Assembly (NCBI GenBank): GCA_964291235.2
Contig: OZ219815.1
Span: forward strand, 1,056,001 to 1,120,000
Length of the DNA stretch: 64,000 nt
Source: Vicinamibacteria bacterium
Lineage (GTDB): Bacteria; Acidobacteriota; Vicinamibacteria; Marinacidobacterales; Marinacidobacteraceae
Direction: 5' to 3'
The position numbers were made by a program, and so were the translations under genes. The notes under the pieces are model-generated. The model saw only the letters and a program-made list of their open reading frames with translations. It searched no databases and was not told the origin of the DNA. Shown in pieces: positions 1 to 64,000 of the stretch. How positions within the stretch are numbered: position 1 is the stretch's first letter; each line of letters opens with the position of its first letter.

Positions 1-503
1 ACCGCCATGATCCCGACCAGCAGGACCACGTCGGTGATGATCATGACCACCCCGGAACTGAGCAGCTCGTTCAGGGCGTCCACGTCGCTCGTCGCCCGGG
101 TGACGACCTGTCCGATCGGGTGACGGTCGAACCAGCCGGTGTGGAGTTTCTGGATGTGGTCGAAGACGTCCCGGCGGATGTCCCGCATCACCCGCTGTCC
201 GAACAGGTTCACTACCCAGGCCTGTCCGTAGGCTCCCGCGAAGCCAACCGCGAGAATGGCCCCGTAGAGACCCAGGATTCCGACGAGCCCCTCCATATCG
301 CCGGCGGCGATGTAGTCGTCGAGGGCGACCCGGGTCAGATAGGGACCCGCGAGCTGGGCCGTGGTGCCGATCAGGACCAGCAGCACCGCGAGGGTGACGA
401 ACGGCCAGTAGGGGACCAGGTAGGGCAGCATCCGCCGGAGCAGGCCGCGATTCACCTTCCGGTTGGGATTCGCCTTCCGGTTGGCGGTGCGCGCCTCGCT
501 CAC
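1..503 (-). CDS. ABC exporter ATP-binding/permease subunit, N-terminal part (runs off window); partner of the adjacent half-transporter
   Basis: GTG at 503 overlaps the TGA of the 500..2302 gene; manual translation gives VNRGLLRRMLPYLVPYWPFVTLAVLL...QVVTRATSDVDALNELLSSGVV, typical of an ABC_membrane N-terminus. Confidence 0.85.
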   Translation of the reverse strand, partial: MSEARTANRKANPNRKVNRGLLRRMLPYLVPYWPFVTLAVLLVLIGTTAQLAGPYLTRVALDDYIAAGDMEGLVGILGLYGAILAVGFAGAYGQAWVVNLFGQRVMRDIRRDVFDHIQKLHTGWFDRHPIGQVVTRATSDVDALNELLSSGVVMIITDVVLLVGIMA

Positions 504-2302
504 AACCGGGAAAGCTCCTCTTCCAGCATCTGCCGGCGGTACATGCCCGCGTACAGCCCGCCCGCGGCAACCAGGTCGTCATGGCTGCCGCTTTCCACCA
601 CCTGGGTGGCTCCGGTCTCGTCCGCGTCGAGCAGATAGATCACGTCCGCGTCCTTCACCGTGCTGAGCCGGTGGGCCACGATCACCGTGGTGCGCTCGCG
701 CGACGCCCTCCGGACCGCCTCGAGGATGCGGGACTCGGTTTCCGAGTCCACCGCGCTCAGGACATCGTCGAACACCAGGATCCGGGTATCGAGGAGCAGC
801 GCGCGGGCGATGGCGGCGCGCTGGCGCTGCCCGCCGGAAAGCGTGACCCCGCGTTCGCCCACCACGGTGTCGTAGCCCTCGGCGAAGTCCTCGATGTCGC
901 CCGCGAGTCCGGCTTCCGCCGCGACCCGGCGCACTTCCTCCATCGGGGCCTCGTCGTCGCCGAACGCGAGGTTGTCCCGCAGGGTCATGGAGAACAGGAA
1001 GCTGTCCTGCGGGACGAAACCGATGTCGGTCCGCAGTTCGTGGAGCGGGATCTCGCGGACGTCGCGCCCGTCGATCCGGATCGAGCCCTCCTGAGCGTCG
1101 TAGATCCGGGGGATGAGCCGGGCCACGGTGCTCTTGCCGCTGCCGGTCCTGCCGACGAGCGCCACGGTCTGGCCGGGTTCGATGGCCAGGTTGAAATCGG
1201 CAAGGACCGGCCGGGCCCCCGTTCCGTTTCCGTTGGACAGGGCTCTGCCGCTCGCCGCCGCGGGGTAGGCGAAGCGGACTCCTTGGAATTCGATCGCGGC
1301 CGCCGGCCGCGGCGTTGCGGGCGCCGCGGCCAGGAGCGGCGGAGACGGAAGCGGCTCGGCGTCGAAGATCGCCGCCAGCCGTTTCATGGAGGCGGCGCCT
1401 CGCTGATGGATGTTGACCACCCAGCCGATGGCGATCATCGGCCAGGTCAGGTAGCCGTAGTAGAAGAGGAAGGCGACCAGTTCCCCGAGGGAAATCGCGC
1501 CCCCGATGACCATCCGTCCCCCGAGCACCAGGGACCCGGCGAGGCCCATGCCGATCAGCGCGAGCAGCAACGGGAAGAGCGCCGCGCTCACCGCGACGAG
1601 TTTCATGCTGAGCGCCGCGTAGTCCTCGTTCTCCTTGCCGAAGACCTTGCGCTGCGCGTCCTCCTGCACGAAGGCGCGGACGAGCCGCGACGCTGCCGCG
1701 TTCTCCTGGACCACCGCGGAGATGTCGGCCATCTTCGCCTGCACCGCCTCGGAGCGCCGGAAGATCCGCTCCCCGAGCACCTTCATCAGGATGGAGACGA
1801 CCGGCATCACCGCGAGCGCCACCAGCGTGAGGCGGGGACTGATCGCCAGCATGAACCCGAAACAGCCGACCGTGGTGATGACGGTCTCCACCGGGTACAT
1901 GAGCCCCGGGCCGAGCACCATGCGCACGGCGTTCATGTCCTGCGCGCCGCGGGACAGGATGTCCCCCACCCGGTAGCGCGCGTAGAAGGCCGCCGGCAGC
2001 CGTTGCAGATGGAGATAGAAGGCCCGCCGCATGTCGTACTCGGCGTACCGCGAGACCCCGATCAGGTACCACCGCATGAAGTAGCGGAAGACGGCGGACC
2101 CCGCGGCGGCGGCCACGATGTAGCCGCCATAGGTCCACATCTCGCTGGTCGCCCCGGCTTCGAGCGCGTTGACCGCCCGTTCCAGCACCTGCGGGACGAC
2201 CAGGTAGAACACCCGGCAGAGCACCAGCGCGGTGAACCCGAACGCAAGCCGGCCCTTGTAGGGTCGGAGGTACGGCAGCACCCGCCGCCACATATCCAGC
2301 AT
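500..2302 (-). CDS. ABC exporter, fused TMD+NBD (MdlA/MsbA-like)
   Basis: Transmembrane N-half; Walker A GRTGSGKS, signature LSGGQRQR, Walker B ILVFDD, H-loop AHRLST. Confidence 0.95.
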   Translation of the reverse strand: MLDMWRRVLPYLRPYKGRLAFGFTALVLCRVFYLVVPQVLERAVNALEAGATSEMWTYGGYIVAAAAGSAVFRYFMRWYLIGVSRYAEYDMRRAFYLHLQRLPAAFYARYRVGDILSRGAQDMNAVRMVLGPGLMYPVETVITTVGCFGFMLAISPRLTLVALAVMPVVSILMKVLGERIFRRSEAVQAKMADISAVVQENAAASRLVRAFVQEDAQRKVFGKENEDYAALSMKLVAVSAALFPLLLALIGMGLAGSLVLGGRMVIGGAISLGELVAFLFYYGYLTWPMIAIGWVVNIHQRGAASMKRLAAIFDAEPLPSPPLLAAAPATPRPAAAIEFQGVRFAYPAAASGRALSNGNGTGARPVLADFNLAIEPGQTVALVGRTGSGKSTVARLIPRIYDAQEGSIRIDGRDVREIPLHELRTDIGFVPQDSFLFSMTLRDNLAFGDDEAPMEEVRRVAAEAGLAGDIEDFAEGYDTVVGERGVTLSGGQRQRAAIARALLLDTRILVFDDVLSAVDSETESRILEAVRRASRERTTVIVAHRLSTVKDADVIYLLDADETGATQVVESGSHDDLVAAGGLYAGMYRRQMLEEELSRL

Positions 2303-2327
2303 CAGGTCGTTACACGGGCACGGAAGA

Positions 2328-2592
2328 GGGAACGCCGGCCTTCACGCCGGCACCGCCGCGCGGAGCGCGGGAAGCGGACAATGCTAATCCGCACGGGCGG
2401 CACACCGGCACGGGAACGCCGGCCTCCAGACCGGCACAGCCCCGCGCAGCGGGGCGGCGGGACGGCCCCCCACGAGCCCAAACAGCGGGCGACCGCCAGG
2501 GAACGCCGATCTCCAGATCGGCACAGCCCCGCGAAGCGGGGCGGCGGGACGGACCCCCCAGCGCCAGAGTGTTTCCCCTCTCGGCGTGGACC
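2328..2592 (+). repeat. REP-like hairpin cluster (3 units)
   Basis: GGGAACGCCGGCCTCCAGACCGGCACAGCCCCGCGCAGCGGGGC and variant GCCGATCTCCAGATCGGC; the same family recurs across the window. Confidence 0.85.
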
Positions 2593-2667
2593 ACCGGCGG
2601 TTCCGCCCCCGGAATCCTCAACACCCGTGCCATCCCGCCAGTGGCGCGGCGCCGGCAGTGGAGCCGT

Positions 2668-2901
2668 TCAGGTGGTGAGCAGGACGACGAACATCCCGAA
2701 GAGCAAAACGTTCAGCATGGCCAGGGCGCCGAGCATGAAGGCCGTCAGCGCGATCAGCTCGTCCACGCGGGCGATGATGGCGTCCAGCTCGCCGCCTTGC
2801 TTGTCGAATCGTTGGTCAATTCGCCGCTCATGGTCAGCGAACATTTGGCGCACCTCGGCCAGCAGCGGCTGGAGCTTCGGGGTGACGGGTTCCGAAACCA
2901 T
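2668..2901 (-). CDS. Small coiled-coil + C-terminal TM protein (DUF1640/CCDC90-like), probably 5'-truncated
   Basis: 77 aa with heptad pattern and hydrophobic C-terminus; N-terminus VSEPVTPKLQPLLAEVRQM resembles TSETAVARLQPVMAELRQM in 62054..62488. Confidence 0.6.
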   Translation of the reverse strand: MVSEPVTPKLQPLLAEVRQMFADHERRIDQRFDKQGGELDAIIARVDELIALTAFMLGALAMLNVLLFGMFVVLLTT

Positions 2902-2917
2902 GGTGCGCGTCCGCTGG

Positions 2918-2996
2918 TCAGTCCCCGTGCCGCGCCCGGAGGGGCGGCGCCAGCCGCGCCATCAGGATCATCCGCTCGACCGCATCCGGCCACTCG
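2918..2996 (-). pseudogene. Duplicated 3' end of the thioredoxin-like gene
   Basis: 72/79 nt identical to 3695..3773; encodes ERMILMARLAPPLRARHGD-stop. Confidence 0.9.
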
Positions 2997-3006
2997 CGGG
3001 GCGTGG

Positions 3007-3411
3007 TCAGGCGCCGGAAGGCAGGCGCTGGATCCCGGGCGCCTCGTCGAAACCGCGATCGAACGACAGGATTCGCGAGATTCCGCACCGATCCATCACC
3101 GCGATGTGCATGGCGTCGCGCGACGAGACCGACGGGACGGAGAACAGCACTTCCCGAGCCCGGAGCGCATCGTCGAGAATGACGGGAAACACCTCGTCCA
3201 CGAGATCGAGCAGAGCCGAAAACGCCGGGTGAATGGCGTCCGGACGGCGGATCGCCGAATAGCGGTGCAGGATCTCCTGAAGCACCTCCACGCTCGTCAC
3301 CAGCCTTTCGCCGGTCAACGCCAGACCCTCCAGCGCTCGCCGCGCCTCGTCCCGGCAGGGATGGGGGCTCCCGATCAGATACATCGGGATGTTGGAGTCC
3401 ACGAATGTCAC
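3007..3411 (-). CDS. vapC: VapC PIN-domain toxin
   Basis: FVDSNI...VLQE...RDAMHIA...SFDRGFD PIN acidic motifs; 134 aa; overlaps the antitoxin stop. Confidence 0.9.
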   Translation of the reverse strand: MTFVDSNIPMYLIGSPHPCRDEARRALEGLALTGERLVTSVEVLQEILHRYSAIRRPDAIHPAFSALLDLVDEVFPVILDDALRAREVLFSVPSVSSRDAMHIAVMDRCGISRILSFDRGFDEAPGIQRLPSGA

Positions 3412-3656
3412 TCGGCGGTGCGCCCCGCTTCGATCTCGGCGAGCATCTGGTCAATGTCCCCGGTGGGGAAGGAATAGGAGGTGGCGATTCGAATCGCGCG
3501 GAGCTTTTGCTCCGCCTTCTTCGCCGGCCCGTCCTGTTTGGCCTCCCGGAGGCGCAGGCGAACCCACTCGGACAGTCGAAGTCCCTCGCGCTGGGCGGCG
3601 TCCCGATACCCCCGCAATTCGTCCGCGTCCATAACGACCTGGAGACGTGTACTCAT
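3408..3656 (-). CDS. vapB: VapB-type antitoxin
   Basis: MSTRLQVVMDADE...LSEWVR...FPTGDIDQMLAEIE, 82 aa, directly upstream of vapC; palindrome GTATA-N7-TATAC upstream at about 3664-3680. Confidence 0.8.
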   Translation of the reverse strand: MSTRLQVVMDADELRGYRDAAQREGLRLSEWVRLRLREAKQDGPAKKAEQKLRAIRIATSYSFPTGDIDQMLAEIEAGRTAE

Positions 3657-3694
3657 ACGATGAGTATATCCGCAGTATACAGGGGTCAGACTCG

Positions 3695-4282
3695 TCAATC
3701 CCCGTGCCGCGCCCGGAGCGGCGGCGCCAGCCGCGCCATCAGGATCATCCGCTCGAACACGTCGAGCCACTCGGCCGTCTCGGCGGCAAGGGCTCCGCCG
3801 TCCGCCGACCCGGGCAGCGGGCACGCGGCGCCGAGTTCCGTCGCAGCTTTCTCGCGGTACACCGCCAGCGGCCGGTCCCCGAACCGGCCGATCTCGTGGA
3901 AGTCCTCCGTCAGGAACACGACCATCGGAACCCGCATGGCGCCCAGTACGCGAAGCTCGTCCCGCAGTTCCGGGATGGCGTCCCGGTCCACGAGGCGCAG
4001 ATCGACGGATGGCCCCGCCGCCTCGGCGAGCCGCGCCACGATCGGGACCGAGCGGACGCAGTCCCCGCACCAGATTCCGCTGAGGCAGAGCACGTTCACG
4101 ATGCGGCCGGCGGCGTCGAGTCGGGTGGTGGCGTCTTCCGGCAGCGCCGGAAGCGCGGCCCCGGCCCGCGTCCAGGCCGCCTGTTCGCGGTCGTTTCCGG
4201 TGGCGACGTAGTCGGAGTACGGCAGGCCCTCCTCGAAGGCGTCGCGGAACAGGTCGGACCGGCGATCAAAGTACGCGCTCAT
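3695..4282 (-). CDS. Thioredoxin-family protein
   Basis: WCGDC motif and RVP cis-Pro loop. Confidence 0.85.
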   Translation of the reverse strand: MSAYFDRRSDLFRDAFEEGLPYSDYVATGNDREQAAWTRAGAALPALPEDATTRLDAAGRIVNVLCLSGIWCGDCVRSVPIVARLAEAAGPSVDLRLVDRDAIPELRDELRVLGAMRVPMVVFLTEDFHEIGRFGDRPLAVYREKAATELGAACPLPGSADGGALAAETAEWLDVFERMILMARLAPPLRARHGD

Positions 4283-4462
4283 GCAGGGGCTCCAGGGAAC
4301 ACGGGATTATCCGCCCTCCGCGCCGGGGCGCGGGTCACGGAGGCGGGCATCGTCCTGCCGTTTGCGCGATTGCCTGGGAACGCCATCCAGCGTCCGTGGA
4401 CGTACCATGTCGCCGGGGCTCAATCGCCGCTCGGCAGCGTCCCGTGCGGGCCCAATCGAACT

Positions 4463-6184
4463 TTGTCCGACGAGATCGCCTGGTACGACGCCCATGCCGA
4501 GATGCTGGCGGATCGCTACGAGGCTGTCTCTCCGGAGCGCGTTCATGGCTGGCTGACGGACTTATTGCCTTCGCAGCCCGCGACCATCCTCGACGTTGGT
4601 GCCGGCAGTGGTCGCGATGCGGCATGGTTGGCTTACAAGGGCTACGAAGTCGTCGCGGTCGAACCGTCCTCCGGACTTCGCACGATGGCGCGTGAACGGC
4701 ACGACGTTCCGCGCATTCAATGGATCTCCGACTCGCTGCCCGGCCTCAAACGTACGTTCCGGACCGGCCTCGCCTTCGACGTGATCCTGGTCAGCGCGGT
4801 CTGGATGCATGTCGCCCCATCGGACCGGGCGAGGGCGTTCAGAAAGCTGATCACACTCCTCAAGCCTGGCGGCGTCTTGGCCATCACGCTGCGCAGCGGC
4901 TCCGCCGAGGCGGGCCGCACGTTCCATCCTGTCTCTGCGGCGGAGATCAAGCGCCTCGCGCGGGATCACGGTGCGTTTGTCGAACGGGAGAACACCGCCG
5001 CCGACCAGCTCGGCCGCCGCGAGATCCGTTGGGAACAACTGGCGGTCCGGCTTCCAGACGACGGTACCGGCGCACTGCCGCTGCTGCGGCACGTCATTCT
5101 GAACGACGACAAGAGTTCCACGTACAAGCTCGGCCTGCTGCGCGTGCTCTGCCGCATCGCCGACAGCGCCGGCGGGTTCGCATCGCCGGTGGACGACGAG
5201 CACGTCGCGATTCCGATGGGCCTGGTGGCGCTGACCTGGATTCGGCTCTACAAGCCGCTGCTGGCGGCAGACTTGCCCCAGAACCGGAATAACCAGCAGG
5301 GTGGTCAGGGACTCGGTTTCGCCAAGGAGGCTTTCGGGCAGCTCGCATATCTGTCAGACCTTCGGATGGGCTCACGGCTCACCGGCGACAGCGGCCGGGC
5401 GCTCCACCACGCACTCAGGGACGTGGCGGGCACCATTCGTAGGATGCCGGCGCGCCACATGACGTATCCCAACGCGCCGGAACCCATTCTTCCCGCAGGG
5501 GCCGGTACGGCAGGCCGGTATCCGGGTGGGGTGCGGCTGGACGAGCCGTACCTCGCGAGCTTCGGCACGATGCGGGTACCGATCCACCTGTGGCAGGCGG
5601 CTCAACGTTTTGCCGTGTGGATCGAACCCGCGATCGTTGCTGAATGGAAGCGGATGACCCGATCCTACGCGGAGAGACAGGGACGCAGGCTTGAAGACGC
5701 CCAGCTCTCTGCGGCCATGACCTGGGAGGATCCCACTCGGGACGTAAGCCTTGCGCGGGAGCAGGCCGAGCGGTTGCTCGCCGAACAGCCTCTCCATTGC
5801 GTCTGGAGCGGTAAGCGTCTGTCCGTTGACAAACTCGACATGGATCACTGTTTCCCATGGGCCGTCTGGCCCTGCGGAGACCTCTGGAACCTGCTACCCA
5901 CGCACCGAACGGTCAATCAGCACGAGAAGCGCGACCTCCTGCCGTCGGACCGGCTGCTCAGGGCCGCGCAGGACCGGATTCTCGGCTGGTGGCACGATGC
6001 GTACCGGGCGCACCCGGACCACCCGCTGGCCGAGCGCTTCATGCTGGAAGCTGCGGTCAGCCTGCCGGGCATCCTCTCAACAGAGACCGATCTCGACGGC
6101 TGCTATTCCGCCCTCGAGCTGCAACGGTTGCGGCTGAGCCAGAACCAGCAGGCGCCGGAGTGGAGCGGAGCAAAGTACCTGTGA
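4463..6184 (+). CDS. Class I SAM methyltransferase fused to a C-terminal HNH nuclease
   Basis: LDVGAGSGRD SAM motif; SSTYKLGLL central motif; CVWSG...DMDHCFPW...DLWNLLP...N HNH; TTG start at 4463 inferred within the 3647..6184 ORF. Confidence 0.85.
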   Translation: MSDEIAWYDAHAEMLADRYEAVSPERVHGWLTDLLPSQPATILDVGAGSGRDAAWLAYKGYEVVAVEPSSGLRTMARERHDVPRIQWISDSLPGLKRTFRTGLAFDVILVSAVWMHVAPSDRARAFRKLITLLKPGGVLAITLRSGSAEAGRTFHPVSAAEIKRLARDHGAFVERENTAADQLGRREIRWEQLAVRLPDDGTGALPLLRHVILNDDKSSTYKLGLLRVLCRIADSAGGFASPVDDEHVAIPMGLVALTWIRLYKPLLAADLPQNRNNQQGGQGLGFAKEAFGQLAYLSDLRMGSRLTGDSGRALHHALRDVAGTIRRMPARHMTYPNAPEPILPAGAGTAGRYPGGVRLDEPYLASFGTMRVPIHLWQAAQRFAVWIEPAIVAEWKRMTRSYAERQGRRLEDAQLSAAMTWEDPTRDVSLAREQAERLLAEQPLHCVWSGKRLSVDKLDMDHCFPWAVWPCGDLWNLLPTHRTVNQHEKRDLLPSDRLLRAAQDRILGWWHDAYRAHPDHPLAERFMLEAAVSLPGILSTETDLDGCYSALELQRLRLSQNQQAPEWSGAKYL

Positions 6185-6294
6185 ATCAGCGCCGGATGGA
6201 CGGGCGCACGTTGCCCGCTGTCCGGGTCCGGGGGATCGTTTCCGAATCGGTGGGCGCTTGATATTGCCGACCCCGACCGGGATCAGCGACTCGA

Positions 6295-6635
6295 TATCGA
6301 CCGGAGCTGCCTCCCGCGGCTGCCGTTATCGACCGGAGCTGCCGTTGCCGACCCCGGATATCGACCGGAGCTGTCTTCCGCGGATGCCGTTATCGACCGG
6401 AGCTGTCTCCCGCGGATGCCGTTATCGACCGGAGCTGCCTTTCGCGGACGCCGTTATCGACCGGAGCTGTCTCCCGCGGCTGCCGTCATCGACCGGAGCT
6501 GTCTCCCGCGGACGCCGTTATCGACCGGAGCTGTCTCCCGCGGCTGCCGTCATCGACCGGAGCTGGCGTCGCCGACCCCGGATATCGACCGGAGCTGGCG
6601 TCGCCGACCCTGTATATCGACCGGAGCTGCCGTCG
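6295..6635. repeat. Tandem array, 11 copies of a 32-bp unit
   Basis: Units start at 6295, 6327 ... 6615, each with the invariant core ATCGACCGGAGCTG. Confidence 0.95.
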
Positions 6636-6901
6636 CTGTGCCGGAGAAAAGAAAGCCGCCCGCAAGGACGGAATCTCCCACGGCCCTTGACCGAGCAATG
6701 GTCGCAAAAGGGTCACCACAGCGATCAGGGGCGGCGCGGGTCTCGGCGTCGTCTGCATGCCGGGTCTTGCGGGGCCAACGTCGCGGTGGCCCGCCGGTTG
6801 GCCGGCAACATGTCGCAGTAGCGGCCTGCGGTACTCTCGACCTGTGTCCGCCGGTTCGCGGCGGACGCGACTTCCGCTGAATCTCTGAAGCAGGATCTGC
6901 T

Positions 6902-8362
6902 GTGCGTGTCCCCGGCGCCGACGAGGCCACCGATCGGCTCGCCAGCTGGGCTAAGCGGAGCCCCTGGCAGGAGCGCCAGCAAGAGGTGTTTTCCGCCCAC
7001 CTCGGTCCCGTCGCGGACGTGCTGGAGCGCGAGCCGGCGGAGGTGGGCGAGCAGTTGGGTCCGCTCGCCAGACAGGTCTCCGTCGCCATCTTCGAGGACT
7101 TCCTGGCCGCCGGCTTCGGTGACGAGGAGGAAGAGAACGTGGTGGATGCCTACCTCGACCGGCGGGGTTGGACTCTTGGAGAGCCGGCGAAGGAATTCAT
7201 GCAGGGACTGCGGGACGCGTCGCCTTCGCTCTACGAAGTTGTTGCGCTCGACCGCGGCAGCACCCTCACCGTGCGCGATCTCGTCCGGGGCGGCGACCCG
7301 ATCGTCGTGTCGGAAGAACTGGGTTCCCAAACGCTGGCGCTGTGGGACTGCCTGATTGCCCGGATCCTCACGGTAGGCGGCGCGCGCTGTTTCGCCTCCG
7401 GCCTGCTGCACTGCCCCCGGGAGCTGGCCGACCGCTGCCTCAGCGACCTGACGCGGGAGATCAAGCGGATCAGGAAGGGACTCACGAAGATCGTGCGGAG
7501 AGCCGGCGGCAAGGGCACGGTGACCGAGCGCGAGGCCCAGGACTTCTACCTCGCGAGTCCCGCTGCTGGTCCTTTCTTCACGGTGCAGCTCGTCGTCTGG
7601 ACCGTCAGACAGAAGGAAGCCTTCTTCGAGTCGCTGGCCAACACCGACGGACAGCCGCTGCTGCTTTCCAACGTACGTTTTCCGATCGAAGGCGACGAGG
7701 CGGAGGTCGCGCGGGCTCTCGACGCCGTCGCGGAGCTCGACCGGATCCCCGAGGAAGGGCAGCTCTGGAATTGGACCGGCCCCGAATCTCCGGCCCACGC
7801 CGGTCCCCGCGATTCGCCGCGGGGTGGCGCGAAGGCCGGCGGTTTGCGGCTGAGCCTCGGACATCTCGAGATCGCGGACGGCGCCCTGCTGCTCCACACG
7901 AACTCCGTCGAGCGCGCCGAGCAGGGACGGGAACTCGTGGCCTCGGTGCTGGGTTCGCTGGTGGGAACGCCGCTCACCTCGCACGAAGATCCGCTCGCGC
8001 AGCTTCGGGCGCTTTCGGAGGGGACGACGGCTGAGGGGCCGTCACCCGCTGGACGGTTCCTGGACGGCCTTCCCGAGGAAGCGGACGCGGTGGTTCGTCC
8101 GACGGAAGAAATGCAGGCGCTGGCGGCCGCCTATATCGAAGATCACTACCGCCGCACCCTCGACGAACGGGTTCCGATGCTCGGCAACCGGACGCCGCGG
8201 CAGGCCGCCAAAACCCGGAAGGGGCGGGCCGAGGTGGTCGCGTGGCTGAAGGGAATCGAGAACGTGGAATCCCGGAGTGCCGTAAGGGAGGGGCGTGAGC
8301 CGATGGATACCGGCTGGCTCTGGGAGGAGTTGAAGATTCCGAGGCCCGGCGGCAAGTTGTAA
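6902..8362 (+). CDS. Hypothetical protein with a C-terminal MbcA/ParS-like motif
   Basis: 486-aa ORF with normal composition; ends YRRTLDERVPMLGNRTPRQAA...WLWEELKI. Confidence 0.75.
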   Translation: MRVPGADEATDRLASWAKRSPWQERQQEVFSAHLGPVADVLEREPAEVGEQLGPLARQVSVAIFEDFLAAGFGDEEEENVVDAYLDRRGWTLGEPAKEFMQGLRDASPSLYEVVALDRGSTLTVRDLVRGGDPIVVSEELGSQTLALWDCLIARILTVGGARCFASGLLHCPRELADRCLSDLTREIKRIRKGLTKIVRRAGGKGTVTEREAQDFYLASPAAGPFFTVQLVVWTVRQKEAFFESLANTDGQPLLLSNVRFPIEGDEAEVARALDAVAELDRIPEEGQLWNWTGPESPAHAGPRDSPRGGAKAGGLRLSLGHLEIADGALLLHTNSVERAEQGRELVASVLGSLVGTPLTSHEDPLAQLRALSEGTTAEGPSPAGRFLDGLPEEADAVVRPTEEMQALAAAYIEDHYRRTLDERVPMLGNRTPRQAAKTRKGRAEVVAWLKGIENVESRSAVREGREPMDTGWLWEELKIPRPGGKL

Positions 8363-8417
8363 AGAACGTGGCGGCCTGCCAGGCTGCGTGTGCCTCACCG
8401 GTGGGTCAGAGGGAGCT

Positions 8418-8521
8418 TTGTGGCTCACTTTCGGCGAAAAATGAGCCACAACGAGATTTGTCGCTCGCCTGTGCACCACAAACGGTGTTGTGTCTCACTC
8501 TTGGCCAAGAGTGAGACGCAA
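8418..8521. repeat. Two related 34-bp palindromes, 70 bp apart
   Basis: TTGTGGCTCACTTTCGGCGAAAAATGAGCCACAA (8418-8451) and TTGTGTCTCACTCTTGGCCAAGAGTGAGACGCAA (8488-8521). Confidence 0.8.
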
Positions 8522-8584
8522 ATGGGCTGGCCTGGATTGCCCACGCTCCGAGCAGACTGGGTCCGTTCCTGTGTGCCGCCAGGG

Positions 8585-9020
8585 CTGCTGGGGTTCCCGC
8601 CGAGACGGGAGCCGTCTTGACGGTTGGGGGGCTGTCCCGGCGCCCGCCTGCGGCGGGCTGTGCCGATCTGGAGATCGGCGTTCCATTGCGGTCGCCCGCC
8701 GACTGTGCTCGTGGGGGTCTGTCCCGGCGCCCCGCTTCGCGGGGCTGTGCCGATCTGGAGATCGGCGTTCCATTGCGGTCGCCCGCCGCCTGTGCTCGCG
8801 GGGTCCGTCCCGCCGCCCCGCTTCGCGGGGCTGTGCCGATCTGGAGATCGGCGTTCCCGTGCCGGTGGTGCTGTGGGGGCTGGAGGGCGATGTGCGTTTC
8901 GCTCCCCGGCGGGGAGCGGCCCCCACCGGGAGAACTGGGCCGGCCGGAGGCCGGCGCTCCGCTGTCGTGCGACGCCAAGGCTGGCCGGGGTACCCGCCGA
9001 GACACAGCCATCTTGACGGT
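8585..9020 (-). repeat. REP-like hairpin cluster
   Basis: Three copies of GGGCTGTGCCGATCTGGAGATCGGCGTTCC plus a GCCGGCCGGAGGCCGGCGCTCC variant. Confidence 0.85.
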
Positions 9021-9185
9021 GGGGCCGGCGCTCCTGAAGCCATCCGTCCCTTTGCGGCCGCCTTGTGCGAAGATTCCCGGTTGCCCAGAAACGGATGATT
9101 CGCCGTTCCGGCCTACCCGGGTTCTCAACCCCGCCAGCTCCTCCGACGGGGCTCGCTTCGCACTCCTTCTGAGCACAACGTCTTC

Positions 9186-10577
9186 ATGAGTCTTCATACC
9201 GTGCGCCGCGGGTTCGACGTACGCCTCCAGGGTGCCCCGGCGGCGGACGGGCGGGCGGACGAACTCCGCGTCCCGTCCCGGATCGCGCTGCTCGGTGCGG
9301 ACTACCCGGGGATGCGGCCCACCATGCGGGTCCGGGAGGGCGACTCGGTCTCCCGGGGCAGCGTCCTCTTCGAGGATAAGAAGACTCCCGGGATCCGCTT
9401 CACCGCGCCGCTCGGCGGGCGGGTGATCGCCGTGCACCGGGGCGAACGCCGCGCCTTCTTGTCACTGGTGATCGAGGTGAACCCCGGCGAGCGCGCCGGC
9501 GGCGGCAGTTCGGGACACGCCGCGGCAGCCTGGAGCGGGCGTCATCCGGACGCGCTCGGCGAGGACCCGGTCCAGGAGCTCCTGCTCGAATCGGGAGAGT
9601 GGACCGCGATCCGCACCCGGCCGTTCGGGCGGGTTGCGAACCCCGCGACCCGGCCGCAGGCAATCTTCGTGACGGCGACGGACACCGCTCCGCTCGCGCC
9701 CGACCCCGTCGCCGCGGTCGCCGGACGGGAGACGGACCTCGAGTGGGGACTCGCAGCCATAGCGCAGCTCACCTCCGGGCCGGTCTTCGTCTGTTCGCGT
9801 CCCGGGAAGCGACTCCCGGTGGACGGCGGGGAACGGATACGCCACGAAGAGTTCAGCGGCCCCCATCCCGCCGGGACCGCGGGCCTTCACATCCACCGGC
9901 TCGCGCCCGTGCGCCGCGACCGGGAGGCGTGGCACCTCGACGCCCAGGACCTGGCCTCCATCGGCAGTCTTTTCCGCACCGGCGCCGGAGACGCCCACCG
10001 GGTGGTCGCGCTGGGGGGACCGCCGGTTCGCCGCCCCACGCTCATGCGGACGCCCATCGGGGCTTCGCTGGCGGAGTTCGCGGCGCCGGAGCCGGCAGCG
10101 GGACGGGAGCCGGGGGAACGCCGGGTCGTTTCCGGGTCGCTCCTCTCCGGGCGGATCGCCGGGGACGAGGCGACCGGCTTCCTCGGCCGGTATCACCGGC
10201 AGGTCACGGTGCTCGAAGAGGACCGCCGCCGGCGTTTGCTGGGCTGGCTCGCACCGGGGGCAGGGGCGGTGTCGGCGAGCCGCGCGTTCCTCTCCGCCGC
10301 GCTGCCGGCCCGAGCCCACCCGATCGGCACCGGAACGCACGGTTCCCGCCGGGCCATCGTGCCCATCGCGAGCTACGACCGGGTGATGGCGTTCGATATT
10401 CCCGCGGTGATGCTGCTCCGCGCCCTCCTGATGGAGGACATCGAGCGGGCCGAAGAGCTCGGGGTGCTCGAACTCATCGAGGAAGACCTCGGCCTGCTGA
10501 CCTTCGCCTGCCCGGCGAAAAATGACTACGGCCCCGCCCTCCGGCGCGTCCTCGACACGCTCGAGAAAGAAGGCTAG
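9186..10577 (+). CDS. nqrA: Na+-translocating NADH:quinone reductase subunit A
   Basis: GMRPTMRVREGD, LFEDKKTPG, GPHPAG, LELIEEDL...CPAKNDYG; first gene of the operon. Confidence 0.95.
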   Translation: MSLHTVRRGFDVRLQGAPAADGRADELRVPSRIALLGADYPGMRPTMRVREGDSVSRGSVLFEDKKTPGIRFTAPLGGRVIAVHRGERRAFLSLVIEVNPGERAGGGSSGHAAAAWSGRHPDALGEDPVQELLLESGEWTAIRTRPFGRVANPATRPQAIFVTATDTAPLAPDPVAAVAGRETDLEWGLAAIAQLTSGPVFVCSRPGKRLPVDGGERIRHEEFSGPHPAGTAGLHIHRLAPVRRDREAWHLDAQDLASIGSLFRTGAGDAHRVVALGGPPVRRPTLMRTPIGASLAEFAAPEPAAGREPGERRVVSGSLLSGRIAGDEATGFLGRYHRQVTVLEEDRRRRLLGWLAPGAGAVSASRAFLSAALPARAHPIGTGTHGSRRAIVPIASYDRVMAFDIPAVMLLRALLMEDIERAEELGVLELIEEDLGLLTFACPAKNDYGPALRRVLDTLEKEG

Positions 10578-10583
10578 ATCGCG

Positions 10584-11840
10584 GTGCTGCGCAAGACCCT
10601 CGATCGCCTCGGCGCACCGTTCGAGCCGGGAGGCCGGCTCCACCGCCTGTGGCCGCTCTGGGACGCCCAGGACACCTTCCTCTACACCCCGGGGAAGACC
10701 ACTGCCGGGCCGTCGCACGGCCGCGACCGCCTGGACATGAAGCGGCTCATGTTCACGGTGGTCATCGCGCTCGCCGGCACCGTGGCGATGGCCTTTTACA
10801 ACACCGGCCTCCAGGCGAACCTCGCGATATCGCAGGGCGCCACGCCGCTCCCCGGCTGGCGGACGGCGGCGATCGAGGCGCTCGGGATCGGTTTCTCTCC
10901 CGACAGCGTGCTGGCGGCGGTCGTCCACGGCGGACTCTGGTACCTGCCGGTCCTGATCGTGACCTTCGCGGTCGGCGGCCTCTGGGAGGTGCTCTTCGCG
11001 GTGATCCGCCGCCACGAGGTGAGCGAGGGCTTCCTGGTCACCGGGATGCTCTTCCCGCTCATCCTGCCGCCCACGGTGCCGCTTTGGCAGGTGGCGCTCG
11101 GCATCAGTTTCGGGGTCGTGGTCGGCAAGGAAATCTTCGGGGGCAGCGGTTTCAACATCCTGAACCCCGCCCTGACTGCTCGGGCCTTCCTCTTCTTTGC
11201 CTACCCCAGCGACTTGACCGGCGACCGCATCTGGATCGCCGCCGACACCGCTCCGGACGCCGTCAGCGGGGCGACCTGGCTCGCCCGTTTCAGCCTCGTC
11301 GGTCCGGAAGCCCTTCCGGAGACCTTCCATCCGGCGGGCGGAGCCGGCATCTCCGCCTGGGACGCCTTCATCGGACTGCTCCCCGGCTCGATGGGAGAGA
11401 CCTCGGTGCTGGCCTGCCTCTTCGGCGCCGTGATCCTCGCGGCGACCGGGATCGGCTCGCTCCGGATCATGCTCGCGGTGGCGGCGGGAACCCTGGTGAT
11501 GGGCGGCCTCCTGAACCTCGTCGGCTCGGACACGAATCCGTTCTTCGCCATCCCCTTCTGGTGGCACTACCTGCTGGGCGGATGGGCTTTCGGCACCGTC
11601 TTCATGGCCACCGAGCCGGTGACCGCCCCCTCCACGAGCGGCGGCCGGCTGGTTTACGGCTTCCTGATCGGCGTGCTCGTGGTCCTGATTCGGGTCGTGA
11701 ATCCCGCCTATCCGGAGGGCATGATGCTCTCCATCCTGCTGATGAACGTCTTCGCGCCGCTCATCGATCACTTCGCCCTGCGGAGCAACATCCGCCGCCG
11801 GGCCGCCGCGTCGGCGCTCGTTACCGCAGGGCGCGGCTAA
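10584..11840 (+). CDS. nqrB: Na+-NQR subunit B
   Basis: HGRDRLDMKR, EGFLVTGMLF, KEIFGGSG, FMN site DAVSGAT, YPEGMMLSILLMN. Confidence 0.97.
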   Translation: MLRKTLDRLGAPFEPGGRLHRLWPLWDAQDTFLYTPGKTTAGPSHGRDRLDMKRLMFTVVIALAGTVAMAFYNTGLQANLAISQGATPLPGWRTAAIEALGIGFSPDSVLAAVVHGGLWYLPVLIVTFAVGGLWEVLFAVIRRHEVSEGFLVTGMLFPLILPPTVPLWQVALGISFGVVVGKEIFGGSGFNILNPALTARAFLFFAYPSDLTGDRIWIAADTAPDAVSGATWLARFSLVGPEALPETFHPAGGAGISAWDAFIGLLPGSMGETSVLACLFGAVILAATGIGSLRIMLAVAAGTLVMGGLLNLVGSDTNPFFAIPFWWHYLLGGWAFGTVFMATEPVTAPSTSGGRLVYGFLIGVLVVLIRVVNPAYPEGMMLSILLMNVFAPLIDHFALRSNIRRRAAASALVTAGRG

Positions 11841-11860
11841 ATTCCGGTGGCCGTCCTCTC

Positions 11861-12634
11861 GTGAGCACCGCCCGCTACATCCTGGCGTTCGCGGGCGCCG
11901 TGTGCCTGGTCTGCGCCGTGATGGTTTCCGGCTCGGCGGTGGCCCTCCGGGACCTCCAGGCGGCGAACGCCGAACGGGAGCGCCAGCGCAACGTCCTTTT
12001 TGCCGCCGGACTCGCGAACCCGGACGAAGAACTCTCCGAAGCCGACATGGCCGAACGTTTCGCCGCGGTGCGCGCGGTGGTGGTGGATCTCGAGACCGGA
12101 GAGGAACTTCCGGACGTGGACCCCGCGACCGTGGACCCACTGGTGGAGGCCGGGATCACGGACTCATCGCGGGCGGCCCCCGACAATTTGGCCCGGATTC
12201 GACGGGTGGAGCGACGTTCGGTCGTCTACCTGGTGGAGGCGGAGGGCGATCTGGACGCTGTCGTGCTTCCGGTCCGGGGACAGGGGCTCTGGTCGGTGCT
12301 CTACGGGTACCTGGCCCTCGAGGCGGACCTCGACACGGTCCGTGGGCTCACCTTCTACGAACACAAGGAAACTCCCGGCCTCGGCGGCGAGGTGGACAAC
12401 CCCAGCTGGAAGGCCCTCTGGCCGGGCCGCCGGGTGTTCGGATCCGCCGGCGAGCCGATCATCGAGGTGGTGCGGGCGGCCGCCGGGCCGGTCGCCGAGG
12501 ACCCGCACCGCGTGGACGGGCTCGCCGGCGCCACCATGACCAGTCGCGGGGTGACGAACCTGCTGCGATTCTGGCTCGCCGAGAACGGGTTCGGCCCCTT
12601 CCTCGTGCGTCTGAGCGCGGCCGCGGGCGACTAG
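11861..12634 (+). CDS. nqrC: Na+-NQR subunit C
   Basis: GTG at 11861; GQGLWS, HKETPGLGGEV, FMN site DGLAGATMTS. Confidence 0.95.
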   Translation: MSTARYILAFAGAVCLVCAVMVSGSAVALRDLQAANAERERQRNVLFAAGLANPDEELSEADMAERFAAVRAVVVDLETGEELPDVDPATVDPLVEAGITDSSRAAPDNLARIRRVERRSVVYLVEAEGDLDAVVLPVRGQGLWSVLYGYLALEADLDTVRGLTFYEHKETPGLGGEVDNPSWKALWPGRRVFGSAGEPIIEVVRAAAGPVAEDPHRVDGLAGATMTSRGVTNLLRFWLAENGFGPFLVRLSAAAGD

Positions 12635-12640
12635 GCGGAA

Positions 12641-13264
12641 ATGGCGAGCGAAACCCGGCGGGTCCTGATGGATCCGCTCATCCACAACAACCCGATCGCA
12701 CTCCAGGTGCTCGGGATCTGTTCGGCCCTCGCGGTCACCACCGGGATGCAGACGTCGGTGGTGATGAGCGTCGCCGTGGTCGCGGTGATCGCGCTGTCCA
12801 ACCTGTCGGTGAGCCTGCTCCGGAACATGATCCCCACCAACATCCGGATCATCGTCCAGCTCACCATCATCGCCTCGCTGGTCATCGTCACCGACCAGAT
12901 CCTGAAGGCGTACGTCTATGAGATCTCGAAGCAGCTCAGCGTCTTCGTGGGCCTCATCATCACGAACTGCATCATCATGGGCCGGGCGGAGGCGTTCGCG
13001 ATGCAGAACCCGCCGCTCAAGAGCCTCATCGACGGGATCGGGAACGGGATGGGCTACGCGGCCATCCTGCTGGTGGTCGGGGCGTCGCGCGAGGTGCTCG
13101 GCGCCGGGACCTTCTGGGGCATCCCGGTGCTGCCGCTCGCTTCGGAGGGCGGCTGGTTCACTCCCAACGGGCTGATGAGCCTGTCGCCGGGCGCGTTCTT
13201 CGTCATCGGGTTCCTGATCTGGATCCTGCGGACCTTCCGGCCCGAGCAGAACGAGGCGGAGTGA
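12641..13264 (+). CDS. nqrD: Na+-NQR subunit D
   Basis: [34 protein letters not shown]. Confidence 0.97.
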
Positions 13265-13881
13265 TGCTCCAGGACTACCTGAACATCGCGGTCAAGGCGA
13301 TCTTCGTGGAGAACATGGCCCTGACCTTCTTCCTCGGGATGTGCTCATTCCTCGCGGTCTCGAAGCGGGTCAGCACCGCCATCGGCCTGGGACTGGCGGT
13401 CGTCTTCGTCCTCACCGTGACGACCCCGCTGAACCACGCCATCAATGACTACCTGCTCCGACCCGGCGCGCTCGGCTGGGCGCATGCCTCGCTCTCGGGT
13501 CAGGACCTGTCCTTCCTGCGTTTCTTGACCTTCATCGGGACGATCGCGGCCACCGTGCAGGTGGTGGAGATGACGCTCGACCGGTTCTTCCCGACGCTCC
13601 ACGCCGCCCTCGGGGTGTTCCTGCCGCTCATCGCGGTGAACTGCGCGATCCTGGGGGCATCGCTGCTGATGGTCGAGCGGGGGCTCACCCTGCCGGAGTC
13701 CGCGGTGTTTGGCTTCGGGTCCGGGGTCGGCTGGCTGCTCGCCATCGCCGCCCTCGCCGGGATCCGGGAGCGATTGCGCTACCACCACATCCCGGCCGGG
13801 CTGCGCGGCCTCGGCATCACCTTCCTGCTCACCGGGCTGATGGCCATTGGCTTCATGGCCTTCGGCGGCATTCAGCTCTAG
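13261..13881 (+). CDS. nqrE: Na+-NQR subunit E
   Basis: [37 protein letters not shown]. Confidence 0.97.
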
Positions 13882-13892
13882 GGCAAATCCCC

Positions 13893-15122
13893 GTGACGAC
13901 GGTCCTCCTCGGAGTCGCCGGTTTCACCGGGGTCATCCTCGCCCTCGTGGTCGTGCTCCTCTACGCGCGGAAACGGCTGGTGGCCACCGGCGAGGTCACG
14001 ATCCGCATCAACGGCGACCCGGAGCACGACGTCTGCACCCCGGCGGGGGGCACGCTGCTCGGGACCCTGGCGGCGAACGGCCTCTTCATTCCTTCGGCAT
14101 GCGGCGGCAAGGGGAGCTGCGGGGTCTGCACCCTGCGGGTGCTCGACGGCGGGGGCGCCGTACTCCCGACCGAGCGCAGCCACCTGACCCGGGGCGAGGA
14201 ACGCGAGGGCGTCCGGCTCTCGTGCCAGGTCAAGGTGAAGCAGGACGTCAGCATCGAGGTGCCGCCGGAGCTTTTCAGCGTGCGCCAGTGGAAGTGCAGG
14301 GTCCGGTCGAACCACAACGTTGCCACCTTCATCAAGGAACTCGTGCTGGAGCTGCCCGCCGGCGAGGAGGTCCCCTTCCGGGCGGGTGGTTACATCCAGA
14401 TCGAGTGCCCGGCCTACGACCTGACCTATGGGGACTTCGACATCGAGGAGGAGTACCGCGACGACTGGGACCGTTTCAACATGTGGCAGTACAAGGCCAC
14501 CGTTGCCGAGAACGAGGAGGTCGTGCGGGCCTATTCGATGGCGAACTATCCCGAGGAGCGCGGGATCATCCTGCTGAATGTGCGCATCGCCTCGCCGCCG
14601 CCCCGGATGCCCGACGTCCCGCCAGGCAAGATGACGTCGTACCTGTTCGGGTTGAAACCCGGGGACGAAGTGACCATCTCGGGGCCCTTCGGCGAGTTCT
14701 TCGCCAAGGAGAGCGGCAACGAGATGGTCTTCGTGGGCGGCGGAGCGGGCATGGCGCCCATGCGTTCCCACATCTTCGACCAGTTCCGCCGGCTCAACAC
14801 GGACCGCAAGGTCTCCTTCTGGTACGGCGCGCGCAGCCTCCGGGAGGCCTTCTACCAGGAAGACTTCGACGCGATCGCCGCCGAGAACCCCAACTTCGAC
14901 TGGAAGCTGGCGCTCTCCGAGCCGCTCCCCGAGGACAACTGGACCGGCTACACCGGGTTCATCCACCAGGTCCTCTACGACAACTACCTGAAGGACCATC
15001 CCAATCCCGAAGACGCCGAGTACTACCTGTGCGGTCCGCCAATGATGCTGAAGGCTTGTCTCCAGATGCTCGACAGCCTGGGCGTGGAGCCCGAGAACAT
15101 CGCCTTCGACGACTTCGGATAG
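13893..15122 (+). CDS. nqrF: Na+-NQR subunit F
   Basis: 2Fe-2S motif [36 protein letters not shown]-terminus. Confidence 0.98.
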
Positions 15123-15201
15123 CGCCGCCGTCGGATCCGGTGGCGTATAACTACGTCGCACCACGGCGACACCACGCCACTCTGGGCAAAGGGGAAACAG
15201 C

Positions 15202-15522
15202 ATGGCCAAGTACATGTTCCGGACCAACTACACGCAGTCGGGCCTCAAGGGACTGATCGCCGAGGGCGGCAGCGGCCGGGAAGCGGCGCTGCGCCAGACC
15301 GTCGAGAGCGCCGGAGGCACCCTGGAAGGGTTCTATTACGCCTTTGGCGACTGCGACCTCTATCTGATCGTTGACCTTCCCGACGAAACGGCAGCGACGA
15401 CGCTTTCCCTGAACATCGCCGCCGCGGGCGCTCTCACCGTTCAGGTGACCGTCCTGCTCACCCCGCAGGACATCGACGCGGCAGTCAAGAAGTCGGTCCA
15501 GTACCGGTTGCCCGGCGCCTGA
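15202..15522 (+). CDS. GYD-domain protein
   Basis: 106 aa; GGTLEGFYYAFGDCD pattern. Confidence 0.8.
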   Translation: MAKYMFRTNYTQSGLKGLIAEGGSGREAALRQTVESAGGTLEGFYYAFGDCDLYLIVDLPDETAATTLSLNIAAAGALTVQVTVLLTPQDIDAAVKKSVQYRLPGA

Positions 15523-15590
15523 CACCCGAAAGCGCCAAGGAGCGCCGGCCTCCGGCCGGCATCGCTCGCCGGAGGCGAGCGAAACGCGCA

Positions 15591-16613
15591 CTGCCGCTCG
15601 CGCTCGCAGCGCTGGCAGGCGGTGCCGCGGCCGCCTGCGCCCCGCCGCCCGAACCGACCTGGACCCTCGACGGGGAAGCCTTCGGTACCCGCTGGACGGT
15701 CCGCATTCGCGGCCCGGAGACGGATTCCGAAACCGTGCGGGCGGCGATGGAAGCCGAACTCGACGCGGTGGACCGGAGCATGTCCAACTGGCGGGCGGAC
15801 TCCGAGCTCTCCCGCCTGAACGCGTCGGACTCCACGGGTCCCTTCCCGATTTCGGGTCCCCTCGCGGATGTCCTGGAAGCGGCGCTCCGGGTCCATGAGG
15901 AATCCGCCGGGGCGTTCGACATCACCGTCGGCCCCCTGCTCCGCTTGTTCGGCTTCGGCCCGGGGGGCGACCGGGACCTCGCCGCGCCCGATCCCGGAGC
16001 GGTTGCAGCCGCCCGCGCCCGGGTGGGGAGCGGCCTGCTTTCCCTGGAGCGGTCCGGCGGGCGGGCCCTGCTCGAGCGAGAGGTTCCCGGGGTCGAGATG
16101 GATCTCTCCGGAATCGCCAAGGGCTACGCGGTGGACCGGCTCGCCGCGGTGCTCGCGGACCTCGGTCTTGCCGAGCATCTTGTCGAGGTGGGTGGCGAGA
16201 TCCGGGCCACCGGAGACTGGACGGCGGGCATCCAGAATCCGGCGGTCGGTCTCGCGACCCAGGTGCACCGCGCGTTTCCGATCCGCGACCTGGGGATGGC
16301 CACCTCCGGCGGGTACCGCGATTTCCGGACGGCGGCGGACGGGGCGGACGGGGACGATCGCTACTGGACCCACATCCTGGACCCGCGCGCCGGACGGCCG
16401 GTCGAGCGCCGGACCGGTTCCGTCACGGTGCTCGCGGAGTCGTGTCTCGATGCCGACGCCTGGGCCACGGCCCTCTACGTGCTCGGGCCGGCCGAAGGGC
16501 TGGCCCTCGCGGAGGCGAAGGACATCGCCGCGCTCTTCCTGACCGCGGACCCGGCGGGACGCATTCAGGAACAGGCAACCAGCGCCTTCCGCACGGCTAC
16601 CGCCCCTCGCTGA
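15591..16613 (+). CDS. apbE: FAD:protein FMN transferase ApbE (start codon unresolved)
   Basis: GEAFGTRW, FDITVGPL, DLSGIAKGYAVD, VEVGGEI, ATSGGY, HILDP, ADAWATA; an in-frame lipoprotein signal LPLALAALAGGAAAAC lies upstream of the ORF-track start at 15735. Confidence 0.9.
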   Translation: MPLALAALAGGAAAACAPPPEPTWTLDGEAFGTRWTVRIRGPETDSETVRAAMEAELDAVDRSMSNWRADSELSRLNASDSTGPFPISGPLADVLEAALRVHEESAGAFDITVGPLLRLFGFGPGGDRDLAAPDPGAVAAARARVGSGLLSLERSGGRALLEREVPGVEMDLSGIAKGYAVDRLAAVLADLGLAEHLVEVGGEIRATGDWTAGIQNPAVGLATQVHRAFPIRDLGMATSGGYRDFRTAADGADGDDRYWTHILDPRAGRPVERRTGSVTVLAESCLDADAWATALYVLGPAEGLALAEAKDIAALFLTADPAGRIQEQATSAFRTATAPR

Positions 16614-16756
16614 TCCGCCGTACGTGGCGCTGGCTCCCCCAACGCCAGGACGGCTCCCCCCTCGGCGCGGACCCCAACGGCCCCCACAGCACCGCCCGCA
16701 AGGGAACGCCGACCTCTGAGCTTGCCCCGGTTTCTCGGACCAGTGGGAGCGCCGGT

Positions 16757-17605
16757 TCATGGCGGCCCCCGGAGTTGTTGTTCGAAGTCTACGGGTGACA
16801 GGTAGCCGAGGGCGGAGTGCCGCCGATAAGGGTTGTACCAAGCCTCGATGAACTCGAAGACGGCTTCGCCGGCAGCTTTGGGGTTGGGGAACTGGGTCCG
16901 GTCGAGCACCTCGCACTCCAGGGTGGCGAAGAAGGACTCCGCCATCGCGTTGTCGTAGCAGTCCCCCACCGAACCCATGGAAGGCCGGACCCCGGTGGCC
17001 CGGCAGCGGCGCCCGAACGCCACCGAGGTGTATTGGCACCCCTGGTCCGAGTGGTGGATCACTCCCTGGGGCCGCCGCTGCTCGAGCGCCATGTCCAAGG
17101 CTTTCAGGACCAGGGTGGCCCGCGCATGCAGCGCCATCGCCCAGCCCACCACCCGCCGGCTGCAGGCGTCCACAACCACCGCCAGGTGCAACATTCGCGT
17201 CCGCGTCGGGATGTAGGTGATGTCGGCCACCCAGAGCTGGTCCAGAGCCGTGGCCTCGAAGTTCCGGTCCACCAGGTCCGGCGCCGGCCGCGCCTCGCCG
17301 TCCCGGATCGTGGTGCGGACGCGGCGTCGGCGGCTTACACCACAGATCCCCAACGCCCGCATCAGCCGCGCAACCCGCTTCCGGCTCGTCTGGTTTCCCC
17401 GCGCTGCCAACTCCGCCCGGATCCGCGGCGCCCCGTAGGTGCCTCGACTCGCCGCATGGGCCGCCGCGATCTCCACCTTCAGGCGCTCGTCCGCCTGAAC
17501 CCGCGCACTGGCCCCGCGGCCACGCCAGGCGTAATACCCACTGCGGGACACTCCCAGCAGGCGCCCCATCTCCCGCACGCTCATCACGGCCCGGCTCGCA
17601 TCCAT
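16757..17605 (-). CDS. IS3 OrfB, DDE transposase
   Basis: YGAPRI, LWVADITY, HHSDQG, DNAMAESFF, YNPYRRHSALGY. Confidence 0.95.
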   Translation of the reverse strand: MDASRAVMSVREMGRLLGVSRSGYYAWRGRGASARVQADERLKVEIAAAHAASRGTYGAPRIRAELAARGNQTSRKRVARLMRALGICGVSRRRRVRTTIRDGEARPAPDLVDRNFEATALDQLWVADITYIPTRTRMLHLAVVVDACSRRVVGWAMALHARATLVLKALDMALEQRRPQGVIHHSDQGCQYTSVAFGRRCRATGVRPSMGSVGDCYDNAMAESFFATLECEVLDRTQFPNPKAAGEAVFEFIEAWYNPYRRHSALGYLSPVDFEQQLRGPP

Positions 17606-17907
17606 CAGTCGGTACCTCCCGACGATGTCTCCCGGGCGAACCAGGCCGCCGCTTTTTTTAGGAAGGCGTTCTCCCGCTGCAGCCGCCGGTTCTCACGTTC
17701 CAGCCGCTTCAACTCCTCCCGCTCCTCTTTCGTCCAGCCGTCGCCCCCGCGGCCCTCCGCCGCATCCGCGTCCATCACCCAACGCCGGATCGCTCGCGGA
17801 CTCGCCTCATACTCCTCTGCGACTTCCTCGGCGCTACGTCCCGAGCGAACCAGCGCAACCACCCGCTTTCGATACTCCGCCGTATATCGGCGGCCAGGAC
17901 TGCCCAT
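17605..17907 (-). CDS. IS3 OrfA (HTH + leucine zipper) with an A7G -1 frameshift site
   Basis: MGSPGRRYTAEYRKR...ELKRLERENRRLQRENAFLKKAAAWFA; AAAAAAAG on the minus strand at 17652-17659. Confidence 0.9.
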   Translation of the reverse strand: MGSPGRRYTAEYRKRVVALVRSGRSAEEVAEEYEASPRAIRRWVMDADAAEGRGGDGWTKEEREELKRLERENRRLQRENAFLKKAAAWFARETSSGGTD

Positions 17908-18326
17908 CTCAGACCTCCTTTGTGCCACCGGCACTATGAGTGGTCCGTTTTCCCGGGGCAACTCCACTCCAGGCCGGCACAGCCCGCCGTAGGCGGGCGT
18001 CGGCACGTCCCCCCCAGCGCCCAGACGGCTCCCCTCTCGGCGCGGCCCCCAACAGCCCCCACAGCACCGCCCGCACGGGAACGCCGGCCTCCAGGCCGGC
18101 ACAGCCCGCCGTAGGCGGGCGGCAGCCCGTACCCCCCGGGGCCAGGGCGGCGCCGCTCTCGGCGTAAACCCCCGCAACCGTAATGTCGCACAGGCACGGG
18201 AACGCCGACCTCCAGGTCGGCACAGCCCGCCGTAGGCGGGCGTCGGCACGTCCCCCCCCAGCGTCCGGACGGTTCCGCTCTCGGCGGAAACTCCAGCAGC
18301 CCTAACGGCGATACGATCCCGGAGCG

Positions 18327-18521
18327 ATGTGGCAGGCCCTCGGAGTCATCCTCCTCTCCCTGGGCGTGGTCGTCCTTTCGATCTTCCTGCTGGGGCTCGG
18401 TTCCCTCCTCAAGGGCCGCTGCACCCTGCGCGGTTGCGGCCCCGAAGGGCCGGCGGGTGACACCTGCGACGGCTGTCCACGGGCCGGGCCGTCCGAATCG
18501 CATCCCCCAATCGAGGTCTGA
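18327..18521 (+). CDS. nqrM: NqrM-like Na+-NQR maturation factor
   Basis: 64 aa; one TM helix then LKGRCTLRGCG...TCDGC; follows apbE as in canonical nqr loci. Confidence 0.7.
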   Translation: MWQALGVILLSLGVVVLSIFLLGLGSLLKGRCTLRGCGPEGPAGDTCDGCPRAGPSESHPPIEV

Positions 18522-18542
18522 GCCTCCGGCTCTCCGAACGGA

Positions 18543-18656
18543 TCAGCGCCGTTCCACGATGGGAGCCAGGCTCTCATCGAGAGACACCCGATGCCTTCCT
18601 CTTGATTCGCGCTTGTAGTCCCGCTTGAACTGGCTGGTCCGCTCAATCGTCCGCAT
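18543..18656 (-). pseudogene. yafQ: Truncated YafQ toxin (37 aa)
   Basis: MRTIERTSQFKRDYKRESRGRHR...-stop; overlaps the dinJ 3' end; catalytic C-terminal part is missing. Confidence 0.8.
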
Positions 18657-18906
18657 GCAGATCGTCGAGCAGAGCCTGCGTGTTGTCGAACCGGGGAAGG
18701 TTCCCCTTGCGGGCTTCCTTCATCGCCTCAACCGTGGCCGCGTTGGGGACAAGGGGTGCGAACGGCAGTGCCTTCTCGTACGCCACGCGGGTCAGCAGAA
18801 GCCGAATGGCGTCGGAGACGGTCAGGCCCACGGCGGCCAGCACGGCGGCCGCCTCCTCCTTCACAGCGGGATCGATGCGAGCTTGGACGAGTTGATTCGC
18901 AGCCAT
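18643..18906 (-). CDS. dinJ: RelB/DinJ antitoxin
   Basis: VQARIDPAVKEEAAAVLAAVGLTVSDAIRLLL...LPF...PNAATVEAMKEAR. Confidence 0.9.
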   Translation of the reverse strand: MAANQLVQARIDPAVKEEAAAVLAAVGLTVSDAIRLLLTRVAYEKALPFAPLVPNAATVEAMKEARKGNLPRFDNTQALLDDLHADD

Positions 18907-18962
18907 AGGGATTCGAGCCCTCCTGTGACTGACATTATCGTTCATTTGAATACAGATGCGGA

Positions 18963-19092
18963 GTGCTCGGGCTCGGCCCGCTCTTGAAGGGCCGTTGCAT
19001 CCTCCGCCGCGGCTGGGTGGAAGGCCGGTCGCCGACTCCCGCGCGACGGCTGTCCCCGGGCGGAGCCGCCGCCAAAAATCGAGGTCTGAGCC
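18963..19092 (+). pseudogene. Degenerate duplicate of the nqrM 3' part
   Basis: Encodes LGLGPLLKGRC; shares GCGACGGCTGTCC and terminal AATCGAGGTCTGAGC with 18387..18524; frameshifted. Confidence 0.85.
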
Positions 19093-19306
19093 GGCGGCCT
19101 CCGGCGCGTTGTGTTTCCGTTCGTCCATGGGGATGTACCTCCAGGACCAATAGACGGAATTTCGACGCGTTTTGTCCCACCCCCGGCCTCGATGGGGAAA
19201 ACTCGAAGCGATGACGCTGCGCGTCCGGCCTGTTCCGCACGGAGCGTTCCGGCGTCGTCGTCCGGCCCCGCGCGGCCGTCCGCCGGCCGTCCGCCGGCCG
19301 CCCGGG

Positions 19307-20362
19307 CTACTGCGCCGGCGCGCCGGGGTAGATCCCCGACCCGAGGATCATCGGCGTATCGCCGACGGTCACGGGAACCACGTAGGCCAGCTTGGGAGAC
19401 CCGCTCTCCTCGTCGCCCTCGACCGCCGGGTTGTCCCAGAGGTACTCCGTGAACCCGCCGCCGGCCTGCGCCGCCCCGCGGATCCCGTCAAACAGCTTTA
19501 CGCCGTTCAGGTCCAGGAGTTCGGAAGTGTCCGTCCCTTCCCAGTCGCGGTTGGGCGCCTGGAAGACGTTGACCCCCTCCATGGTCAACACGAACACATA
19601 GACCTCGCCGTGCCGCCACTCGCCCTCGTCCCGGAAGTTCTCGTCGAGAAAGGCGTAGGCGGTCTCCCGGTCGGCCGTGTGCCCGGACAGGGCCTCCGCC
19701 GCCCGCTCCACGAACTGTTGCAGGTTCCCGCGGTTCAGGACATCGGCCGCCGTCACCGGCGGGTAGATCCCCGCCCCGAGCGACAGCTCCAGGTCGCCGA
19801 TGGTCAGCGGGGTGGCGTAGCTCACCTTCGGCGAGCCGGTGTCCTCGTCCCCCTCGACCACCGGATTGGGCCATCGGTACTCGACGTATCCCCCGCCGGC
19901 GGCGACGGCGGCGAGGACCTCCTCGATCAGCCTCACGCCGTTCACGTCCACGAGGTCCGAGCGGTCGAGCCCCTCGGTCTCCGGGGTCACGGCGTGGAAG
20001 AACTGGATCCCGTCCAGGTCGTGTGCGAACAGATAGACCTCCCCCTGACGCCACGGGCCCTCGGGCCGGAAGGTCGCGTCGAAGAACTCGTAGGCATCGT
20101 CCGCCGAGGCGATCTGCGCGACGGCCTCGCTGGCCGCCGCCTCCACGAACACCTTCAGCGTCTCGCGGTCCACGACCTCTCCCGCCTGAATCGGGGCCGG
20201 CTCGGGCTCCTCGGGCGGGGGCGCCGGGACTGGCGCGGGAGCGGGCGACGGCATCGGGGTCGCCGGGCTTGCATTGTCATCGCAGCCGGCGGCCAGGAGG
20301 GCGATCAATGCCGCAAGGAACGCCGCCCCGGCGGCGAACCGGGTGCGGGAGGAGTGGCGCAT
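19307..20362 (-). CDS. Lipoprotein with two tandem Cache (sCache_2-like) domains
   Basis: Lipobox LAAGC; Pro-rich linker; two repeats of WRxGEVYxF...DxNGV...GGG(Y/F)xEYxWxNP...GSPKxxY...GxGIYP. Confidence 0.85.
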   Translation of the reverse strand: MRHSSRTRFAAGAAFLAALIALLAAGCDDNASPATPMPSPAPAPVPAPPPEEPEPAPIQAGEVVDRETLKVFVEAAASEAVAQIASADDAYEFFDATFRPEGPWRQGEVYLFAHDLDGIQFFHAVTPETEGLDRSDLVDVNGVRLIEEVLAAVAAGGGYVEYRWPNPVVEGDEDTGSPKVSYATPLTIGDLELSLGAGIYPPVTAADVLNRGNLQQFVERAAEALSGHTADRETAYAFLDENFRDEGEWRHGEVYVFVLTMEGVNVFQAPNRDWEGTDTSELLDLNGVKLFDGIRGAAQAGGGFTEYLWDNPAVEGDEESGSPKLAYVVPVTVGDTPMILGSGIYPGAPAQ

Positions 20363-20616
20363 CGCGTTTCGCATGGCCCCGATGGTAGCGCCCCGAGCGG
20401 CGCTTTCGGGGCGCCCCGCGGCCCAGATGTTCTGATCGCTGACATCTGCCAACCCCAGCCTCAAAATCCGTTTCCGGACAGTTTCCACGCGCCGCCCGTC
20501 CGGGTGATCGGCGTCCGGAGCTGCCCATCTGCGATGCCGTCAGTGCCATATCTGCTTGGTACCATGGCGAATGCACGGCGCGATTCCCGGCAACAAGCTG
20601 GGACACCGCCATCTCC

Positions 20617-21552
20617 GTGAACATGCCGGCCGACTTCGACGACCACGGGATCCGCGTGGCGGCCGGAAGCTGGCTGGAGGAGCAGATGGAACTCCTCGGT
20701 CCTGAACTTGATTGGAGCGGCCTGCTCGCCGGATTCACGTTCCGAGGCGAACGGATCGGCCTCGTCAACCAGCGGGGAATCTGGAAACCCCGACAGATGG
20801 AGTTGCCGCTCTCCATCCGGACCTCACCGGACAATCCCTATCAAGACAGCTTCGACCCCGACACCCAGTTGCTGCACTACCGCTACTTCGGGACGGATAC
20901 CGGCCACGCCGACAATGTGGGACTCCGGAGGGTCATGGAGGCGCAGCGGCCGGTCATCTACTTCCACCCCATTCGTCGCGGGCGCTACCTGCCCGTGTGG
21001 CCGGTGTTCATCGTCGGAGATGATCCATCCAGCCTGACCTTCACGGTCGCCGCGGACAGCCCCGCCTTTGCCGAGGATCAACTGCAGGCCGAGGGGGAAG
21101 GAATCTCGCTGGCCAGCGCCACCAATCGGGAACTCGAGCGACGGTATGCAACGCGGACTACGTTGGTGCGTATTCACCAGCGGGTCTTTCGGCATCGAGT
21201 GCTTCGCGCCTACCAGAGCCGCTGCGCCTTCTGCCGCTTGCGGCGGGAACCGCTTCTCGACGCGGCGCACATCATTCGGGACCGGGATCCGACCGGCGAT
21301 CCCGTGGTGCCGAACGGACTCTCGCTGTGCAAGATCCACCATGCGGCCTTCGACGAGATGTTTCTTGGGGTGACCCCGAAGGGCGTCATCCACGTCCGCC
21401 CCGACCTGCTGCGCGAAAAGGACGGGCCGATGTTGCAACACGGCCTGAAAGACCTCCACGAACAGCGCATCCACCGGCCCCGGCGTGCGGCAGACCACCC
21501 CGATCCGGATCGGCTGGAACTCCGCTACCAGGACTTCCGACGCGCCTCCTGA
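20617..21552 (+). CDS. HNH endonuclease with an SRA-like N-terminal domain (putative modification-dependent restriction enzyme)
   Basis: FRHRVLRAYQSRCAFC...LDAAHI...NGLSLCKIHHAAFD; N-terminal PYQD...LHYRY...DNVGLRRVM...PVIYF resembles SRA. Confidence 0.8.
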   Translation: MNMPADFDDHGIRVAAGSWLEEQMELLGPELDWSGLLAGFTFRGERIGLVNQRGIWKPRQMELPLSIRTSPDNPYQDSFDPDTQLLHYRYFGTDTGHADNVGLRRVMEAQRPVIYFHPIRRGRYLPVWPVFIVGDDPSSLTFTVAADSPAFAEDQLQAEGEGISLASATNRELERRYATRTTLVRIHQRVFRHRVLRAYQSRCAFCRLRREPLLDAAHIIRDRDPTGDPVVPNGLSLCKIHHAAFDEMFLGVTPKGVIHVRPDLLREKDGPMLQHGLKDLHEQRIHRPRRAADHPDPDRLELRYQDFRRAS

Positions 21553-21771
21553 TCGTCGCGCGGAGACGATTCCGGACCCGCGAAGGGGCGGGCGACCGTA
21601 CACCTATGTAGCGCGCGTCGCTGTGTTTACGCTGTGACGGCCTCGGAATATCGGCCTGCTTCCTGTTCTTGGCGACCAGGTCGGCACAGCGGTGCGGAGC
21701 GCGCCGCGGGTGGTTCCTCGCCGCTCGGGCTCACGGGGTCCCTCGGAAAGAGCGAACCATCCCGGCCAGCC

Positions 21772-21890
21772 AGGTCCGTCCCGCCGCCCGCCTACGGCGG
21801 GCTGTGCCGGCCTGGAGGCCGGCGTTCCCTTGCCTGTCCGACGTCAAGGCCGGGTGGGGTTCCCGCCGAGAGGGGAACCATCCGGCATCG
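21772..21890 (-). repeat. REP-like unit
   Basis: CCGCCGCCCGCCTACGGCGGGCTGTGCCGGCCTGGAGGCCGGCGTTCCC...CCCGCCGAGAGGGGAACCATCC. Confidence 0.85.
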
Positions 21891-21928
21891 ATCTCTTGGG
21901 CGGAAGAAGAATCCGGGATAGGGGGGGC

Positions 21929-23599
21929 TCAGCGCTCGAAGACCGTCTCCCCGCCCACCACCGTCATCTCCACCTGAATCTCGTCCGCCGGAACGTCCCG
22001 GGGATCGGCCGACAGCACCACGAAGTCGGCCAGCTTGCCGGGTTCGAGGGTGCCCTTCAGGTCCTCCTCGAAGTTGAGATAGGCAACGTTGTGGGTGAGG
22101 AGCCGGAGGCCCTCCTCCACGCTCACCCGCTGGTCCTCGCCGAACACCCCGCCGCTGATGGTCTCCCGGGTGACGAAGTGATGCAGAACCCATAGCGGCG
22201 GGTAGGGGACTACCGGCGCATCGGTCCCCGCCGAGACCATGACCCCCGCGTCGAGATAGGCCCGCATCGGCGTCGTCCAGTCCGCGCGGTCCCGGCCCCA
22301 GTACTTCTCGAGGCTGGGACCGGCGAGGTACAGGTGATGCTGCCCGGCGACGAGCAGCCCCAGCCGGTTCATGGTCGGGAAATGGTCCTCCCGGGGAATG
22401 AACCCGTGCTCGATCGCCCAGCGCTTGCCCGCGAGCGGCACGACCTCGTTGGCCTTCTCGTAGCCCTCGAGCACCTGGTCGATCGCCAGATCGCCGACCG
22501 CGTGGGTGGCGGCCCGCCAACCCCGCTCGGCCAGACGCATCACGACCTCGTTGTAGGCGTCCTGCGGCATCGTGCGCAGCCCGTGGAAGGTCCCGCCCTG
22601 GCCCCACGGCTCCTCGTAGGGATCGCGCATCAGGCCCCCTTCGAAGCCCCCGTCCACTCCGAGCTTGATCCCCCCGAGGCGGAGCCGGTCGTCGCCCGCC
22701 TGCGGTTCCAGACCCCACTCCGCCAGCGCCGCGTCCACCTCCTCGGCGCTGCGGGCGCGGAGGCGCATCAGGAAGGTGACCCGCATGGTGAGCAGGCCCC
22801 GCCGCTTCATCTCTTCCAGCAGCCGGAACTGCTCGAGGCCGCTCCCCGGGTGGCGGACGCTGGTGAGCCCGACGGCGTGCAGCGTCCGGTATTGCTCGAC
22901 CTGGTCGCGGATGCGGGTTTCGAGGTCCCGGGGCGCTCGCTCCGGCATGGTGACCAGCCGCTTGGCGGTATCCACGAGTTCTCCGTTGAGTTCGCCGTCG
23001 GGGTAGCGGGTGATCCGGCCGCCGTCCGGAACCGGGGTGTCCGTGGTGATGCCCCACTTCTCGAGGGCCTGCGAGTTCAGGATGTATTCGTGCCCGCCCC
23101 GGACCACGACCACCGGGTTCCCCGGCGCCGCCCCGTCGAGGTCCCGCCGCAACGGGAGGCGCTGCTCCTGGAGCTGGCCCTCGTGCCAGTCCGAATTCGT
23201 GACCACCAGTTCCCCCGGGCCGGAGACCTCGGCGCGCTCGGTGATCGCCCCGAGCAGTTCCTTCATGGTGCGGACCCGGGAGAGATCCACCCCGTCGCCG
23301 CCGCCGGCACCGTGAAGATGGTTGTCGGCCAGGCCCGGGACGACCGTTTTGCCTGCTATTTCCAGGACTTGGGTATCGGAACCGACGTATTCCCGGATGT
23401 CCGCATCGGACCCCACCGCCTGGATCCGGCCGTCCCGGACGGCGAGCGCCTCGGCGACGCTGAAATCCGCGTCCACCGTCAGGACGGCGCCGCCGACCAC
23501 CACCAGATCGGCCGGCTCCGCGGGTCCCGACGAACACGACCACCCGGCCGCGGCCAACAGGCCGAAAAGGGAAGCGTGATGGGCGAGCGTGAGCCTCAT
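21929..23599 (-). CDS. Amidohydrolase family 3 (YtcJ-like), probable lipoprotein
   Basis: PGLADNHLH, HAVGD, IEH, GTD, GTLEPGKLADFVVL; signal ending AGWSC. Confidence 0.9.
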   Translation of the reverse strand: MRLTLAHHASLFGLLAAAGWSCSSGPAEPADLVVVGGAVLTVDADFSVAEALAVRDGRIQAVGSDADIREYVGSDTQVLEIAGKTVVPGLADNHLHGAGGGDGVDLSRVRTMKELLGAITERAEVSGPGELVVTNSDWHEGQLQEQRLPLRRDLDGAAPGNPVVVVRGGHEYILNSQALEKWGITTDTPVPDGGRITRYPDGELNGELVDTAKRLVTMPERAPRDLETRIRDQVEQYRTLHAVGLTSVRHPGSGLEQFRLLEEMKRRGLLTMRVTFLMRLRARSAEEVDAALAEWGLEPQAGDDRLRLGGIKLGVDGGFEGGLMRDPYEEPWGQGGTFHGLRTMPQDAYNEVVMRLAERGWRAATHAVGDLAIDQVLEGYEKANEVVPLAGKRWAIEHGFIPREDHFPTMNRLGLLVAGQHHLYLAGPSLEKYWGRDRADWTTPMRAYLDAGVMVSAGTDAPVVPYPPLWVLHHFVTRETISGGVFGEDQRVSVEEGLRLLTHNVAYLNFEEDLKGTLEPGKLADFVVLSADPRDVPADEIQVEMTVVGGETVFER

Positions 23600-23630
23600 G
23601 GAGCGGTAGTGAACCACGAGTGGAGTTCTC

Positions 23631-23954
23631 CTACTTCGGATCCTGGATGCGGGCGGAGACTTCGATCCCTTCGTACTCGGAAATCGCCCCGATCAGGGCG
23701 GCGAGGTGCACGGCGCGCGGGTTGCCGTTCGGGCCCAGCATGCGCATCAGGCTCTTTTCCGGAATCCCGGTGCGATCCGCCAGACCCGAAAAGCCCAGCG
23801 TGGCATTGACGTAGGTGCGGAGTCCGCTCCGGAACCCATCCAGGTCGCCGGTCAGCAGCGCGTCAAATCCGGACTCCAGCAGCGAGGACCGGAAGGCGGG
23901 ATCCCGGACGGCCCGGGCGCGGACTGCTTTGCGGAAGGTCCGCCGGAGCGGCAT
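23631..23954 (-). CDS. HTH antitoxin (addiction-module antidote type), no cognate toxin present
   Basis: LRTYVNATLGFSGLADRTGIPEKSLMRMLGPNGNP. Confidence 0.8.
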   Translation of the reverse strand: MPLRRTFRKAVRARAVRDPAFRSSLLESGFDALLTGDLDGFRSGLRTYVNATLGFSGLADRTGIPEKSLMRMLGPNGNPRAVHLAALIGAISEYEGIEVSARIQDPK

Positions 23955-23958
23955 CCGC

Positions 23959-24017
23959 GAATGGTAACGAATAAGTTACTTCGTGTGATAATTCAGAATG
24001 GTAACAAATACGTTACT
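23959..24017. promoter_or_regulatory. Duplicated palindromic operator GTAAC-N6-GTTAC
   Basis: GAATGGTAACGAATAAGTTACT (23959-23980) and GAATGGTAACAAATACGTTACT (23996-24017), upstream of the antitoxin. Confidence 0.65.
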
Positions 24018-24777
24018 GAATGAGTCGGCCGCCGTCGATGACAAGCGGTAGTCCCGTCACGAAGCTGGATTCGTCGCACGCCAGGAACAGCATCGCCTGC
24101 GCCACGTCGCGCGGCGTCCCGAGGCGCCCGAGTGGCGTCACCTCGAACCACGAGCGCCGCATCGCGTCGGGATCCTCGGTCCGCGCCAGATTGCGCTCGT
24201 TCATCGGGGTGTCGATGACCCCCGGGCACACGGCGTTCACCCGGATGCCGTAGGGCGCCCCCTCGAGCGCGAGTCCCCGGGCGAGCGCCATCATCCCCGC
24301 CTTCGACGCCCCGTAGGCGGAACTGCGGGTGGCCGCGATGAAGTTGCCGACCGAGGAATTCATCACGATCGCGCCCCGGCGGCGTTCCTTCATCCCCGGG
24401 ACGACCCGGCGGCACATCAAAAACGCCGACGTCAGGTTCGTGCGCAGGATCCGGTTCCACTCATCGAGGCTGGTGTCCTCGACCAGCTTCTTCAATTCGA
24501 CGCCGGCGTTGTTCACGAGCACGTCCACCGGGCCGAACCGGCGCTCCGCCGTCCCGATCACCGCCTCGACGCCTTCCTCGGTCGAAACGTCGGCCACCAC
24601 GGCCAGGGCGGACCCGCCCGCATCCCGAATTCCGGACGCGACGGTTTCGACGGCCTCCGCGGCGATGTCGGCCAACACCACCCGAGCGCCTTCCTCGGCG
24701 AAGAGTTCACCGGTGGCGCGGCCGATTCCGGCGGCGGCGCCGGTCACGACGGCGACCCGTCCTTCCAATCGGGTCAT
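24013..24777 (-). CDS. SDR family oxidoreductase
   Basis: TGAAAGIG, NNAG, YGASK, VNAVCPG; ATG at 24777. Confidence 0.95.
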   Translation of the reverse strand: MTRLEGRVAVVTGAAAGIGRATGELFAEEGARVVLADIAAEAVETVASGIRDAGGSALAVVADVSTEEGVEAVIGTAERRFGPVDVLVNNAGVELKKLVEDTSLDEWNRILRTNLTSAFLMCRRVVPGMKERRRGAIVMNSSVGNFIAATRSSAYGASKAGMMALARGLALEGAPYGIRVNAVCPGVIDTPMNERNLARTEDPDAMRRSWFEVTPLGRLGTPRDVAQAMLFLACDESSFVTGLPLVIDGGRLIQ

Positions 24778-24801
24778 CCGCGACCCCCGTGTTCCGACCG
24801 G

Positions 24802-27777
24802 TTGGGCAACCCCATGCGGCCGATTGTAATGATGCACAATGCGAGGGGGATGGGCCGCTCTCGTGCGTTGGTCGCCGCCGGCGTCCTGGCCGTTACGTTC
24901 GCCGGCCGGGCCTCGGTCGGGCAATCGCTTTCCTCCGTCCACGGCTTCGTCATCGACGCCACCGGGGCCGCCCTGCCCGGGGTGACGGTCCAACTTGCCG
25001 ACCGTGAACGGGGCAACCACCGGACGGCGGCCACCAACCGCCGGGGTTTTTTCGCCCTCCGGGCGGTCCCGAGTGGCGAGTACGACCTCACCGCCTCGCT
25101 CGCCGGGTTTCGCACCGTCCGCCGCGAACACATCCATCTTCACGTCGGGCAGAACCTCGAGCTGGATCTGCGGCTTGGCCTGGCCTCGGTCGAGGAGACC
25201 GTCCTGGTGACCGCCGAAGCGCCGCTCCTCGAAGTCGGCCGGGCCGGCGCCGCCGGCTACGTGGACGAGGAGGAGATCGCGGCGCTGCCGATCTCGGGGC
25301 GCGACTTCGTCCAGTTTGCCCTCCTCCAACCGACGGTCCAGGTGGATCCGGCCCGTGGCCGGCTCTCCTTGAGCGGCCAGCGCGGCGTCAACTCCGGGTT
25401 CACGATCGACGGGGCGGATGCGAAGAGCGCCTTCTTCGGCTTCGGCCGGGGTGGACTCGCCCGCGAGGGCGGGGGCGCCCTGGTGGCGCAGGAGTCGGTC
25501 CAGGAATTCCAGGTGGTGACCAGCGGCTACTCCGTCGAGGCGGGGCGTTCCGGCGGTGGTGGGATGAATGTGGTGACGAAGTCGGGGACGAACGACTTCG
25601 CCGGCTCGGGGTTCGTGTTCCTGCGCGACCACCACCTCGCCGCCCGACTGGCCCGGTCGCCGCTCGACGCGGCGCGCGGGGTACCCGCTTCCGACTCCCG
25701 CTACGACGTCGAGGAGTTCCGCCGGGCCAACTGGGGCGGCGCCTTCGGCGGGCCCCTCCGGCGGGACCGCACCCACTTCTTCCTCTCCTACGACCAGACC
25801 GCGCAGAACCAGCCCTTTCTCCGGGACATCCGGGGCCGCGGTCAGTACGACGCGGTCCGCGCCGCTTTTCCCGAACTGGTCGCGGGTTACCGGCCCAACG
25901 ACGACGGGACCGCCGCTCCCGACCCGGAGTTCGGCCGCACCGCCAGCGGCAGGTTCGTGCGCGAAACCGACAACCTCATCCTCTTCGCCAAGCTGAACCA
26001 CCGGCTGAACGACCGACATTCGGCAACCCTCCGCTACAACGTCACCGACTACGGGCGCGTTTCCGATTTCGTGGGCGAGGAGTCGCGGCGGTTCGTGGAA
26101 AGCCATTCGCTCGTGGGCTCACTCGTCTCCCTGGTCGGAAGCGCGGGAGTGAACGAGTTACGGATCCAGTACGCCTACGACCACTTCGACCGCAGCTCGC
26201 ACCTTCCGAACAGCGCCCTCCAGGCGAGCATCCGGATCTTCTCTCCCGCCGTCGGTTCCTTCGGGAAACCGTGGTGGCTGCCGGTCTTCAACCACGAACG
26301 GAAGTACGAGGTCCGGGACCGATTCTCGCTGCTGCTGGGGAACCACGAGCTGCGCGCGGGCTTCGCGCTCAACCACGACACCCTCAGCGAGTACTTCGTC
26401 GGGAATGCCGACGGCAGCTACGACTTCGACACCCTTGGGGACTTCGTCGCCGGAGAAGCCGCCCGCGCCGTCGTCTTCTTCGGCAGCAAGGCGAAGCCCA
26501 ACTTCCGGGTCGCCCAGCAGATCCTCGGCGTCTATGTCCAGGATTCGTGGAGCCCGGATCCGCGCCTCACCGTGAACCTCGGCGTGCGCTGGGACGGGAC
26601 CTTCAATCCCGACGGCATCGAGCATGTGTTGCCGGAAGGACGAAGCATTCCCGACGACTTCGACAACGTCTCGCTCCGGGGCGGCATCGTCCGCTCGCTC
26701 GGCCGTCACAGCGTCCTGCGCGCCGGCGGCGGGGTCTTCTACGCCCGCACACCCACCCTGCTGTTCTCGACCGCCCACGCCGACACCGGGATATTCCCCC
26801 GCTACGGCAACGCCATCCTGGCGCCGGGCGACACGGGTTTCGTCCCGCTGGGCGACCCGATCGACAACGAGAACCCGCCTGCCGGGTTGATCCCGGCGCT
26901 CAGCCACTTCGACCCGGCCTTCGAGGACCCGCGCACGGTGCGGTTCAACCTGGGCTACGAGCGGGAGGTCGGCCGGGGTCTCGCAGTCTCGCTCGATGCG
27001 CTCGCGGCGCGCGGCAGCGCGCTCCATTCGAACCTGGACGCAAACGTCCCGGCGCCCTCCCGCGACGCCTGGGGCCGCCCGGTGTACTCCGGCGAGCGGA
27101 TGCACCCCGCCTACGGACCCATCCTGGTGCGGACCTCGCGCGGCCGGTCCGACTACGCCGCGCTCATCGCCGCGGTGCGCCGCCGGTTCCGCAGCGGCGT
27201 CCAGTTCCAGGCGCACTACACCTGGTCCCGCGACCGCTCGAACGACGACAACGAGCGTTCCGGAAGCCTGACTCTCACCGACCCCTCCGACCCCGACTAC
27301 GACTGGGGCCCCTCCAGCCGGAGCATTCCTCACCGCTTGGTGGCGAGCGGCGTCTTCGGGCTCCCCTTCGGCGTGCGGGGGAGCGCCATCCTCACCGCGC
27401 AGTCCGGGTCCCCCTTCACCGTGCTCGACCCGCGGGTGGGCTACCACAACCATCCCGGCTTCGCCGTCGGTCCGAGCGGCCCCCAGACCCGCGCGGTCAT
27501 CGGCGGCGGACTCGCGCCGCCGAACGGCGAACGGAGCGACCCCTGGACAAACGTGGACATCCGGCTCACCCGGCGCCTCTCCCTCGGGGCCGCCCACGTC
27601 GAGGCGCTCTTCGAGGTCTTCAACCTCCTGAACGCGGCAGCCTTCCGGGTCGCAGGTCCCGACCAGCAGGAGTTCTTCCTCGACGACGGCGTGACCCCCA
27701 ACCCCGAATTCGGCCTGGCGGGCGCCCGGGTCGGGGCCCCGCGGCAGGCCCAGCTCGGTCTCCGCATCGTTTTCTGA
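24802..27777 (+). CDS. TonB-dependent receptor, Oar-like with carboxypeptidase-regulatory N-domain (start approximate)
   Basis: GFVIDATGAALPGVTV, LPISGRDF, NVVTKSGTNDF, terminal RQAQLGLRIVF. Confidence 0.92.
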   Translation: MGNPMRPIVMMHNARGMGRSRALVAAGVLAVTFAGRASVGQSLSSVHGFVIDATGAALPGVTVQLADRERGNHRTAATNRRGFFALRAVPSGEYDLTASLAGFRTVRREHIHLHVGQNLELDLRLGLASVEETVLVTAEAPLLEVGRAGAAGYVDEEEIAALPISGRDFVQFALLQPTVQVDPARGRLSLSGQRGVNSGFTIDGADAKSAFFGFGRGGLAREGGGALVAQESVQEFQVVTSGYSVEAGRSGGGGMNVVTKSGTNDFAGSGFVFLRDHHLAARLARSPLDAARGVPASDSRYDVEEFRRANWGGAFGGPLRRDRTHFFLSYDQTAQNQPFLRDIRGRGQYDAVRAAFPELVAGYRPNDDGTAAPDPEFGRTASGRFVRETDNLILFAKLNHRLNDRHSATLRYNVTDYGRVSDFVGEESRRFVESHSLVGSLVSLVGSAGVNELRIQYAYDHFDRSSHLPNSALQASIRIFSPAVGSFGKPWWLPVFNHERKYEVRDRFSLLLGNHELRAGFALNHDTLSEYFVGNADGSYDFDTLGDFVAGEAARAVVFFGSKAKPNFRVAQQILGVYVQDSWSPDPRLTVNLGVRWDGTFNPDGIEHVLPEGRSIPDDFDNVSLRGGIVRSLGRHSVLRAGGGVFYARTPTLLFSTAHADTGIFPRYGNAILAPGDTGFVPLGDPIDNENPPAGLIPALSHFDPAFEDPRTVRFNLGYEREVGRGLAVSLDALAARGSALHSNLDANVPAPSRDAWGRPVYSGERMHPAYGPILVRTSRGRSDYAALIAAVRRRFRSGVQFQAHYTWSRDRSNDDNERSGSLTLTDPSDPDYDWGPSSRSIPHRLVASGVFGLPFGVRGSAILTAQSGSPFTVLDPRVGYHNHPGFAVGPSGPQTRAVIGGGLAPPNGERSDPWTNVDIRLTRRLSLGAAHVEALFEVFNLLNAAAFRVAGPDQQEFFLDDGVTPNPEFGLAGARVGAPRQAQLGLRIVF

Positions 27778-27906
27778 ACGGCCGCCGGCCGGTCTCGCCG
27801 ACGGCCCGCGATTCGCCTTGACTCGCCCTGAATCCGGACCGAGGATACCGGCGCGAGGAGAGCCCCACGGCCCTCTTCACTTTTTTCTGGCGTCCTTTGG
27901 AGAGAA

Positions 27907-30807
27907 ATGATCGTGTCCCCTGCCAAATCCCTGCTTGCTGCCGTCCTGCTGGCCCTGGTCTTCGCGTCCACCGGGTCGGGCCAGTCACTTTCGACGGTGC
28001 AGGGTTTCATCACCGACGAGAGCGGCGCCGCCGTTCCCGACGTGAACGTCGAACTCGTGGACCTGGAGCGGGGTCAGAGCCGCACCGCCGTGACGAACCG
28101 CCAGGGCTTCTTCGCCCTCCGCGCCCTGCCCAGCGGCGAATACGACCTGGTGGCCTCGCTCGCGGGGTTCCAGACGACCCGGCAGGAGCACATTCACATC
28201 CACGTCGGGCAGGTTCTGGAAGTGGACGTTCAGCTCGGTCTTGCCTCGGTGGCCGAGACGGTGGTGGTCACCGCGGATGCGCCGCTTCTTGAAGTCGGCC
28301 GGGGCGGTGCGGCCGGCTACGTGGACGAGGAGGAGATCGCATCCCTGCCGATCTCCGGTCGCGACTTCGTCCAGTTCGCGCTCCTGAAGCCGACCGTGAA
28401 AGTGGAGCCGCAGCGCGGGGGCATCTCCCTCAGCGGGCAGCGCGGGATCAACTCCGGGCTCACGATCGACGGCGCCGACGCCAAGAGCGCCTTTTTCGGC
28501 TACGGCCGAGGCGGCGAGGCGACCGAGAACGGCGGCCTGGTGGTCGCCCAGGAATCCGTGAAGGAGTTCCAGGTGGTCACCAGCGGGTATTCGGCCGAGG
28601 CCGGCCGCTCCGGCGGCGGCTATATCAACGTGGTCACCAAGGCGGGGACGAACGACTTCGCCGGCACCGGGTTCTTCTTCTTCCGGGACCAGCGGATGGT
28701 CTCCCGGCTGTCCCAGTCCCCGCTGGACGCCCACCGCGGAATCGATGCCGGTGACGACCGCTACGAAGTGGACGAGTTCGAGCGCTACAACTGGGGAGCG
28801 TCCTTCGGGGGCCCGATCGTGCGCGACCGCACGCACTTCTTCCTGTCCTACGACCAGACCGCCCGCAGCCAGCCCTTCCTTCGGGACATCCGGGGAGCGG
28901 GTCAGTACGACGCGGTGCTCGCGCGCTATCCCGACCTGGTGGCGGGATTCAGCCCGAACGGGGACGGCACCGCCAGCGGGCAGTTCGTTCGCGAGACCGA
29001 CAACCTGATCCTGTTCGGCAAGCTGAATCACCGGGTGAACGAAGAGCACTCGCTCACCGTCCGCTACAACGTCACCGACTACGCCCGCAAATCGGACTAC
29101 GTAGCCGAGGAATCGCGCAAGCTGCAGCGGACGCACGCGCTGGTCGGTTCGGTGGTTTCGCTGCTCGGAGACACCGGCGTCAACGAGTTTCGGGTCCAGT
29201 ACGCCTACGACGACCTGGATCGGCTGGCGAATCTGCCCGACAGCGCGCTGCAGGCAAACTTCCGGATCTTCGAGCCCTCCTTCGGGTCGTTCGGCAAGCC
29301 GTGGTGGCTTCCGATCTACGTGGACGAGGCGAAGATCGAGATTCAGGAGCGGTTCTCGTTCCTTTCGGGAAACCATGAGATCCGGCTCGGCTTCGACTAC
29401 AGCCGCGACGACCTGACCGAGTACTTCGCCGGCAACGCGGACGGACGCTACGACTTCGACGGGGTTTCGGAGTTCATGAGCGGCGACGCCGCCCGGGCCC
29501 GCATCTTCTTCGGGGACGTGAGCAACCCGAACTTCGACATAACCCAGCAGACCCTCGGGTTCTACCTCCAGGACAACTGGAGTTCCAGCGCCCGGCTCAC
29601 GCTCAACGTCGGGGCCCGCTGGGACGGCACCTTCAACCCCGACGGGATCGAACACGTCCTCGCCGAGGGCACCCGGATCCCGGACGATCTGGACAACGTC
29701 TCACCCCGCGCCGGATTCGTCTATGCGCTCGACGCCGACAGCCTGGTTCGCGGCGGCGCCGGGATCTTCTACGGTCGGACGCCGACGCTGCTCTTCTTCT
29801 CTGCCTACAGCGACACCGGGGTGTTTCCGCGCTACGGGAACGCCGTCGTGTCTCCGGGACAGACCGGGTTCGTGCCGCTGGGCGCCGGCATCGACAACGC
29901 GAATCCGCCGGCCGGCCTGATCCCGGCGCTCAGCTACGTCCATCCGGACTTCGAGGATCCCAGAACCACCCGCTTCAACGTGGGATACGAGCGGGAGGTC
30001 GCGAACGACCTCGCCGCCTCGCTCGACCTCGTCTATGCCCGGGGCGATCTGCTCGCCTCCAACGTGGACGCGAACGCCCCGGCGCCGAGCCGCGACGCCT
30101 TCGGCCGGCCGGTGTACTCGGGGGAGCGCATCAACCCGAACTACGGCAGGATCCTGGTGCGGGAGGCGCTCGCGCGCTCCGACTACGTGGCGGTGACGGC
30201 AGCGCTGCGGCGGCGCTTCCGGGACGGAATCCAGTTCCAGGCGCACTACACCTGGTCGCGGGATCGCTCGAACGACGACAACGAGCGCTCGTCGGGGGGC
30301 CTGACCCTCACCGATCCATCCGACCCCGACTACGACTGGGGTCTCTCCAGCCGGGACATCCCGCACCGAGTCGTGGCGAGCGGCGTCTTCACCCTCCCCT
30401 TCGACATCCTGGCGAGCGGCATCCTGACCGCCCAGTCCGGCTCCCCCTACACCGCACTCGACCCGCGGGTGGGCTTCCACAACCACCCCGACTTCTACGT
30501 CGGCCCCTACGGGCCCCAGACCCGGGCGGTGCTCGGCGGCGAACTCGCCCCAGTGAACGGCGAGCGGAACGACGCGTGGACGAATCTCGACCTCCGGATC
30601 ACCAAGCGCTTCGCCTTCGCCGGCGCCCAGCTCGAGGCGCTCTTCGAGGTGTTCAACGTCATGAACGCCGCGACGTTCCGGGTGTCGGGCTCCGACCAGC
30701 AGGAGCCGGAGTTCGATGACGGCGCGCCCAACCCGGAGTTCGGGCTCGGGGCGGCCCGGGTGGGCACGCAGCGGCAGGCGCAGTTGGGCCTGCGGGTCAT
30801 TTTCTAG
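27907..30807 (+). CDS. TonB-dependent receptor, tandem paralog
   Basis: Same motifs as the upstream gene; ends RQAQLGLRVIF. Confidence 0.93.
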   Translation: MIVSPAKSLLAAVLLALVFASTGSGQSLSTVQGFITDESGAAVPDVNVELVDLERGQSRTAVTNRQGFFALRALPSGEYDLVASLAGFQTTRQEHIHIHVGQVLEVDVQLGLASVAETVVVTADAPLLEVGRGGAAGYVDEEEIASLPISGRDFVQFALLKPTVKVEPQRGGISLSGQRGINSGLTIDGADAKSAFFGYGRGGEATENGGLVVAQESVKEFQVVTSGYSAEAGRSGGGYINVVTKAGTNDFAGTGFFFFRDQRMVSRLSQSPLDAHRGIDAGDDRYEVDEFERYNWGASFGGPIVRDRTHFFLSYDQTARSQPFLRDIRGAGQYDAVLARYPDLVAGFSPNGDGTASGQFVRETDNLILFGKLNHRVNEEHSLTVRYNVTDYARKSDYVAEESRKLQRTHALVGSVVSLLGDTGVNEFRVQYAYDDLDRLANLPDSALQANFRIFEPSFGSFGKPWWLPIYVDEAKIEIQERFSFLSGNHEIRLGFDYSRDDLTEYFAGNADGRYDFDGVSEFMSGDAARARIFFGDVSNPNFDITQQTLGFYLQDNWSSSARLTLNVGARWDGTFNPDGIEHVLAEGTRIPDDLDNVSPRAGFVYALDADSLVRGGAGIFYGRTPTLLFFSAYSDTGVFPRYGNAVVSPGQTGFVPLGAGIDNANPPAGLIPALSYVHPDFEDPRTTRFNVGYEREVANDLAASLDLVYARGDLLASNVDANAPAPSRDAFGRPVYSGERINPNYGRILVREALARSDYVAVTAALRRRFRDGIQFQAHYTWSRDRSNDDNERSSGGLTLTDPSDPDYDWGLSSRDIPHRVVASGVFTLPFDILASGILTAQSGSPYTALDPRVGFHNHPDFYVGPYGPQTRAVLGGELAPVNGERNDAWTNLDLRITKRFAFAGAQLEALFEVFNVMNAATFRVSGSDQQEPEFDDGAPNPEFGLGAARVGTQRQAQLGLRVIF

Positions 30808-31267
30808 CAGCGGTCTTCCCTCCGCCCGTAGGGCCGCCGGGCGCCGGTGACGGGACCGTCGGAACCCGCGAGACCCGGCGCCATTTGGTTCCGCGGCGCA
30901 TACCGCCAGGGACCTTGCGCTCGTGTGTACCGCACGCTAAACCTACGGATGACAACACAAGGAATAAAGACATTGCTTATTGAGGTTAGGGCTCCACGGT
31001 GGATGCTCCGTGACGGCGCGACGAACGACGTAGAGATGGTTCGTCGGGTGATTGCACGGAGGCATCAAACGGCGGCGCCGTTGCACTAAGAACGCGGACA
31101 ACGCACTCGTTCGTTCCAGGAACGCTCCTCTCGCTTCGAGAGCGGAGTGTCGGTCTTCGGTGCACCGCGGGCTGTGGTCGCAGCCCTGGCACACATGTGC
31201 GGTGAGGGATACCTGCATTCAGTCAACAAGAAGATTTCATGTGACCCAAAAGGAGAAAAGGGAAAGT

Positions 31268-31975
31268 ATGAGAAGAAAACAAATCGCGTGCGTCATCTAC
31301 GCAGTCATCGCGATCGGTATCGGCACGATGGTTGCCTGTAACGACGACGCGGCGGCACCCACGGTGCCGGTTCGCGAGACTCCGGGAGCGGGCATTCTCC
31401 CGGAGATGAGACAGCCGACCTCCCACCCCGACGGTGAAGCCCAGGGAGTGGAAGTTCAGCACAGTGCCGCCCATGCAGCGCAAATCCCGCAGGGTGAAGC
31501 GTATGGACCGGAAGTCCAGCACCACGACAGTCACCGCGTATGGCTCGAATGGGCGACCCCGGGAAGCACGCCGCACCTGTGCGAAGGCGACTCCGTTCCG
31601 GCCGCGGTGCTGAAGCGCGACGATGCGCAAGGAAATATCTACGCAATGGTCTACGTGTCGGATCCGGACCACGAGGGCGCTGCGGCCCACGCGGAAACGC
31701 GACACGTCGGGGAACACCTCCCGAGCGGAGAAGACATCGACTTCGCGGCGGGCGAGGTGAGCGTTCCGCTCTCGTACCTGGGGACGATCCACGACTGCGT
31801 GGGATGCGCCGACGTAAGGGACGTCACCGTAGGGATCGCAAGCGTTCACGACCGCGACGACGGACATAGCCATGCCGAGACCTATGGGATCGGGCCAGTG
31901 CTGACGCTCGCGGTCCACAAGAGCACTCACGCAGCGTGCCAGGAGCTGACAACGGCGCGTGTCCGCGGGAACTGA
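31268..31975 (+). CDS. Lipoprotein with a Cys-containing Calx-beta-like domain
   Basis: ATG at 31268; lipobox MVAC; LCEGD...FAAGEVS...CVGC...YGIG...C. Confidence 0.65.
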   Translation: MRRKQIACVIYAVIAIGIGTMVACNDDAAAPTVPVRETPGAGILPEMRQPTSHPDGEAQGVEVQHSAAHAAQIPQGEAYGPEVQHHDSHRVWLEWATPGSTPHLCEGDSVPAAVLKRDDAQGNIYAMVYVSDPDHEGAAAHAETRHVGEHLPSGEDIDFAAGEVSVPLSYLGTIHDCVGCADVRDVTVGIASVHDRDDGHSHAETYGIGPVLTLAVHKSTHAACQELTTARVRGN

Positions 31976-32099
31976 TCCGGCGGAGTCCGGCGGGCGCCGT
32001 CTCACGACGGCGTCCAACGGACAAGAAATGTCCTCCCAGGCCGGCCCAGTGGGCTCAGGCCTCCCCGGTGGATGGTGTAAAGCAAGGAAGGGAACGAGA

Positions 32100-32963
32100 A
32101 TGAAAGAACACACCGGTTTGATTTGGGTCGGAGCGATCCTCGCTCTCGGCCTCGGCAGTTGGACAGCGTGCGACAACGGCGGACCATCTACGGTGCCCAG
32201 GCCTCCGGAAGCGGCGCCTGCATCGCTGGAAGTTGATGGGCCAGCCACCACGCTTGCGAGGGTTACCGAAACGGCGGCCCACGACCCCCCGCTCTTACCC
32301 TGGCACGACTGTCTGAACGACGTCGGAGGCGTTTGGCAGGTGGACGACGGCCGACGATGCACGCCGATCCAGTCCCTGCACGCGGAGACGGGATGGAGTC
32401 GAAGTTGCGGGCTCAACCAGTGGTATTTCCCGAATCCCGACTGGCAGTGCTGTGTTGACGATGGAACGGGTCAGTGTGTCCCGGGAACCCAGCAGTCGGA
32501 GTCGAGTCCACCTCAGGAAACGGAGCCGGAAGGGCCGTCGGGTCCCAGGGTATGGATCCGCGGCACGAGCCCTTCAAACGGAGTCGAGCTCTGCGAAGGT
32601 GACTTCATTCACGTGGTCGGACTTCGACGATCCAGAGCGGAGGGAGAACTTCGAGGATCGCTCCACCTGGTGGACCCGGAATTGGAAGCCATGATCGATC
32701 TGGCAGACAACCCGGACACGCCTCCACACGTGCCTATTGAGGGGCCGTTCCGCCTTGCGGATGGCGAGGTCTCGATAGACACCTATGTTCTGGACCAACA
32801 GAGGATCGGTCGCTGCCCCGACTGCAGTGAACAGAGGAACGTAGTTCTGGAAATCAGGGATCTGATCTACACCGTCCCCGCCGGTACCGAGCGTTATCGG
32901 ATCGGCGACCCGGTCGTGTTTCAGGTACGAAAGGCAACGGACGACCTCTGCCAGCCGATGTGA
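32100..32963 (+). CDS. Cys-rich lipoprotein, paralogous C-terminal domain to 31268..31975
   Basis: Lipobox WTAC; LCEGD...LADGEVS...CPDC...YRIG...C. Confidence 0.65.
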   Translation: MKEHTGLIWVGAILALGLGSWTACDNGGPSTVPRPPEAAPASLEVDGPATTLARVTETAAHDPPLLPWHDCLNDVGGVWQVDDGRRCTPIQSLHAETGWSRSCGLNQWYFPNPDWQCCVDDGTGQCVPGTQQSESSPPQETEPEGPSGPRVWIRGTSPSNGVELCEGDFIHVVGLRRSRAEGELRGSLHLVDPELEAMIDLADNPDTPPHVPIEGPFRLADGEVSIDTYVLDQQRIGRCPDCSEQRNVVLEIRDLIYTVPAGTERYRIGDPVVFQVRKATDDLCQPM

Positions 32964-33154
32964 CGCTCTAGCAAAGGACAGGGAGCCCCTACCGAGAGAA
33001 CCGGGCTGGCGGCTCCTTGTGCGCCACCACGGCGGCCCTCCGCCCGTAGGCGCCGCTCGGGATTTCTCCCGTTGTTCCTCCAGCTTTCGGACTTCAACTA
33101 TTTAACCGAGTAAATCAGCCGATGAGAGGCTGTTTTACACACTAAAATAGTTCC

Positions 33155-34309
33155 ATGCTGGAACGACACCGATCTCTTCGAGCCTTGGACGCGGCGTTCG
33201 AAGACGCGCGGGCGGTAGCGATCCTTGGCCCCCGCCAGATCGGCAAGACCACTCTCGCCCGCCAGTACGGCGAACGCTGCGGGCAGCCGGTGACCCATTT
33301 CGATCTGGAGAACGCGCGCCATCTGTCACGTCTGGAAGACCCCCTCGTCGCGCTGGAAGGACTGCGCGGTCTCATCGTGCTCGACGAGATCCAGCGTCGT
33401 CCCGAGCTCTTCCCCGCGCTCCGCGTCCTGCTCGACCGCCCGGGGAGCCCGGCGCGATTCCTCGTCCTGGGATCCGCCAGCCCGGATCTGCTGCGGCAGT
33501 CAAGCGAGACCCTCGCCGGACGAATCGTGTTCCGGGAACTTTCAGGGTTGGATGCCGAGGAGACCGGAACCGACGCCCTGCCGAACCGCTGGCTGCGCGG
33601 GGGATTTCCGCGGGCCTTCCTGGCGCCGAACGATCGTGCGAGCTTCGAGTGGCGGCGCGAGTTCGCGCGCACTTTCCTGGAACGCGACCTGCCGCAACTG
33701 GGCGCGCAGCAGCCGGCGCCGGCGTTGCGGCGGTTCTGGACCATGACGGCGCACGTCCACGGCCAACTCTGGAACCACGCCGAAATGGCGCGGGCGCTCG
33801 GCGGTTCGGCGAAGGCCGCCCGGAGCTACCGCGACCTGCTCGAGGCCGCGCTCGTGCTGAGGATCCTGCCGCCGTGGTCGCAGAACCTCGGAAAGCGTCA
33901 GGTGAAAGCGCCCCGCATCTACCTCCGGGACAGCGGAATCCTTCACTACCTACTCGACATCCGCACGACGGAAGACCTCGAAAGCCACCCCAAGGTGGGA
34001 GCCTCCTTCGAGGGGTTCGCGATCCACGAGCTGATCGCGCACCTCGACGCACAACCCGAGGAGTGCTATTTCTGGCGAACCCACACCGGCGCGGAAGTGG
34101 ACTTGCTGATCATCCGCGGCCGGGAGCGTCGCGCTTTCGAGGTCAAGCGCACCACCGCGCCGCGCACGACGCGTTCGATGCACACCGCGATCGAGGACCT
34201 CGGTCTCGAACGCCTTGACGTGATCCACGCCGGGCGGGAGACCTACCCGTTACGCGACCGCATCCGTGCCGTCTCCATCTTCCGCATCCGCGAGGACGTA
34301 GAGGTCTGA
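33155..34309 (+). CDS. AAA_14 ATPase + DUF4143 (COG1373-like)
   Basis: GPRQIGKT, LDEIQ, LGSAS, GGFP, KAPRIYLRDSG, EVDL...FEVK. Confidence 0.9.
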   Translation: MLERHRSLRALDAAFEDARAVAILGPRQIGKTTLARQYGERCGQPVTHFDLENARHLSRLEDPLVALEGLRGLIVLDEIQRRPELFPALRVLLDRPGSPARFLVLGSASPDLLRQSSETLAGRIVFRELSGLDAEETGTDALPNRWLRGGFPRAFLAPNDRASFEWRREFARTFLERDLPQLGAQQPAPALRRFWTMTAHVHGQLWNHAEMARALGGSAKAARSYRDLLEAALVLRILPPWSQNLGKRQVKAPRIYLRDSGILHYLLDIRTTEDLESHPKVGASFEGFAIHELIAHLDAQPEECYFWRTHTGAEVDLLIIRGRERRAFEVKRTTAPRTTRSMHTAIEDLGLERLDVIHAGRETYPLRDRIRAVSIFRIREDVEV

Positions 34310-34532
34310 CGGAAGGCGAATAGCCGGAACCCCGCCCGAACAGGTGTGGACCACTTCGCCGCTCCGAGGGAAGTGACCTGGTCCACGAGATTTCACCCGA
34401 AGAACCGGTAGGCGCTTGAGGGTTCGGTAACGAGGGCGGCCCCCAGGAGCACGGGAAGGAGTCGCGGAAACCGACGACCGGCCCTCGCTCCGGACGCCGG
34501 CGACTCCTTGTGCGCCACGATGGTGGCGGCGG

Positions 34533-35987
34533 TTAGCCCGCGCTGTCGTCGAAGGCGGCCAGAATCGCGGAGACCGTGGCGTTCAGGTATTCGTCAAACT
34601 CGCCGGGGCTTGGACCGAGGCGCACCACCACGATGTCCCGCGACGGGATGACCATGGTGACCTGCCCCATGAACCCGGCGGCCCAGTAGGCGTCGCTCGG
34701 GACGTCCGGGTGGCGCCCGCCGAGGTTCAGCCACCAGAGGCCGCCGTACTCGCCCTCCTTCGCTCCCGGCGAGGGGCTGCTCACGAACTCCGACCAGCCT
34801 TCGGGGAGGATCCGGTCGCCCTCGAAAACGCCGTCCCAGAGGTGGAGGAGCCCGAAGCGCATCCAGTCGGCGGCGCTGCCGTACTCGTAGCCGCTCAGGA
34901 TGAAGTTGCCCCACGGGTCGGGCTCCAGCACGAAGTCCCGGGAGCCGATCCGGTCGAAGAGCATCCGCTGCGGATGGGTCAGGTATTCCTTGTCGTTGTT
35001 CTCCACCGTCTCCCGGACGATGCGTCCGAGGGTCAGCGGATCCGAGTTGCGGTAGCGGAACTCGCTTCCGGGCGGGATGCCGTAGGGCTGTCCGGAGGCG
35101 TGCTCGAAGACATTGAGCGAGTCGAAATAGACCCGCATGTGCTCGTTCTCGGGAATCAGCGACGACGCTCCCGCGAGTCCCAGGTTCGTCATGTCGAGCC
35201 CGCTGCTCATGGTGAGCAGGTGGCGCATGAGGATGACGCCGCGGGGGTCGCCCTCCGCGCGCCATTCGGCCACCGGCGCCGGGTCGTCGAGGCCGAAGTG
35301 CCCCTTCTGCATGAGCACGCCGATCAGCGTCGCGGTGACGCTCTTGCCCTCCGACCAACTGATCTGCGGGGTGTTCCGGGTGAACCCGGGGGCGTAGCGC
35401 TCGCCCACGATCTTGCCGCGGCGGACCACCGCCAGGGCGCGCGTGTTCTGCTCGGTCCCCATCGCGGCGTCGAGCGCGGCATCGAGCGCCGCGCGGTCCA
35501 CGCCGGCCTGATCCGGTTCCTCGGCGCCGATGTCCCCGAGCGGCCAGTCCTGCTCGTCCGCCGGCGGCTGGTTCCGGGGCACCGGCACGGGCGTGAACCG
35601 CACCGAGTCGGCGCCGTCCTCCAGGAGCGTGCATCCCTGGTCACCGTGGTACTTCGCGGTGCGGCGCGCCACATCGGCGGCCCACACCGTGGCGCTCTTC
35701 GCCTCCAAATCCACTTCCCACTCGAAGTCGTCCTGCCAGGCGAATCCGACGAAAGGCTCGATGTCCTGAGCCAGCACTTCCTCGGGAGTTCGCTCCGTGA
35801 CCCGCCCCACGACGAAGGTGCCGGAGCAGAGATGGTGCGCGCCGATCCCGGCGGCGTACTTCCGGAAGCGATCGGCGTCGGCATCCTCCGCGGGGTCACC
35901 GCCGCCGTTTCCGCCTCCGCAAGCGGCCAGAAGTGCGAGCGCCGCCGCAAGCACGACAAGAGTGCGCCAGGTCCGTGATTCTTTCAT
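34533..35987 (-). CDS. Serine hydrolase (AmpC/beta-lactamase-like) lipoprotein
   Basis: Lipobox LAAC; SEGK (SxxK), HLLTMSSG, YRN, AGFMGQ. Confidence 0.9.
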   Translation of the reverse strand: MKESRTWRTLVVLAAALALLAACGGGNGGGDPAEDADADRFRKYAAGIGAHHLCSGTFVVGRVTERTPEEVLAQDIEPFVGFAWQDDFEWEVDLEAKSATVWAADVARRTAKYHGDQGCTLLEDGADSVRFTPVPVPRNQPPADEQDWPLGDIGAEEPDQAGVDRAALDAALDAAMGTEQNTRALAVVRRGKIVGERYAPGFTRNTPQISWSEGKSVTATLIGVLMQKGHFGLDDPAPVAEWRAEGDPRGVILMRHLLTMSSGLDMTNLGLAGASSLIPENEHMRVYFDSLNVFEHASGQPYGIPPGSEFRYRNSDPLTLGRIVRETVENNDKEYLTHPQRMLFDRIGSRDFVLEPDPWGNFILSGYEYGSAADWMRFGLLHLWDGVFEGDRILPEGWSEFVSSPSPGAKEGEYGGLWWLNLGGRHPDVPSDAYWAAGFMGQVTMVIPSRDIVVVRLGPSPGEFDEYLNATVSAILAAFDDSAG

Positions 35988-36130
35988 CGGGCGTCCCTCC
36001 CGTTCCAGGGGAAATCCGATTCTACGGGACCGCGCGGCGGGGCTGTCTCGACCGGCTGAGCCCGGTGTCCGTTTTCCGGGCAGCCCTACCGACCAGCCGG
36101 GTCCGACGACCGACATGGAGTTCATGTATC

Positions 36131-36149
36131 CATTTGGACGGTCCAAATG
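36131..36149. promoter_or_regulatory. Perfect palindromic operator-like site
   Basis: CATTTGGAC-G-GTCCAAATG upstream of the serine hydrolase. Confidence 0.55.
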
Positions 36150-36346
36150 CCAAATTGAGCTATCACCTGTTCGTCCGCAACGTCCTCTGCCGAGGGAAAA
36201 CGCCCCGTCACCCTCGTGGCCAGGCCGCCTCGGCACCAATAGGACGCCGTGACGCCTGGGCTACCAGCCCAACCTCCCAGCCTGCAACACCCTGACGGCC
36301 GCCACGGATTCCCAGGTGTTCACCCGGGCCGGCCTCCGCAACCAAT

Positions 36347-38230
36347 TCAGCCGGAAAAGGACTCCATCCGGCGGAGCGCTTCCTTGATCAGCTCCTCCGA
36401 CTGCAGCATCGAGACCCGGGCGTAGCGGTCCCAGCGCTTCCCGAAAGCGGTCCCCGGAAACATGAGCACGCGCGCCTCGGTGAGCAGGCGCCGGCAGAAG
36501 GATTCGGCGGAGAGTCCGAAACGGGAGATGTCCGCCCACACAAAGAACCCGCCCCCCTGAGCGGCGGTGGGGATGCCGAGGCGGGCGAAACCGTCGAGCA
36601 GCAGTTGTCTTCTGGGAGCGTAGATCTCGCGCAGCCGGGCCGGGAACGCGTCGCCCCCGGCGAGTGCGGCGGCCGCCGCCCGCTGGGAAAAGAGCGGCGA
36701 CGGCCCGGAGACCGCGGTTTTCAGGCGCGCGCAGGCGGCGATGGCGTCCGCCGGGCCGGTCAGGTAGCCGACCCGGAAGCCGGTCATCGCGTAGCTCTTG
36801 GAGACGCTGCTCATCGTCAGCGTCCGGTTCCGCATCCCCGGCAGCGTGGACGGGGAGAGGATCGGCCCCTTACCGTCGAGGGCCATATCCGCGTACACCT
36901 CGTCGGACAGCACCCAGAGGTGGTGGCGGTCCGCCAACCGGCAAAGATCCTCCACCTCTCCGTGCAGCGTCCGGGCGCCGGTCGGGTTCGAAAAGTTCAC
37001 GATCGCCAGCAGCCGGGGTCTCTCCGCTTGGCCGAGGACGCGCTCCGCGGCGGCGGCGCGCATTCCGAAGTCTTCCCCGTCCGCTCCGGACACCCCGCCG
37101 CAGGGCACGGGGGCCATGCGTCCCCGGGCGAGCGCGATGGCCTGCTGGTAGGAGGTGTACCGCGGGTCGGCCAGCAGGACCTCCTCGCGGTCCCCGACCA
37201 GCGCCAGCATGGCGAGGGTGATGCCCTCCTGGGCGCCGCCGGTGACCAGCGTTTCGGTGTCCGGATCCCAACGGATGCCGGTTCGGCTCTCCTCGCGTTC
37301 GACGATGCGCTCCCGCAGCCAGCGTTGGCCGAGAGGGTCCAGCGGTTCCGTCTCGGGGATCCGGGCGCAGGCGGCCTCCAGAACCGGCTCGGGCGCGTCG
37401 GCGTCGGGGTCGCCCCGCCCGAGGCTCACCACCCCGTCGAGCGCGGCGGCGAGTTCCATCAACGAGTAGCGCGAATCGTCCTTCCCCGGCTTCGCCAGCA
37501 CGGGGCGCGGCCGCGGTTTGGCCGCCCCCGCGCCGAGCCGGAGCGCCGCGGTCCGCTGCGAAGGCGCCGCGGTACAGATCGAGACGGCCTGTTTCAGGCT
37601 GCGGAGCCGGCCGAGGAGCCGCGGCGGCGCCCGGAAAAAGCCCACCCGGAACGGAGCGAGTTCGGGCAGGCCGTCGAGGGATCCGACGAGCACGGCGTCT
37701 TCCCCAACTCCGGCCAGGAACGAATCCGCCGCCTCGCCGGAGCCGAGCAGCCGGGCGCCGCAATCGACGATCTCGAAGGGTGCGTCCCCGCCGGCTTCCT
37801 CGGGGGTGGTCACCCGGGCGACGGCATCCGCGCCAGCGTTCCCGGCTGCCGGAGACAGTTCGAGCGCCGCGCAGGCGGCGAGCACCCCCGGATCTCCCTC
37901 CAACCCGGGGGACAGCGCCGCGCCAGCGGGGGTGTCGCCGCGCTCCGCCCGGGCTCCGGCGAGGGCGACGAAGAGAGCTTCCTGTCGCCCGCCGGTGATG
38001 ACCACCGTGCCCCCGGACGGCGCTCCGGCAGCTTCGATCCGCTCCCCGACGGCGTCTTGCAGCTCCGGTAGCCCGGGGCGCGGCGTGTAGTGGGTCTCGC
38101 CGCCGAGCAGCGCGGACCGGAGGGCGGCCGCATGTTCCGGAGCGAGCGACGCTCCCGCGTCGGGAAGGGGCCTTCCCACTCCCAGCGCGTGAGACCGGTC
38201 GGAGACCGGAATGGGACAGAAGTGGTTCAC
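36347..38230 (-). CDS. Class I/II aminotransferase with an N-terminal degenerate duplicate domain
   Basis: C-half has NFSNPTG, SDEVY, SVSKSYAMTGFRVG; N-half has THYTPRPG, TGGRQEAL, FRVG but no PLP lysine. Confidence 0.88.
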   Translation of the reverse strand: MNHFCPIPVSDRSHALGVGRPLPDAGASLAPEHAAALRSALLGGETHYTPRPGLPELQDAVGERIEAAGAPSGGTVVITGGRQEALFVALAGARAERGDTPAGAALSPGLEGDPGVLAACAALELSPAAGNAGADAVARVTTPEEAGGDAPFEIVDCGARLLGSGEAADSFLAGVGEDAVLVGSLDGLPELAPFRVGFFRAPPRLLGRLRSLKQAVSICTAAPSQRTAALRLGAGAAKPRPRPVLAKPGKDDSRYSLMELAAALDGVVSLGRGDPDADAPEPVLEAACARIPETEPLDPLGQRWLRERIVEREESRTGIRWDPDTETLVTGGAQEGITLAMLALVGDREEVLLADPRYTSYQQAIALARGRMAPVPCGGVSGADGEDFGMRAAAAERVLGQAERPRLLAIVNFSNPTGARTLHGEVEDLCRLADRHHLWVLSDEVYADMALDGKGPILSPSTLPGMRNRTLTMSSVSKSYAMTGFRVGYLTGPADAIAACARLKTAVSGPSPLFSQRAAAAALAGGDAFPARLREIYAPRRQLLLDGFARLGIPTAAQGGGFFVWADISRFGLSAESFCRRLLTEARVLMFPGTAFGKRWDRYARVSMLQSEELIKEALRRMESFSG

Positions 38231-39036
38231 AGGCTACTCAGTTCCTCCCAGGCTTCCCCCGGAAGCGGAAGTCCCCTGTCGAGCACGGTGTCCGCCACCC
38301 GGTCGGCTTCGAAACGGCGCCCGTTCGGCGCCCCCTCCGGGTTCCCCGGCAAAAGGGCGAAGGCGGCGAACGCCGGGCCGAGCGCCTCCGAGGAGCCCCA
38401 GGCTCTCTGGCCCGCGGGAAGCGCGGCTTCTTCGGCGCGAGAGAGGCCGGTGGGTTTGATGCGCCGGGCCCCCGGCGTGATCGTGTTGGCGAAGAGCCCC
38501 GCGCCGGCGCACTCTTCGGCGATCGCCTTGGCGAGGCCTTCCGTCCCGAACTTGGTGGCGCAGTAGACGGCTTCCCCGGCAAAACCCATGATGGCCGCCT
38601 GCGAGCTGGTCAGCAGAATCGAGCCGCCGCTCCCCGCGCGCAGTTCGGGCATCAGTTCCCGCACCAGACAAAAGGCCGAACCGAGGTTCACGGCCACCAT
38701 CTCGTCCCACTGCGCATCCGTCGTCTCCTCGACCGGCTGCACGTGAAACACCGCCGCGCAGTGGACGAGCGCGGTGAGGTCTCCCCGCGAGATTTCCCTC
38801 GCGCGTCTCGCCGCCCGGAGGGTGGCGTCCCGGTCGGCGAGGTCGCAGACCAACGGATGGAAGGGGCCGGGCCCCCGGCTGGCCGCCGTCTCGACGGTCG
38901 TCCGGAGCTCGTCCCCGGAGCGGTCCAGCAGGATGCACTCGGCGCCCTCTTCGGCGAGTCCCCACGCGGCCGAGGCGCCGAGTCCGCGGGCGGCGCCGGT
39001 GACCAGGACGCGGCGTCCCAGAAGTCTCTCGCCCAT
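38227..39036 (-). CDS. SDR family oxidoreductase
   Basis: TGAARGLG, YCATK. Confidence 0.9.
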   Translation of the reverse strand: MGERLLGRRVLVTGAARGLGASAAWGLAEEGAECILLDRSGDELRTTVETAASRGPGPFHPLVCDLADRDATLRAARRAREISRGDLTALVHCAAVFHVQPVEETTDAQWDEMVAVNLGSAFCLVRELMPELRAGSGGSILLTSSQAAIMGFAGEAVYCATKFGTEGLAKAIAEECAGAGLFANTITPGARRIKPTGLSRAEEAALPAGQRAWGSSEALGPAFAAFALLPGNPEGAPNGRRFEADRVADTVLDRGLPLPGEAWEELSSL

Positions 39037-40190
39037 CAGCCCGGCAAGATCCCCCGCAGCAGGTATGCCGTGCCGAACCCGAGGTAGTTGCCGAACCCGT
39101 AGCCAAAGATCCCCATGATCACGGCCGGCGCGATCCGGTGCTTCCACTTGAGCGCCATCCCGAGCGCCAGTGCGGAACCGGGCCCGCCCACCGCGGCCTG
39201 GCTCGACAGGGTGATGGTCGCCAGATCAAACCGGAGGAGCCAGCCGAACCCGTAGAGCACCGCTCCGTGGATCAGGATGATCAGGATCATGTAGAAGAAG
39301 AGCCACGGCCCCGCCGCCACCACCTCGCGGACGTCGGAACCGGCGCCGATCACGATGAAGAACAGGTGGAGGGCGAAGTAGGACAGCATCGCGGAGCCGC
39401 TCAACCGCTGGATCGCCGGGATCTGACCCAGGATCAGCGCGATGGTGGTCAGCCACAGGACTTCGGGAATCCCGGGGAGCACCTGGGCGAAGAGTCCGGC
39501 GGCGGCCAGCGCGAGCAGCGGGATGGCCGCGAGGATTGCGAGGTGGGTGATCGAGATCGCGCTCTCGGTCCAGGTGCGGCGAAGAGCGTCGGTGTCCACC
39601 TCGGTGTCGTCGGCCATCGCATCGGTCGCATCCGGCTTCGCTCGCCGCAGGAAGATCCCCGCGAGCGCCGAAGCGAGCGCCACCTGGCCGAGCATCCAGG
39701 GCACGGTGGAGAGGTTGTCCACCACGAAGGCGCCGGCGAAGAGGCTCGGGGTCATCTCGAGCCCCTGGCCCACCGCCGCGAAGTTGAGACCGCCGCCCCA
39801 GAACGCTCCCGCGAACGTCCCGCCCAGCTTCCAGGTCTCCGGACCCAGGAGTCCGGCGAAGAGCATGCTGGCGACGAAGGCCCCCACGAAGGTACCGAAG
39901 CCCGCGAGCCCGAAACCCGCCACCATGCGGGGGCCGGCGCTCTTCAGGTCGGACAGCCGGGTGGACAGGACGAAGAGCACGATCGCGTAGGGAATCGCGT
40001 AGCGCGAGAGCGAACCCATGAACTCGCCGCCGCGCGGGATCAGCCCGATATTGGCGAGCAGGATGCCGAGGAGGGTGCAGACGACCGCGGAGCTGATCTT
40101 CTGGATGGCCGGATAACGCTCCTCCGCTTGCCGGGCCGCCGCAATGATGAGCAGCAGGAAGGCGAGCAGCAGGAGGGGCTGGGCGATCAC
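39036..40190 (-). CDS. DUF819-family membrane protein (putative transporter)
   Basis: Multi-TM; WGGGLNF and SQAAVGGP motifs. Confidence 0.8.
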   Translation of the reverse strand: MIAQPLLLLAFLLLIIAAARQAEERYPAIQKISSAVVCTLLGILLANIGLIPRGGEFMGSLSRYAIPYAIVLFVLSTRLSDLKSAGPRMVAGFGLAGFGTFVGAFVASMLFAGLLGPETWKLGGTFAGAFWGGGLNFAAVGQGLEMTPSLFAGAFVVDNLSTVPWMLGQVALASALAGIFLRRAKPDATDAMADDTEVDTDALRRTWTESAISITHLAILAAIPLLALAAAGLFAQVLPGIPEVLWLTTIALILGQIPAIQRLSGSAMLSYFALHLFFIVIGAGSDVREVVAAGPWLFFYMILIILIHGAVLYGFGWLLRFDLATITLSSQAAVGGPGSALALGMALKWKHRIAPAVIMGIFGYGFGNYLGFGTAYLLRGILPG

Positions 40191-41245
40191 GGAACGCTCC
40201 CCGCGTCACGCGACTTCGGTTTCCGCTGTTGGGGCGGCTCGACCTCGACGAACTCCGCGTCGCCGCAGAAGAGCGTCCAGTCACCCGCCGTCGTCGAGGG
40301 ACAGGTGCGGAATCCGAAGAGCACGCCGTCACAGGGAGCGTTCAGATCTTCGACGGGATTCCCGAGCAGATCGAGGATCCGGAGGAGGGTCTGTCCCTTC
40401 GTGATGGGCCGCTTCAGGTGGTCGCCCGCCTCGCCCGCGGCCGGGCTGAGGATGCCGCTGCCGCTGGCCCGCACCACGCTCTGCCGGCCGCGCCAGAGCT
40501 TTGGCGCGTAGGCGGCGTCGCCTTCGAGGAGGCCGTAGTGGCGGCAGACGTTGTCGATGGCGCGCTTCAGGATGTCCACGTTCTCGCGGAACATCCCCGG
40601 CATGGTCCCGGCGCTGCCCCCGAGTTCCACGGTGATGCCGGCCTTGCCCGCCGGGGTCATCGCCGCCATCGGCGAGCCGGCCGGGTGCGGGGTATCCAGC
40701 ACGATGGTCCAGTCGGGGCCCATCGCCTGGGCGAGTTCGAGCCCCAGCGGGTCTTCCGAGGTGGTGAAGATCGTCTCGCCGAGGTAGCAGATGTTGCCGC
40801 CGGAATGGAAGGTGATCTCGATGTCGGCAACGCTCGCGGCCGTTTCGGCGTGGACCGCGGCGATCCGGTCGGTCAGGTACCCCGCGGGGTTGCCCGGGTA
40901 GATCCGGTTCATGTCGTGGCTGTGAGTGTCACGGGGGTTGCCCCGGGCCATGGCCTCGAACGCTCCCACGTTCATCAGCGGAACCGCGACCACCGCGCCG
41001 GAGAGGGCCTTCGGGTCGAGTTCCCGGACGAACTCGGCAACCGCGAGGGTCCCCTCCTGTTCGTCGCCGTGAATGCCGCCGTCGATGAGCAGCACCGGCC
41101 CGGGCTTGGTTCCGTTCGCAATGAGCACCGGGAATCCGAGCGCGGTTCCGTCCACCCGGTGGACCGCCGGAACGAATCCGGCGGCGCAGCTACCGGGCGC
41201 GCAGCGAACCGGGCCGACCGAGAGATCCTGTTGTTGTTTCGTCAT
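40187..41245 (-). CDS. Succinylglutamate desuccinylase/aspartoacylase-family deacylase
   Basis: GGIHGDE, DMNRIYPG, FHSGG, TVELGG; ATG at 41245. Confidence 0.88.
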   Translation of the reverse strand: MTKQQQDLSVGPVRCAPGSCAAGFVPAVHRVDGTALGFPVLIANGTKPGPVLLIDGGIHGDEQEGTLAVAEFVRELDPKALSGAVVAVPLMNVGAFEAMARGNPRDTHSHDMNRIYPGNPAGYLTDRIAAVHAETAASVADIEITFHSGGNICYLGETIFTTSEDPLGLELAQAMGPDWTIVLDTPHPAGSPMAAMTPAGKAGITVELGGSAGTMPGMFRENVDILKRAIDNVCRHYGLLEGDAAYAPKLWRGRQSVVRASGSGILSPAAGEAGDHLKRPITKGQTLLRILDLLGNPVEDLNAPCDGVLFGFRTCPSTTAGDWTLFCGDAEFVEVEPPQQRKPKSRDAGSVP

Positions 41246-41268
41246 GTGGGGTCTGCTTTCCTCGGTTT

Positions 41269-42279
41269 TCAGGCCGTTCGGGCGGCATGGTTGCGAATCG
41301 CGGCGGCCACGCGCACGAAGAGCTCGCGCTGCCCGCCGGCGCCGGCGCCGCCGGTGTGCGGGGCGAGCACCAAACGCGGAGTGTCCACGAAGGGATGGTC
41401 CGCGGGAAGGGGTTCCTCCCGGAACACATCGAGTCCGGCGCCCCCGAGTCTCCCGTCCCGAAGCCGCTCGGCCAGTTCGGCCTCGTCCACGAGCCCGCCG
41501 CGCGCGGTGTTCACCAGGATCGCTCCCGGCTTCATCCGGTCGAGCGCCGGTCCGTCCAGCATGTTCTCGGTTTCCGGGGTGTGGGGGAGGTGGAGGCTCA
41601 GGACGTCGGAGTCCGCCAGGAGTTCTTCGACCGAGGCCACCGGTTCCACCCCGAGTCGGCGGTTCCAGGCGGCGGAGAGCGGCCGCCGCTGGTAGTAGCG
41701 GATGCGCATCCCGAAGCCGGCGGCCCGGCGCGCGACTTCCTGGCCGATGGCGCCGAAGCCCACGAGCCCCAACTGGAGACCGTCGAGGATGAAGGCGTCC
41801 TTTTGTCCCAGCCAGTTGAAGGCGAAGAAGCGTTCGGTCGTGACCTGCGGTTCCAGACCGCGTTCCCGGTAGGCGCCCGCCCGGACGCCCTCGTGGCCCT
41901 CCACGACCCGGCGGGCCACGGCCAGGAGCAGGCCGAGCGTGTGGTCCGCGACCGCGATCGCGCCGGGGTGCGGAATGGCGAGCACGGGAACGCCCCGGCT
42001 CCGGGCCGCCCGGAGGCTCACCGCGATCGGGTTTCGGCCGAGCGCGACCACCAGCGAAGGCTTCGCGGCGTCGAGTTCGCGCCCCCCCACCGGCCGTTTT
42101 CTCGCGATAAGCACTTCCGTGTCGCGGATCGCGGACTCGACCGCCGACGGGGCGTCGCTGTCCGGAATCCGCAGCTCGAATCCGGAAAGCGCCTGGGTCG
42201 CCATCTGGTGGACGAAATCGGGGGGCCGCTCGCAAAAGGCCACCGCGAAGTCACGGGGAGACGCTGCGTCTTGGGACAT
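41269..42279 (-). CDS. D-2-hydroxyacid dehydrogenase family
   Basis: GFGAIG, NTARG, LDVFREEP, PHTGG. Confidence 0.92.
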   Translation of the reverse strand: MSQDAASPRDFAVAFCERPPDFVHQMATQALSGFELRIPDSDAPSAVESAIRDTEVLIARKRPVGGRELDAAKPSLVVALGRNPIAVSLRAARSRGVPVLAIPHPGAIAVADHTLGLLLAVARRVVEGHEGVRAGAYRERGLEPQVTTERFFAFNWLGQKDAFILDGLQLGLVGFGAIGQEVARRAAGFGMRIRYYQRRPLSAAWNRRLGVEPVASVEELLADSDVLSLHLPHTPETENMLDGPALDRMKPGAILVNTARGGLVDEAELAERLRDGRLGGAGLDVFREEPLPADHPFVDTPRLVLAPHTGGAGAGGQRELFVRVAAAIRNHAARTA

Positions 42280-42283
42280 CGGT

Positions 42284-43225
42284 TCAGAGCACCACAAAGA
42301 TCAGATAGGCCGCGTAGGCGGCGAGCAGGACGACGCCTTCTCCCCGGGCGATGCGGCGGCCGGTGAGCATGAACACCCCGGCCAACAGGGTAAGCAGGAG
42401 CACGCCCGGGACCTCGGCGGTCGCCAGACTGGATTCGATCGCCACCGGCGTGACGGAGGCCGAGATTCCGAGCGCCCCGAGAACGTTGAACAGGTTGCTC
42501 CCGATCACGTTGCCGGCGACGATCTGGATCTGACCGCGCCTGGCGGCCGCCACCGAAGTCGCCAGTTCCGGCAGCGAGGTTCCGATCGCCACCAGCGTGA
42601 ACCCAATGACCGTTTCGGAGGCTCCGAGCGCCCGGGCGATGTCGCTCGCGCCGCGCACCAGCAGTTCGGCGGCAACCAGCAGCGCGATCAGCCCCACGGC
42701 GGTCGTCGTCAGGCTCCGTCCCACCGAGGACCCGCCTTCCTCGCCGTCCGGGCCGGCGGAATCGGCCGCGGTCGCCCCGCGTCCCCAGCGGACGGAAAGG
42801 ACATTAAAGAGGATGAGCGCCGCGACGAGCGTGAACCCGACCGGCCGCGAGACCACCCCGGCAGTGGCCAGCGGCCAGAGGAGGATGGTGGCGGCGAGCA
42901 TGAACCAGAACTCCCGCCGGAGCAGTCCGCGCGGAATCGCGAACGGGGTCATGACCGCCGTGAACCCGAGGATCAATCCGAGGTTGGCGGCATTGCTTCC
43001 GATGACATTGCCCACCGCGAGCCCCGGACTGTCGCCGAGCACGGCGACCAGACAGGTGCCGATCTCCGGCGCGGAGGTGCCGTAGGCGACGACGGTGAGC
43101 CCGATGACCAACGGGCTGATGTGAAACCGGCGCGCCAGCCCCGAAGCGCCGTCCACGAACCAGTCGGCCCCGTAGAAGAGGCCGACAAACCCAAGGACGA
43201 CGAAGACGCTGGCGAGGAGAATCAA
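42284..43225 (-). CDS. Ca2+/Na+ antiporter (YrbG-like)
   Basis: Alpha repeats GTSAPE/GSN and GTSLPE/GSN. Confidence 0.93.
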   Translation of the reverse strand: MILLASVFVVLGFVGLFYGADWFVDGASGLARRFHISPLVIGLTVVAYGTSAPEIGTCLVAVLGDSPGLAVGNVIGSNAANLGLILGFTAVMTPFAIPRGLLRREFWFMLAATILLWPLATAGVVSRPVGFTLVAALILFNVLSVRWGRGATAADSAGPDGEEGGSSVGRSLTTTAVGLIALLVAAELLVRGASDIARALGASETVIGFTLVAIGTSLPELATSVAAARRGQIQIVAGNVIGSNLFNVLGALGISASVTPVAIESSLATAEVPGVLLLTLLAGVFMLTGRRIARGEGVVLLAAYAAYLIFVVL

Positions 43226-43339
43226 GCGGAAAGGCCGGCACGGGGCCGGCTACGCGCTGCGCCAGAGGACCGGGCTGGGGGCGGCGACTCTACCAAAGGG
43301 AGGTGGCCCCACACCGCCCGTTTCCAGGTCGGCAGAGGC

Positions 43340-43670
43340 ACGGGAAGCCCGGCCTCCAGCTCAACAGCCTTGGTGTCGCACGGGCACGGGAACGCCGGCC
43401 TCCAGGCCGGCACAGCCCGCCGCCGGCGGGCGGCGGGACGGACCCTCCACCGTCAGGATGGTTCCCTCACGGCGGAACCCCCAGCAGCCCCGACGGCGCA
43501 CGGGCACGGGAACGCCGGCCTCCAGGCCGGCACAGCCCGCCGCCGGCGGGCGGCGGGACGGACCCTCCAGCGTCAGGATGGTTCCCCTCTCGGCGGGGAC
43601 TCCAGCAGCCCCGACGGCGCACGGGCACGGGAACACCGGCCTCTAGGCCGGCGGCGGGACGGACCCTCCA
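43340..43670 (+). repeat. REP-like tandem array (about 120-bp units)
   Basis: Near-identical units starting at about 43378 and 43498, partial unit at about 43619. Confidence 0.9.
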
Positions 43671-43741
43671 TGTCCGTTGCGATGTGAAAAAGTCGGAGTG
43701 AAGTTCGGGACCCCCCACCGCGCCGCCGCACAATTGCTCCC

Positions 43742-44212
43742 ATGAACGCCCAACACAAAGTCCGGACGTGCCTCTGGTTCGAAAGCGGCGGCGAAGAAGC
43801 CGCCCGTTTCTACGTCACCCTCCTCCCGGACAGCCGCATCGAGTCCGTCTTCCGCACCGCGCCCGATCAGCCGCCGCTGGTGGTGGACTTCACCCTCGGG
43901 GGCGCGCCGTACCAGATCCTGAACGGCGGCCCCGAGGTTTCCCAGTCGGCAGCGGTCTCGATCTCGGTGGTGACCGAGGATCAGGCGGAGACCGACCGGC
44001 TCTGGGACGCCCTTATTGCCAACGGCGGTGACGAAGGGAAGTGTTCCTGGCTGACTGATCGCTTTGGGGTCTCCTGGCAGATCGTCCCGCGCGCCCTGAT
44101 CGAGGGCCTGACGGCCGACGATCCCGCCGCGGCGGGGCGGGCGTTCCAGGCGATGCTCACCATGAACAAGATCGACGTGGCGGGCATTGAGGCCGCGGTC
44201 CGGGGGGATTGA
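43742..44212 (+). CDS. VOC/PhnB-like protein (3-demethylubiquinone-9 3-methyltransferase family)
   Basis: TCLWF...EEAARFY, LNGGP, CSWLTDRFGVSWQIVP, MNKIDVA. Confidence 0.92.
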   Translation: MNAQHKVRTCLWFESGGEEAARFYVTLLPDSRIESVFRTAPDQPPLVVDFTLGGAPYQILNGGPEVSQSAAVSISVVTEDQAETDRLWDALIANGGDEGKCSWLTDRFGVSWQIVPRALIEGLTADDPAAAGRAFQAMLTMNKIDVAGIEAAVRGD

Positions 44213-44249
44213 GAGAGGACCGAGCAGACGATGAATCCTGACGTGGGCG

Positions 44250-44310
44250 GGGCCGTCCCGCCGCCCCGCCTGCGGCGGGGCTGTGCCGGCCTGGAGGCCG
44301 GCGTTCCCCG
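44250..44310 (-). repeat. REP-like unit
   Basis: CCCGCCTGCGGCGGGGCTGTGCCGGCCTGGAGGCCGGCGTTCCC. Confidence 0.8.
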
Positions 44311-44367
44311 GCCTACCCGCCGTGTGGTTGAGCCCGAATGCGAGCGCTTCGCCTCCCCGCCGGGGTG

Positions 44368-44425
44368 GGTTTTCCACGGATTCCACAACGCGGTTTTCCA
44401 CAGCGGTGTGGAAATGTGGAAAACC
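44368..44425. promoter_or_regulatory. Inverted repeat containing five DnaA-box-like 9-mers
   Basis: TTTTCCACG, GATTCCACA, TTTTCCACA, TGTGGAAAT, TGTGGAAAA. Confidence 0.45.
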
Positions 44426-44664
44426 TGGGCGCCGGGATCGCCCGCGCGAAACGGATGGCGGGCTAGAGTTTCCGCGGAACACACGAGCGGTCTGGATCGT
44501 TGAATCTGGCGACCCGATCGAACGTGGCCTGGGGGGAGCGTGAGAGTCCGGTAAGGGGCGCCTCACCCCCCGGCCGGGCGAGGAGTGGGTCGTTACCGCG
44601 CGGGTAGCGAACTCGCCGCGGGCGCGGCGGAGGCACCCCCTCCACCGAAAGGAGAGGAGAACCG

Positions 44665-46239
44665 ATGAGATTGCTCGAAGCGCGCGGCATATCCCGGCGG
44701 CAGCTCCGCGCCACGGTCCTGGTCGCGGGGGTCGTGCTCCTGGCCCTGGTGCGGGTGGCCGCCGCGGCCCAGGGCCCGGGCCAAGGCTCGGCGGAACTGC
44801 GGGAAGGCGCCATCACCGACCGCGTCCTGGACCAGTACCGTGACCTCCTGGCGCAGGAAACCCTCGCCTTCACGATTTCGCAGGCGGTGGATGTCGCTTC
44901 CGAGCTGCACCCCGAGGTGCGCCTCAATCGCGAGCGGCTGGCCGAGTTCCCCAGTCTGGTCCGGGACGCGCGCTCTCCCTACCTGCCTCAACTGGACCTC
45001 AGCCTCCAGGTGGCGCAGACGCGCGATCCCGGATTCCGGAACAGTCCTTTCTTCTCCCGGCTCATCGACGATCCCGGGGCCTCGCCTTTCGGCGCCGGCG
45101 ATTTCGGCGGTGCTTTCACGTTCGGCACCTACCTGTGGAATCTCCAGGCCTCGCAGGTGCTTTGGAGCTTTGGTCTTCGCCCGTCGCTTCGCGGGGTGGA
45201 CGTCGGCCGGATGCGCGTCGAGGCCGACCTCGAAGAAGTGCAGAACCGGGTCGCGCGCGACACCGTCACCCGGCTCTATTCCTACCTGCTCGGTCTGCGG
45301 ACCCGCGAGGTGCTCCGCCAGGCGGTCGAGACCAGCGAACGCGGCCTGGCAATCGCCCGCGACCGTCTTGAACTGGGGGCGGGCGCTCGCCTCGACGTCC
45401 TGCGGGCCCGCGTGCAGGTTTCCCGGCTTCGCCGGCAACTGTCGGACGCCGAGGATGCCGTCGCGCTGGAGCGGGCCGGAATCAACGCGCTGGTAGGCCG
45501 GGAGCAGTCGAAGGCGATCGAGGTTCTCGATGTCCTGGAACTGCCGAACCCGCTGCCGCGCGTGCTGCCGGCGGCAGCCTTGATGGAACTCGCCGTTCAG
45601 CAGCGGCCGACGCTGCGCCAGTTCGCGCTCGATCGCGAACTGCTCGAAACCCAGGCCCACATCGCGCGGGCCGACGCGCGTCCCGAGATTCGGGCGAACG
45701 CCTCGTACGGGATCAACACCTTCACCCTGGAAAACACCTACGACCTGCAACTGCACAACTGGAACGCCGGGGTGACGCTGAACTGGAATCTCTTTGATGG
45801 ATTCGGCACCGGCTCCCGGGTCGCCAGTCTTCGCTCGCAGATGACCCAAAACGATTGGGAGGCCAACGAGTACGAGGCCACTCTCGAAGTGACGCTGCGC
45901 AACGCCACCGCGAATTGGCAGGCCGCGCTCACCGCGATCGAGGAGGCGACGCTCGCCCTCGAAGAGGCTGCGGAAGTGGAGCGGGTTGCGACCGAAGAAC
46001 TCCAGGCCGGAGCCGCAACGCCCTACCTGGTGCTGGAGAGCGCCCAGGCCCGCCGGGAGGTGGAACTCGAGCGAGCCCAGCACACCCGCGACGCCCTGAG
46101 CGCCCTCGCGGAACTGAAATACCTCGTCGGGTACCCGGCGAACGCTCCGCATTCGGTGGTCTCGGACACGATCCCGACCGCCGCCGCGGACGATTCGGAA
46201 ACCGGGCCCGCAATGCCCGAATTGGAGGAACAACGGTGA
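44665..46239 (+). CDS. TolC-family outer membrane efflux protein
   Basis: Signal peptide; YLPQLDLS, RLELGAGARLDVLRA, QRPTL, WNLFDGF; precedes the MFP and RND genes. Confidence 0.9.
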   Translation: MRLLEARGISRRQLRATVLVAGVVLLALVRVAAAAQGPGQGSAELREGAITDRVLDQYRDLLAQETLAFTISQAVDVASELHPEVRLNRERLAEFPSLVRDARSPYLPQLDLSLQVAQTRDPGFRNSPFFSRLIDDPGASPFGAGDFGGAFTFGTYLWNLQASQVLWSFGLRPSLRGVDVGRMRVEADLEEVQNRVARDTVTRLYSYLLGLRTREVLRQAVETSERGLAIARDRLELGAGARLDVLRARVQVSRLRRQLSDAEDAVALERAGINALVGREQSKAIEVLDVLELPNPLPRVLPAAALMELAVQQRPTLRQFALDRELLETQAHIARADARPEIRANASYGINTFTLENTYDLQLHNWNAGVTLNWNLFDGFGTGSRVASLRSQMTQNDWEANEYEATLEVTLRNATANWQAALTAIEEATLALEEAAEVERVATEELQAGAATPYLVLESAQARREVELERAQHTRDALSALAELKYLVGYPANAPHSVVSDTIPTAAADDSETGPAMPELEEQR

Positions 46240-47339
46240 CAGTCACCGCGCACGGTCCAACCCGAGGGGCAAGCGCCCCGCGACTCCTGCTCGGCTTTGC
46301 GGGAGGCGCCCTGCTCCTGCTGGGCGCTTCCTGCGGCCAGGAAGACGGTTTCGCTGCCGAACCGGAAGTGGACGGCGCGGATGCCGTTGACCTGCGTCCG
46401 GCGGTGGAAACCGCTCCCATCCTCCCCGAGTCCCTCACCGACGTCCTGGAGATCTCCGGCCGTCTCGAACCACGGGCCGAAGTGATGATCTCCTCCGAAC
46501 TCGGGGGCGCGGTCGAGGAGGTGCGTTTCGACAAGGGAGACCGGATCGAAGCGGGCGCGCTGCTGGCTCGCGTCGGTTCGGACCTGCTGCGTGCGGCCCT
46601 GGCCGAAAGCGAAGCGGAACTCGAGGGGGCCCGCCTCGACTACACGCAGGCCAAGCTCCTGGTGGAGCGCGAGGCGAGTCCCGCCCAGGACTTCCTCGGG
46701 GCGGAAGTGAACCTGAAGCGGTTCGAGGCCCGGGTCGAGGCGGCGCGTTTGCGGCTGACCCGTTCGGAAATCACCGCGCCGGCGTCGGGCGTGATCGTCC
46801 AGCGGGACATCGAACCCGGCGAAGTGCTCGGCCCCGGGAGTCCGGTGGCCGTGCTCCATGACACCTCGGTCCTGCGCGCCACGATCGGGATTCCCGAGAC
46901 CGACATCGCCTTCTTCTCGATAGGAAGTCCCGCCCAGGTCAGCCTGGACGCCTACCCGGACCGGTCCTTCGAGGGCCGCATCGCCTACATCGCATCCAGC
47001 GCCACGCGTCCCGGCCGGAACTTCCAGGCTGAGGTGGAGGTCGCCAACGCCGATGGAACGCTGCGCTCCGGGCTGATTGTCCGGACCCGGCTGCAGCGGC
47101 GCATCTTCGAAGATGCGGTCGTGGTCGCGCGTGACGTTCTCGTGGAACGGGACGGGATCCTCCACGCATTCGTCCTCGAGGACGGGGTCGCGGGACTCCG
47201 TTCCGTAGCGCTCGGCCCCGACGAGGGTGACCTGGTGGTGATCACCTCCGGGCTGGCGGTCGGCGAAGTCCTGATCACCGGCGGGCACCGCAACCTGCTC
47301 GACGGCCAGCCGGTACGGGTGGTTTCCCGGACCGACTAA
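46236..47339 (+). CDS. RND periplasmic adaptor (MFP) lipoprotein
   Basis: GTG at 46236; lipobox GASC; ITAPASG, LRSGL, GLAVGEVLIT. Confidence 0.92.
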   Translation: MTVTAHGPTRGASAPRLLLGFAGGALLLLGASCGQEDGFAAEPEVDGADAVDLRPAVETAPILPESLTDVLEISGRLEPRAEVMISSELGGAVEEVRFDKGDRIEAGALLARVGSDLLRAALAESEAELEGARLDYTQAKLLVEREASPAQDFLGAEVNLKRFEARVEAARLRLTRSEITAPASGVIVQRDIEPGEVLGPGSPVAVLHDTSVLRATIGIPETDIAFFSIGSPAQVSLDAYPDRSFEGRIAYIASSATRPGRNFQAEVEVANADGTLRSGLIVRTRLQRRIFEDAVVVARDVLVERDGILHAFVLEDGVAGLRSVALGPDEGDLVVITSGLAVGEVLITGGHRNLLDGQPVRVVSRTD

Positions 47340-47354
47340 TCCAAGAGAACCGCC

Positions 47355-50300
47355 GTGAACATCACGAAATACGCCATCCGGCACCGCCTGTCGGTCTATT
47401 TCCTGATCCTCATCCTCTGTCTGGGTGGGGTGGGCGTCTATGTCTCGATGCCGCGGGAGTCGTTCCCCGAGGTGGAGGTCCCCTTCATCCTCGTGTACAC
47501 GATCTATCCCGGCGTCAGCCCGACGGACATGGAGACGCTCGTCACGCGGCCCATCGAAACCGAACTCAAGGCGGTCTCCGGGATCAAGGAGATCAGTTCG
47601 ACGACCAGCGAGGGGATGTCCAGCATCGCGGTCGAGTTCAACCCCGAAACCGATCTCGAGACCGCGCTCGCCAGCGTCCGCGAAAAAGTGGACCTCGCGA
47701 AATCGGACCTTCCTCCCGAGGCCGAGGACCCGCGCGTCCAGGACATGGATTTCTCGCAGGTCCCGATCATGATGATCACGCTCTCGGGGCCGGTCGGGAG
47801 CCAGCGGCTCACCGAGGTCGCCGAAGACATCCAGGAGGATCTGGAGGCGTTGCCCGGGGTCAACCGGGTCAACGTGATCGGGGGCCGCGTACGCGAGGTC
47901 CACGTGCAGGTGGATCCCAAGCGGCTGGCGTTCTTCGAGCTCAGCCTCGCGGACGTCGTCGTCGCGGTGGCCCGGGAGAACCGGAACGTGCCGGGCGGCG
48001 AAGTCGCGGTCGGCGGGCTCGAATACCTGGTCCGCCTGCCGGCTGAAGTGCGGCTGCCGTCCGAGATCGAGGACTTCGTCATCAAGGTCCGGGACGGCGA
48101 ACCGGTCTTCGTTCGCGACGTGGCGGATGTCGTCTTCGGATTCGAGGACGAGAGCAGCCGGTCGCGGGTGGATCAGGAACCGTCGGTCACGCTGAGCGTC
48201 GAAAAGCGCACCGGCGCCAACCTCGTCTCCGTCGCGGACCTCGTCAATGCCGAGCTCGGGCGTTGGGACGAGATGCTCCCGGAAGGGATCAGCACGGCGG
48301 TGGTGGGGGACATCTCGGTCGAAATCCGGCGGATGGTGAACGAGCTGGAGAACAACGTCATCTCCGGCCTGTTGCTCGTCGTTGGCTGCCTGATGGCGTT
48401 CGTGGGACTCCGCAACTCCTTCTTTGTGGGAGTGGCGATCCCGCTCTCGATGATGGCCTCCTTCCTGGTGCTCGGCTGGATCGGCTACACGCTGAACATG
48501 ATGGTGCTCTTCAGCCTCATCCTGATGCTCGGGATGCTGGTGGACAACGCCGTGGTGATCGTCGAGAACATCTACCGGCACCGCGAGCACGGCGACGCCG
48601 GGCCCGACGCGGCCTACGAGGCCACCACCGAGGTGGCCCGCCCGGTCATCGCCTCCACCATCACCACGCTCTGCGCGTTTTCGCCCCTGCTGATCTGGCC
48701 CGGGATCATCGGCGACTTCATGTCCTACCTGCCGGTGACGCTCATCATCGGCCTGACGGCCTCGCTGGTGGTGGCGCTGATCATCAACCCGACGCTCTGC
48801 GCGCACCTGATGAAGCCACCGCGGCGCGGCGTCAAGAAGGCCAACGCCGAAGAACACGCGTTCCGCCGCGGTTACCGCCGTCTCCTCAAGTGGTCGCTCC
48901 GTCCGGGGCCGGACGCCGGCACCCGTTCCTGGTTCTTCCGGAACTGGGCGCTGCCCGCGGCGTTCGTGCTGTTCCTGGGAATCGGCATGGCGCTCGCGCT
49001 GACCGGCATGTTCTTCCAGACGAACGTCCTGCTGCCGGTGGTGGCGGGGTTCGCGGGCATCGGCGTCCTCGCCTTCGTCCTGCAGGGAATCTGCTGGCTC
49101 GTCTGGAGCCTGATCCGCCGCCCCTTCGGCTGGACCCCGTATCTCACCGATCACCGTTCCGGTTGGATCTGGATGATGTGCGCCGTCCTGGTGGGGACGG
49201 TGGGGGTTTACACCCAGATCGGGAAGGGCGTGGAGCTGTTTCCCGAGGTCGAGCCGCGCCAGATCAGTATCGACGTGGAGACGACCGCCGGCTCCAGCCT
49301 GGACGCCTCCGACGGGATCGTCCAGCAGATCGAAGGCCTGACCACCGGGACCGTGGACGTGAAACACCAGGTCGCGAACGTGGGCTCCACGGGCGTCAGC
49401 ATGAATCCCGGAGGCGGCGGCGGCGGGAGTCCGAACCGCAGCCAGGTCACCCTGTATCTGCACGAGCGGGCCGACCGCGAGGTCCGGAACACCTTCACTA
49501 CCATGGAGCAGGTGCGGGCGGGGCTCGCCGATATCGTGGGCGCCAACGTCAAGGTGGACGCGCCCCAGGACGGCCCCCCGACGGGGGCCCCGGTATCGGT
49601 TCGCATCCTGGGGGACGAGCTGGACGAGATCGAGCGGCTCGCGGAAGACGTGAAGGCCCGCATCCGCGGCATCGAGGGGCTCGTCAACCTCGATGACGAC
49701 CTCGAGGGCGGAAAGCCCGAACTTCGGGTCGAGGTGAACCGCGAGGAGGCGATGCGCTCGGGTGTTGACACCCAGATCATCGCCGCCACGGTGCAGACCG
49801 GGATCCTGGGCGCCGAGGCCTCGAAATACCGGGTCGGCGAGGACGAGCACGACATTCGCGTTCGATTGGCCCCCGAGGCGCGGGCATCCCTCGACGACAT
49901 CGGCGAGCTCACCGTGCCCGACGACGACGGCATTCCGGTACCCATCCGGACGGTGGCCGAGCTGAAGCACGGGGTGGGCCCCGCAGCGGTTCGCCGGGTG
50001 GACCTCAACCGGGTGGCCACCATCGAGGGCGACGTGGTCCGGGATTCCGGACGCACCGAGGCGAGCGTTCGCGAGGAAGTGGCGGCCGAACTCGACGCGA
50101 TGGAATGGCCGCCCGGCTACCGGTGGGAGTTCTCCGGGGCCAACCAGGAGGAGCAGCAGGCGACCGCGTTCCTGTCGCGCGCTTTCGTCATCGCGCTCCT
50201 GCTCATCCTGATGGTGCTGGTCACCCAGTTCGATTCGCTGATCCTGCCGCTCACCATCATCACCTCGGTCGCGCTGTCCGTGATCGGCGTGCTCTGGGGC

Positions 50301-50774
50301 CTGATGCTCACCGGGACCGCGTTCGGGATCATCATGACCGGGATCGGGGTGATCTCATTGGCGGGGATCGTGGTCAATAACGCCATCGTCCTCTGCGATT
50401 TCGTGCGCCAGCTCCGCGAGCGGGGCCTCAGCCGGCACGACGCGGTGGTGGAAGCGGGGTCCATCCGGCTTCGCCCGGTGCTCCTCACGGCCGTGACCAC
50501 GGTGCTCGGCCTCGTTCCCCTGACGCTCGGCCTCAACATCGACTTCTTCAACCTCTCCGTCTCCACGGGCGGCGAGAGTTCGCAGTTCTGGGCCTCCATG
50601 GGCGTCGCGGTGATCTTCGGCCTCACCGTCGCGACGGTCCTCACCCTGGTAGTGGTCCCGGTCACCTACGACAGCCTCGACGGCCTCTCCGAGGCCGTCG
50701 CGGACTGGCGCAAGCGACGCAGCACCCAAGCACAGAATGTCGGCGGAGGCGCCCTCCACCCCGCAGGAACGTAG
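47355..50774 (+). CDS. RND efflux permease (AcrB/MdtB-like)
   Basis: GMLVDNAVVIVEN, GIVVNNAIVLCD, RLRPVLLT. Confidence 0.96.
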   Translation: MNITKYAIRHRLSVYFLILILCLGGVGVYVSMPRESFPEVEVPFILVYTIYPGVSPTDMETLVTRPIETELKAVSGIKEISSTTSEGMSSIAVEFNPETDLETALASVREKVDLAKSDLPPEAEDPRVQDMDFSQVPIMMITLSGPVGSQRLTEVAEDIQEDLEALPGVNRVNVIGGRVREVHVQVDPKRLAFFELSLADVVVAVARENRNVPGGEVAVGGLEYLVRLPAEVRLPSEIEDFVIKVRDGEPVFVRDVADVVFGFEDESSRSRVDQEPSVTLSVEKRTGANLVSVADLVNAELGRWDEMLPEGISTAVVGDISVEIRRMVNELENNVISGLLLVVGCLMAFVGLRNSFFVGVAIPLSMMASFLVLGWIGYTLNMMVLFSLILMLGMLVDNAVVIVENIYRHREHGDAGPDAAYEATTEVARPVIASTITTLCAFSPLLIWPGIIGDFMSYLPVTLIIGLTASLVVALIINPTLCAHLMKPPRRGVKKANAEEHAFRRGYRRLLKWSLRPGPDAGTRSWFFRNWALPAAFVLFLGIGMALALTGMFFQTNVLLPVVAGFAGIGVLAFVLQGICWLVWSLIRRPFGWTPYLTDHRSGWIWMMCAVLVGTVGVYTQIGKGVELFPEVEPRQISIDVETTAGSSLDASDGIVQQIEGLTTGTVDVKHQVANVGSTGVSMNPGGGGGGSPNRSQVTLYLHERADREVRNTFTTMEQVRAGLADIVGANVKVDAPQDGPPTGAPVSVRILGDELDEIERLAEDVKARIRGIEGLVNLDDDLEGGKPELRVEVNREEAMRSGVDTQIIAATVQTGILGAEASKYRVGEDEHDIRVRLAPEARASLDDIGELTVPDDDGIPVPIRTVAELKHGVGPAAVRRVDLNRVATIEGDVVRDSGRTEASVREEVAAELDAMEWPPGYRWEFSGANQEEQQATAFLSRAFVIALLLILMVLVTQFDSLILPLTIITSVALSVIGVLWGLMLTGTAFGIIMTGIGVISLAGIVVNNAIVLCDFVRQLRERGLSRHDAVVEAGSIRLRPVLLTAVTTVLGLVPLTLGLNIDFFNLSVSTGGESSQFWASMGVAVIFGLTVATVLTLVVVPVTYDSLDGLSEAVADWRKRRSTQAQNVGGGALHPAGT

Positions 50775-51230
50775 GAGCGCCGGTCTCCGACCGGCATCGC
50801 TCCCCCCAGGGGAGCGAAACGCACTTCGCCGATCAGCCCCACGTCACCCCGGCACGGGAACGCCGGCCTCCAGGCCGGCACAGCCCGCCACAGGCGGGCG
50901 GCGGTCCGGACCCCCCCACCGCCAAACGATCCCCCTCTCGGCGCGTACCCCCACCAGCCTGGGTGGCACCCCGGCACGGGAACGCCGACCTCCAGGTCGG
51001 CACAGCCCCGCGAAGCGGGGCGGCGGCCCGGCTCCCCCACCGCCAGGATGGTTCCCCTCTCGGCATGGACCCCACCAGCCCCCACGTCGCGCCGGGGAGC
51101 GAAACGCGCATCGCTGATCAGCCGCACGTCACCCCGGCACGGGAACGCCGACCTCCAGGTCGGCACAGCCCGCCGTAGGCGGGCGGCGGGAAGGAACCTC
51201 CAGTTCCAAGGTGGTCCCGTCTCGGCAGCG
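50772..51230 (+). repeat. REP-like cluster
   Basis: Three GGCACGGGAACGCCG(G/A)CCTCCAGG(C/T)CGGCACAGCCC units plus GGAGCGAAACGC subrepeats. Confidence 0.88.
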
Positions 51231-51254
51231 TTTGGAACACTGCCCGCCCACTCC

Positions 51255-52517
51255 TCAAGGCCCCAAAGCACCGCACGGGATCACGGAGACCCCGTCGCTC
51301 CGCCGGTATCCGTAACCGCTCCCCACAATCACTCCCAGGGCCGCCGGTTTGCCGACCGCGGTCGTGTCCACGCGTTGTGCGAACTGAAGCAGGTTCGCGG
51401 CTGCCTCTTCGACCCGACCCGTCCCCAGCTTGATCTCGAATCCAGCCCAGCGGCCGGGACTCGCCTCCACAATGGCATCGACCTCAAGGTCTGTGTTGTC
51501 CCGGTAGTGGTACACCCTCGCTCTGGCGGCCTGGGCATAGATGCGCAGGTCACGGATGACCATGGATTCGAACAGGAAGCCGAACCACTCGAAATCCGTG
51601 AGCAGGCGGTCAGGTCCAGCGCCCAGCGCCGCCACCGCAAGAGAGGGATCCACGAAATGGCGTTTCGGCGAGGTCCGCAGCCGGGACCGGGAACGGAGCC
51701 GCGGCGCCCAGGCCGGCTGGTCTTCGACGACCATCAGTCTCTCGAGCGCCGCCAGGTACCCGCGAGCGGTAGGCGGCTTCAAGTGGTCGTCCGGTCCGTT
51801 GGCGTCGCGGGTGATCGTCGCCAGTGAAGCGCAGGTGGCCACGTTGCGACCGAGTGACTGAAGGAAGCGCCGCACCCTCTCGGGATCACGCCGGATTCCG
51901 TCCACGCGTTCAAGATCTGCCCGGCAGACATCTTCCAGATAGTCCCGGTTGGCCTGCAGGGCGGCATGGGTGGGCGAACTGAGCTGTCCGGGCCAGCCAC
52001 CGGCGCACACGAGTTCCGCCAGCTCTTGGGCGGAAAGCTGTGCCTCTTCTGCGGCTGTCGGCTCTCCGTCAAGAAGAGCGCCCAGGGAAATCTCGCCGGT
52101 GGAGCGGCCAAGTTCCGATAGGGACATCGGGCGTAACCGGAGGCGGCTTATCCTCCCGGCCCCGGTGTGCCAGGTCGTGTCGTCGGGGGGGACCGCCGAG
52201 CCGGTCAGAATGAACTGATTGGACGCGCGACGCTCGTCAACAGCCCGCCTGACGTGGTTCCACAGGACCGGAGCGAGTTGCCATTCGTCAATTAGCCGGG
52301 GCGTCTCCCCTTTGAGAACCAGCCTTGGGTCCACGGCGAGCGCTTCGCGCGCCTTCTGATCCACATCCAGCAGCACCTCGCTCGCCGAGGCGTGCCGCCC
52401 CGTCTCGGTTTTGCCGCAGGCTCGGGCACCCTCCACCAGGACGGCGCCCGCGGAGGTGAGACGGTCGGCGAGTTCTCGATCAGCGATGCGAGGACGGTAG
52501 TTTTGTACTTTGGGCAA
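51255..52517 (-). CDS. AAA ATPase + DUF4143 (COG1373-like)
   Basis: GARACGKT, IDEWQ, LTGSA, GGWP, SPKRHFVDP, EVDAIV...FEIK. Confidence 0.9.
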   Translation of the reverse strand: MPKVQNYRPRIADRELADRLTSAGAVLVEGARACGKTETGRHASASEVLLDVDQKAREALAVDPRLVLKGETPRLIDEWQLAPVLWNHVRRAVDERRASNQFILTGSAVPPDDTTWHTGAGRISRLRLRPMSLSELGRSTGEISLGALLDGEPTAAEEAQLSAQELAELVCAGGWPGQLSSPTHAALQANRDYLEDVCRADLERVDGIRRDPERVRRFLQSLGRNVATCASLATITRDANGPDDHLKPPTARGYLAALERLMVVEDQPAWAPRLRSRSRLRTSPKRHFVDPSLAVAALGAGPDRLLTDFEWFGFLFESMVIRDLRIYAQAARARVYHYRDNTDLEVDAIVEASPGRWAGFEIKLGTGRVEEAAANLLQFAQRVDTTAVGKPAALGVIVGSGYGYRRSDGVSVIPCGALGP

Positions 52518-52564
52518 AGCGCTGTGGTTCTATTGAGGGAACTTGGAAAGAGAAATTAGCGAGT

Positions 52565-52633
52565 CAACAGATGTTTTGCAACGATTACAACATCACTTTC
52601 GCAATAACTTCAACGACTGATTTGCAATAACAA
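52565..52633. promoter_or_regulatory. Three imperfect 23-bp direct repeats upstream of the ATPase
   Basis: CAAC at 52565/52588/52611 and GCAA at 52578/52601/52624 in an AT-rich tract. Confidence 0.55.
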
Positions 52634-52807
52634 ACGGCGGCGCGCAGTGCTGGGTATCGATGGAGGCGGCGGTGATCTTCGGTCCTCACCGTCGTGACCG
52701 TCCTGCCCCTAGTCGTCGTCCCGGTCACCTACGACAGGCTTGCGGACGCGGTCACTCGCTGGCGCAAGAGGCACACCGCCGAGGACCCTCCATCCAGCGG
52801 GACCTGA
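52634..52807 (+). pseudogene. Degenerate duplicate of the RND permease 3' end
   Basis: QCWVSMEAAVIFG/LTVVTVLPLVVVPVTYDRLADAVTRWRKR...GT-stop versus QFWASMGVAVIFGLTVATVLTLVVVPVTYDS...WRKR...GT-stop (50565..50774). Confidence 0.9.
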
Positions 52808-52869
52808 GAAAAGGACACCGGCGGGTTCACCCGGCGGCGGGATAGCATTTCCGGGTTCCACCGGACCCC

Positions 52870-52956
52870 GGAGGGGTGCAAGAGTGGCTGAATTGGCCAG
52901 CCCGGAAAGCTGGTGTACCGGCAACGGTACCGTGGGTTCGAATCCCACCCCCTCCG
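52870..52956 (+). tRNA. tRNA-Ser(GGA), long variable arm, CCA not encoded
   Basis: Acceptor GGAGGGG/CCCCTCC; anticodon stem CCAGC/GCTGG; variable arm GTACCG-GCAA-CGGTAC; T-arm GTGGG-TTCGAAT-CCCAC; G discriminator. Confidence 0.92.
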
Positions 52957-52960
52957 CCGG

Positions 52961-53782
52961 TTGGGGGTTCCGATCCTCGGCGTTATGAGTGTGGATCGCA
53001 TCCGTAGCGAAGACGTGTTGCGGGTCCTGACGCCGATCTGGACCCGCATCCCCGAGACCGCCCGCCGCGTCCGGCAGCGAATCCGTGCCGTGCTCCGTTG
53101 GTCCTGGGCGCACGGCTACGTGTCGGAGAACGTGGCCGGCGAGGGGATAGACGGCGCGCTCCCGGCCATGCCGCACGTCAAGGAGCACTTCCGGGCGCTG
53201 CCGTACCAGGAGGTGGCTGCGGCGCTTACGACCGTGGAGAAGTCGCGAGCGAGCAAGGCGGTGAAACGTTGCCCCCGGTTCCTGATCCTGACCGCTGCTC
53301 GATCAGGGGAGGTGCGAGGCGCCACGTGGGCTGAAATCGACCTTGACGCACGGGAATGGCGGATTCCCGGTGGGCGCATGAAGGGGGGCCGAGAGCATCG
53401 CGTTCCGCTGTCTGACGCGGCGCGGGACATCCTCGTGCGGGCAAGGGGGCTGGAGGACGGGAGCGGACTGGTCTTCCCCTCGCCGACGCGGACGGGCCGA
53501 CCGCTCAGCAACATGGCCCTGACGAAAATCCTCCGCGATCAAGAGCTCGCCGACCGGGCGACCGTGCACGGTTTCCGGAGCGCCTTCCGGGATTGGTGCG
53601 CGGAAACGGGGAAACCGCGGGAAATCGCGGAGGCCGCGCTGGCTCACACGGTTGGGGGAGTCGAGGGCGCCTATTTCCGCTCGGATCTGTACGCGCGGCG
53701 GCGCGTGCTCATGGACCAGTGGGCGGAGTTCCTGGCCGGGACCGAGGCGAAGGTCGCGCGGCTGTATCGAACCCGATCTTGA
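52961..53782 (+). pseudogene. P4-type tyrosine integrase lacking the N-terminal arm-binding region
   Basis: TAARSGE, MKGGREH, HGFRS, LAH, GAY catalytic set is present; homology begins mid-protein right after the tRNA. Confidence 0.8.
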
Positions 53783-54199
53783 TCCTCGGGACGGCGGGGT
53801 GTTGCCGTCGGGACAGCGCCATGAGGTGCAGCAAGACAGTGTCCATCAGGGCGAAGCGGTCGCTTTAGAGGTTCCTTGAGGGTGTGGGGCCGAAGACATC
53901 CTTCGCGTCCACGTCGTCTACTCGCCGCGCGAGGTCGTGGACGTGCTCGCCGGCTACGGGATCCGGCCGCGGCTGGCGCTCGCGCTCCCGTAGGGTTTCC
54001 AATGGGGGCTTTCCGGGCGGACTTCCGGCGCTACTGGCGGTTCGGTTCCTTCTGCGGGGTGCGCTTCCGGCGGAGCACGAAACTCCCCGCGGCGTCTCTT
54101 CCTTCCAGGGGCAGCACTTCCAGCCTCCATCGCTTCGCGTCGAACGGCGCGCGCGGCGACGGTCCGCTTTCTCCCGACCTCGCCTTCGCCACCAGGGCC

Positions 54200-54441
54200 T
54201 CAACGTCTTCCCGCAGTTCCGCTATTTCGGTCGCGGTCCAGCCCTCGTCTGGAAGGTCGGGCACGATCTCCTCGAAGCGGCACCACCACCGACGCCCACC
54301 GTGCGGGCGGTGGCGCAGATCGTCTCCGAACCCTCGGAGCCGGGCGGCTACCTCGAAGGCGAGTGGCAGGACATCGACCTGCTGGGCTGCATCTTCCCGG
54401 AGGGCGGCCAGAAGTCGAACCTTGGGGTCCCCAACTTGTGA
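54200..54441 (+). pseudogene. C-terminal remnant of a lipoprotein-array member (boundaries approximate)
   Basis: QDIDLLGCIFPEGG matches the DIDALRCIFPEGG termini of the downstream genes. Confidence 0.55.
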
Positions 54442-54454
54442 TACTAGTGGCGTT

Positions 54455-55603
54455 GTGTTGTGCGTTATTTGGGTGCTTGCCGCCCTCTTGTTCGTCGGCT
54501 GCGGCGGCGGCACGGACAGCACGCCCGCCGCGTCGCCCACTACCCCGGCGCCCGCGCCCGCGCCGCCCCCCCCGCCGCCCGAAGACCTGGTCGTTCCGGC
54601 CGCCGAAGCGGGAAAGGTCGCGCCCGACCGGATCGCGCTCACGCTCACTTCGGAGGCGGAAACCCCGCTTCCCGACACGGCCTACCAGTGGATCACGGAC
54701 GAGCACTCGGGCTGGGTGTTTCCCGCCGAGGGCCGCACGGACGACGAGGGCAGAATCGACGCTACCTGGATCCCCGGGTTGCCCGGGGTGGGGGAGCTGA
54801 CCCTGGAGTTCGAGGAGGCGGGGGAAGAGAGGACGTTTGAGTTCCAGACGTTCAGCGTGGCGCCCCCGGCGCCGCCGTGGGCTCAGGTTGTGCTCCGGCT
54901 CAACCAACCTTGGGTGGCGACCGGGTATTCCATCGACATGACTCCCCTGGCGGACCCGGCCGGGACGTACTACGTCGCAACGGGCTGGTCGCCCGCGGGC
55001 TACGCGGGCCTCCAGCGGGGCGGAACCCTCTTCGACCACCAGTTGCAGTTCTCCATGTGGGACGCCGAGGACGGTGAAGCGGAGGTTGTCGAGACGGCCG
55101 ACGGGACGGTTTGCCGCCGCTTCGACCACGAAGGGCATGGGGTCCAGTGCTCCGCGGAGTATCCGTGGTCGGTCGGCCCGACCTACCGCTTCGAGATCAC
55201 CGAGGTCCTTTCGGACGGGAACAGCCTCGTTTCGCTGCGCGTGACCGACCTCGCAACCGGGGACGAACGCTACATCGGCACCCTCTCGCGCCCCGGTTCG
55301 ATGGGCGATACTGGACTGTACACGTTCAACGAGGACTTCCGGCGCGACGCGCCGACCTGCCTCGACCAGCAGGTGCGCGCGGTCGCTTTCCGTCGAGCGA
55401 TGGTCCGCACGAACGCGATGGAATGGGTCCCGGTCGGGTCCGGGACCCCGTACCCCGAGGAAGATTCCGAGAACCCCGGAACTCCGGCTTGCGCCAATTT
55501 CGCCGTGGAGCCGGGTCCCGATGGTCTGGAGTTGGTGATGGGCGGCACCACGATCAGCGACCCCCACGGCACCCGGTTCTTCGTCATTCCCGAGGGGGGC
55601 TGA
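54455..55603 (+). CDS. Lipoprotein with a DUF3472-like domain (start possibly frameshifted)
   Basis: FVGC-GGGTD, Pro linker; GYAGLQ...FSMWD...FDHEGHG...YPW...TYRF...FNEDF; ends IPEGG. Confidence 0.75.
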   Translation: MLCVIWVLAALLFVGCGGGTDSTPAASPTTPAPAPAPPPPPPEDLVVPAAEAGKVAPDRIALTLTSEAETPLPDTAYQWITDEHSGWVFPAEGRTDDEGRIDATWIPGLPGVGELTLEFEEAGEERTFEFQTFSVAPPAPPWAQVVLRLNQPWVATGYSIDMTPLADPAGTYYVATGWSPAGYAGLQRGGTLFDHQLQFSMWDAEDGEAEVVETADGTVCRRFDHEGHGVQCSAEYPWSVGPTYRFEITEVLSDGNSLVSLRVTDLATGDERYIGTLSRPGSMGDTGLYTFNEDFRRDAPTCLDQQVRAVAFRRAMVRTNAMEWVPVGSGTPYPEEDSENPGTPACANFAVEPGPDGLELVMGGTTISDPHGTRFFVIPEGG

Positions 55604-56643
55604 TGCGCCGCCTCCTGCTCGTCGCCCTGCTCGCCGCCGGCTGCGGCGGGGGCACCGACGGCCAGCCCGTCGCGCCGCCCACCACCCCGGCCCCCGCTCC
55701 CGAGCCGGAGCCGGCGCCACCGCCACCCCCACCGCCGGAGCCGCCGCCTGCCCCGACCGGCATCCGGGTGGCGGAAGTGGGCCAGGACTTCATCGTGTGG
55801 GAATGGGACCCGGTGGAGGGCGCGACCGGCTACGAACTGGAAGTGTTCCCGACCGAACTGTCCATCGCCACCGAGGAACTCACCGTCCGGGTGGAGGGGC
55901 TGGAGCCGGACACGGAGTTCGTGATTTACGTGCGGGCGGTGCGGGAGACGGCGGGCGGACGCGCGGCGGGGCCGTGGTCGGCGCCCAGCCCCGTGAAGAC
56001 CTGGGGCGAGCCGAGGGTCTGCACGGACGAACTCCGACGCGCCCGGGGTTTCGGGGACGCCAGGCTGCCGCGCGAGTGGAATGGGACGCCCTTCCGCGTG
56101 GACCTGTACGACCACTTCCCGGAGATCGCGGGCATCGGCTACCCGGAGAGCCAACTGGCGGTGGTCCAGGAATTCGCCGACCGGATCGAGGAACAGATCG
56201 GCTACCCGATCATCGGGGCGGGGAGCGTCATTCCCGTGCCGGAGAACATGCCGAAAGGCTGGAACCGTCCATCGACAAACAACCTGCCGAACTGCGGGCG
56301 ACGGAAACGGCACCAGATCCTCGGGGTTCACCTAAGCGCGTCGCCGCGAGGGCATAGCGGTGGCGGTGGGTTCCGTGCGTTCCCGCGATGTGCGGTGTTG
56401 GAGTATTGGGTGGGCGAGGATTCACCGTCCGATTCCGCATGGGGCCGCACGGTTGTCCGTCACGAACTGTTCCATCTGTTCGGCTTCGGACACAGCCTGG
56501 AGACGCACCCGCACGAGGCGGACCTTGGCGGCGTCCCGATGTCGCCGGAGTTGACGGTGCCCGAAGATTACGGCCTTGCGATCTTCGCCCCCACGTTCGA
56601 CGACATCGACGCGCTGCGCTGCATCTTCCCGGAGGGGGGCTGA
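55603..56643 (+). CDS. Lipoprotein: Fn3 domain + zincin metalloprotease-like domain
   Basis: AAGC lipobox; PAPTGI...WEWDPVEGATGY...GLEPDTEF Fn3; HELFHLFGFGH; ends CIFPEGG. Confidence 0.85.
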   Translation: MRRLLLVALLAAGCGGGTDGQPVAPPTTPAPAPEPEPAPPPPPPPEPPPAPTGIRVAEVGQDFIVWEWDPVEGATGYELEVFPTELSIATEELTVRVEGLEPDTEFVIYVRAVRETAGGRAAGPWSAPSPVKTWGEPRVCTDELRRARGFGDARLPREWNGTPFRVDLYDHFPEIAGIGYPESQLAVVQEFADRIEEQIGYPIIGAGSVIPVPENMPKGWNRPSTNNLPNCGRRKRHQILGVHLSASPRGHSGGGGFRAFPRCAVLEYWVGEDSPSDSAWGRTVVRHELFHLFGFGHSLETHPHEADLGGVPMSPELTVPEDYGLAIFAPTFDDIDALRCIFPEGG

Positions 56644-57359
56644 TGCGACGCTGGGCACTCGCGGCCCTGCTCGCGGCCGGCTGCGGGACGGGCACGGACG
56701 GCAAGCCGGTCGCACCGCCCACCACCCCGGAGCCGGCGCCGGCCCCGCCACCGCCACCACCGGAACCGAGGGTCTGCGCCGACGAGCGGGAGCACGCGCT
56801 GGCGTTCGGAGCCGTCCTGGTCGAAGAGTGGGACGGCACGCCGTTCCGCGCCTACTTTGACGAAACGATCCCCGAGAGTGAGCGGGCGATGATGGAGTAC
56901 TCCATCGAGGTCGTGGAGCGGCTGTCGAAGCGGCTCGAAGCCCAGCTTGGCTACCCGATCCTCGAAGTGGCCGGCTGGATCGGGGAAGACGAGCGGGGAT
57001 TCGGGATTCGGAATGATGGCTGGGTCGCGGACTGCCGAGGCGTGCGCCCGGGGGGGATCGTCACCACCGTCATCCCGGTCCCGGCGGGCGGTGCGAGGGC
57101 TCTCACCGGCTGCGGCGTGGTCGCCTGGGTCGGCAACGTGATCTACATGAGCGGCGACGGCGCGATGCCGCACGAAATCTTCCACCTGCTCGGGTTCGCC
57201 CACTCGCCGGGCTCGCCCCCGGACGTGTCGAAATCGCCGCCGGGGGTGGGGGTTACCATGTCTCTGCCGCTCACTATGGTCCGCGAGTCCGGCAGGACCT
57301 TGGGCGTTACCTTCGAGGACGTGGACGCGCTGCGCTGCATCTTCCCGGAGGAGGGCTGA
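56643..57359 (+). CDS. Lipoprotein, zincin metalloprotease-like
   Basis: AAGC lipobox; HEIFHLLGFAH; ends CIFPEEG. Confidence 0.85.
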   Translation: MRRWALAALLAAGCGTGTDGKPVAPPTTPEPAPAPPPPPPEPRVCADEREHALAFGAVLVEEWDGTPFRAYFDETIPESERAMMEYSIEVVERLSKRLEAQLGYPILEVAGWIGEDERGFGIRNDGWVADCRGVRPGGIVTTVIPVPAGGARALTGCGVVAWVGNVIYMSGDGAMPHEIFHLLGFAHSPGSPPDVSKSPPGVGVTMSLPLTMVRESGRTLGVTFEDVDALRCIFPEEG

Positions 57360-57360
57360 A

Positions 57361-58504
57361 ATGCACCGACTACTGCTCGTCGCCCTGCTGCTCGCCGGCT
57401 GCGGCGGCGGCACGGACAGCACGCCCGTCGCACCCACCACCCCGGCCCCGGCCCCGCCGCCGCCCCCCCCCCCCGCCCGAAGACCTGGTCGTTCCGGACG
57501 CCGAAGCCGGAAAGGTCGCGCCCGACCGGATCGCGCTCACGCTCACTTCGGAGGCGGGCGTCCCGCTTCCCGACACGGCCTACCAGTGGACCACGGACGA
57601 GCACTCGGGCTGGGTGTTTCCCGCCGAGGCCCGCACGAACGACAAGGGCGAGATCGACGCTGCCTGGATCCCCGGGTTTCCCGGCGTGGGGAAGCTGACC
57701 CTGGAGTTCGAGGAGGCGGGGGAAGAGAGGACGCTTGAGTTCCAGACGTTCAGCGTGGCGCCCCCGAGACCGCCGTGGGCTCACCTGACGCTCTGGCTCG
57801 ACAATCGTCGGGGGGCGACCGGCTACTCCGTCGACATGACTCCCCTGGCGGACCCGGTCGGGACGTACTACGTCGCAACGGGCTGGTCGCCCGGGGGCTA
57901 CGCGGGCCTCCAGCGGGACGGGCTCATTTTCCACCGGCAGTTGCAGTTCTCCGCGTGGGACGCCGAGGACGGCACGGAGGCGGCGGTAGTCGAGACGGCC
58001 GACGGGGTGGTTTGCCAACGCTTCGACCACGAAGGGCATGGGGTCGAGTGCTCCGCGGAGTATCCGTGGTCGGTCGGCCAGACCTACCGCTTCGAGATCA
58101 CCGAGGTCCTTGCGGACGGGAACAGCCTCGTTTCGCTGCGCGTAACCGACCTCGCAACCGGGGACGAACGCTTCATCGGAACCCTCTCGCGCCGCGGTCG
58201 GTTGGGCAGTAGTGGCTTGTACACGTTCAACGAGACCTTTCAGCGCGACGCGCCGACCTGCCTCGACCAGCCGGTGCGAGCGGTCGCTTTCCGTCGAGCG
58301 ATGGCCCGCACGAACGCGATGGAATGGGTCCCGGTCGGGTCCGGAACCCCGTACCCCGTGGAAGATTCCGGGAACCCCGGAACTCCGGCTTGCGCCAATT
58401 TCGCCGTGGAGCCGGGTCCCGATGGTCTGGAGCTGGTGATGGGCGGCACCACGATCAGCGACCCCCACGGCACCCGGTTCTTCGTCATTCCCGAGGGCGG
58501 CTGA
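57361..58504 (+). pseudogene. DUF3472-like lipoprotein paralog, frameshifted in a C12 tract
   Basis: Signal in the 57361 frame, body in the 57614 frame; C12 at 57463-57474; C11 or C14 restores the frame. Confidence 0.8.
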
Positions 58505-58537
58505 TGCGCCGCCTCCTGCTCGCCGCCCTGCTCGCCG
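58504..58537 (+). pseudogene. Truncated start of a further array member
   Basis: TGATGCGCCGCCTCCTGCTCGCCGCCCTGCTCGCCG, as at 55601, then homology ends. Confidence 0.7.
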
Positions 58538-58799
58538 AGGGCATGAAGGGGGGCCGTTCGTACCAGTTGTCGTGCTTCCCGGTGAGACGTCGCCGCCAGG
58601 CAACCTGGCGGGCGCTCACCGTGGTACCCGGTGCGGCCCATGAACGCGGCTCCTGGCCGTTCACCGGTGGCCAGCAGACCCGGCGCACCAAGATTCCCCG
58701 CCCCGGGTCACGTCGGCGGGGTCTCCCCAGTAGGTGTCGCCGTCGCACCGGACTGGGTGCCGCCGCACTCGACACACAGCTGCTGGTTCCTCGGGGCGC

Positions 58800-59132
58800 T
58801 CATGTTGCGTTCTCCGGGCCGACCGGTTCGGCCTTCCAGATCTTCCGGAAGGTGATGCCGATGGTGCCGCGCTGGACGAGCCAGGCGCACACGCACGCGG
58901 TCCAGGTGAACTCCCCCCGGAAACTGAAGCTGGTATGCACGATCTCGCGAAGCGCGGCCCCGAGCAGAAGGACGAATAGCACGAAGAACGGCCAGGCAAG
59001 ATAGCGCAGGGCGCGGTGCCCCCGCCGCCGGAGCGCGCGGAGCGGCACTCCGAAGGCGAGCCCCAACCCAAGAGCCGCGAAGGTGGCGACCAACACTTCG
59101 GTGACGGCATAGGTGATGAGGACGTGACTCAA
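58800..59132 (-). CDS. Small membrane protein, paralog of 59129..59446
   Basis: TTG overlaps the upstream stop; shares ALRRRGHRALRYLAWPF and WKAEPVGPE. Confidence 0.65.
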   Translation of the reverse strand: MSHVLITYAVTEVLVATFAALGLGLAFGVPLRALRRRGHRALRYLAWPFFVLFVLLLGAALREIVHTSFSFRGEFTWTACVCAWLVQRGTIGITFRKIWKAEPVGPENAT

Positions 59133-59446
59133 ACCTCGGCCTCCGGGCCGACCGGCTCGGCCTTCCAGGTCTTGCGGAACGTGGTACGGATGCTGCCGCG
59201 CTGGACGAGCCAAGCCCAAAAGCAGGCGTCCAACATGAGTCCGGAGGAGATGCCCGTGGCTTCGCGGAAAATCATCGCGAGAAGCAGGATGAACAGCCCG
59301 ATGAACGGCCAGGCGAGATAGCGCAGGGCGCGGTGCCCCCGGCGCCGGAGCGCCCGGAGCACCGCCCCGAGGGCGAGCCCCAAGCCGAGACCCGCGAACG
59401 TGACGATCAGCAGGTGCGCAATGGCATGAATGGCGACGACTCTCAT
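59129..59446 (-). CDS. Small membrane protein
   Basis: 105 aa with hydrophobic segments; tandem paralog of 58800..59132. Confidence 0.65.
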   Translation of the reverse strand: MRVVAIHAIAHLLIVTFAGLGLGLALGAVLRALRRRGHRALRYLAWPFIGLFILLLAMIFREATGISSGLMLDACFWAWLVQRGSIRTTFRKTWKAEPVGPEAEV

Positions 59447-59780
59447 CGCATCTCCCTGATCGGCTCGGGCCGGTAGTAGAGCCAGTCGCTCCACGGTCCC
59501 GCCTTGAGAGCGGAGCGGTCCCCCAGCACGTCCGGGCAGAAGAGCCCAGCGACCTGGAGCCCCAAATCGGTCTGACCCTGCCGGTCGTTCGTCAGGCGAA
59601 CGGATATGGGAGCCCCCCCTTGAACCGCCTCCCGCGGGTGGTTAACCGCGAGTGTCCGAAGCCGAACAGGTGGAAGGTCTCGTGGGCCAGCCAGCGATTC
59701 CTGGCCGTCCGCCAATCCCATCAGGATCGCGGGGGACAGCATTCCCGCACTCCGTCGCATGTCATTCATCTCGGGTACCC
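59443..59780 (-). pseudogene. Frameshifted remnant of a zincin lipoprotein paralog
   Basis: Minus strand encodes LAHETFHLFGFGHS, then in another frame NHPREAVQGGAPISVRLT (compare THPHEADLGGVPMSPELT). Confidence 0.7.
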
Positions 59781-60087
59781 GGTAGGCCATCCGGGGCGTG
59801 TCATATTCAGCAAACATTGCGTATAAATAGCGCACAATCAACGATTTCCACAGAACAAAATTGTAAGGTGCCCGGCGACACGGCACAAACGGGATTCCGT
59901 GTCGCCGCGAGACCTTCTGCGCGCGGGTGGGGACGGCGTGTTGCTCTGCGGGCCGGGACGCTTCCGCGTTCGGGGCGGCTTCGTCGTCCCACCACCGACA
60001 TGCCCCCGATCACGGCGGCGGGTTGACCGCACCCGACGCACCGCCGTACGCTGCCTTCGTCAGTCCCCGACAGCCAAGGAGAGAGTT

Positions 60088-61815
60088 GTGCGCAGGTCGA
60101 ATCAGGTGCTCGTCGGTCTCGCGGTCGCCGTTTCCGCGGTGCTCGCGGGGTGTGCTCAGCAAGCCGACCCGGCGGACGCGATCTTCCACGGTGACCACAT
60201 CGTCACCATGGACCCGCAGCAGCCCACCGTGGCAGCGGTCGCGGTGCGTGGCGAGACCATCGTGGCCGCCGGAGCGATGGACGAGGTGATGGCGCTCGAA
60301 GGGCCGTCCACGCGGGTCGTGGATCTGGGCGACCACGCGCTCCTGCCCGGTTTCATTGACGCCCACGGCCACTTCCTGGGAGCGGGCCGCGACCAGGTGT
60401 TGCTGGTCGGGCTGCATCCGCCGCCGGTGGGAGACGTCAACAACATCGACGACATCGTGCGCAAGATCCGGGCGTGGATCGACGAGCACGATATTCCTCC
60501 CGGAGAGCCGGTGACCGGACGCGGCTACGACGACTCGCTGCTCGAGGAAGGCCGGCATCCCACCCGCGAGGATCTGGACCGCGCGTCAACCGAACATCCC
60601 ATCATCCTCACCCACGTGTCGGGACACCTGGTCGCGACCAACTCCGCGCTTCTCGCGGCCAGCAACATCACTGCCGACACGCCGGATCCGCCCGGCGGCC
60701 TGATCCGCCGCATCGAAGGCACGATGGAGCCCGACGGAGTGCTGGAAGAAACCGCCCGCGACCTGCTGGCGTTCGAGCGCAGGCCGACCCCGTCCGGGGA
60801 AGAACTCGACAACCTGATCCGCCGGTCCATCGACATCTACCTGAGCCACGGCACCACCACCGTCCAGGACGGCGGCATCACCCCGGAGCACGCGGCCGTC
60901 CTCCAGGAGGCCGCCGACCGGGAGCCCTTCAATGCGGATGTCGCGGCCTTCATCCGCAAACGCGGCGCGCCCGGCGAGACCCCGGACGTGCCGTACGCGC
61001 GCGGGTATCGCAACGGGTTCCGGGTGGGCGGGGTGAAGCTCATGCTGGACGGTTCTCCCCAGGGACGCACGGCCTGGGTCACGGTCCCGTACGAGGAGGG
61101 CCCGCCGGGCGCACCGCCGGACTACGTGGCCTACGGCGTGATGGATCCCGACGACTACAAGGCCCAGGCGGACCAACTGATCGAGGCGGGCATCCCCTTC
61201 ATTGTGCACGCCAACGGCGACGCGGCGATGGATCTCATGATCGACGGAGTGGACGAGGCGGTCGCGGACCTGGATCCCATGCCCGACCACCGCTCCGTGA
61301 TCATCCACGCCCAGCTCATGCGCGCGGACCAGCTCGACCGCGCCAAGGAGCTGGAGGTGGTGCCCTCGTTCTTCGCGGCGCACGCCTTCTTCTGGGGCGA
61401 CTGGCACCGGCGCAGCTTCGGCGAGGAGCGGGGCAACAACGTCAGCCCCTTGGGTTGGGCCCTCGAGCGGGGGGTGAACTTCACGGTCCACAACGACGCC
61501 TCGGTGGTCCCGCCGCACATGATGCGCCTGGTCTCGATCGCCGTGAACCGCAAGACGCGTAGCGGGCACATCCTCGGGCCGCACCAGCGGGCAACGGTGA
61601 TGCAGGCGCTACACGCGGTCACCCTCGGGGGCGCCTACCAGTACTTCGAGGAGGACACCAAGGGCTCGATCACGGTCGGGAAGCAGGCGGACCTGGTGAT
61701 TCTGGGGGAGAGCCCGCTGACCGCGGAGCCGGAGAGCCTGGAGTTCATCCCGATTCTGGAGACCTTCTCGCGGGGCAGGTCGGTATTCACGAGGTCGGCT
61801 GAGCCGGGGTCGTAG
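60088..61815 (+). CDS. Amidohydrolase family 3 (YtcJ-like) lipoprotein
   Basis: SD AAGGAG + GTG at 60088; LAGC; PGFIDAHGH, HANGD, IHAQ, HND, KGSITVGKQADLVIL. Confidence 0.92.
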   Translation: MRRSNQVLVGLAVAVSAVLAGCAQQADPADAIFHGDHIVTMDPQQPTVAAVAVRGETIVAAGAMDEVMALEGPSTRVVDLGDHALLPGFIDAHGHFLGAGRDQVLLVGLHPPPVGDVNNIDDIVRKIRAWIDEHDIPPGEPVTGRGYDDSLLEEGRHPTREDLDRASTEHPIILTHVSGHLVATNSALLAASNITADTPDPPGGLIRRIEGTMEPDGVLEETARDLLAFERRPTPSGEELDNLIRRSIDIYLSHGTTTVQDGGITPEHAAVLQEAADREPFNADVAAFIRKRGAPGETPDVPYARGYRNGFRVGGVKLMLDGSPQGRTAWVTVPYEEGPPGAPPDYVAYGVMDPDDYKAQADQLIEAGIPFIVHANGDAAMDLMIDGVDEAVADLDPMPDHRSVIIHAQLMRADQLDRAKELEVVPSFFAAHAFFWGDWHRRSFGEERGNNVSPLGWALERGVNFTVHNDASVVPPHMMRLVSIAVNRKTRSGHILGPHQRATVMQALHAVTLGGAYQYFEEDTKGSITVGKQADLVILGESPLTAEPESLEFIPILETFSRGRSVFTRSAEPGS

Positions 61816-62053
61816 TCGGCCCAGCGCCGGCCTGGAGGTCCGGGGCTCCTGGGCGGATCAGGCTTGGGAGTTTCGCGGCCTGCGGCCGCGATGCCTGCCT
61901 GGAGGCTGGCGCTTTTTGCCTGGAGGCCAGCGTTCCCAGGCGCCTGCGTTTCTGGTCGGTCGGCGAACCGGGTTCCCGCCGGCGTTTCCGAGCCAACGGG
62001 CCGACGCTGCTGCTGCGAAACTGGCTCGGGAAGGCACGCTCTTTCATCTGCTT

Positions 62054-62488
62054 ATGGAGCGCGGATGGGATCCGGAGCTCGCCTATACTGCAGACCAGCG
62101 GATACACGCCATGACTTCGGAAACCGCCGTTGCCCGACTGCAACCGGTAATGGCGGAGCTCCGGCAGATGCGCGAGAGCATGGTCACGAAGACGGATTTG
62201 GCGGGCTTCGCCGCGAAGACGGATTTGGCGGGCTTCGCCACGAAGGCGGATTTGGCGGGCTTTGCCACGAAGGCGGACCTGGCGGGCCTTGCCACCAAGG
62301 CGGACCTGGCGGGCCTTGCCACCAAGGCGGACCTGGCGGGCTTTGCCACTACAGCGGATCTGACCAACCTGCGGCGTGAGTTGGCGGAGCGCGAGGTGCG
62401 CCTCATCAAGTGGGTCTTCGGAGTGATGCTGGTGCCGGTGGCCCTCATCGTCGCTCTTGTCGTCGGATTCGTGACGCTTCTGCTGTAG
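62054..62488 (+). CDS. DUF1640/CCDC90-like coiled-coil membrane protein with 9-aa repeats
   Basis: Six 27-bp repeats (TKADLAGFA-like) from 62186; ELAEREVRLIKW then TM tail; start uncertain. Confidence 0.75.
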   Translation: MERGWDPELAYTADQRIHAMTSETAVARLQPVMAELRQMRESMVTKTDLAGFAAKTDLAGFATKADLAGFATKADLAGLATKADLAGLATKADLAGFATTADLTNLRRELAEREVRLIKWVFGVMLVPVALIVALVVGFVTLLL

Positions 62489-62489
62489 C

Positions 62490-62905
62490 TGCCGCCGCCC
62501 GCCTGCGGCGGGCGGTGCCGGTCTGCAAGCCGGCGTTCCCGTGCCTGTGTGACATCGAGGCTGGGGGGGGCCGCCGAGAGGGGAACCATCCTGACGCTGG
62601 GGGGTTCGTCCCGCCGCCCGCCTGCGGCGGGCTGTGCCGGCCTGGAGGCCGGCGTTCCCGTGCCTGTGTGACATCAAGGCTGGTGGGGTTCCGGCCGAGA
62701 CGGGAACCATCCTGACGCTGGGGGGTTCGTCCCGCCGCCCGCCTGCGGCGGGCTGTGCCGGCCTGGAGGCCGGCGTTCCCGTGCCTGTGTGACATCAAGG
62801 CTGGGGGGGGGTTCCCGCCGAGACGGGAACCATCCTGACACTGAGGGGTCCGTCCCGCCGCCCGCCTGTGGCGGGCTGTGCCGGCCTGGAGGCCGGCGTT
62901 CCAAG
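62490..62905 (-). repeat. REP-like tandem array (about 4 units of about 120 bp)
   Basis: Repeated CCGCCGCCCGCCTGCGGCGGGCTGTGCCGGCCTGGAGGCCGGCGTTCCCGTGCCTGTGTGACATC. Confidence 0.9.
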
Positions 62906-62940
62906 CCCATGCGCCGTGCGGGGGGGTGGCTATCCGCGGG

Positions 62941-64000
62941 CTACTCCTGACGTTCGAAGATCAGGTCGCGCACGCGTCCGCCGGTCACGGTGAAGCCGGC
63001 GACGCGGCCCGCGCCGTCGCGAATGAAGCGCACTTCGGGGAGGAACCACTGGTCGCCCTTGAAGGTGTCGTCGCCGGTCGGGGAGAGCACGCTCGGGTCG
63101 TTGCGCCAGTGGCTCGCCACCAGGCGGCCCTCCGTATCGACTCCGAGATCGAAGGTGCTGTCCAGTTCCGGGCTGCGGTAGCTGCCCGCGTACTCCTGCA
63201 ACTGCTGGGCGGTCAGGTCGGGGCCTTCGGGGTCGGGCTCCGGCTCGGAGCCTTCCGGCTCGGGCCCCAGGAGATCGCCGATGAAGACCTCGGCGACCTT
63301 GCGAGCCCGTCCGGCGGGGTCGCAGTCCGAAACGTTGCAGAAGACCGCGATCGAGAGATTCTGCTCCGGGAAGCGCACGAAGTTGGTGCGGTAACCCACC
63401 CACGAACCCCCGTGACCGAAGGTCGGCAGCCCCCGATAGTCCGTCACCGACAGACCGTGGGCGTAGTCCAGGGTTTCGCCGTTCGTGAGCACGCCCCGCT
63501 CGACCATCGTGCGCAGCATCTCCTCGCCACCGACGTGGCCGGTCTCGTAGTTGCGCATCCAGAGGATGAAGTCGTCCAGGGTGGTGTTTAGCGAGGAGGA
63601 AGCCAGCGCGGTGAGCTGGTTGGGCATCCGCTGGAATCCCTCGCCACCTTCGACCGGCGCGTAGGACTCCGCCCGGCCGGGCACGACCTCCAGGTAGTCG
63701 TCCGAGAAGTGGGTGCGGGTCATCCCGAGGGGCGCGAAGATCCGCGACTGGGTGTACTCGCGGAACGTCATCCCCGACTGCACCTCGATCACGCGCGCCA
63801 GCAGGTTGTAGGCCGTGTTCGAATAGGCGTACTCCGAACCGGGCGGGAAGTTGATCGCCCGCTGGCGGTAGAGCATCCGCAGGATCTTCTCGAACGAGAT
63901 GACATCGGTGAAGCCGATCCCGCCGAGCGCCATCGTGTGCGGCCAGTCGCGGATCCCGCTGGTGTGGTGGATCAGGTGGCGCGCCGTGATGACCGCGCCG
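62941..64000 (-). CDS. Serine hydrolase (beta-lactamase family), partial (start beyond window)
   Basis: HLIHHTSGIRDW, YAYSNTAY, HGGSW. Confidence 0.9.
   Translation of the reverse strand, partial: GAVITARHLIHHTSGIRDWPHTMALGGIGFTDVISFEKILRMLYRQRAINFPPGSEYAYSNTAYNLLARVIEVQSGMTFREYTQSRIFAPLGMTRTHFSDDYLEVVPGRAESYAPVEGGEGFQRMPNQLTALASSSLNTTLDDFILWMRNYETGHVGGEEMLRTMVERGVLTNGETLDYAHGLSVTDYRGLPTFGHGGSWVGYRTNFVRFPEQNLSIAVFCNVSDCDPAGRARKVAEVFIGDLLGPEPEGSEPEPDPEGPDLTAQQLQEYAGSYRSPELDSTFDLGVDTEGRLVASHWRNDPSVLSPTGDDTFKGDQWFLPEVRFIRDGAGRVAGFTVTGGRVRDLIFERQE

Follow-up and report, generated by a model that had tools for sequence, protein, structure and literature searches.

Integrative elements such as those in icd (e14 and phage 21; icdC is the pseudogene there), as well as the streptococcal ICE cis-mobilisable elements, restore the 3′ end of the protein-coding gene that they enter; they carry or need a dedicated integrase, and their crossover core is fixed. 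For restriction-modification systems, Nobusato et al. reportedly described insertion with long target duplication in 2000, and Jackson et al. are said to have worked on C-terminal displacement in 2009. The first-pass annotation of the DNA analyzed here knew of no description of its main pattern as genome-wide; close published analogues nevertheless exist, in long target duplication insertion and in C-terminal displacement. The restriction-modification (RM) systems whose insertion involved long target duplication, in the cases covered by the portion of the article available to us, are addiction-type selfish cassettes without a mobility gene, with repeats far longer than transposon target duplications; the repeats often span the stop or start codon, the target gene survives, a related genome has the empty site, and the species are mostly competent (Furuta, Abe, & Kobayashi, 2010, PMC2853133). 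Each of these traits finds a likeness at our loci. In the arrays that C-terminal displacement builds at Rhs, CDI, and T6SS effector-immunity loci, as far as the accessible text of Kirchberger et al. (2017, PMC5361080) describes them, an incoming module similarly provides the gene with a fresh 3′ end, while the former one moves downstream together with its partner genes, successive events yield arrays, no integrase takes part, and homology-facilitated illegitimate recombination (HFIR) on the conserved upstream part is proposed. Conjugation in Escherichia coli with a single homologous arm gave a 109-950-bp gene-end duplication in 56 of 60 recombinants, caused by single crossover of a circular molecule, and true HFIR was rarer than single-crossover integrants in the excerpted results (Amarir-Bouhram et al., 2011, PMC3240628). 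MGE-free toxin-antitoxin (TA) islets, finally, are lone TA pairs in small variable spots between core genes, their toxins often eroded, according to the sections consulted of Belot et al. (2026, PMC13617665).

The 3.45-Mb Vicinamibacteria genome studied here (two contigs, 90% complete; G000 in comparisons with relatives) carries a recurrent recombination scar, in which a core gene precedes a small imported cassette, often a TA pair, beyond which the gene's last codons recur as a dead copy. The window, that is, the whole 64,000-nt stretch that was analyzed, holds three such host genes: a thioredoxin-like (Trx) gene, an nqrM-like open reading frame (ORF), and an RND permease gene. As the first-pass annotation had proposed, blastn recovers behind each of them cargo and a decayed 3′-end copy that includes the stop, and the copies are diverged rather than identical. 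A further case, proposed at the SDR 24013 gene, was not supported: its alignment scored 20 (shuffle mean 21), and tblastn gave no match next to the gene. The features of the Trx locus are as follows:

3695-4282, minus strand: intact Thioredoxin_9-family gene, host gene 1 (Pfam PF14595, E 9e-21)
3408-3656, minus strand: VapB-like small ORF of 82 aa, cargo, with a 4-nt overlap with the VapC start
3007-3411, minus strand: VapC (PIN domain) toxin gene, cargo (Pfam PIN, E 9e-16)
2918-2996, minus strand: dead copy 1 of the Trx 3′ end with its stop codon (72/79 positions shared with 3773-3695; blastn, E 6e-27)
2668-2901, minus strand: 77-aa ORF with a hydrophobic C-terminus and a good coding score, earlier labelled 'DUF1640-like', older cargo
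2618-2667, minus strand: possible, weak dead copy 2 of the Trx 3′ end (score 23; shuffle mean 17, maximum 29)

The last 79 nt of the Trx gene, stop included, have a single further copy in the whole genome, at 2996-2918, and the VapB-like and VapC genes separate the two. A PIN toxin with an overlapping 82-aa ORF upstream identifies a type II VapBC module; the small ORF, which has no family match in profile searches, is 91% identical to G002 DNA at the same site. Profile searches likewise returned no family match for the 77-aa ORF, for which homologous DNA is found at the Trx locus of G002 and G013. At the spot orthologous to the second remnant, G002 has a 44-nt match to the Trx end (82%). The Trx orthologues of nine relatives are 195 aa each. 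Contigs bridge the cargo-to-repeat junction: X4 across 2950-3749, with 0 differences, and X1, from another study, across 2918-3675.

The second locus lies behind the nqr genes:

16757-17907, minus strand: IS3-family transposase (orfA and orfB), a neighbor outside the cargo (Pfam rve E 5e-24, HTH_Tnp_1 E 4e-11)
18327-18521, plus strand: host gene 2, a Cys-rich membrane ORF of 64 aa at the place of nqrM, conserved behind nqr/apbE in 15 genus members
18543-18656, minus strand: yafQ stump of 37 aa by translation, truncated cargo toxin (G002 orthologue 93 aa, YafQ_toxin E 7e-29)
18643-18906, minus strand: dinJ/relB antitoxin gene, cargo (Pfam RelB E 4e-17; TIGR02384 E 1e-20)
18961-19089, plus strand: dead copy from the 3′ part of the nqrM-like ORF, with its stop codon (72.6% identity across 106 nt, E 1e-8)

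The place of the 64-aa ORF after the nqr and apbE genes and its four Cys are the sole basis that suggests an nqrM-like gene; neither Pfam nor NCBIfam returned an NqrM (DUF539) match, even at E 5. The blastn match pairs 18388-18491 with 18964-19068, the stop context is the same in both copies, and dinJ and the yafQ stump fill the space between them. With RelB/DinJ beside a YafQ stump that is full length in G002, the cargo is a type II DinJ-YafQ module. The dead copies here and in G002 begin at one and the same nucleotide, and contig X4 bridges the junction here as well (18643-19435).

At the third locus, the cargo is a candidate defence gene:

47355-50774, plus strand: RND (AcrB-type) permease gene, host gene 3, its duplicated part at 50581-50774 (Pfam ACR_tran E 2e-212)
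50812-51219, no strand assigned: array of a dispersed ~121-nt intergenic repeat (repeat families D2, D5, D10, D15)
51255-52517, minus strand: cargo, an AAA_14-DUF4143 ATPase that matches the PADLOC candidate PDC-S01 (Pfam E 4e-33 and 5e-10; PDC-S01 E 2.5e-68)
52643-52807, plus strand: dead copy of the RND 3′ end, frameshifted, with its own stop (82.7% over 98 nt, E 1e-22)
52870-52958, plus strand: tRNA-Ser(GGA), ancestral downstream neighbor of the RND gene (ARAGORN)
52913-53782, plus strand: N-truncated P4-type tyrosine integrase ORF, outside the scar (Pfam Phage_integrase E 6e-16; NF007246 positions 138-395 of 413)

The repeat array and the AAA_14-DUF4143 gene separate the RND copies, which blastn aligns at 50581-50677 and 52643-52740; the dead copy has a 1-nt insertion and two deletions, and ends in TGA at 52805-52807. 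An orthologous dead copy is present in G002 (84.7% over 163 nt). The tRNA-Ser gene, which adjoins the RND gene in other genera, starts 63 nt past the dead copy.

The arrangement recurs beyond the window, as had been proposed. A self-blast scan of the whole genome yielded 128 direct and 19 inverted low-copy pairs, among which automatic classing placed 13 in the 3′-end type and 2 weak pairs in the mirror 5′-end type; after annotation, about 10 loci with the layout were retained. Their repeats are 35-168 nt long, the copies 73-95% identical, and the cassettes, which contain no mobility genes, 0.44-2.6 kb in size. The host genes (thioredoxin-like gene, RND permease, GntP permease, FGE-sulfatase, and others) have conserved C-termini, and all are full length relative to orthologues, with the reading frame kept. 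The cargo follows the stop codon of the intact copy without a gap, and in most events the similarity between copies ends at the stop codon. Two scars are stacked at Trx and two at a 184-aa gene. The earlier emphasis on TA and defence cargo fits most loci (a TA module or defence candidate at 7 of 10), but carbonic anhydrase, RiPP tailoring enzymes, and CARDB with phytase are also carried; truncation of cargo genes, claimed for several, is borne out for yafQ.

Comparison with relatives revealed empty sites at five of five loci, in which the gene end and its downstream DNA are collinear with the dead copy. Contiguous matches cover the dead copy and downstream DNA at GntP in G008 (query 1981-2501, 86%), at FGE-sulfatase in G009 (query 1472-2501, 84%), and at RND in G017 (query 3144-3459); the dead copies are collinear with the ancestral downstream DNA. 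Even with host and cargo unchanged, scar lengths vary: the FGE-sulfatase/MNT combination has 256 nt in G001, 168 nt in G000, and 79 nt in G004; GntP has 131 nt here and an ectopic 419-nt fragment with cargo in G001; and Trx with vapBC has 79 nt here versus internal fragments (nt 160-398 and 65-206) in G013. The GntP cargo occupies the same site without a dead copy in G012, G005, and G002, so most transfers are scarless, or scars are lost. Similarly, the AAA-DUF4143 gene lies between RND and tRNA-Ser without any dead copy in G012, G011, and G006, and cargo and scar are therefore separable. Since the left GntP cargo junction in G000 is unlike that of all sampled carriers, no sampled genome is the donor; nor was microhomology at a joint, or a circular form, observed. 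At the 184-aa locus, orf113 and an M23 peptidase, which form part of the 'cargo', are conserved across the genus, and a more complex history is needed there. Relatedness is itself mosaic, with G002 and G000 96% identical in nqrC-F and 80-89% at nqrM, RND, GntP, and Trx.

The explanation to which we give roughly even credence is one-ended homologous integration of a block, comprising a gene's 3′ end and its cargo, from relatives, by Campbell-type single crossover or HFIR. A core-gene 3′ end and the adjacent accessory cassette would pass from a related genome into the recipient's orthologue, with homology on one side only. The fragment might circularize and undergo a Campbell-type single crossover inside the 3′ part of the gene; alternatively, in HFIR, its left end would recombine by homology and its right end would be joined illegitimately. 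Either route would leave the gene intact, finished by the incoming allele, with the cassette directly after the stop codon and the recipient's former 3′ end displaced downstream, where it would decay. Later deletions would shorten toxin genes and dead copies, and repeat events would stack scars. The E. coli integrants are alike in that the insert is flanked by variable gene-end duplications, and unlike in that, in the experiments covered by the excerpt, a laboratory plasmid rather than a natural cassette entered lacZ under selection, with gene function lost (PMC3240628). The DNA route (transformation or other) and the enzymes that would make the joints are matters that we infer. The genome encodes ComEC, DprA, and Ku (profile matches above cut-off); ComEC and DprA matches also occur in 10 of 14 control genomes, and, being common in bacteria, the two lend weak support to an uptake route. 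One-ended recombination also predicts 5′-end scars, so their near absence needs selection, an assumption.

It is a tentative possibility, beyond such integration, that core-gene 3′ ends act as portable, homology-based attachment sites, in a mobility cycle for which addiction and defence cassettes need no recombinase. RecA would loop the cassette out between the direct copies as a circle keeping one gene-end copy; a relative would take up the circle, and a single crossover in the orthologous gene end would restore the gene and leave a fresh dead copy. If true, no integrase would be needed for TA pairs and PDC-S01 ATPases to spread through a genus, and only a minority of such transfers would be visible, as scars.

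We think it unlikely that the scars are what is left of small site-specific integrative elements bringing a surrogate 3′ end, or of integrase-less cis-mobilisable derivatives, with the integrase lost or acting in trans and the repeats representing attL/attR. The layout is that of the e14/phage 21-type elements (intact gene, element, diverged dead 3′ end, possible tandem accretion), and the strong 3′-end bias, the stacked scars at Trx and the 184-aa gene, the start of the cargo exactly at the stop codon, and the restored reading frame of all host genes would fit such elements; an element-borne surrogate end would also explain allele-like divergence equally. Unlike in those elements, an integrase and a fixed crossover core were not found at the scars. 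A domain search of the cargo at all ~10 loci found no recombinase; of the 70 ORFs called at the corresponding sites of relatives, 36 were scanned, none of which has an integrase domain and one of which is an IS5-type transposase. The genome has 14 Phage_integrase matches, about 12 integrases besides the XerC/D-like ones, and only one match lies near a scar: the truncated ORF 106 nt past the RND scar, which is situated beyond the tRNA-Ser start and looks like a separate tRNA island. Elsewhere in this genome, in the island L070, a DUF1640/CCDC90-like gene does lie next to an integrase. The label 'integrase-free' therefore holds for the cargo itself and for the relatives' sites scanned, but must accommodate the IS3 transposase pair ~420 nt upstream of the nqrM-like ORF and the truncated integrase past RND. 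The junctions also fit integrative elements poorly: comparing them yielded no common motif, the repeat edges lack an identical core, copy mismatches are spread evenly and in Trx are densest at the 5′ edge, scar length varies for one host and cargo (FGE-sulfatase, Trx, GntP), and the cassettes are tiny. Later erosion could mimic both the missing perfect core and the variable scar length.

Insertion with long target duplication, in which 35-260 nt of recipient DNA at a staggered or processed break would be copied to both sides, identical at birth, with the downstream copy then decaying, is likewise unlikely. Its published class has the same layout, in the cases of the available text, with no mobility genes, repeats >30 bp spanning the stop, and empty sites (PMC2853133). 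Six events pooled (Trx, GntP, nqrM, h184, NHL, and the amidohydrolase with FAD) have 39 of 83 differences at third positions (p 0.47), the share expected for copies identical at birth of which the dead one then decays, and are compatible with in-situ duplication followed by simple decay. The FGE-sulfatase copies in G000, by contrast with decay, differ at synonymous third positions in 8 of 8 cases (p 0.002), and with G001 and G004 included, three species in all, in 22 of 28 (p 5e-4, null 0.46); the corresponding counts for the RND copies are 21/34 in G000 and 27/41 in G002. Because the differences at these two loci are mostly synonymous, the copies appear to have diverged as working alleles before one was displaced. 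The RND dead tail, moreover, belongs to a G008-like allele class and the intact tail to a G012-like one. Near-identity at birth is thus rejected for FGE-sulfatase, doubtful for RND, and compatible with the six other events. The earlier proposal of a donor allele replacing the native terminus fares well at the first two loci; simple decay is compatible with the six events. On average, the distance to relatives is greater for dead than for intact copies (slightly so at GntP, FGE-sulfatase, and Trx), as simple decay also predicts. Random duplication boundaries should often fall beyond the stop codon, where the similarity mostly ends. The RM cases excerpted further differ in cargo, which here comprises some metabolic genes in addition to TA pairs and a PDC-S01 ATPase; in their near-identical repeats (e.g., 44/46, 47/47), against 73-95% and allele-like divergence at two loci here; and in number, as here ~10 loci lie in one genome, with scars stacked (PMC2853133).

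Tandem duplications are common in bacteria and the two-contig assembly is 90% complete, but tandem duplication of the gene's 3′ part and cargo with later loss of the second cargo, chance similarity, or an assembly chimera between strains, which the first-pass annotation had named as a possible refutation, are very improbable, given an ancestral spacer directly after the dead copy (the second deletion would need perfect placement), E-values of 1e-8 to 1e-27 with homologous stop codons in the copies, junctions spanned by independent short-read contigs of two studies, and the same RND and nqrM dead copies in a second species, G002.

C-terminal displacement proper was considered as a class and set aside: none of the hosts is a polymorphic toxin with variable tips and immunity genes, and all C-termini are conserved. 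Orphaned old 3′ ends are nonetheless stacked downstream without an integrase at Trx and the 184-aa gene. In the arrays covered by the accessible text, the variable toxic payload is the 3′ end itself and orphan immunity genes are selected (PMC5361080); here the hosts are housekeeping genes with conserved 3′ ends, and a distinct cassette that follows the stop codon makes up the payload.

One-ended integration from relatives, our preferred reading, bears on how small TA and defence islets without mobility genes enter chromosomes. For TA islets, the sections available of a recent study propose only clean homologous exchange at flanking core genes as the means of spread; they describe no flanking duplications or illegitimate joints, and the terms 'direct repeat', 'illegitimate', and 'scar' are absent from them (PMC13617665). 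The scars, as physical footprints of imperfect, one-sided exchange, would mark the arrival of at least some islets, attached to the end of a neighboring core gene and spliced into its orthologue. The dead copies would keep the recipient's former allele, and donor, recipient, and timing may therefore be recoverable from sequence alone. Short 3′ pseudogene fragments would accordingly deserve annotation as informative rather than as noise. If the pattern is general, a simple genome-wide assay, comparing the last 200 nt of each gene with the next few kb, would gauge recombinase-independent gene flow and its hot spots.

The Pfam-based gene map of the window agrees with the layout that the first-pass annotation had described at three unrelated host genes: an intact gene, then cargo, then a dead copy of that gene's 3' end, stop included (hereafter a scar). 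G000, the genome under study, comprises 3.45 Mb at 68% G+C in two contigs, and its three loci in the window are arranged as follows.

Locus 1, 4282-3695, minus strand: Thioredoxin_9 gene by Pfam (Trx), the host
Locus 1, 3656-3007, minus strand: cargo, an 82-aa VapB-like ORF and a PIN/VapC gene
Locus 1, 2996-2918, minus strand: 79-nt dead Trx end including the stop, 72/79 identical, E 6e-27
Locus 1, past the dead Trx copy, minus strand: 77-aa membrane ORF
Locus 1, terminus at 2618, minus strand: possible second Trx remnant, ~45 nt
Locus 2, order of genes: nqr operon, apbE, IS3 element with repeat arrays, 64-aa Cys-rich ORF
Locus 2, 18327-18521: the host, the 64-aa Cys-rich ORF, which occupies the nqrM position
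Locus 2, strand opposite to the 64-aa ORF: cargo, a 37-aa yafQ stump and dinJ
Locus 2, same stop context at 19089: 129-nt decayed 3' copy of the 64-aa ORF
Locus 3, 47355-50774: RND permease, the host
Locus 3, between RND and its dead copy: a repeat array, then an oppositely oriented AAA_14-DUF4143 ATPase
Locus 3, 52643-52807: 165-nt dead RND end, frameshifted and closed by a stop of its own

Beyond the remnants at locus 1 come arrayed units of a dispersed 121-nt repeat and then an ABC transporter, the next core gene. The 64-aa ORF gave no match to the NqrM profile, so the name nqrM denotes position only. A weaker fourth case, proposed at the SDR gene at 24013, was not recovered: neither nucleotide nor protein searches located a copy there. 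At locus 3 a tRNA-Ser follows 63 nt past the RND dead copy and is itself followed by an N-truncated integrase ORF, so that the earlier description of these insertions as integrase-free was too strong. This ORF (52913-53782) is of P4 type and abuts the tRNA-Ser 3' end, with paralogous DUF3472/fn3 lipoprotein-like genes past it (53876-58504); a second copy of the tRNA-Ser end was not found within the window.

The dispersed repeat is intergenic, G+C-rich and ~121 nt (sometimes ~87 nt) long, with internal hairpins, and forms tandem arrays of two to four units (2321-2577, 8590-8884, 16634-16716, 17929-18309, 43344-43652, 50812-51219 and 62445-62929). It adjoins two of the three window scars and has many more copies elsewhere in G000 and in same-genus relatives. 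Other tandem repeats are a 32-nt unit in 10-11 copies (6260-6693), in or beside an ORF without family match, and at least six in-frame 27-nt units in an ORF without Pfam match (61916-62488). A second AAA_14-DUF4143 (PDC-S01) gene lies at 33155-34309, after a 2-kb stretch of low G+C (62-63%; 31000-33000) whose ORFs have no family match. The window also encodes a 311-aa HNH_2 protein that is similar to phosphorothioate-DNA-dependent restriction endonucleases (20617-21552) and, divergent from Trx, a methyltransferase-HNH_4 fusion with a mad2-like PADLOC match (4397-6184).

The structures are real and, with the exception of the SDR gene, had been described accurately. Public short-read contigs from two studies bridge the cargo-repeat junctions at loci 1 and 2; such Logan contigs are short and broken at repeats, and are informative only where one bridges. 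A second genome, G002, carries an orthologous RND dead copy (84.7% over 163 nt, with the same indels), an nqrM-like dead copy that starts at the same nucleotide as in G000 and, past the 77-aa ORF, what is left of a Trx end.

The pattern recurs across the genome. Self-comparison of G000 by blast of 12-kb chunks, made independently of ORF calls, gave 1137 distinct pairs, 655 of which passed length and spacing filters (473 direct, 182 inverted); copy number was at most three for 147 (128 direct, 19 inverted). An automatic rule sorted the 128 direct pairs into 49 tandem paralogues, 13 3'-end pairs, two 5'-end pairs, both short and weak, and 64 others. Pfam annotation of the candidates, which covered 110 of 119 called ORFs, and further checks left about ten loci that match the pattern, including the three in the window; the others are listed here as host, cargo and copy.

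FGE-sulfatase; MNT antitoxin and truncated partner; 168-nt copy (95%)
GntP permease; DUF2442/DUF4160 (DhiA/DhiT-like) pair; 131-nt copy (94%)
184-aa gene; two successive copies that flank a delta-carbonic anhydrase, beside a VapBC pair
NHL-repeat gene; PIN gene; 35-nt copy
2OG-oxygenase; CARDB with phytase; 51-nt copy (weak)
Amidohydrolase; RiPP-cluster FAD-oxidase and methyltransferase; fragments
Amidohydrolase; ParE/Phd; 75-nt internal fragment, with AbiE genes abutting

Toxin-antitoxin (TA) modules form the cargo at six of the ten loci, and the PADLOC candidate PDC-S01 is present at a seventh. Scar-linked members are a minority of their families in G000: two to three of 25 PIN matches, one of seven DUF4143 and one of two ParE. 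Candidates dropped from the set were tandem paralogues (L068, L069, L071), intergenic repeats (L067, L072), an integrase island (L070) and apparent paralogue families (C1:241793, C1:305758), and the count of ten leaves aside L065, L066, C2:229809 and the two 5'-type pairs. At the locus of the 184-aa gene (L060, G000:C2:215000-224000), orf113 and an M23 peptidase are conserved genus-wide, and the carbonic anhydrase and VapBC are variable; since copies of the gene end flank the carbonic anhydrase, the locus has a complex history.

Five loci were compared across 15 genomes of the same genus and 15 more distant ones; none of the conclusions draws on G027. The RND gene directly precedes tRNA-Ser in other genera (G016-G018, G030, G025; gaps of ~100-420 nt), which makes this adjacency ancestral, and in G017 the gene end and tRNA form one contiguous match to the RND dead copy and tRNA of G000. 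The ATPase lies between RND and tRNA in G002, G012, G011 and G006; it adjoins the tRNA in G003, where RND is on a separate contig, and adjoins RND in G004, G008 and G001, the tRNA there lying 11-17 kb off. It is missing from this locus in G005, G014, G010 and G009. The dead copy occurs in G000 and G002 only, with unrelated DNA in its place in G012, G011 and G006.

Seven genomes have an empty nqrM locus, where the ORF abuts a convergent Cache gene; dinJ-yafQ occupies it in G002, G006 and G009, and AAA-DUF4143, with or without an HNH gene, in G001, G004 and G013. Homologues of the 311-aa HNH_2 protein adjoin AAA-DUF4143 at this site in G004 and G013, and in relatives AAA-DUF4143 genes occur at the FGE-sulfatase and GntP hot spots as well as at nqrM. 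Because yafQ is full length in G002, the stump in G000 is the product of a later deletion. At that stump (18521-18553), identity to G002 jumps from ~80% in the nqrM-like ORF to 90% in the dinJ cargo, with nqrC-F upstream at 96%, and this jump suggests that a second replacement took place, its breakpoint falling within yafQ. Within the same operon, the nqrB/nqrC junction (11810-11860) holds 2-6 kb of extra DNA in most relatives; the two genes are contiguous in G000, G003, G010 and G016. The Trx locus is empty in six genomes (G003, G004, G008, G014, G001, G012) and carries vapBC in G002 and G013, the latter with internal Trx fragments amid decayed cargo. At the GntP and FGE-sulfatase loci, the empty sites of G008 and G009, respectively, give one contiguous match to the dead copy and its downstream sequence. 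With the same FGE-sulfatase cargo, dead copies measure 256 nt in G001, 168 in G000 and 79 in G004, and each is most similar to the intact end of its own genome. G001 also carries an ectopic block consisting of a 419-nt GntP end, an ATPase and a TA remnant.

Whether the displaced copy was once a different allele or arose by duplication in situ can be approached through codon positions. For copies identical at birth, ~46% of differences are expected at third positions if mutations fall evenly on the dead copy and are confined to silent ones in the intact copy; this null was used because one of 1/3 is too lenient. Across all G000 events the share was 68/125 (p 0.04), and only FGE-sulfatase and RND stand out: the former has 8/8, all synonymous (22/28 with G001 and G004 included, p 5e-4), and the latter 21/34 in G000 and 27/41 in G002, two counts that are mutually non-independent. 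The other six events, pooled, gave 39/83, exactly the expectation for decay. The RND dead-copy tail falls into one allele class with G008, G004 and G013, and the intact tails resemble G012, G011 and G005 in G000, and G010 and G003 in G002. Judged by these third-position differences and tail classes, the displaced copy was a working allele unlike the incoming one at FGE-sulfatase, and probably also at RND; for the remaining six events a donor allele and duplication in situ would both fit the data. The mechanism first suggested, in which a donor allele replaces the gene terminus and pushes the old one downstream, is plausible and partly borne out. A caveat for FGE-sulfatase is that its dead copy shares a reading frame with the partner-gene stump and so could still be translated.

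The view that such scars were undescribed was overstated, as close precedents are in print (PMC2853133; PMC5361080). The closest description concerns restriction-modification systems and goes by the name of insertion with long target duplication: repeats of >30 bp, often across a stop codon, without mobility genes and mostly in competent species (PMC2853133). The closest mechanistic proposal is C-terminal displacement by homology-facilitated illegitimate recombination at Rhs, CDI and T6SS loci, which orphans old 3' ends (PMC5361080). For TA islets, a study from 2026 puts forward clean homologous exchange at the core genes on either side, and flanking repeats go unmentioned in it (PMC13617665). 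In the literature covered, supplementary tables aside, we found no account of this scar where TA cassettes adjoin housekeeping genes; the supplementary tables that accompany Furuta 2010 and Belot 2026 may list further cases.

We give an even chance to one-ended homologous integration as the explanation for all of these features. A donor fragment consisting of the gene's 3' part and the cassette would come from a relative and either circularise and enter by one crossover inside the recipient's gene end, or recombine on its left side and be end-joined on its right. In E. coli, one-armed DNA is reported to leave such duplications of 109-950 bp in 56 of 60 recombinants (PMC3240628). G000 encodes ComEC, DprA and Ku.

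A site-specific element that supplies a surrogate 3' end through its integrase is a less likely alternative. A bias to 3' ends, stacking and surrogate-end logic are hallmarks of elements of this kind, but a recombinase is absent, scar length varies with the same host and cargo, mismatches run throughout the repeats instead of flanking a perfect core, and the junctions have no common motif. Among 36 ORFs scanned at scar sites in relatives none was an integrase and one was an IS5-type transposase. A search for an identical core or a motif common to the junctions found none, and the conserved Trx tail was rejected as a sign of an attachment site: other Trx blocks are conserved equally, so protein constraint explains it. 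Tandem duplication followed by deletion is unlikely, since the ancestral spacer directly abuts the dead copy.

Under one-ended homologous integration, selection would account for the near absence of 5' scars, because a dead 5' stub would retain the promoter and start codon and leave the live gene without a promoter of its own. Identity between G002 and G000 is 96% across nqrC-F and 80-89% elsewhere, and this locus-dependent relatedness, as read from the sequences, points to frequent homologous exchange among these genomes.

What the first reader, a model, noticed from the sequence alone, without database searches (positions are those of the whole stretch)
54385..58537. Modular lipoprotein cassette array: unrelated domains share one head and tail junction
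Seen: consecutive genes with non-homologous cores (DUF3472-like, Fn3+zincin, zincin, DUF3472-like) all start signal-GCG(G/T)GTD-x-P-x-A-(P)PTTP-Pro-rich and all end (I/F)PE(G/E)G-stop. The tail codons (CCGGAGGGGGGC or CCCGAGGGGGGC) supply the SD for the next ATG in TGATG/TGAAATG. This gives a conserved junction of about 100 bp at about 55585, 56620, 57340 and 58485, with an orphan tail at about 54390 and an orphan head at 58504. The array follows tRNA-Ser and a tyrosine recombinase retaining its catalytic residues. Inference: the junctions act as crossover points so surface-protein cassettes can be added, lost or shuffled while staying translationally coupled, an integron-like system without attC sites.
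Basis: partly seen in the sequence, partly recalled or inferred. Interest (0 to 1): 0.75.

Follow-up and report, generated by a model that had tools for sequence, protein, structure and literature searches.

The report
Recombining array of lipoprotein protease genes
A sponge-type marine acidobacterium carries, next to a tRNA gene, a partly decayed row of lipid-anchored protease genes of two unrelated families that share one export "head", and related genomes show that genes have been joined, copied and lost by breaks inside that head.

Summary
Four co-directional genes share a lipoprotein head and an (I/F)PE(G/E)G-stop tail: DUF3472, Fn3+zincin, zincin, DUF3472. Stop and start overlap or nearly touch (TGATG, TGAAATG), and a GGAGG sits 7-8 nt before each ATG.

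Gene D carries a +1 frameshift in a C12 run. Gene A has lost the usual start of its signal peptide. The integrase lacks about 130-150 N-terminal residues.

The array lies in a 7-kb insertion (52969-60003) at the 3' end of tRNA-Ser(GGA). In the six relatives where I could follow this tRNA, homology to the window ends there.

The "zincin" is an unclassified metzincin family found only in this acidobacterial lineage. The DUF3472 genes are relatives of the solved di-glutamate mucinase HC7.

Breaks inside the head are real. The A/D duplication runs from one lipobox to the next. In two sister species a DUF3472 gene carries the signal peptide of an unrelated neighbouring gene, with the switch inside an 11-nt lipobox stretch.

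Nothing supports an integron-like, recombinase-driven system. There are no attC-like hairpins, the integrase is broken, and the other arrays have none.

Verdict: a new variant of a known kind, a birth-and-death lipoprotein array.

The parts
52870..52958 (+). tRNA-Ser(GGA). Its 3' end is the left edge of the strain-specific insertion.
   Evidence: ARAGORN. In 6 of 6 relatives whose tRNA-Ser(GGA) lay in the fetched stretch, homology to the window ends at 52957-52968.
52969..60003 (.). 7.0-kb insertion (genomic islet) found only in this genome at this site. It holds everything listed below.
   Evidence: Homology to relatives resumes at 60004. In G002 only 38 nt lie between the tRNA and that point; in G014 the RND-to-amidohydrolase gap is 844 nt. 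No direct repeat of the tRNA 3' end of 12 nt or more occurs in the window.
52985..53782 (+). Remnant of a P4-type tyrosine integrase gene. The catalytic domain is present; the N-terminal 130-150 residues are missing.
   Evidence: Pfam Phage_integrase 5.8e-16. Phage_int_M is matched only from model position 33. Seven full-length paralogs in this genome have 129-163 more residues upstream.
54278..54441 (+). Internally deleted zincin pseudogene (the 'orphan tail'). Linker and N-domain start (PTVRAVAQIVSEPSEPGGY) are fused to the tail (WQDIDLLGCIFPEGG). The usual stop is replaced by CAG, and the frame runs on to TGA at 54439-54441.
   Evidence: 54278-54362 is 80-83% identical to the N-domain starts of zincins in G004 and G005. 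The downstream AAGTCGAAC also follows the stop of G014's zincin.
54455..55603 (+). Gene A: DUF3472 lipoprotein, relative of a di-glutamate mucinase. Cys codon at 54500, C8 run at 54566-54573. The start of the signal peptide is non-canonical, with no Arg/Lys.
   Evidence: Pfam DUF3472 6.1e-32. Model pLDDT 83.7. Foldseek: 4qhw E 5.5e-16; HC7 (8pn5/8pmu) E 1e-13 to 7e-12. HC7 Glu200 aligns with invariant E293.
55603..56643 (+). Gene B: lipoprotein with head, Fn3 domain and metzincin-like domain. Cys codon at 55642.
   Evidence: Pfam fn3 9.1e-8. HExxHxxGxxH and Met-turn in alignment A1.
56643..57359 (+). Gene C: lipoprotein with head and metzincin-like domain only. Cys codon at 56682.
   Evidence: No Pfam family above cut-off. 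Model pLDDT 86.9. VIA-align: snapalysin Z 8.7, MMP-12 8.4, astacin 8.1; the top 40 rows are almost all metzincin-type metallopeptidases.
57361..58504 (+). Gene D: DUF3472 paralog of A (85% amino-acid identity), broken by a +1 frameshift in a C12 run at 57463-57474. Cys codon at 57400.
   Evidence: C12 is the longest homopolymer in the 3.45-Mb genome.
58504..58537 (+). Orphan head: the first 11 codons of a B-type signal peptide, broken just before the lipobox.
   Evidence: Alignment A3. Contigs of runs X1, X2 and X3, all from one study, bridge 58537.
59557..59687 (-). Decayed fragment of a zincin C-terminus at the right end of the insertion.
   Evidence: 74-76% identical to the 3' parts of two G010 zincin genes.
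55585..55605 (+). Junction A->B: CCCGAGGGGGGCTGATG, with stop and start overlapping. The same type occurs at 56625-56645 (B->C), 57341-57363 (C->D, TGAAATG) and 58486-58506 (D->orphan head).
   Evidence: GGAGG/GAGG sits 7-8 nt before the ATG. The 16S 3' end carries the complement.

Best explanation
The stretch is a lineage-specific, partly decayed tandem array of genes for secreted, lipid-anchored proteases. It sits in a 7-kb strain-specific insertion at the 3' end of tRNA-Ser(GGA).

Two unrelated enzyme families are involved.
- An unclassified metzincin family. It appears bare, behind an Fn3 domain, or behind another beta-rich domain.
- DUF3472 proteins related to the di-glutamate O-glycoprotein protease (mucinase) HC7.

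The shared head is first of all a functional export module. It has a signal peptide with lipobox, a genus-wide motif after the lipidated Cys (C-G-x-G-T-D-G-x-P-V-A-P-P-T-T-P), and a proline-rich tether. The zincin tail (D-x-D-x-L-x-C-x-F-P) is the last conserved element of the catalytic domain. The codons that follow (E-G-G) happen to form a Shine-Dalgarno sequence for the next gene, which starts on or next to the stop (TGATG or TGAAATG).

Because the head DNA is the most alike part of otherwise unlike genes, breaks and joins fall there. The process is ordinary homologous or microhomology-mediated recombination, not a dedicated recombinase. It copies, deletes and re-heads whole gene bodies in frame. 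The result is different arrays in each species, plus debris: an internally deleted zincin, a frameshifted DUF3472 copy, an orphan head and a reversed zincin fragment.

Shown: the gene families, the island boundaries, the head/tail anatomy, the duplication boundaries and the chimeric heads in sister species.

Inferred: lipidation and surface display, translational coupling, protease activity, host glycoprotein or matrix as substrate, and the recombination pathway.
For: Families.
- Pfam DUF3472 and fn3.
- 25 zincins share invariant H177, H181 and M206 and near-invariant E178 and H187, so HExxHxxGxxH and the Met-turn are kept. Of four conserved Cys, C14, C45 and C232 are invariant and C131/C157 nearly so.
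- The zincin model has pLDDT 86.9. The structural neighbours in the top 40 VIA-align rows are almost all metzincin-type metallopeptidases, Z 8.7-5.6.
- The DUF3472 model matches HC7 and 4qhw. The PDB names HC7 a 'DUF3472 domain-containing protein', and its Glu200 aligns with invariant E293.
- HC7 is called a di-glutamate mucinase in PMC13003899 (passages read).

Island.

The head is a general export module.
- The post-Cys motif is equally conserved whatever the locus or family: 318 of 2000 shuffles reach the observed value.
- Looser versions sit on an M60-like peptidase, a GH113-like protein and an unknown family in relatives, and on other lipoproteins of this genome.

Recombination at heads.
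- Lipobox-to-lipobox duplication.
- Chimeric heads with 95% / 100% identity switching at the lipobox.
- A and D alone carry the zincin-type GG-TGATG ending.
- Signal peptides of unlike neighbours are more alike than after shuffling: 0.53 against 0.33, 0 of 2000 shuffles, 11 pairs from 5 loci.

Expansion and turnover.
- Strict head pattern: 9 in this genome, 0-3 in 15 congeners, 0 in 25 genomes outside the genus.
- Zincin is found in 15 of 15 congeners, DUF3472 in 8 of 15.
- This genome's second array lies beyond the 3' end of tRNA-Ser(TGA). Homology to 13 of 15 congeners starts within two bases of that end.
Against: - No direct evidence shows that any of these genes is expressed, lipidated or active.
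- Only B and C look fully intact in this array, so the locus may be decaying rather than working.
- The crossover stretch in the clearest chimera is only 11 nt. That is short for RecA-dependent recombination, so the pathway is open.
- Head similarity between neighbours rests on 11 non-independent pairs. It could partly reflect a genome-wide effect: cross-family identity is 0.48 for same genome but different locus, against 0.44 for different genomes.
- The C12 frameshift could be an assembly error. The listed contig pieces of the four runs do not span the C12 run.
- VIA-align Z values near 8 are in the range that the tool's own note calls middling.
- The shared 'PE' at the ends of both families remains unexplained.
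Confidence: 0.7

Rival explanations
1. Integron-like cassette system. The neighbouring tyrosine recombinase inserts, excises and reorders promoterless lipoprotein cassettes at the conserved junctions.
For: - The array is co-directional and tightly packed, next to a tyrosine-recombinase gene and a tRNA.
- An orphan head and an orphan tail are present.
- Integrase homologs lie near zincin loci in two relatives, G013 and G003.
Against: - The integrase is P4-type and lacks its N-terminal 130-150 residues.
- No integrase lies in the stretches fetched around this genome's arrays 2 and 3, or around most relatives' arrays.
- The junctions have no attC-like inverted repeats and no excess folding.
- The breakpoints seen lie inside coding heads at plain sequence identity, not at a defined core site.
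Confidence: 0.04
2. Plain vertical paralogy with no special role for the junctions. Head and tail are alike only because of protein-level constraint and strong codon bias, and the arrays grew by ordinary duplication anywhere.
For: - The post-Cys motif and the zincin tail are conserved everywhere, including single genes.
- The identical synonymous sites in the tails are the preferred GC-rich codons in many genomes.
Against: - Both ends of the A/D duplication lie in heads.
- Chimeric genes switch partner exactly at the lipobox.
- The zincin-type junction has been grafted onto DUF3472 genes only here.
- Signal peptides follow the locus, not the family.
Confidence: 0.15
3. Phase-variable contingency locus. 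The C12 run in the linker of D (C8 in A) switches the gene on and off by slipped-strand mispairing.
For: C12 is the longest homopolymer in the genome, lies in coding sequence and sets the frame.
Against: - None of the 13 other DUF3472 heads or 36 zincin heads examined has a run longer than 7 in the 180 nt after the Cys codon.
- The listed contig pieces do not span the tract, so length variation could not be seen.
- It may be a one-off slippage that killed the gene, or a sequencing error.
Confidence: 0.1

Closest known systems
Borrelia hermsii variable major protein system with upstream and downstream homology sequences (PMC6011951; search listing and start of abstract seen)
   Same: Lipoprotein genes with unlike bodies are flanked by a conserved 5' element and a conserved 3' element. 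These are held to be crossover points for homologous recombination.
   Different: That system has one expression site fed from a silent archive by gene conversion, as a programmed immune-evasion switch. Here every gene has its own start and head, all point the same way and are probably co-transcribed. No programmed switching is shown, and the bodies are enzymes of unrelated folds.
Tandem lipoprotein-like (lpl) cluster of the Staphylococcus aureus nuSa-alpha genomic island (PMC4470592; search listing and start of abstract seen). Also recombination between tandem paralogues of T7SS immunity genes (PMC9484751; title and start of abstract seen).
   Same: Variable-copy tandem arrays of secreted or lipoprotein genes in a genomic island, evolving by recombination between neighbouring copies.
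   Different: Those arrays hold paralogs of one family. Here non-homologous catalytic cores share only the head, so recombination yields re-headed chimeras between unrelated genes.
Integron (IntI, attI, attC cassettes; recalled knowledge)
   Same: A co-directional row of tightly packed ORFs beside a tyrosine-recombinase gene.
   Different: No attC-like structures. The integrase is P4-type and truncated. The other arrays have no integrase.
Polymorphic toxin / Rhs / CDI loci with orphan modules (PMC3482391; start of abstract seen)
   Same: A conserved junction separates a constant part from swappable modules. Orphan fragments that keep the junction lie downstream.
   Different: There the variable part is a C-terminal toxin with an immunity gene. 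Here the constant part is an N-terminal export head and the variable part is a whole enzyme, with no immunity genes.
Metzincin metallopeptidases: snapalysin (4hx3), MMPs, astacin, adamalysins, fragilysin
   Same: HExxHxxGxxH, a Met-turn, and the fold. VIA-align Z 8.7 (rmsd 3.4 over 125 residues) to snapalysin, 8.4 to MMP-12, 8.1 to astacin.
   Different: No Pfam family reaches its cut-off. The best PDB sequence match has E 7e-4 and is to an unrelated YbeY-type protein. The family has its own conserved Cys pattern and C-terminal D-x-D-x-L-x-C-x-F-P. It comprises 79 clusters, all unnamed or 'hypothetical'; the few named ones come from Acidobacteria MAGs.
HC7, di-glutamate mucinase of Bacillus cereus (PDB 8pmu/8pn3/8pn5, deposited as 'DUF3472 domain-containing protein'). 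Cited from PMC13003899 (passages read); the primary paper, Narimatsu et al. 2024 Nat Catal, was seen only in its reference list.
   Same: The DUF3472 domain. Foldseek E 1e-13 to 7e-12, rmsd 3.1-3.7 over about 250 columns. Profile E 9e-13. HC7 Glu200 aligns with invariant E293 in F-x-E-D-F.
   Different: About 19% identity. Here there is a lipoprotein head and an Ig-like N-domain in place of HC7's carbohydrate-binding module. Activity is untested, and the second catalytic Glu is placed only by inference (E226 in F-D-H-E-G).
Lipoprotein export signal (LES) of Bacteroidota surface lipoproteins (PMC5080379; abstract read)
   Same: A short conserved motif with acidic charge directly after the lipidated Cys, shared by unrelated surface hydrolases.
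   Different: The LES is K-(D/E)2 or Q-A-(D/E)2 and is proven by mutagenesis. Here the motif is G-x-G-T-D-G-x-P, in Acidobacteriota, and its function is only inferred.

Membership tests
Integron | Intact IntI-type tyrosine recombinase next to the array | tested here: not met
   Pfam gives Phage_integrase and Phage_int_M (P4-like). The N-terminal 130-150 residues are absent compared with 7 paralogs.
Integron | attC sites (imperfect inverted repeats that fold as hairpins) at cassette ends | tested here: not met
   No recurrent inverted repeat at the four junctions. Single-strand DNA folds give z -0.64, +0.76, +0.41 and +1.12 against shuffles.
Integron | attI site and Pc promoter | not tested
   No consensus applicable to this lineage was available.
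Bacterial lipoprotein | Signal peptide ending in a lipobox (L-x-x-C) with Cys as first mature residue | tested here: met
   L-A-(A/G)-G-C follows a hydrophobic stretch in A-D and in 47 relatives. This is a motif reading only. No signal-peptide predictor was available, and acylation is not testable here.
Metzincin clan | HExxHxxGxxH zinc site | tested here: met
   H177 and H181 are invariant; E178 and H187 are present in 90% or more of 25 sequences.
Metzincin clan | Met-turn downstream of the zinc site | tested here: met
   Invariant G203 and M206 in G-x-x-M-S. Its position under the zinc site is inferred from the fold match.
Metzincin clan | Metzincin fold | tested here: met
   The top 40 VIA-align rows are almost all metzincin-type metallopeptidases, Z 8.7-5.6. 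The best Foldseek rows are also metzincins, but with E 8e-3 or weaker. Z near 8 is middling by the tool's own note.
Any described metallopeptidase family (Pfam) | Score above the family's curated cut-off | tested here: not met
   Only sub-threshold hits around HExxH to Astacin, Reprolysin and Zincin_1. One divergent array-2 member just reaches Peptidase_M10 (24.2 against 24.0).
DUF3472 / di-glutamate mucinase (HC7) family | DUF3472 domain above the Pfam cut-off | tested here: met
   111.8 and 105 bits against a cut-off of 24.8.
DUF3472 / di-glutamate mucinase (HC7) family | Catalytic Glu200 of HC7 conserved | tested here: met
   HC7 F-Q-E-D-W aligns with F-x-E-D-F. E293 is invariant in 13 sequences. 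The residue was identified by chain index and by the shorter alignment of the E200A chain.
DUF3472 / di-glutamate mucinase (HC7) family | Second catalytic Glu and mucinase activity | tested here: inconclusive
   The E-G-x-G motif (invariant E226) aligns with HC7 G-E-G-T-G. I did not see which residue the authors name, and activity is not testable here.
tRNA-linked genomic island | Insertion at the 3' end of a tRNA gene, absent from relatives | tested here: met
   Homology stops at the tRNA end in 6 of 6 relatives and resumes at 60004.
tRNA-linked genomic island | Direct repeat of the tRNA 3' end at the far boundary (attR) | tested here: not met
   No second copy of the last 12-29 nt of the tRNA anywhere in the window.
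Phase-variable contingency gene | Frame-setting simple repeat whose length varies in the population and is kept in homologs | tested here: inconclusive
   The C12 run is present. No homolog has a run over 7 apart from C8 in A. The listed contig pieces do not span the tract.
Tandem array evolving by recombination at shared heads | Breakpoints of duplications, deletions and chimeras fall in the shared head | tested here: met
   A/D unit boundaries. G011/G012 chimeras. The orphan head breaks one base before the lipobox codons.

The most novel reading that the evidence does not exclude
The head is more than an export signal. It is a portable, in-frame joining module ('lipobox shuffling'). Its conserved DNA, together with the SD-bearing tail, would let unrelated hydrolase bodies be captured, duplicated, discarded and re-headed without losing export or coupled translation. 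That would give sponge-associated Vicinamibacteria a fast-turning repertoire of surface proteases carried on tRNA-linked islets. Its post-Cys motif G-x-G-T-D-G-x-P-V-A-P-P-T-T-P would be a so far undescribed surface-lipoprotein sorting signal of Acidobacteriota.
Probability: 0.3. Interest if true: 0.65.

Novelty: new variant of a known kind. Interest (0 to 1): 0.45.

Why it matters
Tandem arrays that evolve by recombination between copies are familiar. Here the recombining sequence is an export head shared by genes with unrelated enzyme bodies. The outcome resembles exon shuffling in a bacterium: whole enzymes are re-headed in frame, and the chimeras can be seen in sister species.

The work also gives three concrete leads.
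- An unclassified metzincin family confined to a marine, sponge-type acidobacterial lineage.
- A set of lipoprotein relatives of the recently solved di-glutamate mucinase. This points to host glycoprotein or matrix degradation as a symbiont trait.
- A conserved motif after the lipidated Cys that could be tested as a lipoprotein sorting signal, in a phylum where sorting is unstudied.

Tried and rejected
Read evidence for alternative orders.
- Four runs hold the stretch, but all are short-read contigs from one study, probably the source.
- Six of the seven reported joints have sides of 21-24 letters, or lie outside the array.
- The one with a 50-letter side (56743 back to 55780, runs X2 and X4) could equally be a paralog from array 2 laid at 90% likeness.
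- I draw no conclusion from these joints. The listed contig pieces do not span the C12 run.

The 16-nt exact repeat at 53376 (inside the integrase) and 58541 (just after the orphan head). No further similarity follows, and tblastn of the integrase against 58400-60100 gives nothing better than E 1.2. I treat it as chance or a microhomology.

attC-like structure at junctions: none.

Direct repeat of the tRNA end (attR): none.

Phase variation as a family trait: rejected, since long runs occur only in A and D.

Gene conversion inferred from identical synonymous sites in the zincin tails: rejected as uninformative. The same preferred codons are used in many genomes.

Pfam on the small ORFs of the islet (54031-54330 minus, 53865-54203 minus, 58800-59219 minus, 59129-59494 minus, 59443-59886 minus): nothing above cut-off.

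Sequence search of the zincin profile against the PDB: only weak hits.

Foldseek of the zincin model: no match at E <= 0.001.

Literature.
- 'Marinacidobacterium': 0 papers.
- 'DUF3472': 5 papers hold the term, 4 were listed; three are on centipede venom and one on Drosophila viruses.
- 'lipobox' with recombination, paralogous, tandem, signal peptide: nothing listed describes head swapping between unrelated lipoprotein genes (listing only).

My first translation of the integrase was one base out of frame. It was repeated correctly.

Complex prediction, the exhaustive representative search and the protein atlas were not used.

Full report
WHAT IS THERE

The window is G000:C1:1056001-1120000 of a 3.45-Mb, 68% G+C genome in two contigs. 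Named relatives found with the zincin protein are MAGs labelled Acidobacteriota / Vicinamibacteria / 'Candidatus Marinacidobacterium'.

On the + strand lie, in order:
- tRNA-Ser(GGA), 52870-52958.
- An integrase-family ORF.
- Gene A, 54455-55603: Pfam DUF3472, 6e-32.
- Gene B, 55603-56643: fn3 9e-8 plus HELFHLFGFGH.
- Gene C, 56643-57359: HEIFHLLGFAH.
- Gene D, 57361-58504: DUF3472, 7e-30.
- An 11-codon orphan head starting at 58504.

All four genes have a hydrophobic stretch, G-C-G-(G/T)-G-T-D, (P)PTTP and a proline-rich linker. All four end (I/F)PE(G/E)G-stop. Stops and starts overlap as TGATG, or are one base apart as TGAAATG. A GGAGG or GAGG lies 7-8 nt before each ATG. The 16S rRNA of this genome ends in the usual complementary sequence. 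The strict head pattern occurs 9 times in this genome and never when read backwards in any of 41 genomes.

- D is not one frame. A C12 run at 57463-57474, where A has C8 followed by GCCG, puts the head +1 out of frame with the body. C12 is the longest homopolymer in the whole genome; only 7 runs reach 9 or more.
- A has no Arg/Lys start to its signal peptide. It resembles the other heads only from about 54474.
- The integrase begins right at the tRNA. It matches the central-domain model only from position 33 and has no arm-binding domain. Seven paralogs elsewhere in the genome have 129-163 more residues upstream.
- The 'orphan tail' is an internally deleted zincin gene. 54278-54362 is 80-83% identical to the linker and N-domain start of zincins in G004 and G005, and it is joined directly to WQDIDLLGCIFPEGG. 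The usual stop reads CAG.
- A further decayed zincin C-terminus lies on the minus strand at 59557-59687.

So in this array only B and C look fully intact.

THE SETTING IS A STRAIN-SPECIFIC ISLET

The RND pump gene upstream and the amidohydrolase gene downstream are present in 14 and 15 of the 15 congeners. I fetched the stretch between them, or beside them, from 10 genomes. Six of these held tRNA-Ser(GGA).

In all six, homology to the window runs up to 52957-52968 and stops. It resumes at 60004-60090. In G002 only 38 nt separate the two points. In G014 the whole gap between the two genes is 844 nt. Others hold 0.8-4 kb of unrelated DNA. The window's 52969-60003 is thus an insertion at a hot spot. 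I found no repeat of the tRNA end that would mark attR.

This genome's second array (C1:399236-404684, five zincin lipoproteins) ends 476 nt from the 3' end of tRNA-Ser(TGA). In 13 of 15 congeners homology with that conserved tRNA cluster starts within two bases of that end. A single zincin gene lies between tRNA-Ala and tRNA-SeC.

The third array (C2:900976-905213) holds three DUF3472 genes, the third frameshifted, followed by a zincin. It has no tRNA within the 13 kb fetched.

WHAT THE GENES ENCODE

Zincin.
- 25 family members were aligned. H177, H181, G184 and M206 are invariant, and E178 and H187 nearly so. This gives HExxHxxGxxH plus a Met-turn.
- The Cys pattern is conserved. The C-terminal D226-x-D228-x-L230-x-C232-x-F234-P235 is an integral part of the domain.
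- No Pfam family reaches its cut-off in B or C. The PDB sequence search is weak.
- A search of 5.8 billion proteins finds 79 clusters. All are unnamed or 'hypothetical'; the few named ones are from Acidobacteria MAGs.
- The AlphaFold model of C has pLDDT 86.9 and pTM 0.81. Foldseek matches are weak, with best E 8e-3, and are nearly all metzincins.
- VIA-align gives snapalysin Z 8.7 (rmsd 3.4, 125 aligned), MMP-12 8.4, proMMP-9 8.4, astacin 8.1 and ADAM17 8.0. Almost all of the top 40 rows are metzincin-type metallopeptidases.
- I call it an unclassified metzincin family. It occurs bare (C), behind Fn3 (B), or behind another beta-rich domain beginning (V/L)(R/Q)A(V/L)V.

DUF3472.
- The model of A has pLDDT 83.7 and shows an Ig-like N-domain plus a beta-sandwich.
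- Foldseek gives 4qhw (a Bacteroides 'two-domain sugar hydrolase') at E 5.5e-16. It gives HC7 (8pn5, 8pn3, 8pmu) at E 9e-14 to 7e-12, rmsd 3.1-3.7.
- The PDB lists HC7 as a 'DUF3472 domain-containing protein', and the family profile hits it at E 9e-13.
- HC7 is described as a di-glutamate mucinase of Bacillus cereus in PMC13003899 (passages read). The primary paper was seen only in that reference list.
- In the HMMER alignment, chain residue 200 of HC7 (F-Q-E-D-W) aligns with F-x-E-D-F. That Glu is E293, invariant in 13 sequences. The E200A chain gives a shorter alignment that stops before this motif, which fits the assignment.
- A second invariant Glu (E226, F-D-H-E-G) aligns with HC7's G-E-G-T-G. 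I could not confirm that it is the second catalytic residue.

Looser versions of the head sit on an M60-like peptidase (G014), a GH113-like protein and an unknown family (G005/G011). The common theme is secreted, probably surface-tethered, enzymes that cut proteins or glycoproteins. That the target is host matrix or glycoprotein is an inference from the habitat.

HEAD AND TAIL: FUNCTION FIRST

The motif after the Cys is conserved across the genus whatever the family or locus. In the shuffling test, 318 of 2000 shuffles reach the observed neighbour similarity for this part. Other lipoproteins of this genome carry a looser C-G-G-D...TTP-(AP)n. This fits a constraint from export, sorting or tethering. 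It is comparable in idea to the lipoprotein export signal of Bacteroidota (PMC5080379, abstract), but is untested.

The zincin tail belongs to the domain. P-E-G-G also ends five zincins with no co-directional gene found behind them: L036, L038, L050, L057 and L059. So its use as a Shine-Dalgarno sequence is a secondary benefit. The TGATG-type junction recurs in the arrays of G004, G005, G006 and G010.

(a) The A and D regions align at 92% identity. High identity starts at the lipobox (54496/57396). It runs through the body, the stop and the next gene's signal peptide, and ends just before that gene's lipobox (55640/58537). That is one lipobox-to-lipobox unit of about 1145 nt. Beyond 58537 the D copy continues into unrelated DNA. 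Two independent breakpoints therefore lie at a lipobox.

(b) G005 has the order unknown-family gene 1, unknown-family gene 2, DUF3472.
- In G011 and G012 the DUF3472 gene has 30 nt of upstream DNA plus a signal peptide 95% identical to G005's unknown-family gene 2. This part is only 45% identical to G005's own DUF3472 head.
- The 84 nt after the Cys codon are 100% identical to G005's DUF3472 gene, and 57% identical to the unknown-family gene.
- All three sequences share only GGCTGCGGCGC at the switch.
- Whole-locus comparison shows that G011 lacks one unit of about 1.1 kb relative to G005. G012 has a further rearranged form, with a remnant of the unknown gene between two DUF3472 copies.

(c) Of 15 DUF3472 copies, 12 end PE-TAG, one ends PR-TAG, and only A and D end PEGG-TGATG. 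That is the zincin-type junction, as if joined at the P-E codons.

(d) Signal peptides of unlike neighbours are more alike (0.53) than after shuffling within families (0.33 +/- 0.045; 0 of 2000 shuffles). This rests on 11 pairs from 5 loci and is not free of genome effects.

Content also turns over.
- The strict head pattern occurs 9 times here, 0-3 times in the 15 congeners, and 0 times in 25 genomes of other genera.
- Zincin is found in 15 of 15 congeners, in 3 of 9 genomes from other genera of the family, and in 0 of 16 genomes of the two other families of the order.
- DUF3472 of this type is found in 8 of 15 congeners only.

WHAT DOES NOT HOLD

- Nothing points to site-specific recombination. 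The integrase is a truncated P4-type gene, of a kind that explains how an islet comes to sit at a tRNA gene, not how cassettes would be shuffled.
- tblastn of the integrase against all fetched loci finds homologs only near the zincin loci of G013 and G003. It finds none in the stretches around this genome's arrays 2 and 3, nor in the ten syntenic gap regions.
- The junctions have no recurrent inverted repeats. As single-stranded DNA they fold no better than shuffles.

OPEN POINTS

- Whether the C12 frameshift is real, variable or an assembly error. The listed contig pieces do not span the tract, and no homolog has a comparable run.
- Which recombination pathway acts on identities as short as 11 nt.
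- Why both families end in a hydrophobic residue followed by Pro-Glu.
- Whether any of these genes is expressed.
- The read-based test for alternative orders was uninformative: contigs only, one study, short joint sides.

VERDICT

This is a real and well-described feature. Its best reading is a birth-and-death array of lipoprotein protease genes on a tRNA-linked islet, in which the shared export head doubles as the preferred breakpoint. It is a new variant of a known kind. The closest analogues are:
- the homology-flanked lipoprotein cassettes of relapsing-fever Borrelia;
- tandem lipoprotein-like clusters in genomic islands;
- orphan-module arrays of polymorphic toxins.

The literature searches named above turned up no description of this family or of head swapping between unrelated lipoprotein genes. 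They cover only the held library, and I read only listings and abstracts except where stated.

Noticed in passing
window 50809-51201 and 62445-62928: Tandem copies of a repeat of about 121 nt: 3 copies after the RND pump gene and 4 copies in inverted orientation 11.5 kb away, with arms 79-97% complementary. Pieces of it also occur at the same intergenic site in relatives. It looks like a REP/MITE-like intergenic repeat family.
   Followed up: partly
window 50621-50677 and 52684-52740: A 57-nt direct repeat (86%) of the 3' end of the RND pump gene brackets about 2 kb holding the 121-nt repeats and a DUF4143/AAA_14 ATPase gene (51255-52517, minus strand). That ATPase gene has no match in the stretches fetched from G014, G005 and G009, only a distant one (67%) in G013, and 80-86% matches in the six others. 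This looks like a second insertion with target duplication.
   Followed up: partly
window 21920-23533 (minus strand; G000:C1:1077920-1079533): An amidohydrolase paralog with one in-frame TGA. Matches with a single in-frame TGA (or TAG in G006 and G001) recur in several congeners, and the genome has a tRNA-SeC. It may be a selenoprotein or a shared pseudogene.
   Followed up: no
window 62151-62366: A 27-nt coding tandem repeat of 6 or more copies, giving K-(T/A)-D-L-A-G-(F/L)-A-(A/T) repeats in the ORF 61916-62488.
   Followed up: no
window 58800-59219 and 59129-59494 (minus strand): Two tandem paralogous small hydrophobic ORFs inside the islet, with DNA repeats 79-87% identical. No Pfam family reaches its cut-off.
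   Followed up: partly
G000:C2:903280-904445 (locus L057 7281-8446): The third DUF3472 gene of the C2 array is split into two overlapping frames, so it is also a frameshifted copy.
   Followed up: partly
L025 12922-15273 (G014): An M60-like peptidase (Peptidase_M60 4.8e-72) with a looser version of the same lipoprotein head lies 3 kb from G014's DUF3472/zincin array. This fits a mucin-type glycoprotein-degrading theme.
   Followed up: no
window 53904-53980: A 77-nt stretch of the islet is 86% identical, in reverse orientation, to a piece of the unrelated 4-kb insertion that G005 carries at the same tRNA-Ser site. Its nature is unknown.
   Followed up: no
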